A stretch of DNA of 37,551 bases from Nitrososphaerota archaeon (lineage in GTDB: Archaea > Thermoproteota > EX4484-205 > JAAOZP01), in contig JAAOZP010000013.1 in the NCBI GenBank assembly GCA_011605725.1, positions 1 to 37,551 on the forward strand, written 5' to 3'. The notes beneath the pieces are model-generated. The model saw only the letters and a program-made list of their open reading frames with translations. It did not search any database and was not told the DNA's origin. Position 1 is the stretch's first letter; every line of letters begins with the position of its first letter. The position numbers and the translations under genes were made by a program. Shown here in pieces: positions 1 to 37,551 of the stretch.

Positions 1-3000
1 CCATACTTCGAGCAGGTCGGGGTCTTCGAGGAGAAGAATGCTGCGGAAATTCTCGGCGTTAAGCCGGGTTTGCTAAGGAGCAACAGCTCAATCGGTGAAT
101 ACAGGACTAGGCTGGTCAGCCAGACGTGGAGGATTAGCGGAAGCATACTGCTGAGCCCAGTGGAGTTCGAAGCCTACAACAATACTTTGAAAAGCTTCGT
201 CGCGGAGAACAACCTGCAGGGCGAGTTTAAAATAGGCTGGAGAAGGCTTACGAACGCGACGAGGCTCGCGAAACCCTCTAGCGAAAAAGGCTTCCTAACC
301 CTGATCTACCGTCCTCTCAGCGTAAAGGGAAGCGGCCCCTTGAGGTCAATCCAGGTTAGGAACTATTCCCGCTATAACCTGAGCTACGTTATGGAGGTCC
401 AGCAGTTCGGGCGCCAGGCCTACATGAACCATCCTCCGATGATGGATGTTTACAGCAGTCCCCTGAACGTTAATGGTGGGGAATACAATGTTTCTCTCGC
501 AGGCTTAAACGCTGCCGAGGCCTACACTTGCCTCGTGAAGCTTTTCTTCGGCTCAAACCTGGTTGCTGAAGCAGTCTTCGACCTAAGCCCGGAGCCCTCG
601 CCCTTCTGGAGGTGCTTCTGGGAGGAGGTCAGGGGGAGAGTACCATGGATACTGGCGACGAGCACGATAATAATCCTCGTCGGGTTCCTCACGGGGCACG
701 GCACAACCGCGGCGTACGCGGGCCTAGCCGTCTCCATAGTTTCCACCGTAATCTACCTTGTCAGCGGGACGGTGTTGAACTGGATAGAGATAGAGCAGTG
801 CAGGGACATGTACTCCTTCTTCAACTATGTAGCCGATACTTACAGAGACTGGAGCTACGAGCTCAGCAACTATACTCAGCCTGAAACCCCTGGGCCTCCA
901 ATAGAAGCCCCCAGGCCCTTCGAGCCTAAGGGTCCTCTCGCAAAGCTCTACTGGAACTACTCCCAGTACTTCAGAGGGGCTGCGGCAAGGATTCTGGAGG
1001 ACACTGTTCTAGACCTCGTCGTAGGATGCGGCGTAACAGATTTCGAAACAGCGATGAACCAGAATGCAAGCGAGTGCGCAAGGGGGCGTGCAACAGGAAG
1101 AATAGTTAGTGCAGCGCTTTCCTTCACAGCCTTCATAATAGCCACTAAGATAGCCAGCATAGAGGCGAAGACGGCTAACACTAAGACCCCGTGGAAGCTC
1201 GTCAGCGCGGTTAAGGCCTGGGTCACGCCTGCGATATACGACCTTCTAGAGACGCTGGTGAAGAGCAGGAGGGTCATAGCCTTCATAGCAAGGAACCCGG
1301 GGCAGGCCCTGCAGATCGGGAAGTTCCTCATCTTCAAAGGGCTTAAGGCAGCGAAAAGCGTCGCCTCAGAAACATGGGAGCTCGTGAAAGACAAGCTGAA
1401 GGAGCTTGTCGAGAAAATCGAGTCCGGAGCGGAGAAGATTGAAGACTCCTGGCAAAGAATGGTTGAAAGGCTTAAGGGCTTCCTAAGCCTCCACGACGAG
1501 CTATACAACTACGCTAAGAATGCTGGACAGGAGGAAGCGATAGGTGTAAGCCACAAGTTCGACGGCGCCGGGTTCGAGGTGCCGGAGCAGGCGGAAGCCT
1601 TCAGAATACTGGACGAGATAGCTGTGAAGTCAAGGCTGGCTGAGAAAGCCCTCTCAGAACTGTTGAAGCAGCTTGAACCAGAGAGGCTGAAGGAAGCTGT
1701 GAACCTGATGGCGGGAATGGGCGGGTTGGAGAAAAGCGTGCTCGACGACTTAGGAAAAGCCTGGATGCTTAACAAGGATGCCGACGACCTCTACGGGCTT
1801 CTCAAGGGGCTTAGCATGGCGCTTGAGTTGGGACAGCAGAGGCAGAGCGAGATATTCGCGTTGCTCCACAGGAGTGTTGAAACCGGTGACGGGGGTAATG
1901 TTGCCTTTGTCTCTGAGATGCTCGGCTGGATATTTGAAGCTAGGAAAGCCATTCCGGATGAGCATAGAGAGGCTCGCGGATATCTGACCGATGGAGTCGT
2001 AGGGCTTGCCAACAACGCTTTGGATTCTGGGCTAGACAGGAGTAGGATGACCCAGATAACTGGAGTACTGGAAAACCTGCTGAAGCACCGCGGGGACGAG
2101 ATCGGGCCGCACGAGGTGGAGGAAGTCCCAGGAAGCCATCAGAGCATCTTCTACAGCTTCGAGAAAGGTTTGAGTAAGGCTGGCTTAGGTGGTGAGAATC
2201 TTAACCTAATTCTGCTCGACGACTGCTTGAGTAAGTGGGATTTCGCATCGAAGATTAAGCACGCATACGTCCCGTTCTGCTATCCCGTTGGGGATGATTT
2301 CCGCGGCGATGTGCCTTTCGAGATGAACTACCTGATGGTCAGCGGAGAAAAATGCATACCAGTAATAACAGCTTCCTCATCGGGAGAGGGGTACAGCACC
2401 ACGATTCCAAAAGACGCAGCGGAGTACCTTAGGAACGTGGAATGGTCACCCGGTGTAAAATGCCTGCAAGGAGACGAGGGGTTCCTCATACTCGTCAAGG
2501 ACCTGCCTCAGGGCGCTAGAGAAATAGTGCCGGTGAAAGTAGACAGCGACGGCAGAATTACCCTTACAAGATGGTTTGAGAAGGTTTTCAGCAAGAAGCC
2601 TGAGTATGCGGAGTACTTTGATGAAAACGGGAGAATAAGGTGGGATAAACTTGACCAAGATCACATGACTCTAGTCGTAAAGGTTTCCAATGATGAGCAG
2701 GAGCTCTATAGGACAATCATGCTGAAGCCGAGCACCCAAGATATAATAAGAACGAGAGTTGGAGAAATAGCTGAACCTAAGGAAATTGTGGAATGCGAGT
2801 TTATGCTGAAGATAACTGAGAGGCTGAGCATAAAAGAGGCTATTGACATCTTTACACACCAGTATGAAGTAAAAGAAGATATTGCTCAAGATCTTGCAAA
2901 TAGATTATTCGTAGTAATGCTTTATACGGATGAGGAGGGTAGGGGGCTAACTAATAGGGATGAAAAAGGAAGATGGGTTGAGTGGAAGCATTTTCAGGCT

Positions 3001-3363
3001 ATGAGTGAGTATAAGCGTTGTGGTATAGAGGGTTATCAGATGCACTTCCGTTCAGATGTAGGAGAGACTGTCTTAGACTTTATCATAGATCCTGCCATTA
3101 TTGAAGTGAAATATAGCATTAGGGAGGAAGAGGGTTGGCTGGACCATACTTTGGACCAAATGGCCAAGTGTAAGAAAGCACGGGAAACAGAATATCCGGA
3201 TAAGGAAGTCGTGCTCTCAACCTACGAGAAAAACGCAGAAGAAGATTTAGATCTCCTGATTAATAGGCTGAAAGAGAGATTTGGAGAAGATTTAAGCTGG
3301 CTTAAGATTTGTAACGGGATTGATGAATTGGAAGCATATCTAAAGGAAAAACTTGGAGGTTAA
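1..3363 (+). CDS. Very large membrane-associated protein (5'-truncated by the window) with a C-terminal PD-(D/E)xK restriction-endonuclease-fold domain; candidate polymorphic toxin
   Basis: Frame +1 is open from base 1 (PYFEQVGVFEE...), so the ORF-track start at 70 is internal. It has nine N-x-S/T sequons in the N-terminal third, hydrophobic segments (WILATSTIIILVGFL..AGLAVSIVSTVIYLV; IVSAALSFTAFIIA), a helical/coiled-coil middle and AbrB-like strands (YSTTIPKDAAEYL, VKVDSDGRITL). The tip reads KGRWVE...LDFIIDPAIIEVK. Confidence 0.7.
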   Translation, partial: PYFEQVGVFEEKNAAEILGVKPGLLRSNSSIGEYRTRLVSQTWRISGSILLSPVEFEAYNNTLKSFVAENNLQGEFKIGWRRLTNATRLAKPSSEKGFLTLIYRPLSVKGSGPLRSIQVRNYSRYNLSYVMEVQQFGRQAYMNHPPMMDVYSSPLNVNGGEYNVSLAGLNAAEAYTCLVKLFFGSNLVAEAVFDLSPEPSPFWRCFWEEVRGRVPWILATSTIIILVGFLTGHGTTAAYAGLAVSIVSTVIYLVSGTVLNWIEIEQCRDMYSFFNYVADTYRDWSYELSNYTQPETPGPPIEAPRPFEPKGPLAKLYWNYSQYFRGAAARILEDTVLDLVVGCGVTDFETAMNQNASECARGRATGRIVSAALSFTAFIIATKIASIEAKTANTKTPWKLVSAVKAWVTPAIYDLLETLVKSRRVIAFIARNPGQALQIGKFLIFKGLKAAKSVASETWELVKDKLKELVEKIESGAEKIEDSWQRMVERLKGFLSLHDELYNYAKNAGQEEAIGVSHKFDGAGFEVPEQAEAFRILDEIAVKSRLAEKALSELLKQLEPERLKEAVNLMAGMGGLEKSVLDDLGKAWMLNKDADDLYGLLKGLSMALELGQQRQSEIFALLHRSVETGDGGNVAFVSEMLGWIFEARKAIPDEHREARGYLTDGVVGLANNALDSGLDRSRMTQITGVLENLLKHRGDEIGPHEVEEVPGSHQSIFYSFEKGLSKAGLGGENLNLILLDDCLSKWDFASKIKHAYVPFCYPVGDDFRGDVPFEMNYLMVSGEKCIPVITASSSGEGYSTTIPKDAAEYLRNVEWSPGVKCLQGDEGFLILVKDLPQGAREIVPVKVDSDGRITLTRWFEKVFSKKPEYAEYFDENGRIRWDKLDQDHMTLVVKVSNDEQELYRTIMLKPSTQDIIRTRVGEIAEPKEIVECEFMLKITERLSIKEAIDIFTHQYEVKEDIAQDLANRLFVVMLYTDEEGRGLTNRDEKGRWVEWKHFQAMSEYKRCGIEGYQMHFRSDVGETVLDFIIDPAIIEVKYSIREEEGWLDHTLDQMAKCKKARETEYPDKEVVLSTYEKNAEEDLDLLINRLKERFGEDLSWLKICNGIDELEAYLKEKLGG

Positions 3364-3933
3364 ATTAGTATTGGGCCGCTATCCATAAATACTTCAACTG
3401 GATACTTGGTTAAGTATTCGAATATTGCAACGATTTCCGCCCGAACCTCCTTCGAAGGTTCATACTTTTTCTCCGTTTCCACGGTAAGCGGTTCTTTCTT
3501 AGGGATTAAGTGGACCGAGTGGATTTGAAACCCATTGCTCTTGACGTTATCCCCAATCTCAAAAACGTATCCCTTATATTTGACTTGGAACGCACAGGCC
3601 TCATTAATGTTGTCATAGCATGAAGAAGTTTGACCGAAGTACCACAATAACCTATAAACTGCTAGTGCCCTGTGCCTGACGAAAATTTTACTATAATCCT
3701 TCTTCCTAGGGTCCCAATTCTCCTTGTAAAAGGAAATAGTACTTATCCAAACGAATAAGAAATGGAGACTCTTTCTTCTCCCGTTCTTTCCACTCTCTCC
3801 ACTCATCCTCAGTAAACTTCTCGACAATAACCTCTTCACCGTTTACCTTAAGCATGATGAAATTCCTGTTTACGTCACTCTTCACGAGCTTGACATCATA
3901 CTCAAGTTTAACGAGCTTATCGCCCTCAAACAC
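3360..3933 (-). pseudogene. Hypothetical protein split by a 1-nt frameshift (ORFs 3706-3933 and 3360-3839)
   Basis: Removing one T from minus-strand TTCCTTTTAC (about 3726-3735) fuses MFEGDK...DKYYFL to YKENWDPRKKDYSKIF...PILI. The stop overlaps the upstream gene stop in TTAA at 3360-3363. Confidence 0.55.
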
Positions 3934-3964
3934 ACGCGCTAACCCTAACCATCGCGCGCGCTAA
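3929..3964. repeat. Tandem pair of junction-palindrome half sites
   Basis: AACACACGCGCTAA (3929-3942) and ATCGCGCGCGCTAA (3951-3964). Confidence 0.6.
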
Positions 3965-4032
3965 CTCTAAGGCTTTTAAGCCTAGTATTCTATAGCAACC
4001 TAATTTGTAGCATACGTCATTCTAGATGTATT

Positions 4033-5097
4033 CTATATTATTGCACATAAGTAGACATCGAAACTCCCGATGTAGACAGTTCCATCCGATCCGATAGCCG
4101 GAGAAGATTCGAGGATTTCATATCCGGTTTTAAGTTTCCATTTCAAGCTACCATCCGTATTAATAGCATAAAGGTAGCCGTCTCTGCTTCCAACATATAC
4201 TGTGCCATCTGCTCCTATTGCTGGAGAAGAATAAACTTGGCCTTCAGTCTTATATTTCCATTTCAAGGTACCATCTGTATTAATAGCATAAAGGTAAGTA
4301 TCCCAGCTTCCAACATATACTGTGCCGTCTAAACCTATTGCTGGAGAAGAATTGATGAAATCTTCAGTCTTATACTTCCACTTTAAGGTTCCATTTAGAT
4401 CAATTGCATAAAGGTAGGCATCATCGCTTCCCATATAGACTATACCGTCTACTCCAATCACGGGAGAAGAATAAATATTACTTCTAATTATACTCCCGTA
4501 TCTAAATTTCCACTTTAATGTTCCATCCGGATTAAATGCGTAAAGATGCTTATCATCACTTCCTACGTATATTATACCATCTGCCCAAATTGCAGGGGAC
4601 GATTCAACAGAGCCCTCAGTCTTATACTTCCACTTTAAAGAGCCATTTGGATTAACTACATAGAGATGCCCGTCATCGCTTCCAAAATATATGGCACCAT
4701 CCATTCCAAGAGTAGGGGAAGAACGGATCGGCCCCTCAGTCTTATACTTCCACTTCAACACTCCATCCGGATCGATGGCATAAAGATATCCTTCAAGGCT
4801 TCCAACGTACACCACTCCATCAAGTCCGATTGCAGGAGAAGATGGGCAGCTCAACTCCTTAATTTCACATTTCCAAACTAAAGAGCCATCTTGGCTGACT
4901 GCATAAAGATAGTCACCACCTCCAATGTATATCGTTCCGTCCGGCCCAATAACGGGAGAATTAAAATGAACAGGCCCCTCAGTCTTATACTTCCACTTCA
5001 ACATAGCCTTCTGCGCGCCCAAATAGGGGGATCTTCCAGTATGCTGGGAGTCGTGTCTGAACATCGGCCAGGGGCTCTCAGATGTCCTTACCTTCAT
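4033..5097 (-). CDS. PQQ-like (BamB-type) beta-propeller repeat protein, about 8 blades
   Basis: WPMFRHDSQHTGRS leader followed by repeated 40-aa units SSPAIGxDGTVYVGSxDxYLYAINxDGTLKWKYKT. Confidence 0.9.
   Translation of the reverse strand: MKVRTSESPWPMFRHDSQHTGRSPYLGAQKAMLKWKYKTEGPVHFNSPVIGPDGTIYIGGGDYLYAVSQDGSLVWKCEIKELSCPSSPAIGLDGVVYVGSLEGYLYAIDPDGVLKWKYKTEGPIRSSPTLGMDGAIYFGSDDGHLYVVNPNGSLKWKYKTEGSVESSPAIWADGIIYVGSDDKHLYAFNPDGTLKWKFRYGSIIRSNIYSSPVIGVDGIVYMGSDDAYLYAIDLNGTLKWKYKTEDFINSSPAIGLDGTVYVGSWDTYLYAINTDGTLKWKYKTEGQVYSSPAIGADGTVYVGSRDGYLYAINTDGSLKWKLKTGYEILESSPAIGSDGTVYIGSFDVYLCAII
4129..5003. repeat. Intragenic about 120-bp tandem repeats encoding the propeller blades
   Basis: 4141-4230 and 4261-4350 are near-identical. 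GGCCCCTCAGTCTTATACTTCCACTTCAACA occurs exactly at 4730-4760 and 4973-5003. Confidence 0.85.
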
Positions 5098-5428
5098 GTC
5101 TCTCCCCCATCCCCAATTGAAACTCTTAAAGTATATTTAAATCTCCATGCTGGAAGCAAGCCTATTATTCAATTCATTAAGATGACTCAGGGCTCGAAGT
5201 ATAGTGGTAAGAAGGTAGTGGTCTTCTTCTATCGAGAAATGCCTAGGAACGTGACCGGAGACGAGTCGAAAGGTTTGATAAGCAATCTTCTTAAGATATT
5301 CCAGGATAGAAGTAGGTTTGAAATAGTTAACGGCGTTATGAGCTTTCGAAGCTCGGTTAATGTCTCTGCCCCGTCCGGCTGCCGGTATCTTCAGAATCCT
5401 CGTCTTCTCGCCTATAAGAACGAATGGT

Positions 5429-5442
5429 TGAGCGCACGCTAA
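5429..5442. repeat. Junction palindrome
   Basis: TGAGCGCACGCTAA. Confidence 0.65.
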
Positions 5443-5524
5443 GAAAACCAGCTTAGGAAACATAAAGCATTGCTTAACCAAGTAGCTTAAATATTTCCGT
5501 TGGGAAGAATATTTGAAAGGCTCT

Positions 5525-7303
5525 ATGTTCCGGTGGAGAAAAAGAGTCGTCGACAAGGTTTTAAACGAATATCTTCAGAAGGCTGAAGCCCTCTCTAAAT
5601 CAAGAGCCTTCGACGAGGCTAAGAAGAATTATGAGAAGGCTGTGGAAAGATGTGACGAGCTTTTAAAACAGGCTCCGGGGAACGATTATCTTCACTGTAG
5701 GAAGGCCCGCGTTCTTTTCGAACTTAGAAGGTATGAAGGACCGGATTGGACTTACGTGAAAAGGTGTAGGGAAGCGCTCGTGGAAATCGATAGGGCGATC
5801 GAACTGGATCCTGAGGATAATGAATATCATCTTAGAAGGAGCGATATCCTTGGGGAACTGGGAGGGACGCCTGACTGGAGTCTTAACGCTGGTCCAGATG
5901 AGGAGCGGACGATGGATACATGGCTTCTTTTCTTTTCTCTTTCACACTACATCAGAGGTTTTATGGTTGATGAACGCGGGATACCGTTTAAGTGCATGGG
6001 AAATGAATACAAGAGTATTGACATAAGGCTTATTGAAACGAAAGACGAGTATGAATCACGTTTAAAAGAAAATCCCAATGATCCTGATCGCTATAATAAT
6101 TTGGCAGCGGCTATGCATGAATTGGGGATGTGGGATATGCGTGCAGACCCTAGGGTTCTTGAGAAGCTGAATAAGGCTATTGCCCTCAATCCTGATAACC
6201 CGGCTTACTACAATAATAGGGCTTTAGTGCTTTACAGCTTGATTATGGATGCTGAATATTTCAGGCACAGGATGGATGGTTGGCCTAAGGATAAACTGGA
6301 CCCTGAGAAAACGCTTCAAGACGTCTACAGAGACTTAAGCAGGGCTGTTGAACAGGATACGCATAACCCCTATTATCATTACAACATGGGGCTGATGCTG
6401 TACGGAGATGGGAGGTACAACCAGGCTATCGATGAGCTTGATAAAGCAATAGCTTTGGATTCAAGCAACCATTATTTCCACTATAAGAAGGGGATGGTTC
6501 TCTACAGGCTTGGAAAAAACGATGAGGCTATTGAATGCTTTAAGGAAGCCTTAGGGTTGTATAAGAAGGACCTTGTCGCCAGATATATGATTAAGCTTAT
6601 TGAAAGAATCCGAGACAGGGAGAGGGGAGTCACGCTGCCAGTAGTGACTACTCCAGAATGGGTTGGGGACGATACGGAGACCAAGGTGTTTCTACAATCT
6701 GGCGATTTAAAACCTGACGAGGCTATTTCGAGAGCTAGGGAGCTAATCTCTATCGCTAAAAAGTTCAATCTGATTGATTCAAATGTTTCGCAGAAGGAGA
6801 TGGAGAAGCTGGAGAAAAGACTCTCAGAAATACTTTCTAAGAAGGAGATTCGCCTCAACTCCCTCATGCTCACCTTATGTTTTCACTGTCCCGCCTACTG
6901 GTTTGACACAGAGATGATATATGGGCCAGAGGACTACGTGGAGCTAGCATCAGAACTATCCCGTATAACTAGGGGGCTACTCCACCTCAGCGGAATCGAC
7001 TGTCGAAAAGTCATGCTTCCTGGCGAGGAGAGTCCTGAGAAATACTTGCTTTCATTCATAGCCGGGGGAGAGAATCACACGGTTGAACTCCCGTTCAAAG
7101 ATGATTGGGCTCAATACGGGCCGATAGTCAGGGTTTTGAACAACATTGCTGGAAAGATTGGAAGGAGAGAAAGATACGTCTCCCTTAACACTATGGATCA
7201 AACAGCATGCCTAATATTCTGCATACCTGAAGATTATGAGGCGTTCAGAAAAACAGTGGTTGAATTACTCCGGCAACGGTCCTCTCCGGACAAAGAGAAT
7301 TGA
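5525..7303 (+). CDS. Tetratricopeptide-repeat protein with an uncharacterised C-terminal alpha/beta domain
   Basis: Multiple TPR units (e.g. YYHYNMGLMLYGDGRYNQAIDELDKAIALD). TATA-like CTTAAATA near 5486. The ORF track starts at TTG 5513; ATG 5525 is preferred. Confidence 0.85.
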   Translation: MFRWRKRVVDKVLNEYLQKAEALSKSRAFDEAKKNYEKAVERCDELLKQAPGNDYLHCRKARVLFELRRYEGPDWTYVKRCREALVEIDRAIELDPEDNEYHLRRSDILGELGGTPDWSLNAGPDEERTMDTWLLFFSLSHYIRGFMVDERGIPFKCMGNEYKSIDIRLIETKDEYESRLKENPNDPDRYNNLAAAMHELGMWDMRADPRVLEKLNKAIALNPDNPAYYNNRALVLYSLIMDAEYFRHRMDGWPKDKLDPEKTLQDVYRDLSRAVEQDTHNPYYHYNMGLMLYGDGRYNQAIDELDKAIALDSSNHYFHYKKGMVLYRLGKNDEAIECFKEALGLYKKDLVARYMIKLIERIRDRERGVTLPVVTTPEWVGDDTETKVFLQSGDLKPDEAISRARELISIAKKFNLIDSNVSQKEMEKLEKRLSEILSKKEIRLNSLMLTLCFHCPAYWFDTEMIYGPEDYVELASELSRITRGLLHLSGIDCRKVMLPGEESPEKYLLSFIAGGENHTVELPFKDDWAQYGPIVRVLNNIAGKIGRRERYVSLNTMDQTACLIFCIPEDYEAFRKTVVELLRQRSSPDKEN

Positions 7304-7361
7304 AAGACAATTAGAATACATGCCTAGAAATGTCTGAAGGAGGACATTATCTCATGTTTTC

Positions 7362-7375
7362 TTAACACGCGCTAA
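7362..7375. repeat. Junction palindrome (full consensus)
   Basis: TTAACACGCGCTAA. Confidence 0.7.
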
Positions 7376-7560
7376 ACGGTTTTCCCGAGAATGTTTAAGT
7401 CAAGCACCATGTTTCTTTTAGAGTGACGTATACGCGTAGAGCGTTGGGCGCTCATGAAAACTGTCGAGTATTGTAGGGGAATTAGTGTTGGAACTCTTAA
7501 TGCTTCTTAAAAATCGTAATAAGGCGGATGTGTATGAATAATGGAGAAAGAAATTTTTAA

Positions 7561-7800
7561 CTATGTTTTTATCACATATTCGCAGTACGGGTCTCCTGTC
7601 GCTACGCATTTTGTCTCAACGGCTTTAGCTTCCTCCTCGAATATGTTTGCGAAGAAGCCTGCTAGGATCCCCATGGTGAAGTGTCCGTAGGGTTTCTCAC
7701 TCCCCTTTCCTGTTTCACACTCGTAGCTTTGGTAGACGCGTACCGTTGCTTCTCCTGCTTCAGGATTGATCTCTGCATACTCCAGTATTCCCCAGCGCGC
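7561..7800 (-). pseudogene. C-terminal fragment of a V4R (4-vinyl-reductase) domain protein
   Basis: WGILE...GHFTMGILAGFFANIF...VETKCVATGDPYCEYVI is the V4R signature. The N-terminus is missing and replaced by GCGCGCGCGC/TTCACGCGTGTTAA. Confidence 0.75.
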
Positions 7801-7821
7801 GCGCTTTTTCACGCGTGTTAA
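7793..7821. repeat. Junction palindrome pair at the V4R breakpoint
   Basis: CAGCGCGCGCGCTT followed by TTCACGCGTGTTAA. Confidence 0.65.
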
Positions 7822-7958
7822 AAAGACAGGTGTTTAAATAGAAACATCAAGCCTGGTTAGGAGTTGAAAAAAGCACATGTTTTTTGTGGGATCCTTTTCC
7901 CCGGTTCCTAGCGAAGGAAGACTACTAGCGTCGAAACGCAACATCGTCATTAAGCACG

Positions 7959-8216
7959 CTACACCATTATCTTCGGAATACGATTCATGTCCTTACACTC
8001 AACAACTACGTTTCCCTCCGGAGACCCAGCTAAAACATCGATCTCATGCTTGGCGGAGCCTGTGCTCGCCGGAACAATCATATCCCACTCCGTCTCGAAT
8101 CCAGCGGCGTCAAATATCTGCTGCACGTATCTTTCCAGCCATTCCCCTTTTTCGTCACCAACCCTTCCTTGAGGAACCTCAATTCTGGTTTTCCTCTTAA
8201 CCCGATGAAACGGCAT
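7959..8216 (-). pseudogene. Mrr-like PD-(D/E)xK nuclease, 3'-truncated
   Basis: KGEWLERYVQQIF...HEIDVLA...VVVECK motif. It stops 10 codons after ECK, at a TAG that belongs to a palindromic half-site. Confidence 0.65.
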
Positions 8217-8516
8217 ATGAGGAGTAGGCTTGACCATTTGACCGGGCTTACCCGAAACCTTGTTGAGGCAACTGCCTGCCACAATAACCGCAGAAAGCAT
8301 CATTAGGGCCTACAGCTTCACCGCAATAAGGACAGTAGAAAGCCTCTGGACTAGACATTACAATTAAACAACAAGGCATTAAATATAAGTCTTCGCACTT
8401 AAGCATAAAACAATAAGGCTGAACCCTGGAAATTATTTACAGCACACATTAGCAAGAATACTGGTCGCGATTCAAAGGAAAAACTTATAGTTTGTTAAGA
8501 TACCATGTATTAGCAT

Positions 8517-8530
8517 GTAGCGTGCGCTAC
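8517..8530. repeat. Junction palindrome
   Basis: GTAGCGTGCGCTAC. Confidence 0.65.
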
Positions 8531-8667
8531 CTTCTTATCTAAAACTTTGAATTTCAGTGAAGAGAATTGAAAGAAAGCGGACGCGCTAAACATATTACAC
8601 AAACATCCTCGAAAAACATCCAAAAAACCCGTAGAAACACGCGGCAAACCATACCACCCTCCTGAAA

Positions 8668-8716
8668 AACTTAAACCTTAAATACACCTCTCCAAAGCTA
8701 AGGAGACAGAAGGAGG
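8668..8716 (+). promoter_or_regulatory. TATA-like element and Shine-Dalgarno of tuf
   Basis: CTTAAATA at about 8677-8684; GGAGG at 8712-8716, upstream of ATG 8725. Confidence 0.5.
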
Positions 8717-8724
8717 AAAGAAAA

Positions 8725-10050
8725 ATGAGTTCGTCAAGCAAACCACACCTGAATCTCATCGTTTGCGGTCATGTAGATCACGGCAAGAGTACTACTACTG
8801 GTCATTTGCTGTATTTGACGGGGTATGTTGATGAGAGGAAGATGAAGGAGTTGGAGGAGGAGTCGGCGAAGACTGGTCTGGGTGATACTTTCAAGTTTGC
8901 TTGGGTGCTGGATCGTTTGAAGGAGGAGCGTGAGAGGGGTGTTACTATTGACGCGATGTATGTTAAGTTTGAGACGAAGAAGTATTACTATACTATTATT
9001 GATGCTCCTGGGCATCGTGATTTCGTGAAGAATATGATTACTGGTGCTAGTCAGGCTGATAGTGCTTTGCTGATTGTTTCTGCTAAGAGGGGTGAGTTTG
9101 AGGCTGGTACGAGTCCTGAGGGTCAGACGACTGAGCATGCGTTTCTCTTGTTTACTCTTGGTGTTCGCCAGATTGTTGTTGGTGTTAATAAGATGGATGA
9201 TCCTTCGGTGAACTGGAGTCAGGAGCGTTTTCTTGAGGTGAAGAAGGGTATTGAGGATTTGCTGCGTCGTGTTGGGTTTAATCTTGAGAAGTATCCGATT
9301 CCTATTATTCCGATTAGCGGGTGGACTGGTGATAATCTTGTTAAGCCTAGTGAGAAGATGCCTTGGTATAAGGGTCCGACTTTGATTGAGGCTTTTGACC
9401 TGTTTCAGCCTCCGCCTAGGCCTATTGATAAGCCTTTGAGGATTCCGATTCAGCAGGTTTTCACTATTACTGGTGTTGGGACTGTTCCTGTTGGTAGGGT
9501 TGAGACTGGTGTTTTGAAGCCTAATTCGAGGATTGTTGTGAGGCCTGTTGATAAGGTTGGTGAGGTTAGGACTATTGAGATGCATCATACGCAGCTTGAG
9601 AAGGCTGAGCCTGGTGATAATATTGGTATGGCTGTTAAGGGTTTGTCGAAGGAGGAGTTGAAGAGGGGTAATGTGATTGGGTATCCTGATAATCCGCCTA
9701 CTGTCGCGAAGAGTTTTATCGGCAGGATTATTGTGATTAGGCATCCTACGGCGATTGCTGCTGGGTATACTCCTGTTCTGCATGTTCATACTGAGCAGGT
9801 TGCTTGCACGTTTGAGGAGTTGCAGAAGAAGATTGATCCTCGTACTGGTGCGGTTGTTCAGGAGAAGCCTGATTTCTTGAAGACTGGTGATGCTGCGATT
9901 GTGAAGTTTAGGCCTTTGAGGCCGATTGCTATTGAGGTTTACAGTGAGTTTCCGCAGCTGGGTAGGTTTGCTATTAGGGATATGGGTATGACTATTGCCG
10001 CGGGTATTGTGACTGAGATTCCTGAGAAGGTTCCTTTTGAAGCTAAGTAG
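8725..10050 (+). CDS. tuf: Translation elongation factor EF-1 alpha
   Basis: GHVDHGKST, ERERGVTI, DAPGHRDFVKNMITGASQAD, NKMD and LGRFAIRDMG motifs. Confidence 0.99.
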   Translation: MSSSSKPHLNLIVCGHVDHGKSTTTGHLLYLTGYVDERKMKELEEESAKTGLGDTFKFAWVLDRLKEERERGVTIDAMYVKFETKKYYYTIIDAPGHRDFVKNMITGASQADSALLIVSAKRGEFEAGTSPEGQTTEHAFLLFTLGVRQIVVGVNKMDDPSVNWSQERFLEVKKGIEDLLRRVGFNLEKYPIPIIPISGWTGDNLVKPSEKMPWYKGPTLIEAFDLFQPPPRPIDKPLRIPIQQVFTITGVGTVPVGRVETGVLKPNSRIVVRPVDKVGEVRTIEMHHTQLEKAEPGDNIGMAVKGLSKEELKRGNVIGYPDNPPTVAKSFIGRIIVIRHPTAIAAGYTPVLHVHTEQVACTFEELQKKIDPRTGAVVQEKPDFLKTGDAAIVKFRPLRPIAIEVYSEFPQLGRFAIRDMGMTIAAGIVTEIPEKVPFEAK

Positions 10051-10115
10051 TTTCTCTTAGGTTCTTGTTTTTTCAACCGTCTTTATGCTTATTCTTTTTT
10101 AATTTCTTTTTCTGG
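10051..10115 (+). terminator. T-rich archaeal terminator region after tuf
   Basis: Several T6-T7 tracts directly after the stop codon. Confidence 0.5.
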
Positions 10116-10392
10116 GTTTGAGTGGGCTGTGTCGGCTGTTTTTCTTGAGGCGGCTTATGTTTTTTCTGTTTCCTCCTGGCGGATGATGGCGTGCTTCTCC
10201 AGGTGTTTCAGCCGGGTTTTCTCTTCTTCGGGTCTACGTGTCTATACGCGTTTTTTTCTCAGGCTGGCGTGTAGCATCATGGTTGGGGGTTGCTTGCTCT
10301 TAATGTTGGCTGCTGTTTAGGCGTCGTAGTTTTTTGCAAAAGCTTGTAGTTATTAACCGCAAGCTTTATTAAAAAGCTTGTGAAAATAGTTT

Positions 10393-11685
10393 TTGTTGAA
10401 CGCCGAGGATTTGAAGAGGGTGGTGGCTTCGCAGAGGGAGGAGATGGAGAGCCTATTTGCTTCGGAGAAGATAATAGAGAGGGATGTTGACGCCGGGAGG
10501 CTGAGGGGTTTTCTTTCACACCCGAATGTTTTGACTGTTCTCGGCGTGAGGCGGTGCGGCAAGTCGCTTCTCTCATGGATGCTTCTCAAGGGTGTGAAGT
10601 TTGGGTATGTCAACTTTTTCGATGAAAGGCTCGTCGGCTTTGAGGCGAAGGATTTTGGAAGGCTGCTCGATGCTTTCTACCAGCTTTACGGCTCGGATTT
10701 AAAGTTCATGGTTTTAGACGAGGTTCAGCATGTCGGCGGCTGGGAGAGGTTCGTGAGCAGGATGAGGACTTCTAAAAGGATCATTGTGACTGGGAGCAGT
10801 TCTCAACTGCTTTCAAGCGAGCTTGCTACGCTCCTCACCGGGAGGCATGTTGACTTCGTGCTTTTCCCGTTTAACTTCAGGGAGTTTCTTAGGATACGCG
10901 GCGTGGAGCTGGATGAGAACTGGCAGTATCAGACGAGTAGGGTTTCCACGGTTAAGAGTATGCTTGAAGAGTATCTTAGAACAGGAGGGTTTCCGGAGGC
11001 CAGCAGGTTCGGCAGGAGGATCCTGGTATCCATTTATTCCGACGTGCTTGAAAAGGATGTTGTAAGGAGGCGTCGCGTGAAGAAGACGGTGGCCCTTAAA
11101 GAGTTTGCGAGATACATGGTTTCAAACGTTTCCTCCGAGTTCAGCTTTAACAGGCTTAGGAGGATGCTGGGCGTGAGGGATGTTCACACGGTTAGGAACT
11201 ACGCTGAATGGGTGGGTGAAGCCTATCTCTTGTTTTTCCTAGAAAGGTTTTCGCCGAAGCTTAGGCTTCAATACATTTCCCCTAAGAAAGCCTACTGTGT
11301 TGACAACGGGATCGTGTCTTCAATCGGGTTCAGGGTTTCTGAAAGCCTTGGTAGACTTATGGAGAACCTGGTGGCTGTTGAGCTGCTGAGGCGGAGAAGC
11401 TACTCTTTCAGCGACTTCGAAGTCTTCTATTGGAGGGACTACCAGCAGAACGAGGTTGATTTCGTCGTGAAAAACGGCTTAAGCATTAAGCAGCTTATAC
11501 AGGTGACCTATGCCAGCGACAGGGATGAGGTTAACCAGCGGGAGGTTAAGGCGCTGCTCAAGGCTTCGAAAGAGCTGCGTTGCAAAAACCTGTTGGTGAT
11601 CACGTGGGATTACGAGGATGAAGCTGTTTCGAACAGTGAGAAGGTGCGTTACGTCCCTCTTTGGAAATGGTTGTTGAATCCTTAG
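10393..11685 (+). CDS. AAA+ ATPase, COG1373 family (AAA_14 plus DUF4143)
   Basis: GVRRCGKS, LDEVQ, TGSSS, LTGR, GGFPE, EN.VA.EL and EVDFVV motifs. Confidence 0.93.
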   Translation: MLNAEDLKRVVASQREEMESLFASEKIIERDVDAGRLRGFLSHPNVLTVLGVRRCGKSLLSWMLLKGVKFGYVNFFDERLVGFEAKDFGRLLDAFYQLYGSDLKFMVLDEVQHVGGWERFVSRMRTSKRIIVTGSSSQLLSSELATLLTGRHVDFVLFPFNFREFLRIRGVELDENWQYQTSRVSTVKSMLEEYLRTGGFPEASRFGRRILVSIYSDVLEKDVVRRRRVKKTVALKEFARYMVSNVSSEFSFNRLRRMLGVRDVHTVRNYAEWVGEAYLLFFLERFSPKLRLQYISPKKAYCVDNGIVSSIGFRVSESLGRLMENLVAVELLRRRSYSFSDFEVFYWRDYQQNEVDFVVKNGLSIKQLIQVTYASDRDEVNQREVKALLKASKELRCKNLLVITWDYEDEAVSNSEKVRYVPLWKWLLNP

Positions 11686-11689
11686 TGTT

Positions 11690-12421
11690 TCAGGCGTGTT
11701 TGAAGCGTCTTGCTGCGCCCCTCGTTGGCTGGCTGAGCATATAGTCTACCGCTGCCTTCGCATGTATCTCCGTCGTGTTGAAAAACGGGATTGCTGCATC
11801 CTCCTGTTTCAGGAGGAGAGGCAGCTCGGTGCATCCTAGGATTACTCCTTGAGCGCCTCTTGCGGCAAGCTTTTTCACGATTCCCGCGAGCTTCCTCCTG
11901 GATGACTGTTTAAATATTCCCCTGCATAGTTCCCTGTAGATGATTCTATGGGTTTCAACACGGTCTTTCCCCCCGGGTATGAGGGTTTCTATCCCGTGTT
12001 TCTCTTTCAGTCTTCTCCTGTAGAACTCGTCCTCCATCGTGAACCTTGTTCCCAGCAGAGCCACTTTCCTAAGGCCTCTCCTCTTTATTTCGGCTGCTGT
12101 CGCGTCAACCATGTGGATAATGGGGGTTTTCAGGCTTTTCTGAACGTCTTCAGCAGCCTTGTGCATCGTGTTTGAACATATGACTATTCCCTGGGCGCCC
12201 GCGTCCTCCAGCTTCCGCGCGATGCTTGCCATGAGTTTCGCGAGTCTTCTCCATTCCCCCTTGCGCTGAAGCCTCTCAACCTTTTCGAAGTCGACTGAGT
12301 ACAGTATGCATTGCGCAGAGTGTAGTCCTCCGAGTCTCTCCCTTACGCGTTGGTTTATGATCCTGTAGTATTCCTGCGTGGATTCCCAGCTCATCCCGCC
12401 GATAAGCCCTATTGTTCTCAC
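11690..12421 (-). CDS. Aspartate/glutamate racemase family protein (YgeA/RacX-like)
   Basis: IGLIGGMSWEST, ICSNTMH and ILGCTELP (two catalytic Cys). Confidence 0.93.
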   Translation of the reverse strand: MRTIGLIGGMSWESTQEYYRIINQRVRERLGGLHSAQCILYSVDFEKVERLQRKGEWRRLAKLMASIARKLEDAGAQGIVICSNTMHKAAEDVQKSLKTPIIHMVDATAAEIKRRGLRKVALLGTRFTMEDEFYRRRLKEKHGIETLIPGGKDRVETHRIIYRELCRGIFKQSSRRKLAGIVKKLAARGAQGVILGCTELPLLLKQEDAAIPFFNTTEIHAKAAVDYMLSQPTRGAARRFKHA

Positions 12422-12616
12422 GCGTCAAGACCCTGTTTCCAGGCTTAAATTCTTTCACAGTGCGGCTTCAAATTCCCGTGTTTCCCCGTATTCTTAATAG
12501 CGGCTTAAGCTTGTCTGAGTTTAGCCTGTGTGCTGACGGATTGTTCAAGCCGGTTCATCGGGATGCTGCTCGGAGTATTGCTTATTAACCCTGCGTGCGC
12601 TTTAGGCGTCGCAGTT

Positions 12617-13348
12617 ATGATTGGGCCTGTTCACGCTTTAGCCGGGTACTTCGTCGCATACGTTGCCGTAGAAGGGTTGAGGATTAAAGAGTCTCGCGAC
12701 GGTGTGCTTGCAGCCATTCTTGGAGCTGCGCCTGACGTTGACTACTTGTCCCCGTTTCCATTCGGCACTCCGTTCGGGCACCATGGGGTTACTCACTCAC
12801 CCTTATTGTTGACGCTTGTCTCAACGCCTTTCCTAGTTAAGTACAGGTGGAAGGCGGTTCCGTATTTCTTAGCACTAGTGTCGCATATCGTGGCTGATCT
12901 TGTGGATAATACTGTTCCCCTGTTGGCTCCTGTCTCATGGGAGGAATTCGGGTTACGCTTCTCACTCTCCTCCTCGTCTCTGCCTCTAGCTCATTTCCTT
13001 CAGCTTCTCGTCACGATGGTTTCAGCATGCGCTGTTGTTAAGGGGTGGAGGAGTTTCCCAGTATCCCTGCCGGAGAAGTATGACAGGCTTGCAACACCCG
13101 TCTTGATATTGTCTATGCTAGCCGTCCCGTTTCTACCATGGTTTATCACCGGCGACCTTCAGGTTTTTCTCAACCTGTCTAAAGAACCGTTTTTCATAAT
13201 ATCCGTTATACTGTTTCTGTCTTCCTCAATACTCATCCTCCTGATCCTGATGCTGAACGTTAAATTCTTAGCTTCGAGGATTTTAAGCGGCTTCCCCCAG
13301 GGCATGGCGCGCGGTGGTCGGGATGGTTGTGAGCAAGCCGGCTTTTGA
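12617..13348 (+). CDS. Membrane-bound metal-dependent hydrolase (YdjM-like)
   Basis: H..A, PDVD, HHGVTHS and SHIVAD motifs with several hydrophobic helices. ATG 12617 is preferred over 12530. Confidence 0.8.
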   Translation: MIGPVHALAGYFVAYVAVEGLRIKESRDGVLAAILGAAPDVDYLSPFPFGTPFGHHGVTHSPLLLTLVSTPFLVKYRWKAVPYFLALVSHIVADLVDNTVPLLAPVSWEEFGLRFSLSSSSLPLAHFLQLLVTMVSACAVVKGWRSFPVSLPEKYDRLATPVLILSMLAVPFLPWFITGDLQVFLNLSKEPFFIISVILFLSSSILILLILMLNVKFLASRILSGFPQGMARGGRDGCEQAGF

Positions 13349-13532
13349 AGCGGCATGCATGGTTGAAATAGACTATGCGTGTTAAAAGTGTTCGGAGTAG
13401 TTTAAGCCGGAAAACCATGGGCTGTGGAGGCATCGCTATCCGTAGGGCGTTTCGGATGGCTGGTTTTTCCAGGTTTCTTAGGTTTTTGGTAGGAATATAT
13501 TTAAATAGGATTGATTGAGAGTAGGAATATGA

Positions 13533-13763
13533 GTGGTAATGACGGAGGTTGTTGTGACGCGCCGCGGCCAGACTACTATTCCCGCCGAGATTAGACGGAA
13601 GTATGGTATTGTTGAGGGAACCAGGCTTGAAATCTTTGATAAGGATGGGGTCATTATGATAAGGAAGAAGCGTTCAACAGTAGACTTGATCGGGACTGGG
13701 AGTGTGGATGTTAAAAAGGCGTGTGAGCTACTTTCTAGGATAAGGGAAGAGGATGACCGTTAG
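13533..13763 (+). CDS. vapB: AbrB/MazE/SpoVT-family antitoxin
   Basis: VVVTRRGQTTIPAEIRRKYGIVEG; overlaps the downstream PIN gene; TATA TTTAAATA near 13500. Confidence 0.9.
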   Translation: MVMTEVVVTRRGQTTIPAEIRRKYGIVEGTRLEIFDKDGVIMIRKKRSTVDLIGTGSVDVKKACELLSRIREEDDR

Positions 13764-14148
13764 AAGAAGGGCGGTTTACGATACAAGGTTTTTCGCAACA
13801 CTGTACTATTCTAAAGACCCGGATGAGAAGGAAAGGCTGAGAAGGGAGCTTTCCGGCAGGCATGGGAAGTATGTTTCGGCAGTCAGCATCTACGAGGTGT
13901 ACAAGCTTTCTGTTCAGACTGACGGCAGGGAGGCTGCGGAGCTGAGGGTGAGTCTTCTCGAGAAGGATTTTAGGGTTGTGAATGTTGACGGCGGGATTGC
14001 AAGGAGGGCGGCGGAAATCTGGTGTAAGTACCGTGTCCCGATGGCTGACGCAATAATAGTGGCTACGGCTGAGGTTTTGAAGGCGGAGTGCGTTACTAAT
14101 GATCCGCATCTTGCCTCCATCCGGGAGGCCAGGTCGCGGTGGATCTAG
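13753..14148 (+). CDS. vapC: PIN-domain toxin
   Basis: VYDT, SIYEV, MADAIIVATA and VTNDPHL acidic PIN motifs. Confidence 0.9.
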   Translation: MTVRRRAVYDTRFFATLYYSKDPDEKERLRRELSGRHGKYVSAVSIYEVYKLSVQTDGREAAELRVSLLEKDFRVVNVDGGIARRAAEIWCKYRVPMADAIIVATAEVLKAECVTNDPHLASIREARSRWI

Positions 14149-14229
14149 CTAGGTAGCGCGCGGCTTAGGGCTGTTGGAGTGCAGAGAAAGTTTTATTCGC
14201 AGGCAGCCTGTCTCCGGAAGCGTGGGAGC

Positions 14230-15609
14230 ATGCTGAGTAATCGCGAGATTGAGGAGGTTCACGGGGCTGCCCTGCAGGTTTTGCAGGAGGTCGGGGTTAT
14301 GTTTGAAAACGGTGAGGCGCTTCAGGTTTTGAAGGCTAATGGGGTGGAGGTCAGGGGGAGTGTTGCGCATATTCCTGAGGAGCTGGTTAAAGAGTGTTTG
14401 AAGAAGGCTCCTTCCTTAATCAGCCTTTATGATCTGGATGGGAGGTTGAGCTGTAGACTTGGGGGTGACAGGGTTTTCTTCAACCCTGGCTCGACAGCAA
14501 GCTGGTATATTGATGAGAATAGTGTGAGGAGGAGGCCTTTCTACAGGGATATGGTTGTGTTTTCTCAAATTGTTGAGAAACTGCCTTTTCTCCATATGCA
14601 GAGCACAGCCCTTGTTGTTCAGGATGTTGAGGAGGATTTGCGCGCAGTCTCCAGGCTTAAGGCTGTTCTGGAGCACGCTAGGAAGCCTGTTGTCACAGGA
14701 ATTTTTAAGGAGGATGATTTGGAGAAGATGTTCAGCCTTCTCTCCAGGTTTACGGAGCCAGGTAAGCCGGTTGCCATATTCGACGCCTGCCCGAACAGTC
14801 CTCTACGGTGGAGCAGCCATTTGAGCAGGAGCATTATTGAATGCGCCAGGAGAAATATTCCTTCGACGATCATCTCTATGCCGATGCCCTTCACATGTTC
14901 TCCCCCTACTTTAGCCGGAAGCCTCGTCCAGCATCATGCGGAGAACCTGAGCGGGATTGTTCTCGCCGAGTGCGCCGCGCCCGGGGCCAGTGTAATCTAC
15001 GGGGGCTCACCCTCGCTGCTTGGCAAGACTCCTTTAATGAGCCACCCCGGGGTTTTGAAGCTTATTCTCGCCTACAACCAGGTTGGGAAAAGCTTCGGGA
15101 TTCCGACTCAAGCCTACCTCGGCGTTTCAGACTCTCTGATGGTTGACGAGAGGGCTTTCGTAGAGTCAGCCTACTGTTTAACAATGGGGAGGAAGGCTGG
15201 GGTGAACGTTGTCTCAGGGCCGGGTATGCTTGAAGGGGAGAAGACCCAGAGCATTCTGAAACTAGTGTTGGACAGCCTTGTCTGCGAGAACTCTTTCACC
15301 CGCGGGCTGCCCCTGGTGAACAGTGTTCTCGAAACAGTTGAGTCGATGGATGTTTACTCCTACTGTTCCACTCTGGAGAAGGAGGTTGAGGTGGATGAGG
15401 AGACTCTTTGCCTCAGGCTGATCAGGGAGGTCGGCCCCGGCGGGAGCTTTTTGAAGCCGAAATACATGAGGGAGTATCAAAGTGTTTTCAGCAGGGAGTT
15501 CTCAATGCCCTCCGTGGGAGATTTCCAAAAGGAGCCTTTGAGAAGACTGTTTGAGGAGGCGAAGAGGGAGGCAGCTTCTCTTCTCGCCGGGCTCTTGAAG
15601 AGCCTTTGA
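14230..15609 (+). CDS. Trimethylamine:corrinoid methyltransferase (MttB/MtgB) family protein, pyrrolysine-free
   Basis: LS..EIEEVH.AALQVLQEVGV, SPLRW, PPTLAGSLVQHHAENLSG, GPGMLE and DEETL..IREVGPGGSFL. No in-frame TAG. BRE/TATA GAAAGTTTTATT near 14186 supports ATG 14230. Confidence 0.88.
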   Translation: MLSNREIEEVHGAALQVLQEVGVMFENGEALQVLKANGVEVRGSVAHIPEELVKECLKKAPSLISLYDLDGRLSCRLGGDRVFFNPGSTASWYIDENSVRRRPFYRDMVVFSQIVEKLPFLHMQSTALVVQDVEEDLRAVSRLKAVLEHARKPVVTGIFKEDDLEKMFSLLSRFTEPGKPVAIFDACPNSPLRWSSHLSRSIIECARRNIPSTIISMPMPFTCSPPTLAGSLVQHHAENLSGIVLAECAAPGASVIYGGSPSLLGKTPLMSHPGVLKLILAYNQVGKSFGIPTQAYLGVSDSLMVDERAFVESAYCLTMGRKAGVNVVSGPGMLEGEKTQSILKLVLDSLVCENSFTRGLPLVNSVLETVESMDVYSYCSTLEKEVEVDEETLCLRLIREVGPGGSFLKPKYMREYQSVFSREFSMPSVGDFQKEPLRRLFEEAKREAASLLAGLLKSL

Positions 15610-15697
15610 CTTAAACACGGCTGCGCTAAACCCTCGAGGAGTCAAAGGGTTTTGAAAATACGGGATAGCTTTAAATACGTGCTTCAAGCTTTAAAAC

Positions 15698-16183
15698 ATG
15701 GAGGCGGGATTATTGTCCGGATACCGTTACAATAGGCCGGTTCTCCTGGAGATGGCTGTCGCGGCTGAGGAATCCGCCAGAGCCTTCTACTCTGCTTTAA
15801 GCAGGAGGTTCCCCGGGCACGCGGCTTTCTTCAACCAGCTTGCTGGAGACGAGGAGCAGCATGCTAAAACGTATAGGAGGCTCTTGTCAGGCGGGGAGAC
15901 CTATGCTTCCGAGGAGGAGCGTAAGCTGGCTGACCGCTACATTCAGGCTTTAGAAACCTCCGGATTAGTAAGCAGCCTTAGGAGAGGCGCTGAGAAGGCG
16001 GGGGAAGTCGGGGATTTAAAGTCCGCTATGCAGGCTGCTGTCCAGATGGAGAAGGACACTGTGCTCCTATACCATTCGATAGCGATGGCCGCCGGGAGTG
16101 AGGACAGGCGGGAAATATACAGTATAATAGACGTGGAGCTAAGCCACCTGGCTAAGATTGAAAGTCTTCTTAAGACGGTGTGA
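15698..16183 (+). CDS. Ferritin-like/rubrerythrin family protein
   Basis: Two E...ExxH repeats (AEESARAFY..DEEQH; MEKDTVLLY..VELSH). Confidence 0.85.
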   Translation: MEAGLLSGYRYNRPVLLEMAVAAEESARAFYSALSRRFPGHAAFFNQLAGDEEQHAKTYRRLLSGGETYASEEERKLADRYIQALETSGLVSSLRRGAEKAGEVGDLKSAMQAAVQMEKDTVLLYHSIAMAAGSEDRREIYSIIDVELSHLAKIESLLKTV

Positions 16184-16195
16184 AGCAGAAGCCTA

Positions 16196-16318
16196 GGTTT
16201 ATAAACGCGCCCTTTTTCAAGTCTCCTAGCGTCTTGGGCAATAATGGATGCTTCCATCCAAACATGCTTCCCTAACTATTGTTTCTCCGCAGACTATGCA
16301 TGGTTTGCTAACGCGCGC
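16196..16318 (+). repeat. Dispersed about 110-120 bp intergenic repeat, copy A
   Basis: Aligns by eye with 17873-17981: TTATAAA..TTCAAG.CTCC..GGATGCTTCC..AACTATTGTT.CTCCGCA..GCAT.GGTTTGC.AACG. Confidence 0.7.
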
Positions 16319-16468
16319 GGGGGAAGCGAGGAGTCTTACGGCCACTTCTCAAGGGGTCGTGCAGCAGGGTTTTTCACGCGATTATTAGACAGGGATGTGA
16401 AGACTGTTGAAACAATGTGCATCGCTAAGGGAGACTCCTGGTGCGAGTTCACGATAGGAGAGTTGTGA
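16319..16468 (+). pseudogene. Second C-terminal V4R-domain fragment
   Basis: SYGHFSRGRAAGFF...VETMCIAKGDSWCEFTI; homology begins directly after CTAACGCGCGCG. Confidence 0.7.
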
Positions 16469-16531
16469 GAAAAGGATTAGGCAGAGTATAGAAAGATTTT
16501 AAAATAATCTTTAATTAGTCATAAGGCAGGG

Positions 16532-17767
16532 ATGAGACTCTCATCCGTTGGGGAGAGCATTCTGAGAGCGATCAAGGAGTTTGAGATTATTGATGCTCAC
16601 GAACACCTCCCGCCTGAGAGCATCCGCCTAGAGCATAAGGCGGATGTCTTCACGCTGTTCAGCCACTACACTAGGGTTGACCTATGGGCCGCCGGCATGC
16701 CTAGGGACTACTGGGATATGATTCACAACCCCTCCATCCCGCTGGAGAAACGCTGGGAGATTTTTGAACCTTACCTGAAAATGATAAGGTATGGCTCCTA
16801 CGCTCGCCCAGCCTTCATAGCTGCTAGAGAGATCTATGGCTTCAACGATGTTAACGAGGAGAATTACAAGATGATTTCTGAAAGGATTGCGGCGGAAAAC
16901 AAGCCCGGCATCTACCATAGGATTCTGCGCGGTAAATGCAGGATCAGGGTTGTTCTCACGCAGCAGAACCGGACTGACTACGACCTGGATCTTCTAATAC
17001 CGTTGATGCCTATAGACGTCTATGCTTCAGTCAGGTCTAGGAAGACAGTGGAGGAGCATGCTGCTAGGCTGGGCTGGAGCGTCAGAAGCCTAGACGATTA
17101 CCTGGGGATGGTTAGGGAGGGCTTGGAGAAGTGGAGGAGAGAGGGCGTAATTGGGCTTAAAATGTCGTCGCACAGGTTTTTGAAGCCCAGTAGGAGCAGC
17201 GCCGTAGCCCTTTTCGACAAGCTGATGAGCAACAGCGGGAAACAGCTTCCATTCATGAATCCGCTCTACTGCTTCCTAGTGGAGGAGATGATAGACATGG
17301 CTGCGGAACTAAACATGGTTGTCGCCGTCCACACCGGCATGTGGGGTGATTTCAGGGAGCTTGACCCGCAGCACATGATCCCCGTCTTCGAGAGGCACCC
17401 GGCTACGAGGTTCGACATGTATCACCTGGGCGTCCCCTACGTTAGAGAAGCAATCATCATCGGGAAGAATTTCCCCAATGTCTGGCTCAACATGTGCTGG
17501 TGCCACATCATCTCCCAACGGCTCGCATGCACAGCCCTCGACGAGATGATCGACCTCGTGCCGGTGAACAAGATCATTGCTTTCGGCGGCGACTATGAAA
17601 TACCGGTGGAGAAGGTTTACGGGCACCTCGTCATGGCGCGTGAAGACGTTGCAATGGTTCTGGGGAGGCGTGTCGAAGAAGGCTTTATGGCTGAGAACGA
17701 GGCTGTTGAACTCGCTAGAGCCTGGTTCTACGAGAACCCTAGAAGCCTTTACCAGCTTAAGGTTTAA
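16532..17767 (+). CDS. Amidohydrolase family protein (glucuronate-isomerase-like/Amidohydro_2 TIM barrel)
   Basis: IIDAHEH, AVHTG, MYHLG and FGGD motifs. Confidence 0.85.
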   Translation: MRLSSVGESILRAIKEFEIIDAHEHLPPESIRLEHKADVFTLFSHYTRVDLWAAGMPRDYWDMIHNPSIPLEKRWEIFEPYLKMIRYGSYARPAFIAAREIYGFNDVNEENYKMISERIAAENKPGIYHRILRGKCRIRVVLTQQNRTDYDLDLLIPLMPIDVYASVRSRKTVEEHAARLGWSVRSLDDYLGMVREGLEKWRREGVIGLKMSSHRFLKPSRSSAVALFDKLMSNSGKQLPFMNPLYCFLVEEMIDMAAELNMVVAVHTGMWGDFRELDPQHMIPVFERHPATRFDMYHLGVPYVREAIIIGKNFPNVWLNMCWCHIISQRLACTALDEMIDLVPVNKIIAFGGDYEIPVEKVYGHLVMAREDVAMVLGRRVEEGFMAENEAVELARAWFYENPRSLYQLKV

Positions 17768-17872
17768 AGGTGCAACAGCTACCCGGAAAACCATATCCTA
17801 AGGAGTCTCAGGCCGGTGTCAAGGCTGTTCAACCGCAGTGAAACAGGTTTTATTCGCGAAAATAAAGCCCCA

Positions 17873-17981
17873 GCCTTATAAAACGCCCAGCCTTCTTCAA
17901 GCCTCCCACATCCTGGGTATAGGGGATGCTTCCGCCAACTATTGTTCTCCGCAAGCTAGGCATTGGTTTGCCAACGGCGCT
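17873..17981 (+). repeat. Dispersed intergenic repeat, copy B
   Basis: Homologous to 16196-16318. Confidence 0.7.
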
Positions 17982-18010
17982 TCAGTATCCTCAGATCTAC
18001 AGTACACGTC

Positions 18011-18036
18011 TTTTTTTTTTTAAAAAAATAAAGGGG
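18011..18036. terminator. Bidirectional T-tract terminator
   Basis: T11 followed by A7TA3, between the convergent genes ending at 17767 and 18056. Confidence 0.55.
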
Positions 18037-18055
18037 ATTCGAGGATTATTTTCGC

Positions 18056-19654
18056 CTACGGGTATACTATGGGATAGCAGGGTCCTGTGCAAACGAACGG
18101 TAGCCTGTTATTGTTAAGTCCGTCCAACAGGTTCTTCCAATACTCCTGCTCAGCCCTACTAGCTCCGCTTAATGCGGAGTTAGCCTTTGCCATGATCTCA
18201 TCGATGCTTATGAAGCCGCTGGGCACGTAGGTTGAAGAACCAACATAGACGATTGTTGAGCCGCTGAGGAAGCTGTGTAGAACGTTGAGTTTTGTTGCGA
18301 GCAGCTGCGCGGAAAGCATCCAACGCATGTCTTTTCCAGTTGCATTTAACAAGTAGTTTTTGATTTGAGTTTTCTCCGTTGCAAGATCACCGCTGAATGG
18401 TGGATATGTCCATCCGGTTGGATTGTAAAGGTTAAGCGCATTCAGCTCCGTCACATCGCTGGAAGTTATCAGTGACTGTCCGTTCTTGTTGCTCCAGAAG
18501 CCTAACGTTCTGCCTCCAGTGCCCTGCATCAAGCAGACGTTTCCAAAGTCCTTATCTGTGTAAGTCTGTCCTAACTCGACTATGATTACATAGTAGCCGC
18601 TTTCAGGGGCTGTCCGAACCCACATTCCAGACGGCATTACCTCAACAACCCTATAGGTTCCAGCTTCAGTCACTGTAAAAGTGTAACTACCATCACTCCC
18701 AGTGTAAGCCGTAGCAACGGGAACCCAACCCATCGCATCATTATACCTGTACAGCTCGATCTTCCATCCCGCTATGCCCGCCTCGCCAGAGTCCCATTCG
18801 CCGTTTAAGTTTGCATCGTAATATTTAACCCCGCTAATAGTTGCCGACGGTGGAGTAATGCATTTCACCGTAACAGTGGCAGAAGCAGATTGTCCAGTTT
18901 CCAGAATAGTCGCAGTATTCTCGTTTGTTCCTTCATCTTCACATGTAAAGGTCTTATCATAAGTAACGGAGCCGCTGCTGCTGAAAGTCCATGGGCCACC
19001 ATTAGTATCATCAACGTGAATCACGTCGTTAATCAATGTCGGACTGTTCGGCAAATTAGTAGTAGCGCTTGGACTTGGACCATAAGGCTCGCCTAAGTGT
19101 CCTGAGTGGTTTGTGATTGTTACATTAGCAGTAATCTTGTATGTGCCAGTGCCTATAGGTGGCGGAATCGCTATCTCATACTGATATTCTCCGGTCTCTC
19201 CAGGGTCAAGAACGGGTTTAGAGCTAACATCAACAGATGCGGTTGCGATCAAATCGTTTGGCGGTGGAACGCCGTCTTTAAGCTCAATTATAATTTTCAA
19301 GTTTTCAGTAGCAACATTTCCGCCATTCTTGACAGATACCGTGCCCTTTATGAAGTATGCATCCGTGTAACCATCCTTTGTCACAGTAATCGTGTATGTC
19401 GATGTTCCATACCCACCTGGGTAAAACTCCCAATAGTCAGGTTTAACAGATTTCTCAATTGTCCAGCTGAAAGTGCGTGTCCAGTAGGCTGTCGCGGTCA
19501 CATTCGCCTTGAGTGTTGTTCCCGCCTGCCCCTGTCCATCCTCTGCAGTGCCTCCTACAGTGAAGTGCACTAGCATCTTAGGCGTGGCTATTGTTGAAAC
19601 CATGAATGCTGTTAACAGTATTCCTAATAGAATGGATTCTGATTGTTTTCTCAT
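18056..19654 (-). CDS. Secreted/surface protein with Ig-like modules and an SdrD-B/Cna-B-like domain
   Basis: N-terminal signal peptide, Thr-rich beta modules, ISGVKYYDANLNGEWDSGEAGIAGWKIEL..TGSDGSYTF..GTYRVVE..DFGN and a GRTLGFWSNK C-terminal domain. Confidence 0.8.
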   Translation of the reverse strand: MRKQSESILLGILLTAFMVSTIATPKMLVHFTVGGTAEDGQGQAGTTLKANVTATAYWTRTFSWTIEKSVKPDYWEFYPGGYGTSTYTITVTKDGYTDAYFIKGTVSVKNGGNVATENLKIIIELKDGVPPPNDLIATASVDVSSKPVLDPGETGEYQYEIAIPPPIGTGTYKITANVTITNHSGHLGEPYGPSPSATTNLPNSPTLINDVIHVDDTNGGPWTFSSSGSVTYDKTFTCEDEGTNENTATILETGQSASATVTVKCITPPSATISGVKYYDANLNGEWDSGEAGIAGWKIELYRYNDAMGWVPVATAYTGSDGSYTFTVTEAGTYRVVEVMPSGMWVRTAPESGYYVIIVELGQTYTDKDFGNVCLMQGTGGRTLGFWSNKNGQSLITSSDVTELNALNLYNPTGWTYPPFSGDLATEKTQIKNYLLNATGKDMRWMLSAQLLATKLNVLHSFLSGSTIVYVGSSTYVPSGFISIDEIMAKANSALSGASRAEQEYWKNLLDGLNNNRLPFVCTGPCYPIVYP

Positions 19655-19745
19655 TTTTTGTCACTGTAAGGAGGGTCTTTTCAAGCGCCTTATAAGGCTT
19701 TCTTTTAAGCTTTAGTATGTTCAGGGTTTTACAGACATGGAAACA

Positions 19746-19816
19746 GTTTATTTTCGTTTAAAAGCCTTAAAAAAGGTTTATTTTCGTTCGGAAGTTTGAA
19801 AAAGTTTTAATTCGTT
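19746..19816. promoter_or_regulatory. Three direct repeats GTTTWWTTCGTT-like, spaced 28-30 bp; probable operator array
   Basis: GTTTATTTTCGTT at 19746 and 19776, and GTTTTAATTCGTT at 19804, upstream of the TATA (about 19690) of the 19654 gene. Confidence 0.55.
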
Positions 19817-20044
19817 TATGGGCTGTGGGAACAGAGTGGGCTGGTCGTGCTGTTTAGCACGCCGTTGGCCACGCGCCTAAGCCGCGTCTTTAAAACATTG
19901 TTAAATACGCTTATGCTTTGTTATACGCTGGTTTTTAAATTCCTACACCGCACGTCTTCACGGTTTCGATCAGCGTGCACACATGCCTGCCTCACGTTTT
20001 GAAACATGTTATTATGGAGAAAAAAAGACGGGGTTGTTTCCCTG

Positions 20045-21235
20045 CTACTTGCTTCTGCCTTTAGCCTTCCCCTTGCCGCTGCTTTCTCCCTGCCCTTTTC
20101 CTTCTCTCTCCATCTCCTGTTCCTGAGTCCGGGCTTGTGTTGAAACCTGTTTCCCATTGCCCTTCGTATTCATGCTTGACATTGTTGTCTCCATTTTCTT
20201 TATAAGTTCCTCGGCTTGGGCTATAAGCTGGTTCGCAGTCTCCTCATCTATATGCTTGCCCTTCTGGGCTTCAACATGGTGGATTAACGCTTTCAGGTTG
20301 TTCACGGCTGCGTTAAGCATGTTCGCCGCAGTATTGTTCTTATCCTCTTCAACCCATTTCATGAACTGCTCTATCTTCTTCTCAACCATGCTTATCTTCT
20401 GAGTCAGGCTAACGTTTATCCCCTCGACATCCGCCTTGATCGTTGCGTTCAGAGCCTCAAGCTCGCGGAAGATTGCTTCAGCCCTAGCCTCCATGCTGGC
20501 GTTCACCCGGAATTCTGTCCAGGCTAGCAGAGTGCCCTCCTCACCCCTTGTTGCGTTAAAGGCTTTCGCAACATATGTTCCATCAGGGGCGTCGAAGGGT
20601 ATTGTCCAGTTTACTTCCTCTAATCCGCCGGGTATTGAGCCATCCTCTGATGAAGTGAAGCTGAGCTCAGCCAAGACGTCTTCCCCGAAGAATATTTTGA
20701 TGACGTAGCTTGTTCCACCCGGCGTGTAGCCCTTTCCTGAGAAAACCACGGTCTCCTCAACAATGTACTCCGTCTTATCCGTCTGAAGGGTGGGAACATT
20801 CACTTCGAACGTTACACTGGCTACTTCCTTCTTGAAGGTTTCAGGGTTCCCAGGGTCAGTCGTGTTGTAGACTGTTGCCACGTATGAGCCGCTTGGTATG
20901 CCTGCTGTTACAGGCCATTCGACGCCTTGCGGGATTTTCCCTTCTCCTGTGGCTGTGAAGCTTATGGTTCCATAGGTTTCTCCGTCCCCCGTAATGTTCA
21001 ACTGGTAGGTTCCGCCGGGTGAATAGCCCGATCCCGAGAAAACAACTATGTCCCCGACCCAGTAGCTTTCCTTATCTGTTGAGAGGGTTGGGTCCGTATT
21101 CCCCACGGGTTGCTGGCTCTGCTGAGGGAAGAATAGGCCTCCCGGGTTGGCCTGTGCTAGCGCTAGTATTGTTAACGCGGCCAGGAGGAGGCTTACCGTG
21201 ACGATTCTCATTCTCCTCATTGTTTTTCGCGACAA
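20045..21235 (-). CDS. Secreted protein with two Ig-like repeats, a FIMAH-like helical domain and a charged tail
   Basis: Signal peptide; duplicated PTL.TDK..Y.V...VVFSG.GY.PGG units; NNLKALIHHVEAQKGKHIDEETANQLI. The start may be ATG 21220. Confidence 0.75.
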   Translation of the reverse strand: MSRKTMRRMRIVTVSLLLAALTILALAQANPGGLFFPQQSQQPVGNTDPTLSTDKESYWVGDIVVFSGSGYSPGGTYQLNITGDGETYGTISFTATGEGKIPQGVEWPVTAGIPSGSYVATVYNTTDPGNPETFKKEVASVTFEVNVPTLQTDKTEYIVEETVVFSGKGYTPGGTSYVIKIFFGEDVLAELSFTSSEDGSIPGGLEEVNWTIPFDAPDGTYVAKAFNATRGEEGTLLAWTEFRVNASMEARAEAIFRELEALNATIKADVEGINVSLTQKISMVEKKIEQFMKWVEEDKNNTAANMLNAAVNNLKALIHHVEAQKGKHIDEETANQLIAQAEELIKKMETTMSSMNTKGNGKQVSTQARTQEQEMEREGKGQGESSGKGKAKGRSK

Positions 21236-21566
21236 AGGCTTCCAGCCGGCTTCTAATAAGCGTTTTAACGTTTTTTCCGGGGAAACTCTTTGAAAAGGCT
21301 TTAATTCGGTTTAGAAAGGTTCATAATGGTTCTTTTCTCCGAAACGGGTTTCTGGAATGCTCTGATCCGGAATAATGTTTCTAAACAGTTCTCCCGGGTC
21401 CTGCTTAACAATGGGGGAGGGTGTGCAGCCTTGTTTCCACCATGCTGGCAGGGCTTGTTCCACCGGTTTAAAGAGGTTTTTCAACCAGTCTGGCGTAGGC
21501 TTAACCTTACTCATCCTGTTCCGCGCCGGGGGAAGACTTATCTCTAACAGTGGCTCAGACTGTTTG

Positions 21567-22298
21567 ATGAAGCCTATGAGAAGGATACGCGTAACCGTTT
21601 GGAACGAGTTTCTGCATGAGAAGCAGGACCCCAGGATTGCTGAGATCTATCCAGACGGGATGCATAGTGTTATAGCGGGTTTCCTGCGCAGCCAGGGTTT
21701 TGAAGTCAAGACAGCCACGTTAAGCGAGCCTGAGCATGGTTTAACCCAGGATGTTTTGAGCAATACTGATGTTTTAATCTGGTGGGGCCACATGGCTCAC
21801 GACAGGGTTGACGACGTTGTTGTCGAAAGGGTTTACCGTAGGATTGTAGACGAGGGCATGGGGCTTATCGCGCTTCACTCAGCCCATTTGTCAAAGGTTT
21901 TCAAGCGTCTAATGGGTACTCCGTGCAACGTTAAATGGAGGGAGGCTGGTGAGAGGGAGAGGATATGGGTTGTGGGAGGGGGCCACCCTATTGCCGAGGG
22001 CCTGGGCGACTATTTTGAGATTGAGCATGAGGAGATGTATGGTGAGCCTTTCCAGATTCCTCAGCCGGATGAGCTTGTCTTCATAAGCTGGTTCAAGGGT
22101 GGCGAGGTTTTCAGAAGCGGCTGCTGCTTCTACAGGGGTCTTGGGAAAATATTTTACTTCAGGCCTGGCCACGAGACTTATCCCACGTACTACGATTCTA
22201 ATGTTCTCAGGGTTATCGGGAACGCTGTGAAATGGTGCGCCCCGGTTGACAGGCCTAGGCCTGTCCACGGTAACGTTAGGCCTTTGGAGCCTCTTTAA
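21567..22298 (+). CDS. ThuA (trehalose utilization) domain protein
   Basis: [34 protein letters not shown] and FRPGHETYP motifs. ATG 21567 is preferred over 21375. Confidence 0.92.
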
Positions 22299-22321
22299 CG
22301 GCTCCCTGTTTCCTGCGGGAG

Positions 22322-22651
22322 CTAGGGCTGTTCCTCCAAGTATTGCAGGAGGCTCGCCTGCTTTCTGCCGCGTGAACGCTCCGCCGCCAGAGTGTAGAAT
22401 CTTCTCGCCAGCGAGAGCCTCATGCTCGTGTTCTGCTCCCCGTCTAGGCCGAGCTCCGAGACTAGGAAGTCTCGCAGAAGCTGTTGGAAACCAGCTTCCT
22501 CGCTTCTTCTTGCTTCAACGTATTTCAGGAAGGCTTTGAAAAGTTTTTTCGAGCACTCTCTCATTCTTCTGATGTTCTCCTCCGTCTGGAGCCTGAGCTT
22601 ACAGTAGGTTTCAGCAATGCTTCTAACGTCTTCGCAAGGCTTCCCGCTCAC
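22322..22651 (-). CDS. Hypothetical helical protein
   Basis: 109-aa ORF with GGAG before the GTG and an upstream TTTAAA; fills the gap downstream of psmB. Confidence 0.6.
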   Translation of the reverse strand: MSGKPCEDVRSIAETYCKLRLQTEENIRRMRECSKKLFKAFLKYVEARRSEEAGFQQLLRDFLVSELGLDGEQNTSMRLSLARRFYTLAAERSRGRKQASLLQYLEEQP

Positions 22652-22705
22652 TCCTACTCATAATGCTTTAAAACTGTTTTAAGCTCCAACCGTGACGCCT
22701 GTTTT

Positions 22706-23302
22706 TCAACCAGGATAATTCTCCTCAGCCGGCCCAGCCTTATCCAGTATCAGCAGGTCTATCCCGTTTCCACTAGCCGAATCCCTTTGAAGAGCTGTCC
22801 TTATTGCTTTCAAAACCAGTTGTCTCGCCTCCTCCTTGCCCATCCCGTCCCTGTACTCTGCCTCCAGTATTCCCAGCGCCACTTCTGTTCCGCTTCCGGC
22901 TGCAGCATACTTGTCCTCTATGACTGAGCCGAGCGCGTCGAGCGCATATATTCCGTGAGTGTTGAAAGTGAATCCTCCGATGATGGTCTGTGTTATAAGC
23001 GGGTAGAGCCTGTTGGCGAAGAGAATGTTCGACAACAGTTTTGAAAGAGCTTTAGCAGTTATTTCTCTCGAAGTATTGTACTGGAACATTCTGGCATGGT
23101 AGTTAAGCTCTCTAACTATCGTCTGAACATCAGATATTAAGCCTGCCGACGCTAAGCCTATTTTCGGAGTTATCTGGAATATTTTCTTGACTGACTTCCC
23201 TATTATGAATGTACCGTAGGCTGCTCTCCTGTCCGCTCCGAGAATAACCCCGTCCCCGTAGACAAGCCCGACGACAGTAGCGCCAGGCACGTATTCACCC
23301 AT
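22706..23302 (-). CDS. psmB: Proteasome beta subunit, probably non-catalytic
   Basis: GATVVG..GVILGADRR, KKIFQIT, AAGSG and RDSASGNGID. Ala replaces Thr1. Confidence 0.93.
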   Translation of the reverse strand: MGEYVPGATVVGLVYGDGVILGADRRAAYGTFIIGKSVKKIFQITPKIGLASAGLISDVQTIVRELNYHARMFQYNTSREITAKALSKLLSNILFANRLYPLITQTIIGGFTFNTHGIYALDALGSVIEDKYAAAGSGTEVALGILEAEYRDGMGKEEARQLVLKAIRTALQRDSASGNGIDLLILDKAGPAEENYPG

Positions 23303-23392
23303 GTTTACTAACCACCTTCTCCGCTCTCCCACTGGCCTGGGTGAAAATAAGCTTTTATAGAAAAACATCCGGCTTAAGCCTAATGCTGAACC

Positions 23393-24475
23393 ATGGTTGA
23401 GACTCTTGAAATAGACGGCTCAATGGGTGAGGGCGGGGGCCAGGTTTTAAGAACAGCCGTGGCTCTTTCAGCACTCCTCAGAATACCCGTCAGGGTTTTC
23501 AACATTAGGGCTAGACGGTCTAACCCGGGTTTGAGGCCGCAGCATTTCGCCGCTGTGAACGCTGTCGCCCGTTTAACAGGAGCCAGGGTTGAGGGTCTTG
23601 AAATCGGCTCAAGAGAAATATTCTTCACACCCGGTGGGGCTGAGGTTTCTGAGGCTACGCTCGACGTTGGAACCGCTGGAAGCGTGCCGCTGGTTCTCCA
23701 GGCTCTGATGCCCGTCTTAGCGTTTTCAAGCCGTGGGGCAAGCTTAACCCTTAAAGGTGGGACGAACAACCCTAGAGCACCCCCGATAGACTATGTTAAG
23801 GAGGTTCTGGCCAGGGTTCTCGCTGAAATGGGCTACTGCGTGGATATTGTTGTCGAGAAGAGGGGGTTCTACCCTAGGGGCGGAGGCGTCGTAAGGTTCA
23901 GGTCTAAGCCGGTTGAGGTTCTGAAACCGTTTAACCTAACCGGGTTCCCAGGGTTGCGGAGTGTCAGGATCCTGGTTTACAGCGCTAGGCTTCCCCGGCA
24001 TGTGGTTGACAGGATTGCCCGCTCAGCCTCGCTTGAGCTCACTAGGAGGCTTAGGGTTCAGCCGGTTGTGGAGGTGGAGTTCATGACGGGCGAGGAGGAA
24101 AACGCTCCCCTCGACCCTGGCTGCGGCATCATCATCCTGGGAACGCTTGAAAACAATATTGTTTTCGCCTCCAGCAGCCTAGGGGAGAAGGGTAAGCCTT
24201 CTGAAAAAGTCGGCTTCGAGGCGGCTTCAGAGTTCGTAAGACAGGTTGAAACAGGAGCGCCTGTCGACAAGAATCTTGCCGACCAGCTTGTGGTTTACGC
24301 CGCCCTTGCCCAAGGGGTTTCAAGGCTTAAAACCTGCGAGATTACTCTTCACACTTTGACGACAATAAGGCTTGTCGAGCTCTTTCTCCCGGTGAGGTTC
24401 CAGGTTGAGGGGTCTGCCGGTGCTCCCGGGGGCTACGCTGTAGAAGGCGTCGGCTTCAAGCGTGAATCAGCCTAA
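23393..24475 (+). CDS. rtcA: RNA 3'-terminal phosphate cyclase
   Basis: IDGSMGEGGGQVLR, PGLRPQH, RGFYPRGGG, LADQL and TLHTLT. Confidence 0.96.
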   Translation: MVETLEIDGSMGEGGGQVLRTAVALSALLRIPVRVFNIRARRSNPGLRPQHFAAVNAVARLTGARVEGLEIGSREIFFTPGGAEVSEATLDVGTAGSVPLVLQALMPVLAFSSRGASLTLKGGTNNPRAPPIDYVKEVLARVLAEMGYCVDIVVEKRGFYPRGGGVVRFRSKPVEVLKPFNLTGFPGLRSVRILVYSARLPRHVVDRIARSASLELTRRLRVQPVVEVEFMTGEEENAPLDPGCGIIILGTLENNIVFASSSLGEKGKPSEKVGFEAASEFVRQVETGAPVDKNLADQLVVYAALAQGVSRLKTCEITLHTLTTIRLVELFLPVRFQVEGSAGAPGGYAVEGVGFKRESA

Positions 24476-24508
24476 GGTTTATCAACATGCTTGACTCCGG
24501 GTTGAAGC

Positions 24509-25051
24509 ATGAGGAGCGAAGCGTACCCGCTTTACGTTGGGCGTTTCCAGCCTGTGCATAATGGTCACGTGCACGCTATTAAGCATGTTGTTTCAAACCA
24601 TGGCAGGATTATTATCGCTGTAGGCAGCTCTCTGACGAGCCATGATAAGGATAACCCGTTTACTTTCGGAGAAAGGCTTCAAATGCTCTACCTTGCTCTT
24701 GGAGAAGCTGGAATAGGGCTTGAGAAATGCGTCATAACAGGGGTTCCAGATATTCCTAGCGCGCACTTCCTCTGGGTCCGGCTTGTCGAAGCCATGTGCC
24801 CGCCTTTCAAACTTGTTTACACTAACCAGCCTTTCACCGGGAGGCTTTTCAAGGAAGCCGGCTACGAGGTTAGGCCAATACCCTTTCTGGATAGAGAGAG
24901 ATACTCGGGTGTAGAGATAAGGAGGAGGATCATGCTGGGTGTAGACTGGAGCCAGCTTGTCCCAGCCAGCGTCTACGAGTACTTGCTGAGCATAGGCGGG
25001 GATGAGAGAATAAGGTCTCTAGCCTCCTCGGATGAGGCTGTTTATAAATGA
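24509..25051 (+). CDS. nadM: Nicotinamide-nucleotide adenylyltransferase
   Basis: GRFQPVHNGH, NPFTFGER, SGVEIR and LVP motifs. Confidence 0.93.
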   Translation: MRSEAYPLYVGRFQPVHNGHVHAIKHVVSNHGRIIIAVGSSLTSHDKDNPFTFGERLQMLYLALGEAGIGLEKCVITGVPDIPSAHFLWVRLVEAMCPPFKLVYTNQPFTGRLFKEAGYEVRPIPFLDRERYSGVEIRRRIMLGVDWSQLVPASVYEYLLSIGGDERIRSLASSDEAVYK

Positions 25052-25088
25052 GAGTGTTTATAAACATCTTTTCAAAGGGGTTTGAAGC

Positions 25089-25817
25089 ATGGAGCCGGGT
25101 TCACTAGTGCTCGTCGACTACACTCTCTCCGTGAAAGAGACTGGAAGCGTTATAGAGACCACTGTAGAGGAGGAGGCTAGGAAGGCGTCAATATACAGGG
25201 AGGGTGAGAAATACTCTCCCAGGCTGATATACCTTGGTGGAAAATGGGTTTTAGAAAGCTGGGAGGAGGAGCTTCTTAAAAGCGAGGTCGGTGTCGAAAG
25301 GACTGTTGAAATCCCTCCTGAAAAAGCCTATGGCTTCAGGGATCCTGGTAAGGTTAAGACTTATGCAGCCAGAAGGTTCTCCAAGCCTCAGGAGCTCACC
25401 CCAGGCGCCCTGGTTGAGGTTGATAACAGGATCGGTGTTGTACGGACTGTTAGCGGCGGCAGGGTTCAGGTTGATTTCAACCCGCCTCTCGCAGGCAGAA
25501 CCCTGGTCTACAGGTTTAAAATAGTTAGGGTTCTTGAGGATGATGTGGAGAAGATTAAGCATCTTGTGAATAGGCGTCTACCTGATGTTTCAGTCGACGA
25601 GGTTACGGTTGGGCTTGAAGAAGCCAAAGCGGTGATAAGGCTTCCTCAGAAAGTTCTTCTCTCAGAGGGTATTCAACAAGTTAAGAAGGCTGTTTCAGAT
25701 GATGTTTTAACAATTGTTAAAAACGTTAAAACAGTCGAGTTCATAGATGTTTTCACACCGCCTCCAGCGGTTTCAGCCGGGGAGGCTCAGCCTACTCCTC
25801 AACAATCTCAGCCTTAA
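25089..25817 (+). CDS. Long-type FKBP peptidyl-prolyl isomerase (SlyD-like)
   Basis: VDYT..IETT, IPPEKAYG and VDFNPPLAG motifs. Confidence 0.92.
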   Translation: MEPGSLVLVDYTLSVKETGSVIETTVEEEARKASIYREGEKYSPRLIYLGGKWVLESWEEELLKSEVGVERTVEIPPEKAYGFRDPGKVKTYAARRFSKPQELTPGALVEVDNRIGVVRTVSGGRVQVDFNPPLAGRTLVYRFKIVRVLEDDVEKIKHLVNRRLPDVSVDEVTVGLEEAKAVIRLPQKVLLSEGIQQVKKAVSDDVLTIVKNVKTVEFIDVFTPPPAVSAGEAQPTPQQSQP

Positions 25818-26229
25818 CGAGAATAAGCTTCTCCCCGGGACAGTCGTATGCTCCAAGCTTCTCGAGAACCCTGATCCTCCGGTTTGAAACAAGCATGTTG
25901 AAGACAACGGGGCATTCGAGAATCCTGCTGCAACCGTTTCTACAGAAATCGCTTTTAAGAGTCGTGACTGCACCCTCCTTAACCCGGCCCGGTGCAAGAA
26001 GAGTCAGCGGCTCCATGCTGATTTCAAACGGTATAGCGTCTCCTCCTCTCAACTTGCAGTAAACCTTCTCGCCGCCTGTTTTCCCAATAATCCTGTAGGA
26101 GAAGCCTATGGTTAGCGAGCCGTGACACTTGTCCCTAGCATAGCATTCTTCACACTCGTATGATTCACCCATGTACGTGAAGACGAAACCCTTTCTCGCA
26201 GACGGGTCCAAATAGCTATACTTACCCAC
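25792..26229 (-). CDS. UPF0179 family protein
   Basis: ARKGFVFTYMG..ECEEC...C..L..G..Y.I Cys pattern; adjacent to egsA as commonly seen in archaea. Confidence 0.75.
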   Translation of the reverse strand: MGKYSYLDPSARKGFVFTYMGESYECEECYARDKCHGSLTIGFSYRIIGKTGGEKVYCKLRGGDAIPFEISMEPLTLLAPGRVKEGAVTTLKSDFCRNGCSRILECPVVFNMLVSNRRIRVLEKLGAYDCPGEKLILVKAEIVEE

Positions 26230-26242
26230 TGGTATACACCGG

Positions 26243-27313
26243 CTATATTACCATCGTGCTTCTAGCAAGCTCCTCCGCAGCCTTCCTGGTTAAACCCTTG
26301 TCTCCAAGTATAGTGTATCTTTCAGGCCTTATAGTGTGGGCTAGAGTCAAGGCTTTAACAATCTGTTTCTCGGAAACATTTATCTCTCTGGCTGAAACGG
26401 GTGCGCCGACTTTCATCAGCGCGCTCCTGATTCTAAACCAGTCTGCATCGTGAAGCTTACTCATCATTATTGTTCCTATTCCAACCTGCTCCCCGTGGAG
26501 AGCAGGGTATCCTGCAACATAGTCGAGCGCGTGGCTGAAAAGATGCTCAGAGCCGCTGCAAGGCCTGCTGCTTCCAGCTATGCCTATCAGGATGCCGGCG
26601 TGTATCAGCGCTTCCACGAGTATGCTTGCTCCTTCAACCCTGTCTGCCGCAATGGTTTCAGCACACTTAACTATTCTATCCGCTATTGTTTCAGCAAGGC
26701 TTGCAGCATACTCGCCGTAGTATTCTCCGCGAAGCGTATGGGAGAGACGCCAGTCTTTCACTGCAGTATGCTTCGCCACAAGATCTCCAACCCCGGCTCC
26801 GAAATACCTTGGAGGAGCGGTTGCGAGAATCGAAACATCCCCTATTATTACTGAGGGCATTATCGTGTTGAACGAGTATCGTCTTCCCCGTTTAGGCGCT
26901 GAAGCCAGTGGGCTTGCAATCCCGTCGTGAGAAGGCACTGTAGGGACGCTTACGAATTCAAGATTGTTCCTCCAAGCGAGAATCTTGCCGGCGTCAATAA
27001 CTCTTCCACCCCCGAAGCCCACCACCACGCTTTCACCCGGCTTCCTGTCAAGCTTAGCCAGATGCTTCTCAAGCTTCAAAGCCTCTTTGAAAGCATCCTC
27101 CCCGCCTATGGGGCTGAGCCTGAAGAAGAGCCTGTTCTCAACAAGTATTCTCTTAATCTTCTCCCCGAAAAGCTTCATCGGCGTCTTACTGGTTAAAACA
27201 ATGACTCTCTTAGCTCCAAGCTCTTTAATGCTTGAACCAAGCTCCTCAACAGCATCCATCCCGAGTACTATGCGTCTCGGCAGCCTAACCGTGTGCTTAC
27301 TCTTGTATTTCAA
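26243..27313 (-). CDS. egsA: sn-glycerol-1-phosphate dehydrogenase
   Basis: GGGRVID.GK, PT.PSHDGIAS, SSRPCSGSEHLFSHALD, LHGEQVG and RPERYTIL. Confidence 0.96.
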   Translation of the reverse strand: MKYKSKHTVRLPRRIVLGMDAVEELGSSIKELGAKRVIVLTSKTPMKLFGEKIKRILVENRLFFRLSPIGGEDAFKEALKLEKHLAKLDRKPGESVVVGFGGGRVIDAGKILAWRNNLEFVSVPTVPSHDGIASPLASAPKRGRRYSFNTIMPSVIIGDVSILATAPPRYFGAGVGDLVAKHTAVKDWRLSHTLRGEYYGEYAASLAETIADRIVKCAETIAADRVEGASILVEALIHAGILIGIAGSSRPCSGSEHLFSHALDYVAGYPALHGEQVGIGTIMMSKLHDADWFRIRSALMKVGAPVSAREINVSEKQIVKALTLAHTIRPERYTILGDKGLTRKAAEELARSTMVI

Positions 27314-27411
27314 GGTGTCTAGGCGAATGGGGGAAAGATTTATCTTTAAGCCTTTCCCTGCTTTGGACGGTTCAGGTTCTAGAGGTGTTTAGGAGGTTGG
27401 CAAGCATTAAT

Positions 27412-28056
27412 ATGAAGACAGGCAGAATAGGGGTAGTCGACCCTCTCTGGGGCACCACGACGGTTGGAATATCCTGCACGGATGGTGTTGTCTTAGCTTC
27501 AGACACTAGGGTTGTTCAAGGATACTATTTTATCGCTCATAAACGTGGAAAGAAGATCCTGAAAATAGATGATTATATTGCTGCAACCATTTCCGGCGGG
27601 GTTGCCGACGCGCAGGCTCTTATAAGCACACTACAGTGGGAAGCACGGTCCTACAGGCTTGAAAGAGGAGTAAACATGCCTGTTAAGGCGGCTGCGAACA
27701 TTGCTTCGATAATCCTCTCTTCGACGCGCATGGCACCCCTCTACATTCAGCTTATAATAGGAGGATACGACAGGGAGGGAGCCAGCCTATACGTGCTGGA
27801 CCCGCTAGGAGGCTTCTCTAAAGAGGTTTTCGTAGGGTCAGGATCAGGTTCTCCCGTCGCGCTCGGGTATCTTGAGGCTGAGCTTAAGCCGCCGGTTAGC
27901 GTTGAAAACGCTGTACCCATCGCTGTCAAATCTATTCTCGCAGCCATGCAGAGGGACACTGCTACCGGGAATGATTTTGAGGTTATGATTGTCGACTCGA
28001 AAGGATGTAGGGAGCTAACGCTTGAGGAGAAGACAAGGCTGACTGGTTTAAGATGA
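27412..28056 (+). CDS. psmB: Proteasome beta subunit, catalytic
   Basis: Propeptide followed by G-TTTVG, ASDTR, GSGS and RDTATG; coupled to aCPSF1. Confidence 0.95.
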   Translation: MKTGRIGVVDPLWGTTTVGISCTDGVVLASDTRVVQGYYFIAHKRGKKILKIDDYIAATISGGVADAQALISTLQWEARSYRLERGVNMPVKAAANIASIILSSTRMAPLYIQLIIGGYDREGASLYVLDPLGGFSKEVFVGSGSGSPVALGYLEAELKPPVSVENAVPIAVKSILAAMQRDTATGNDFEVMIVDSKGCRELTLEEKTRLTGLR

Positions 28057-29954
28057 GTGTTGAGAAAGACATAAGGGAAGTAATCTTCGAGAAAATACCT
28101 AGAGAAGCCCAGATAGTCGGCATAGAGATGGAGGGGCCTACTATAGCTGTCTACGTTGAGAACCTGAGCTTCCTTGTGAACGGGCAGCAGGTTCTGGCTG
28201 AGGTTGCGAAACAGCTTAGAAAAAGAATTGTCGTGAGGCCGGCTGTTAAAGCGAGAAAGCCGAAGGATGAGGCTGAGAAGATAATTAGGCAGCTGGTTCC
28301 TAAGAAGGCTGGTGTCGAGGCTGTTGTTTTCAACGATGTTTTCGGCGAGGTTCTGGTTTCAGTCAGGCATCCGGATGCTGTTGAGGAGCTTGGGGAGAAG
28401 GTTCTGAACGACATTATGGTTGAAACAGGATGGAAGCCCAGCATTATACGAATACCTCCACTAAGCACCACGGTTATACCGCAGGTAATGTATGTTTTCA
28501 ACCAGAACGCTGAAGAGAGGTTTAAGATTCTCAGGGAGATCGGGGAAAGAATATTCAGGAAACCCCTGTTTAAGACTGAAACCATTACTCTGACTTTCCT
28601 AGGTGGTGCTGAGCAGGTTGGAAGGTCCAGCATACTTGTTTCAACAGACGAGAGCAATATCCTTATGGATTTCGGGATAAACCCTGCTGCAAGCTCCTAC
28701 GCGGACTCTTTCCCAAGAATCGACAGGATACCCATCTCTGTTGAAGACATAGATGCCGTAGTAGTTTCCCATGCTCATTTGGACCATATGGGTGGGCTTC
28801 CACTGCTTTTCAAATACGGCTACCGTGGCCCGGTTTACATGACTGAGCCTACAGTACACTTGATGTTTCTACTGCTTAACGATCTTTACGATGTTCTCCA
28901 GAAGAACGGTGTCACACCCTTTTTCGAGCTTAAGGATCTCAGGACTATTCTGCAACACACGATCCCGGTGAAATTCGGCGTCGTCGTCGATGTTGCTCCA
29001 GACATTAAGCTGACGTTCAGAAACGCTGGCCACATACTGGGTTCCGCGATAATTCACCTCCACATCGGCGAGGGGCTTCACAACATTGTCTTCACAGGGG
29101 ACTTAAAGTATGACCGCTCCATACTGCTTGAGCATGCTTCAACAATGTTCCCCAGGGTTGAGACGCTGATAACGGAGTGCACCTACGGCGGTGTGAACGA
29201 CACGATGCCGCCTAGGGAGGAGGTTGAGAACAGGCTTATATCCCTGGTTAACTCAACGCTTGAGAAAAACGGGAACGTTCTTATCCCCACGCTCGCCGTT
29301 GGAAGAGCTCAGGAAATAATGCTGGTTCTGGATAACGCTATTAGGAGCAAGAAGATTCCTGAAGTACCTATTTATGTGGACGGCATGATTTCAGAGGTTA
29401 CTGCGATACACGCCTCGTTCCCCAACTATCTTTCTAAGGATCTAAGGGAGATGATGAACAGCGGTGTAAACCCGTTTAAATCCGAGTACGTGATCCCTGT
29501 TAAAAGCTCGATTCCGAGGGAGGAGATAACTGAAGCGAGACGCAACATTATTCTTTCTCCTTCAGGAATGCTTGAAGGCGGCCCAGTTATAGAGTATTTC
29601 AAGCTGATCGCTCCACAGGAGAACTCTACGGTGATATTCGTAAACTACCAGATAGAGGGGACGCTTGGAAACAGGGTTTTAAACGGCCTTAGAGAGCTTA
29701 CGATGCAGAACTCCAACGGCAGGGTTGAAGCAATAACTATTAAAAGCGCTGTGGAGAGGGTTGACGGTTTCTCCGGCCATTCTGACAGGAACCAAATCCT
29801 GAACTATGTTAGAAGGGTTTACACTAAAAGAGGACCTCTCTTTCTAGTCCACGGGGAGGCTAAGAAGATCCAGAACATGAAGAAGTTTTTAAGCAGGGTC
29901 TACGGGGACAACGTTTACTCTCCGCGGCTCCTGGAAACCTACAGGGCGCTTTAA
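28053..29954 (+). CDS. fttA: beta-CASP ribonuclease aCPSF1 / transcription termination factor FttA
   Basis: N-terminal KH domains, LGGA.QVGRS, SHAHLDH, AGHILGS, FSGHSD and VHGE. Confidence 0.96.
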   Translation: MSVEKDIREVIFEKIPREAQIVGIEMEGPTIAVYVENLSFLVNGQQVLAEVAKQLRKRIVVRPAVKARKPKDEAEKIIRQLVPKKAGVEAVVFNDVFGEVLVSVRHPDAVEELGEKVLNDIMVETGWKPSIIRIPPLSTTVIPQVMYVFNQNAEERFKILREIGERIFRKPLFKTETITLTFLGGAEQVGRSSILVSTDESNILMDFGINPAASSYADSFPRIDRIPISVEDIDAVVVSHAHLDHMGGLPLLFKYGYRGPVYMTEPTVHLMFLLLNDLYDVLQKNGVTPFFELKDLRTILQHTIPVKFGVVVDVAPDIKLTFRNAGHILGSAIIHLHIGEGLHNIVFTGDLKYDRSILLEHASTMFPRVETLITECTYGGVNDTMPPREEVENRLISLVNSTLEKNGNVLIPTLAVGRAQEIMLVLDNAIRSKKIPEVPIYVDGMISEVTAIHASFPNYLSKDLREMMNSGVNPFKSEYVIPVKSSIPREEITEARRNIILSPSGMLEGGPVIEYFKLIAPQENSTVIFVNYQIEGTLGNRVLNGLRELTMQNSNGRVEAITIKSAVERVDGFSGHSDRNQILNYVRRVYTKRGPLFLVHGEAKKIQNMKKFLSRVYGDNVYSPRLLETYRAL

Positions 29955-30139
29955 AATTCTCCACGGGCTCAGGCTGAAAAACACTCGTTTCCCTCCTTCC
30001 CAGCGGTTTAACAGTGTACCGTTAGCATTTAACGTTTGAAGAAGCATAGCGCGCTGAATTCAACAGGCAACGTTTTTCAAACATGCCTCCGGCAGACTGG
30101 AAAAGTATTTATTTAAGCTTTCAGCAGAATCCTTGAGAA

Positions 30140-30388
30140 TTGTCCGCAGACACTACGATGGAGCTGCTTCAAGCATCCCTTGGAAAGAGCATAATAGTGA
30201 AGCTTAGAGGAGGTGCAAAAATACGTGGAATCCTAGACGGGTATGATCCTCATCTTAACATTGTGCTTTCCGACGCTGAGGAGCTTAAGGGAAACGAAAC
30301 TACTAGGCTTGGGCTGATCGTGATAAGGGGGGACAACGTGATACTGATCTCGCCCCCGATAGAGTATAAGCCTGGTGAAAAGGAGTAG
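30140..30388 (+). CDS. Sm-like archaeal protein (Lsm/SmAP)
   Basis: VKLRGG..IRGILDGYDPHLNIVL and IVIRGDNV; lies upstream of rpl37e. Confidence 0.95.
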   Translation: MSADTTMELLQASLGKSIIVKLRGGAKIRGILDGYDPHLNIVLSDAEELKGNETTRLGLIVIRGDNVILISPPIEYKPGEKE

Positions 30389-30394
30389 AGGAAA

Positions 30395-30595
30395 ATGGGC
30401 AAGACCTCAGCCGGGACAACAGCCTTCGGAAGGCTGCACAAGAAGGCGACTCACAAGATATGCAGGAGATGTGGAAGAAGGTCTTTCAACATTAGGAAGA
30501 AGTATTGCGCTGCATGCGGCTTCGGCAGGAGTCCAAGGATAAGAAGATACTCTTGGCAGAACAAGAAACTGCAGAGGACTGTGAGAGTTGTCTAG
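30395..30595 (+). CDS. rpl37e: 50S ribosomal protein L37e
   Basis: GT.AFG...[13 protein letters not shown]...[16 protein letters not shown]. Confidence 0.97.
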
Positions 30596-30598
30596 GCT

Positions 30599-31237
30599 TT
30601 GACGGCTGATTTAAATAGCAGAGTCAGCCTTCTCATCAAAGAGTCCTACGAGTACTTGAGGAGGCAGGAGGACGTTAAGTATGAGCTTCTCAGAAGCATA
30701 AGCAGCGTTGTGAAGAAGTGCAGAAGCTCCGTTAAAGCATCCTACGCTCAGGACTTTACGGCTTCGAAAAGAATACTTAACGATGTGCAGCGTGACATAG
30801 CGAGGCTGGTTAAAACTGCTTACCGGGAGGGGGTCTGGGAAACATGGCCCCCCATAGTTCAGACGTACCAGGAGTTTCTCGAGGCTGTTCTAGTATACTG
30901 GTTCACATCCGGCAGGGAGTATAGGCTTAGGGTTAAGCCTCCTCCTGCTTCAATACTCTACGCTGTCTCAGACTTCATAGGCGAGTTGAAAAGAGTTATG
31001 CTTGAGCATCTTAGGAGAGGCCGGTTGAAGGAGGCTGAGGAAACCTACGGGATCATGGTGCAGCTCTACGAGAATGTTTCGACAATCGCGCTCGGAGACT
31101 CCGTGCTGCCGGGCTTCAAGAGGAAGATAGATGTTAACAGGTCCTCAGTGGAGTCCGCGTTCTCAATTCTGAACGAAGAGCTCCGTAGAAGAGCCTTCCT
31201 AACATCCGTGGAAAAATACTTTGAGAAGCTTCGCTGA
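30599..31237 (+). CDS. Translin family protein (COG2178)
   Basis: QEFLEA, SDFIGELKR and FKRKIDV motifs. Confidence 0.85.
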   Translation: MTADLNSRVSLLIKESYEYLRRQEDVKYELLRSISSVVKKCRSSVKASYAQDFTASKRILNDVQRDIARLVKTAYREGVWETWPPIVQTYQEFLEAVLVYWFTSGREYRLRVKPPPASILYAVSDFIGELKRVMLEHLRRGRLKEAEETYGIMVQLYENVSTIALGDSVLPGFKRKIDVNRSSVESAFSILNEELRRRAFLTSVEKYFEKLR

Positions 31238-31258
31238 CAGCTTTAAACCCAGGGAAGC

Positions 31259-31882
31259 TTGAAGCTGGATCAGACTCTGTATGAAAAGCTTTGTGAAACC
31301 CAGAGACGCATTTCTGAAAAAGTCATCGTCGCAAGCACATGCGGTGGTGAAGTTGAAAGGATTGCTGGCGTCGACGTTTCGTATCGTGGCGATTCCGCCG
31401 TCGTAGGCTTCGCGGTTTTCAGCATTGCAGAAAACAGGATAATTCTTGTAAGTGTTTCAAGAACATTTTCAAAAATACCTTACGCATCCTCTCTCCTATG
31501 CTTCAGAGAAGGCCCTGTTGTCCTCCCTGTTCTTAGAAGATTCTTCTCGGAGTATGATATTCTGCTGGTTAACGGTCATGGGCTTGCCCATCCGAGAAAA
31601 TGCGGCTTAGCGACATATCTTGGAGTATTGCTTAAGAAGCCTACTGTCGGCGTTGCGAGAAGACCCTTAGGGAGGCTTGAAGAGGAGCATAACGTTAACA
31701 ATTTAAGGGCGTTTGGAAACAGGTTTTACTATAGCGTGGGAAACATGGTGACTCTGGAGGAGGCGTTCAACGTGCTTAGGAGAACAACCCCGGAGAACAG
31801 GAGGCTCCCGATACCTCTTGAGGCTGCACACCTGTTCTCGAGAAGAGCATTAAGGCTGGTGGCTGGTGATGAAAGAGTATAG
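31259..31882 (+). CDS. nfi: Endonuclease V family protein
   Basis: IAGVDVSY, FREGP, G.G.AHPR.CGLA, PTVGVA and RLPIPL..AH. Confidence 0.9.
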   Translation: MKLDQTLYEKLCETQRRISEKVIVASTCGGEVERIAGVDVSYRGDSAVVGFAVFSIAENRIILVSVSRTFSKIPYASSLLCFREGPVVLPVLRRFFSEYDILLVNGHGLAHPRKCGLATYLGVLLKKPTVGVARRPLGRLEEEHNVNNLRAFGNRFYYSVGNMVTLEEAFNVLRRTTPENRRLPIPLEAAHLFSRRALRLVAGDERV

Positions 31883-32555
31883 GAAGATGTTCATGCTGAT
31901 CGCGATTGCGAAGCTTGCTGAAGAGGAGAAGACGCCTGTTTCAACAAGAAGACTCTCTAAGACTACTGGGGTTTCGCATCAATCCGTCTCCAGGTATCTC
32001 AGGGAGCTTGAGAAAGAAGGCCTTGTTGAAACAGTGATGACGCCGAGAGGGCGGGTTATAAAGCTGTCAAGCAGAGGGTTAAACCAGCTTAAGCTTCACG
32101 CTGGCACAATCCTATCCTTAATAAACAGGGTTGACAAGACCTATGTTTTCACCGGAAAAGTTTTCACAGGACTCGGTGAAGGAGCATACTATGTTTCCAG
32201 GAAGCCGTATCTTGAGCAGTTCTACTCTAAGCTCGGCTTCTACCCTTATCCTGGAACTTTAAACCTTAGGATAGAACAGTATATGGATCAGCTTCTGCTC
32301 ATCGAGAAAATGTCTAAACCACCGATCTTCATTCAGGGCTTCACGAATCATGAGAGAACCTTCGGAGACGGGTATTGCTACCCGGTTATCGTAAGTAATA
32401 ATTATGAGGGTGCCATAGTTAAGGCTTTAAGAACTGTTTACGATAGTTCTGTGGTTGAAATAATCTCGCCCTACAATCTCAGGAAGGAGTTGAAGCTTAA
32501 GGACGGGGATACTGTAACCTTCACTTTCAAAAACGTTGAAACAGGTAAAGGGTAG
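31866..32555 (+). CDS. ribK: CTP-dependent riboflavin kinase with N-terminal winged HTH (RbkR type)
   Basis: HTH SHQSVSRYLRELE; GLGEGAYY, GFYPYPGTLN and EIISPYNLR. Confidence 0.94.
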   Translation: MMKEYRKMFMLIAIAKLAEEEKTPVSTRRLSKTTGVSHQSVSRYLRELEKEGLVETVMTPRGRVIKLSSRGLNQLKLHAGTILSLINRVDKTYVFTGKVFTGLGEGAYYVSRKPYLEQFYSKLGFYPYPGTLNLRIEQYMDQLLLIEKMSKPPIFIQGFTNHERTFGDGYCYPVIVSNNYEGAIVKALRTVYDSSVVEIISPYNLRKELKLKDGDTVTFTFKNVETGKG

Positions 32556-32575
32556 GATGCTGCGAGAAGCCTCAG

Positions 32576-33019
32576 CTACGTGCTCCTGATCTTCTCAATA
32601 ATCTTGCTCGTGCTCGTGTTGAAAAACTTCCTCATTTTAATTATCTTGATTCCGAGCCCAAGCCTTTTCAAAACTCTTTGAGTCCTCCTCATAATGCTGT
32701 TCTGATCATAGCCGAAGACAATAACATCAGGCTTAAGCCTCTTCAGAAACCACTCGATATTCTTATCAATCTCGCCCTTTCTTCCAATATAAACCTTGTC
32801 AACCGGCTTAAGCCTTGAAACCATGAAAGCACGGTCCCTAGCCTTAAACATCGGGCTCCTCCCCTTACTATCTTTAACCACGCTGTCGCATGCAACAATA
32901 ACAAGGAGTCTACCATCCTCACCCGCCAGACGCTTAGCCTCCTCAAGAAACCTTATGTGCCCAGGGTGGATAATGTCGAAAACACCTGTTGTAAGAACAA
33001 CCCTGCTTCTCCTGCTCAT
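32576..33019 (-). CDS. ribL: FAD synthase (cytidylyltransferase family)
   Basis: GVFDIIHPGH, PDVIVFGYDQ and STSKII; adjacent to ribK. Confidence 0.85.
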   Translation of the reverse strand: MSRRSRVVLTTGVFDIIHPGHIRFLEEAKRLAGEDGRLLVIVACDSVVKDSKGRSPMFKARDRAFMVSRLKPVDKVYIGRKGEIDKNIEWFLKRLKPDVIVFGYDQNSIMRRTQRVLKRLGLGIKIIKMRKFFNTSTSKIIEKIRST

Positions 33020-33270
33020 AGCCTGATCTCCGCCTTACTGTAGGTTCCTCATCACTATAAAAGCACTCCGGTTAAAGAAGCCTTGGTTCAACACTCGCCG
33101 TGAAGAGGCTTAAGCCAGTCGAAGAAAACCTCGTGTTTTAAGCATCCGTAAGGCTGAGCGGCTGAAAGACCTGCCTCCATGCGGCTGGAAGCATCCCCCT
33201 GGATAACGGGATAAAAGACCACAATAATGTTGCGAAGCATCCGATACCTGTAAGCCTAAATACTGCGGAG

Positions 33271-33285
33271 GAAAAACTTTTATTA
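33271..33285 (+). promoter_or_regulatory. BRE/TATA promoter of tRNA-Lys
   Basis: GAAAAACTTTTATTA ending about 27 bp before the mature 5' end. Confidence 0.65.
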
Positions 33286-33311
33286 CCCCTGTTAGGCTTG
33301 GAAAAGCACAA

Positions 33312-33416
33312 GGGCCCGTAGCTCAGACGAGAAATATTTAAATATGTCTCGGGGCAGCATGGCAGAGCAGCAGGCTCTTAACCTGACGGTCGAGGGTTCA
33401 AATCCCTCCGGGCCCG
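33312..33416 (+). tRNA. tRNA-Lys(CTT) with a 31-nt non-canonical intron at position 15/16 (33327-33357)
   Basis: Acceptor GGGCCCG/CGGGCCC, anticodon loop CT-CTT-AA and T arm GAGGG-TTCAAAT-CCCTC. The intron folds into a bulge-helix-bulge/loop (GCTC/GGGC helix, AGA and AGC bulges). Confidence 0.93.
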
Positions 33417-33507
33417 CTAACTTAATCGTTTAAAGCCCGTGTAGGAGGAAAAAAGTATGACGCCTGTTAAGTAGTATGCTTAAACCTTCCATTATACTAT
33501 TGCAGAG

Positions 33508-33521
33508 ATAGCGCGCGCTAG
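33508..33521. repeat. Junction palindrome downstream of tRNA-Lys
   Basis: ATAGCGCGCGCTAG (perfect 12-bp palindrome). Confidence 0.65.
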
Positions 33522-33915
33522 AAAGAGGCTGGTTCCAACGTTAGTGATTGCGGTATGTGCGTTAATCAAATTGGCCATGCGTCGAGGTTTGACTACGTAT
33601 TCTTCACAATTATTCTCATCGAGCATGCAAACTATCCCGCTCTTTAATTCTGTTTGCATGAGAAATCAGCGTTTTCACCTTAATTATCGCCACTAACTTG
33701 CCTCTTCGATACACGCGGAAGTCTGATCCTGTTTAAATGACCCTGTGGACCCAAGCTTTTTCAACAGTCAGAAGACTTTATTCTTACCTCGCTATAAAAT
33801 GGTAAACAAAGGTTTCACAGCGTTGTCATCAGACTGTTTACGCTGTGTTAACACGGCGGGGCGGCGATATTCTCCTGCAAAGACTTAATAGCGTCTCCTG
33901 CTTTAACACTGATGA

Positions 33916-34307
33916 ATGAGCAATATCTCGTTAGCCCGTAGATGGCTTAGGCAAGCAGAACGGGATTTGAAAGCCGCTAGGGATAGTTTTGGAAGCGAAA
34001 ACTATAGTGGGCTTGTTTCCAGGCTCAACAGGCAGCTGAGAAAGCGTTGAAGGCAGTTCTCTTCCTCAGAGGGTTTAGAGTGGTTTTAACACACTCGATT
34101 TTCGAGCTGGTTAATAGAGTCGGGGACGAAGAGCTTAAGAAGGAGGATGTCAAGTTTCTAGATAGCGTCTACATTGCTTCAAGCTACTCGAACTCTTTCT
34201 CGGAGGAGGTTGTGCCGTCAGAGTATTTCGATAAGGGTGATGCTGAAAAATGCTTAAGGTTGTCAGAATTAATATTGAAGAAGGCGAAAAAACATATAGA
34301 GACCTAG
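33916..34307 (+). pseudogene. HEPN-domain protein, frameshifted
   Basis: MSNISLARRWLRQAERDLKAA..ENY, then a 1-nt deletion at about 34005, then WACFQAQQAAEKALKA..THS. The usual RYP motif reads SYS. Confidence 0.85.
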
Positions 34308-34600
34308 AGAACAGGCTAATCGAGTTTCTGAAAAAGATAAGGACATGGTTTGAAATCGAGAAGGTCCTGGTGTACGGTTCATTCGCTAAGAGGGAGTTAA
34401 ACGAGGGAAGCGATATAGATATCATAATGATAGGTGGTTTCAAGGGGAGAATGCATGAGAGAATACTGGAAGTGTTGCGTGAAACAGACCTGCCGATAGA
34501 GCCCCTATGCTATACTGAAGACGAGTTTCAAAAAATGCTTGAGAATAAGAACCCTTTAATCCTGGAGGCGCTTGAAAAAGGATACTGGCTGAATATCTAA
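34250..34600 (+). CDS. Minimal nucleotidyltransferase (MNT)
   Basis: YGSFAKRE...SDIDII and YTEDEF; partner of the HEPN gene. Confidence 0.88.
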   Translation: MLKVVRINIEEGEKTYRDLENRLIEFLKKIRTWFEIEKVLVYGSFAKRELNEGSDIDIIMIGGFKGRMHERILEVLRETDLPIEPLCYTEDEFQKMLENKNPLILEALEKGYWLNI

Positions 34601-34651
34601 CTGGGTTAAGCCGGCGGACAAGTGCTTCTCGATAAGGCGGCTGGCAACTCT

Positions 34652-35596
34652 TCAAGAACTACCTGACGGGCTTCCCAGTTTTTCATAGACTGCTGCAAGT
34701 AGTAGTGGTAGAGCTAGCGTTACGTCCACGTGGACAAGCGCTATGGCAGCGTTCTCCTTCACCTTGTTCCAAGTTATTGCTTCTTCAAGCCTTGCTCCTG
34801 AAAGGCTTCCGTCGAACTCGTATGCTGTCGTCAGGGAAACAGCATAGTCCAGTCCTCCTTTAAACTGGTTCCACCATATGGTGTGATGCTTGCTTATTCC
34901 TCCTCCCAGTATTAGCGCGCCAGTCTTCTTGGAGGAGAAAACGATGTCTGAAAGCTCCTTCATGTCTTTCAAAAGGTTCAGTGTGAACTCGTTTGTCTGC
35001 GAGAATATGAAGAGTTGTGTGCCGAATGCTGAGTCAACCAGCCCAGGCGTATACACCGGTATTTTCTTCTCATATGCTGCTCTCAGTATCGAGTTCCTGT
35101 CCTTCAGCCTTTTCCCAACCTCCTCCGCAAGCTCCCTGCTGCTGAAAACCTTCTTCTCTCTTGTTATTTCCCTCAACACTGGTATTGTGAAGGATTCGAT
35201 CGCCATCCCGTAGGAGTTCTGCGGTATCAGGATGTTTCCAAGCCTATGGATTTCTTTTCTCCTAAGATCCTTATCGTTCATGATGAATTCTCCCCTATAG
35301 TATCTTCCCATGCTTTTAGCAATATCATGGTCGAATGTTCCGCCTGTGGTTATTATGACGTCGCAAAGCCCTTTCTCAATCATTTCAGCAACAACTCCTC
35401 TCAATCCTGTTGAAACAATGTTTGCAGTTAGGGATAGGAATTTGACGCATTCCCTGTCTCTAATCATTTCAAGCATAATGTCGTGGGCTTTCGCAAGCTG
35501 TGCAGCCTCAAACCCCCATCCCATCCTCATCCTGTTCAGGAGCTCTGTGAAGGTTTCAACTCCCTCAAGCCTATAGTCAACTATCTCCTTATTCAT
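34652..35596 (-). CDS. dys: Deoxyhypusine synthase
   Basis: TANIVSTGLR, ITTGG..DHD, ILGGGISKHH and DGSLSGA...EAITWNK. Confidence 0.96.
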   Translation of the reverse strand: MNKEIVDYRLEGVETFTELLNRMRMGWGFEAAQLAKAHDIMLEMIRDRECVKFLSLTANIVSTGLRGVVAEMIEKGLCDVIITTGGTFDHDIAKSMGRYYRGEFIMNDKDLRRKEIHRLGNILIPQNSYGMAIESFTIPVLREITREKKVFSSRELAEEVGKRLKDRNSILRAAYEKKIPVYTPGLVDSAFGTQLFIFSQTNEFTLNLLKDMKELSDIVFSSKKTGALILGGGISKHHTIWWNQFKGGLDYAVSLTTAYEFDGSLSGARLEEAITWNKVKENAAIALVHVDVTLALPLLLAAVYEKLGSPSGSS

Positions 35597-35684
35597 GCTG
35601 AAGAATTCTTCCAGCCCTGGTTAAAACTGTTTAGCCTCAAGATACGTTTATATCCGTAGGGATTGCCGTAGGAACTGTTAAAAC

Positions 35685-36986
35685 TTGACCGCTGAATCCT
35701 GCGGCATTGGGGAACAGCGTGTTGCAGGCTTAGCGAGCCTCATCGGGGGTAAAGCCAGGATCCGTGGCTGGCTCTATGTGAGGAATACTGTTGGCAAACT
35801 TGTTTTCCTAAGGATACGCGACTCCACAGGTGTGGTGCAGGTCGTCGTCAAGAGGGATATGGTTGGGGAAGAGGTTTTCAACCAGGTTAAGAGGCTGAGA
35901 AGGGAATCCTCCCTGATGGTTGAAGGGCTTGTTAGGAAAGATGCGCGCGCCCCTGGAGGTGTTGAGGTTCAGGCTGAGAAAGTCAGGGTATTGTCTCCCT
36001 CTCTGGAGGATCCTCCTTTAAGGAAGAACATGTCTCCGGAAGCCGTGTGGAAGTATCGTCATCTTTTCATACGCAGTAGAACTATGAACACTGTTTTGAA
36101 GCTAAGGTCTTCTCTTTCAACATTGTTAAGACAATGGCTTCTGGATCACGGTTATTACGAGGTTAGTGCTCCATCGATAGTTACTGCTGCAACCGAGGGG
36201 GGTGCGAGAATGTTTGAAGTCAGTTATTTCGGCAAGAAGGCCTTCCTGACCCAGAGCTCGCAATTCTATCTTGAAGGAGCTATTTTCTCCCTTGAAAAAG
36301 TCTTCTGTTTTCAACCGAGCTTCAGAGCGGAGGAGTCTAAGACGAGAAGGCATCTTTCAGAATACTGGCATCTCGAGGTTGAAGCATGCTACATGGATTT
36401 AAACCAGCTGCTTCAGCTTGAGGAGAACATGCTTACGGAGGTTGTTGAAAGATTCTATGAGAAGCATAAGGAGGATATTGAAAGGTTCAACCCTGGTTTC
36501 AGGCCTTTCGAAAAACCATTCAAGAGAATAACTTACACGCGGGCTGTTGAGCTTTTAAGAAACAGTGGCGTGGAAATAGAGTGGGGTAGGGATCTGGGTG
36601 TGAAAGAGGAAAGGCTTATTGCCGTTAAGGTTGGCCAACCGGTTTTCGTGACGCACTATCCTAAGGAGACCAGGGCCTTCTACCACATGCCTGACCCGGA
36701 GAACCCTAGTGTTGTGCTTGCAGCAGACCTGCTTGTCTGGCCGTACGGCGAGATAACTGGAGGAGGACAGAGAATAGATGATTATAATGCTCTGTTAAAC
36801 AGGATAGTGGAGTCAGGGTATAATCCTGAGGACTACGCTTGGTATCTTGACCTCAGGAAATACGGCTCGGTTCCGCACTCAGGCTTCGGCCTAGGGTTTG
36901 AAAGACTACTAGCCCATATTCTGCGGCTGCCCAGCATAAGGTATGCGGTCCCGTATCCACGTACGCAGACGATTGTCTACCCCTGA
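35685..36986 (+). CDS. asnS: Asparagine--tRNA ligase
   Basis: OB fold (FLRIRDSTGVVQ), TEGG..F, LTQSSQFYLE, SFRAEESKTRRHLSEYW, GEITGGGQR and YGSVPHSGFGLG.ER. Confidence 0.9.
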   Translation: MTAESCGIGEQRVAGLASLIGGKARIRGWLYVRNTVGKLVFLRIRDSTGVVQVVVKRDMVGEEVFNQVKRLRRESSLMVEGLVRKDARAPGGVEVQAEKVRVLSPSLEDPPLRKNMSPEAVWKYRHLFIRSRTMNTVLKLRSSLSTLLRQWLLDHGYYEVSAPSIVTAATEGGARMFEVSYFGKKAFLTQSSQFYLEGAIFSLEKVFCFQPSFRAEESKTRRHLSEYWHLEVEACYMDLNQLLQLEENMLTEVVERFYEKHKEDIERFNPGFRPFEKPFKRITYTRAVELLRNSGVEIEWGRDLGVKEERLIAVKVGQPVFVTHYPKETRAFYHMPDPENPSVVLAADLLVWPYGEITGGGQRIDDYNALLNRIVESGYNPEDYAWYLDLRKYGSVPHSGFGLGFERLLAHILRLPSIRYAVPYPRTQTIVYP

Positions 36987-36993
36987 GGCTGAG

Positions 36994-37365
36994 ATGAGCC
37001 TGCCGAGCTATTATATTCCGCTTAAGAAGGCTGTTGACGATTATCTTAAGGAGCAGGGTTTAACGATGGCTGACGTGGTAGCAGTTATGGATGAGGATAG
37101 GGGGAGCATTGCTGAGAGCCTTAGGAAAAGATGCGCAATATCCTTAAGGACAGAGAGGCTGCTTCTCGAAAAGTTAACGAGTAAACAGTTAAACATGCTG
37201 ATATTCGTAATACAGGTTTTCTACATCGTCAACATGGGCGGGATGTACAAGGGGTTCATAATTTACCCTGAGAGAAGCAGCGTCGTATCCGGTCAGAAGG
37301 TTACTGAAGAAGGTTTAAAACTAGTCTTGAAAGCCCTTGGGTTTCCAAGTCTGGAGCAGGCCTAG
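36994..37365 (+). CDS. Hypothetical protein
   Basis: Starts 7 bp after the asnS stop with an upstream GAGG-like SD; normal codon usage. Confidence 0.7.
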   Translation: MSLPSYYIPLKKAVDDYLKEQGLTMADVVAVMDEDRGSIAESLRKRCAISLRTERLLLEKLTSKQLNMLIFVIQVFYIVNMGGMYKGFIIYPERSSVVSGQKVTEEGLKLVLKALGFPSLEQA

Positions 37366-37414
37366 CCGCGTGGAAGGAAAACAGTGTTAACGCTCATCTT
37401 TATGCAGCGAGGGA

Positions 37415-37521
37415 TGGGGGCGCCCGGATTTGAACCGGGATCGCATGGGCCCAAGCCATCTGGCTGTTCTTCTCTGAAGCCTACCAAGCTAGCCGGTTTT
37501 CACCCTTTAGCCCACGCCCCC
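37415..37521 (-). tRNA. tRNA-Pro(TGG) with two non-canonical introns (37489-37506 at 15/16; 37460-37475 at 27/28)
   Basis: Removing both introns at BHB-type cut sites gives the 73-nt GGGGGCG TG GGCT AACTTGGTA GGCT T CATGG CT-TGG-GC CCATG CGAT CCCGG TTCAAAT CCGGG CGCCCCC A, with a perfect anticodon stem. Confidence 0.9.
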
Positions 37522-37551
37522 TCACAGCTTGCCTAGGCCCGAATGTTTAAA

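Follow-up and report, generated by a model that had tools for sequence, protein, structure and literature searches.

Our results show that a 12-bp palindrome, TA(GC)4TA, found genome-wide in about 400 intergenic copies in a hot-spring archaeon resembling Ca. Brockarchaeota, is the scar of DNA joining and not a cassette boundary. (GC)n tracts of about 3 to 10 non-parental bases are new at the junctions of deletions (50 bp to 6 kb) and rearrangements, and the first base added is set by the last parental base. The route that leaves these scars probably writes its own sticky ends. The window, that is, the whole stretch of 37,551 nucleotides that we analysed, had been read in an earlier note as carrying a 14-bp palindrome that borders accessory gene modules and lets them be shuffled.

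Abundance and distribution of the palindrome

There are 28 sites with a perfect 12-mer, TAGCGCGCGCTA, against 0.04 expected over both strands under an order-3 Markov model. Scanning with a palindromic position weight matrix (PWM), the check proposed in the earlier note, yields 439 intergenic sites with a score of at least 8, compared with 56 in dinucleotide-preserving shuffles. The recurrence of the palindrome is hence real and far above chance, but its consensus is the 12-mer and not the 14-mer first described, whose outer TT/AA carry about 0.02 bits. The alternating purine-pyrimidine degeneracy ascribed to the core is decay, as 136 of 182 single mismatches are changes of CG to TG or CA.

At a score of at least 12, spacers hold 108 sites per 100 kb and genes 3.5 per 100 kb. 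The distribution of distances to gene starts is flat, and convergent spacers are the densest (1.35 per kb, compared with 0.85 in divergent and 0.83 in tandem ones). Sites are not conserved between genomes: 8/219 and 2/351 are aligned through, compared with 171/623 and 120/1009 controls. These observations bear out the previous opinion that the motif is no operator and stands at no set distance from promoters. Its scarcity in conserved DNA, also anticipated, is seen in the alignment with genome G016, in which spacers aligning through contain 2 sites in 22.8 kb and non-aligning spacers 24 sites in 32.9 kb. Copies show age-graded decay, and tract lengths step by 2 nt and vary among relatives at one site. 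The tract at 3929 is 2 nt longer in runs X4 and X12. Scars decay through CG to TG/CA transitions and 2-nt slippage, and persist in spacers, gene wrecks and accessory regions without counter-selection.

The motif arises at junctions of short alleles

Of 52 indels, 14 had the motif where the short allele is joined, but only 2 of 104 ends of long alleles carried it (p=4e-6); no long allele had it at both ends, and in one a single end bore a site. Alignments tend to stop at the edge of the motif (52/183, compared with 41/657, and 41/130, compared with 28/455). As the earlier note proposed, the motif does lie where genes are lost and rearranged. The remaining 38 indels (about 70%) had no scar, so that scar-writing joining is one route among several. 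In same-species contigs, deletions of kilobase size carry 10 non-parental (GC)n bases. Tract bases are absent from both parents and breakpoints fall inside coding sequences; non-parental junction bases thus coincide with loss of flanking DNA, as in end joining with filler DNA. The integron-like function suggested earlier does not stand, since whole genes are not moved as units and junctions cut inside coding sequences. We found no clean example of a gained gene flanked by two fresh scars whose empty site is free of scars.

Features of the window are collected in Table 1. For the deletion at 16309..16320, same-species contigs X4, X6 and X9 retain an intact 845-bp allele between 16313 and 16317, and G002, G016 and G009 are intact with the motif at neither end. 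The junction that replaces 10355..11423 was recovered in same-species contigs of two studies (X4 and X9); here 10 GC bases were added although the parental ends that were kept are A and T. For the shorter deletion of G016 in the same gene, G012 is intact, as is the window. Homology of the V4R remnant to the V4R genes of relatives begins at residue 7, directly after the tract. The vapC-mttB spacer is about 100 bp shorter in the window than in G007 and G009, and G006 and G010 have a tract of their own where hydrolase-vapBC is missing. The region around 8518..8529 is different in every relative.

Table 1. Scars, remnants and stretches deleted elsewhere in the window
Position	Strand	Feature	Evidence or remark
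3930-3941		Weaker neighbour of the scar at 3952	PWM 9.7
3952..3963		Scar beside a 75-aa orphan ORF	PWM 17.9
5430..5441		Scar with one transition, between propeller and TPR genes	PWM 15.8
7297..8373	+	Stretch intact in the window	In run X6, 1075 bp replaced by 10 bases (CG repeat and T)
7363..7374		Decayed scar downstream of TPR gene	PWM 14.5
7561..7812	-	V4R gene remnant starting in scar	Pfam V4R; tblastn
7794..7805		A(GC)5T scar, truncated 5' end of V4R gene remnant	PWM 14.0
8518..8529		Scar (one transition) in a variable stretch upstream of EF-1alpha	PWM 16.9
10355..11423	+	AAA-ATPase region, intact and motif-free in the window	1067-bp stretch replaced by (GC)5 elsewhere
10864..11038	+	Intact part of AAA-ATPase gene	In G016, 175 bp replaced by 8 non-parental bases (A and GC repeat)
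14154..14165		Slightly decayed scar, vapC/mttB spacer	PWM 11.1; alignments
16244..16468	+	Chimeric ORF from the deletion at 16309..16320	Tail is a V4R-domain remnant (Pfam V4R residues 24-72)
16309..16320		Scar, deletion junction fusing the insides of two genes	Bases 16314-16316 non-parental
33509..33520		Perfect TA(GC)4TA in a 1.26-kb segment with a HEPN-MNT pair, beside a tRNA	Segment absent from G002

Among the 20 positions listed in the earlier note, eight score at least 11 (3951, 5429, 7362, 7793, 8517, 14153, 16308 and 33508), three are weak (3929, 7808 and 30046) and nine are at background (4007, 7949, 8576, 12415, 13372, 15616, 19854, 19867 and 33552), 12415 being the start-codon region of a racemase. 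Because the listed borders include background positions, non-sites account for part of the apparent bracketing of modules (propeller, nuclease, hydrolase, vapBC, mttB and ferritin).

The last parental base sets the first added base

At 55 of 62 clean ends, the first added base follows from the last parental base: T is followed by A, A by G, G by C and C by G. Each end hence enters the GC repeat. The counts are 19 for T>AGC, the A being non-parental all 19 times, 15 for G>CGC, 11 for C>GCG and 10 for A>GCG, with only 7 ends directly off register; a base matching by chance is counted as parental, which inflates the A, G and C rows but not the T row. In 28 further ends, 1-3 unexplained bases precede the tract, and these may reflect divergence from a parent of 85% identity. 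The rule also predicts flank frequencies genome-wide (for TA-G, 0.387 predicted and 0.392 seen), while rules adding always G (0.08) or always AG (no C-starts) fail. De novo tracts at 96-100% identity in other lineages follow the rule A>T, T>G, and lineage variants of the flank read ATGC and TACG.

The mechanism we propose is that a break would be followed by resection, after which a polymerase would extend each 3' end by the last-base rule. The two (GC)n tails being self-complementary, any two ends could anneal over GC pairs, to be then filled and ligated. The rule may stem from a short template or from the active site of the protein.

Other routes to the same junctions

Free palindromic oligonucleotides TA(GC)nTA, made by a primase or left by nucleases, could instead be bridged into breaks through 1-2 bp of microhomology per side, the ends remaining untailed. 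All clean scars are substrings of TA(GC)nTA overlapping each parent by at least 1 base, which this capture fits as well as tailing does. We nevertheless consider it unlikely: no source of oligonucleotides was found, no copy conserved between genomes was seen in the DNA compared, no reverse transcriptase (RT) was found in 31 genomes, and the ATGC and TACG variants would each need an oligonucleotide of their own.

A deletion at an ordinary microhomology of 1-3 GC pairs, with the GC dinucleotide then growing by slippage, would dispense with any special writer. It agrees with tract lengths that step by 2 nt and differ among relatives at one site, and with the annealing over 2-4 GC pairs by the Saccharolobus islandicus primase PriSL (PMC12019639). 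Yet the ten GC bases between A and T ends at 10355/11423 and the non-parental A after T ends do not fit, and GC tracts of at least 8 nt number 200, whereas AT (27) and AC (12) repeats are not enriched, making this route improbable.

A mobile element might also insert, cause adjacent deletions and be excised leaving a few terminal bases, and the TA flanks of the motif recall the target duplications of IS630/mariner. The IEE protein of E. coli, moreover, couples IS excision to a polymerase of the AEP superfamily (PMC9943667). Against such a footprint, which is very improbable, G000 holds no repeated element with such ends, so that a TA duplication with a full element of matching ends was not found; in many cases TA is missing or non-parental, the last base of the host determines what the footprint looks like, and the long alleles consist of intact host genes free of the motif.

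The earlier note had assumed tyrosine-recombinase crossover sites or HIP1-like hot spots at which cassettes are shuffled. In its favour are the strong enrichment at module edges and breakpoints and the single integrase of G000, and the one long allele with a site at one end may reflect secondary recombination between old scars. But crossover sites or hot spots would need to be there already on either parental end, and the parental ends lack the motif, so the assumed cause and direction are both wrong. Neither does a recombinase track the motif as had been expected: the tyrosine recombinase family PF00589 was found only in G000 (the one integrase) and G007, and not in G016 (94% complete), the genome with most sites. 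HIP1 of cyanobacteria, finally, is conserved and frequent in coding DNA (PMC5861425), the opposite of sites that share its over-representation as a palindrome but are unconserved and rare in genes. This model, with breakpoints lying within genes, is largely refuted and has hardly any probability left.

Equally remote are an artefact of assembly or of the libraries and a signal for a transcription factor or for Z-DNA: all sequence data are metagenome assemblies and (GC)n is a classic Z-DNA former, but identical junctions recur in two studies and in two species (G006 and G010), copies decay with age, and there is no fixed distance to gene starts, convergent spacers being the densest.

A candidate writer

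The tail writer of the end-joining route is possibly a PriS-type primase-polymerase. The best candidate would be AEP2, a stand-alone PriS paralog (G000:C7:378975-379796) encoded behind a second radA and dinB in a radA2-AEP2 operon on contig C7; housekeeping PriSL may be the writer instead. AEP2 is a bare PriS core of 260-280 aa under purifying selection, with AEP motifs I (DxD), II (SGxxGxH) and III (D) kept and D96, D98, H152 and D204 invariant. Its top Foldseek matches are PriS (E 7e-11), it belongs to Pfam PF01896, and it groups apart from housekeeping PriS in a quick tree of which two rows are RadA.

Whole or broken copies of AEP2 are present in 7/10 scar-rich and 0/7 scar-poor members of the genus. 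Foreign contigs with AEP2 carry 95 tracts in 347 kb, compared with 13 in 1315 kb of controls that are core and not accessory DNA, and the comparison in Bathyarchaeia gives 5/9 vs 20/192; in all these comparisons kin are not independent. A control accessory gene was also linked to scars (OR 3.4), its difference from AEP2 not being significant (p=0.11). The freshest genomes carry the most diverged copies (dN/dS 0.21-0.30). In G463, a single contig of 1.98 Mb, neither AEP2 nor DinB was found, yet it is scar-rich (177 perfect (GC)5, 16/22 fresh, same TA flank), and hence AEP2 as the writer is unproven. AEP2 was likewise not found in scar-rich G483, G485 and G604. A conserved partner gene is lacking (in 5 loci the gene after AEP2 encodes an RNase_H_2 exonuclease), no link to IS was seen, and AEP2 was not found in the viral contigs searched.

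Other enzymes were also considered. RT (PF00078) was not found in 31 genomes, in which a very divergent one could be missed; the LigD polymerase domain (PF21686) was not found in the five scar-rich genomes G000, G016, G463, G483 and G485, and a crude motif scan gave no Ku, so that the Ku and LigD pair of classical NHEJ was not found. Neither RT, the LigD domain nor tyrosine integrases explain the scar distribution. Nor do ATP ligases (two copies in each of five genomes), DinB (not found in scar-rich G463) or the second RadA, which is far too common (in Bathyarchaeia 21/25 scar-rich genomes vs 77/176, OR 6.8, counted by hand). No obvious difference in PriS or PriL between scar-rich and scar-poor genomes was visible by eye. 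As for a template, no conserved copy of the motif exists in the 1.19 Mb compared and a 16S-derived one had no match in the assembly, so that neither the RT nor the conserved template of an RT- or RNA-templated tailing (telomerase, DRT-like) was found.

Discussion

To our knowledge, most archaea lack Ku, and how they rejoin double-strand breaks is largely open; the junction fillers that we know of are random or copied from the flanks. Nucleotides are added at junctions, as here, by bacterial and archaeal NHEJ (Ku and LigD PolDom), by TdT as N-nucleotides and by Pol theta as filler; the polymerase that holds the ends together in NHEJ has the AEP fold. The closest archaeal parallel is the microhomology-mediated joining of S. 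islandicus, a Ku-free repair by an AEP, PriSL, which has terminal transferase activity, anneals ends over few GC pairs and preferentially inserts C where breaks are repaired (PMC12019639). Its indels, however, are mostly of 1-2 bp and its microhomology pre-exists, whereas the scars described here have 3-10 bases of fixed alternating sequence, obey a last-base rule and accompany deletions of 50 bp to 6 kb. Like AEP2, IEE is an accessory AEP, and it promotes deletions and diversifies genomes, as AEP2 may do; but it is an AEP-helicase whose end-joining activity needs at least 4 bp of homology and the helicase domain (PMC9943667), while AEP2 is a bare core.

DRT3 and DRT7 also make enzyme-defined alternating or palindromic DNA without a genomic template (PMC13314766; 10.64898/2026.04.18.719102); they are RT-based antiviral systems yielding free DNA, whereas the product here is built into chromosomal junctions. 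With HIP1 the motif shares being a short, hyper-abundant, lineage-restricted and GC-rich palindrome, but it avoids genes and arises at junctions. It is found at the edges of accessory genes like integron attC cassettes and tyrosine-recombinase sites, and differs in that no paired sites pre-exist. In the literature searched, which excluded subscription papers, no fixed GC filler and no such motif in Brockarchaeota is described.

Our results suggest that broken DNA ends are made cohesive by a mechanism not described before. Because the junction tag is fixed and follows a rule, repair events in uncultured lineages can be read from it, and the rule gives a sharp biochemical prediction as to the base that each terminal base would receive. 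Were one small thermostable enzyme responsible, it would represent a new mode of sequence-defined DNA synthesis, comparable to CCA-adding enzymes and to DRT3/DRT7, and might serve to join DNA ends of any sequence. Genomes of the scar-rich clade are also larger, mostly 1.8-2.3 Mb as opposed to 1.2-1.5 Mb; this single phylogenetic contrast hints at some involvement in gene gain. Tentatively, several hot-spring and sediment archaea may possess a PriS-like primase-polymerase, mobile and dedicated to the task, which would recognise the terminal base of any broken 3' end and add a self-complementary (GC)n tail, giving universal sticky ends with lineage-specific entry rules (TAGC, ATGC, TACG). If so, a universal sticky-end system would drive deletion, rearrangement and possibly gene capture in these organisms.

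A GC-centred palindrome enriched in spacers of one genus

In the genome holding the window (G000; 2.23 Mb in 20 contigs, the window being its contig C8), the short words most over-represented are those centred on (GC)n, and TAGCGCGCGCTA occurs at 28 sites where 0.04 are expected, both strands counted. The window's deoxyhypusine synthase is 91-92% identical to those of Ca. Brockarchaeota and related MAGs, and the sequencing runs containing this stretch originate from hot springs and sediments. A palindromic PWM scanned over the whole genome showed enrichment, with 439 intergenic sites at a score of at least 8 against 56 in shuffles. The recurrent palindrome is real, but the 14-mer proposed in the earlier note was too long and too degenerate: the matrix settles on a core of 12 bp, and the positions outside it are uninformative. 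Of the 20 positions listed, 8 were solid on rescoring, 3 weak and 9 background. The purine-pyrimidine pattern of the motif is that of CG to TG/CA decay. Its density is ~30-fold higher in spacers than in genes, and among the 41 relatives compared only this genus is enriched, with 8-54 strict sites in members of mostly 1.8-2.3 Mb and 1-6 in smaller ones.

The motif is neither an operator nor a crossover site

Distances from motif to start codon are flat and density is highest in convergent spacers, which rejects an operator, as the earlier note had anticipated. That note favoured a crossover site or HIP1-like hot spot shuffling gene cassettes. When G000 was compared with 1.19 Mb of its genus relative G016 (84% identity), motif sites were almost never aligned through and alignment ends accumulated at the motif edge; the coincidence with synteny breakpoints was found. 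Most collinear indels (38 of 52) are scar-free. Across these indels the motif lies at 14 of 52 short-allele junctions and at only 2 of 104 long-allele ends. This near absence from long-allele ends, and the fact that tracts are newly written at joints, reject the shuffling site. Nor did the postulated recombinase matching the motif's distribution appear: a search of G016, the genome richest in sites, found no tyrosine recombinase.

Tracts are written de novo at junctions

We classed 24 tracts whose flanks both mapped to a tract-free parent, with point substitution excluded as the cause. Deletions account for 14 of them, 11 spanning 50 bp to 6.4 kb, short insertions for 3, and the joining of distant places for 7. 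At window 16308, where the motif is present, a deletion joins two genes into a fusion, and relatives and same-species contigs keep an 845-bp intact allele that is motif-free. The window's AAA-ATPase gene has lost 175 bp in G016 and gained 8 bases, absent from both the window and G012. In same-species contigs, 10356-11422 is replaced by (GC)5 (two studies), 7298-8372 by a 10-base CG tract (another contig), and a loose end at 3497 runs on as A(GC)5TA. That the motif is a scar written de novo at end-joining junctions is well supported.

Where a junction end had an alignable parent, the bases added depended on the last parental base: AGC after T (19), CGC after G (15), GCG after C (11) and GCG after A (10), with 7 ends outside the rule directly off-register and 28 carrying 1-3 extra mismatches. 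A was added after T and only very rarely after the other three bases. Applied to all tracts in G000, the rule predicts their flank spectrum (TA-G 0.387, observed 0.392), which always-G and always-AG addition both fail to do. Contigs sharing 96-97% identity with a Ca. Methanodesulfokora locus also have new tracts at junctions, as do similar contigs of low GC content (comparisons at 98-100% identity), and in these the rule is A>T, T>G, G>C, C>G (few cases); Bathyarchaeial tracts have TAGC, TACG or mixed flanks. The feature shared across lineages is that each end receives the base complementary to its last one, one weak base being diverted to G or C, so that every end enters a self-complementary GC repeat.

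Proposed mechanism

The junctions point to tailing and annealing as the likely mechanism. A break would be resected, its 3′ ends tailed by the last-base rule, and two GC tails would anneal in variable register before fill-in and ligation. Scars afterwards decay and slip. A(GC)nT tracts number 59, 88 and 20 for n=3, 4 and 5. Scars cluster at accessory-gene borders, presumably because deletions survive only there. Capture of a palindromic linker at the break would leave the same scar, and sequence alone does not tell the two apart; we consider it improbable. For tailing and annealing there is a precedent in the S. islandicus replicative primase PriSL, an enzyme with terminal transfer activity that joins ends through 2-4 GC pairs and whose repaired breaks carry insertions biased towards C (PMC12019639).

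A candidate writer

Searches for an RT in 31 genomes and for a LigD polymerase domain in five scar-rich ones found neither. A PriS-type enzyme is a tentative choice for the scar writer, and naming one is a testable guess. The candidate, AEP2, is a second, stand-alone PriS-like protein under purifying selection, with catalytic motifs kept and a predicted PriS fold (pLDDT 89). Its neighbour radA2 is 50% identical to the canonical RadA copy, and their locus may form an inducible module for repair or mutagenesis. Divergence between genomes (dS 1.2-1.9 for AEP2 and radA2, 0.7 for housekeeping PriS) suggests exchange.

Features of the window and of related loci
Feature	Location	Remarks
Large ORF, >1097 aa	window 1-3363	no Pfam match; diverged paralogs in relatives; first 369 bp 91% identical to start of contig C19
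Possibly an orphan CRISPR repeat	window 8559-8604	upstream of EF-1alpha; multi-copy matches in relatives; resembles abundant repeat words of G000; joints in same-species run X6 lead back to it across 30-37 other letters, the pattern expected of a CRISPR repeat
SdrD/prealbumin-domain gene block, 2.1 kb	window 17875-20016	G016, G002 and some contigs of the same species lack it; joint is a scar-free indel (~25 other letters, no GC scar)
tRNA gene	window 33345-33416	Rfam; missed by ARAGORN
1.26-kb segment with HEPN-MNT pair	window 33418-34683	after tRNA gene; missing in G002
Second tRNA, intron probable	window 37415-37521	
2826-aa ORF with TGRR motif	G000:C7:309420-317900	could be a replication or transcription protein carrying an intein
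dinB, radA2, AEP2, then HEPN-MNT pair	G000:C7:376692-380751 (L167, L181)	
AEP2	G000:C7:378975-379796	overlaps radA2, downstream of dinB
Second ATP-dependent DNA ligase	G000:C9:42756-44360 (L174)	shared by genus members, whether scar-rich or scar-poor
Wrecked second radA2-AEP2 copy	G000:C12:18311-18857 (L198)	starts at perfect A(GC)4T tract; G002, G006, G007 and G016 have comparable fragments
Ca. Methanodesulfokora AEP2	L301:2762-19836	inside apparent integrated element with integrase, restriction-modification pair, TnpB
Further PriS-like group, 400-450 aa	L321 (G512:C29), P0213-P0266	long C-terminal extension; distinct from AEP2 and housekeeping PriS
Extra AEP of two scar-rich Bathyarchaeia, G566 and G512	L322, L323	G566 copy has LigD-type primase-polymerase domain (Pfam); G512 copy groups with it
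priL of G463	L332:16875-17924	appears split (110 + 237 aa frames), perhaps through a frameshift in the assembly

Whole or broken, AEP2 is present in 7 of 10 scar-rich and 0 of 7 scar-poor genus members, and fresher scars tend to go with a whole copy (one-sided p=0.02, the kin not being independent and the broken-copy genome left out). Further afield, 71 foreign contigs with homologs 41-52% identical total 347 kb and contain 95 tracts, compared with 13 tracts across 1315 kb at control loci. In the class to which a Bathyarchaeia MAG belongs (201 genomes), 5 of the 9 carriers but only 20 of the 192 genomes without the gene are scar-rich. Two results count against AEP2: some of this association is also seen with a control accessory gene (OR 3.4), and G463, a single contig of 1.98 Mb in which fresh tracts with TA flanks are numerous, lacks both AEP2 and DinB. 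Copies of AEP2 are frequently broken or fragmented and at times lie within integrated elements, which fits a transient mutator and fits a passenger too.

The motif itself is real and ordinary-looking; its origin is unusual, that of an end-joining scar written by rule and not of a site for cassette shuffling.
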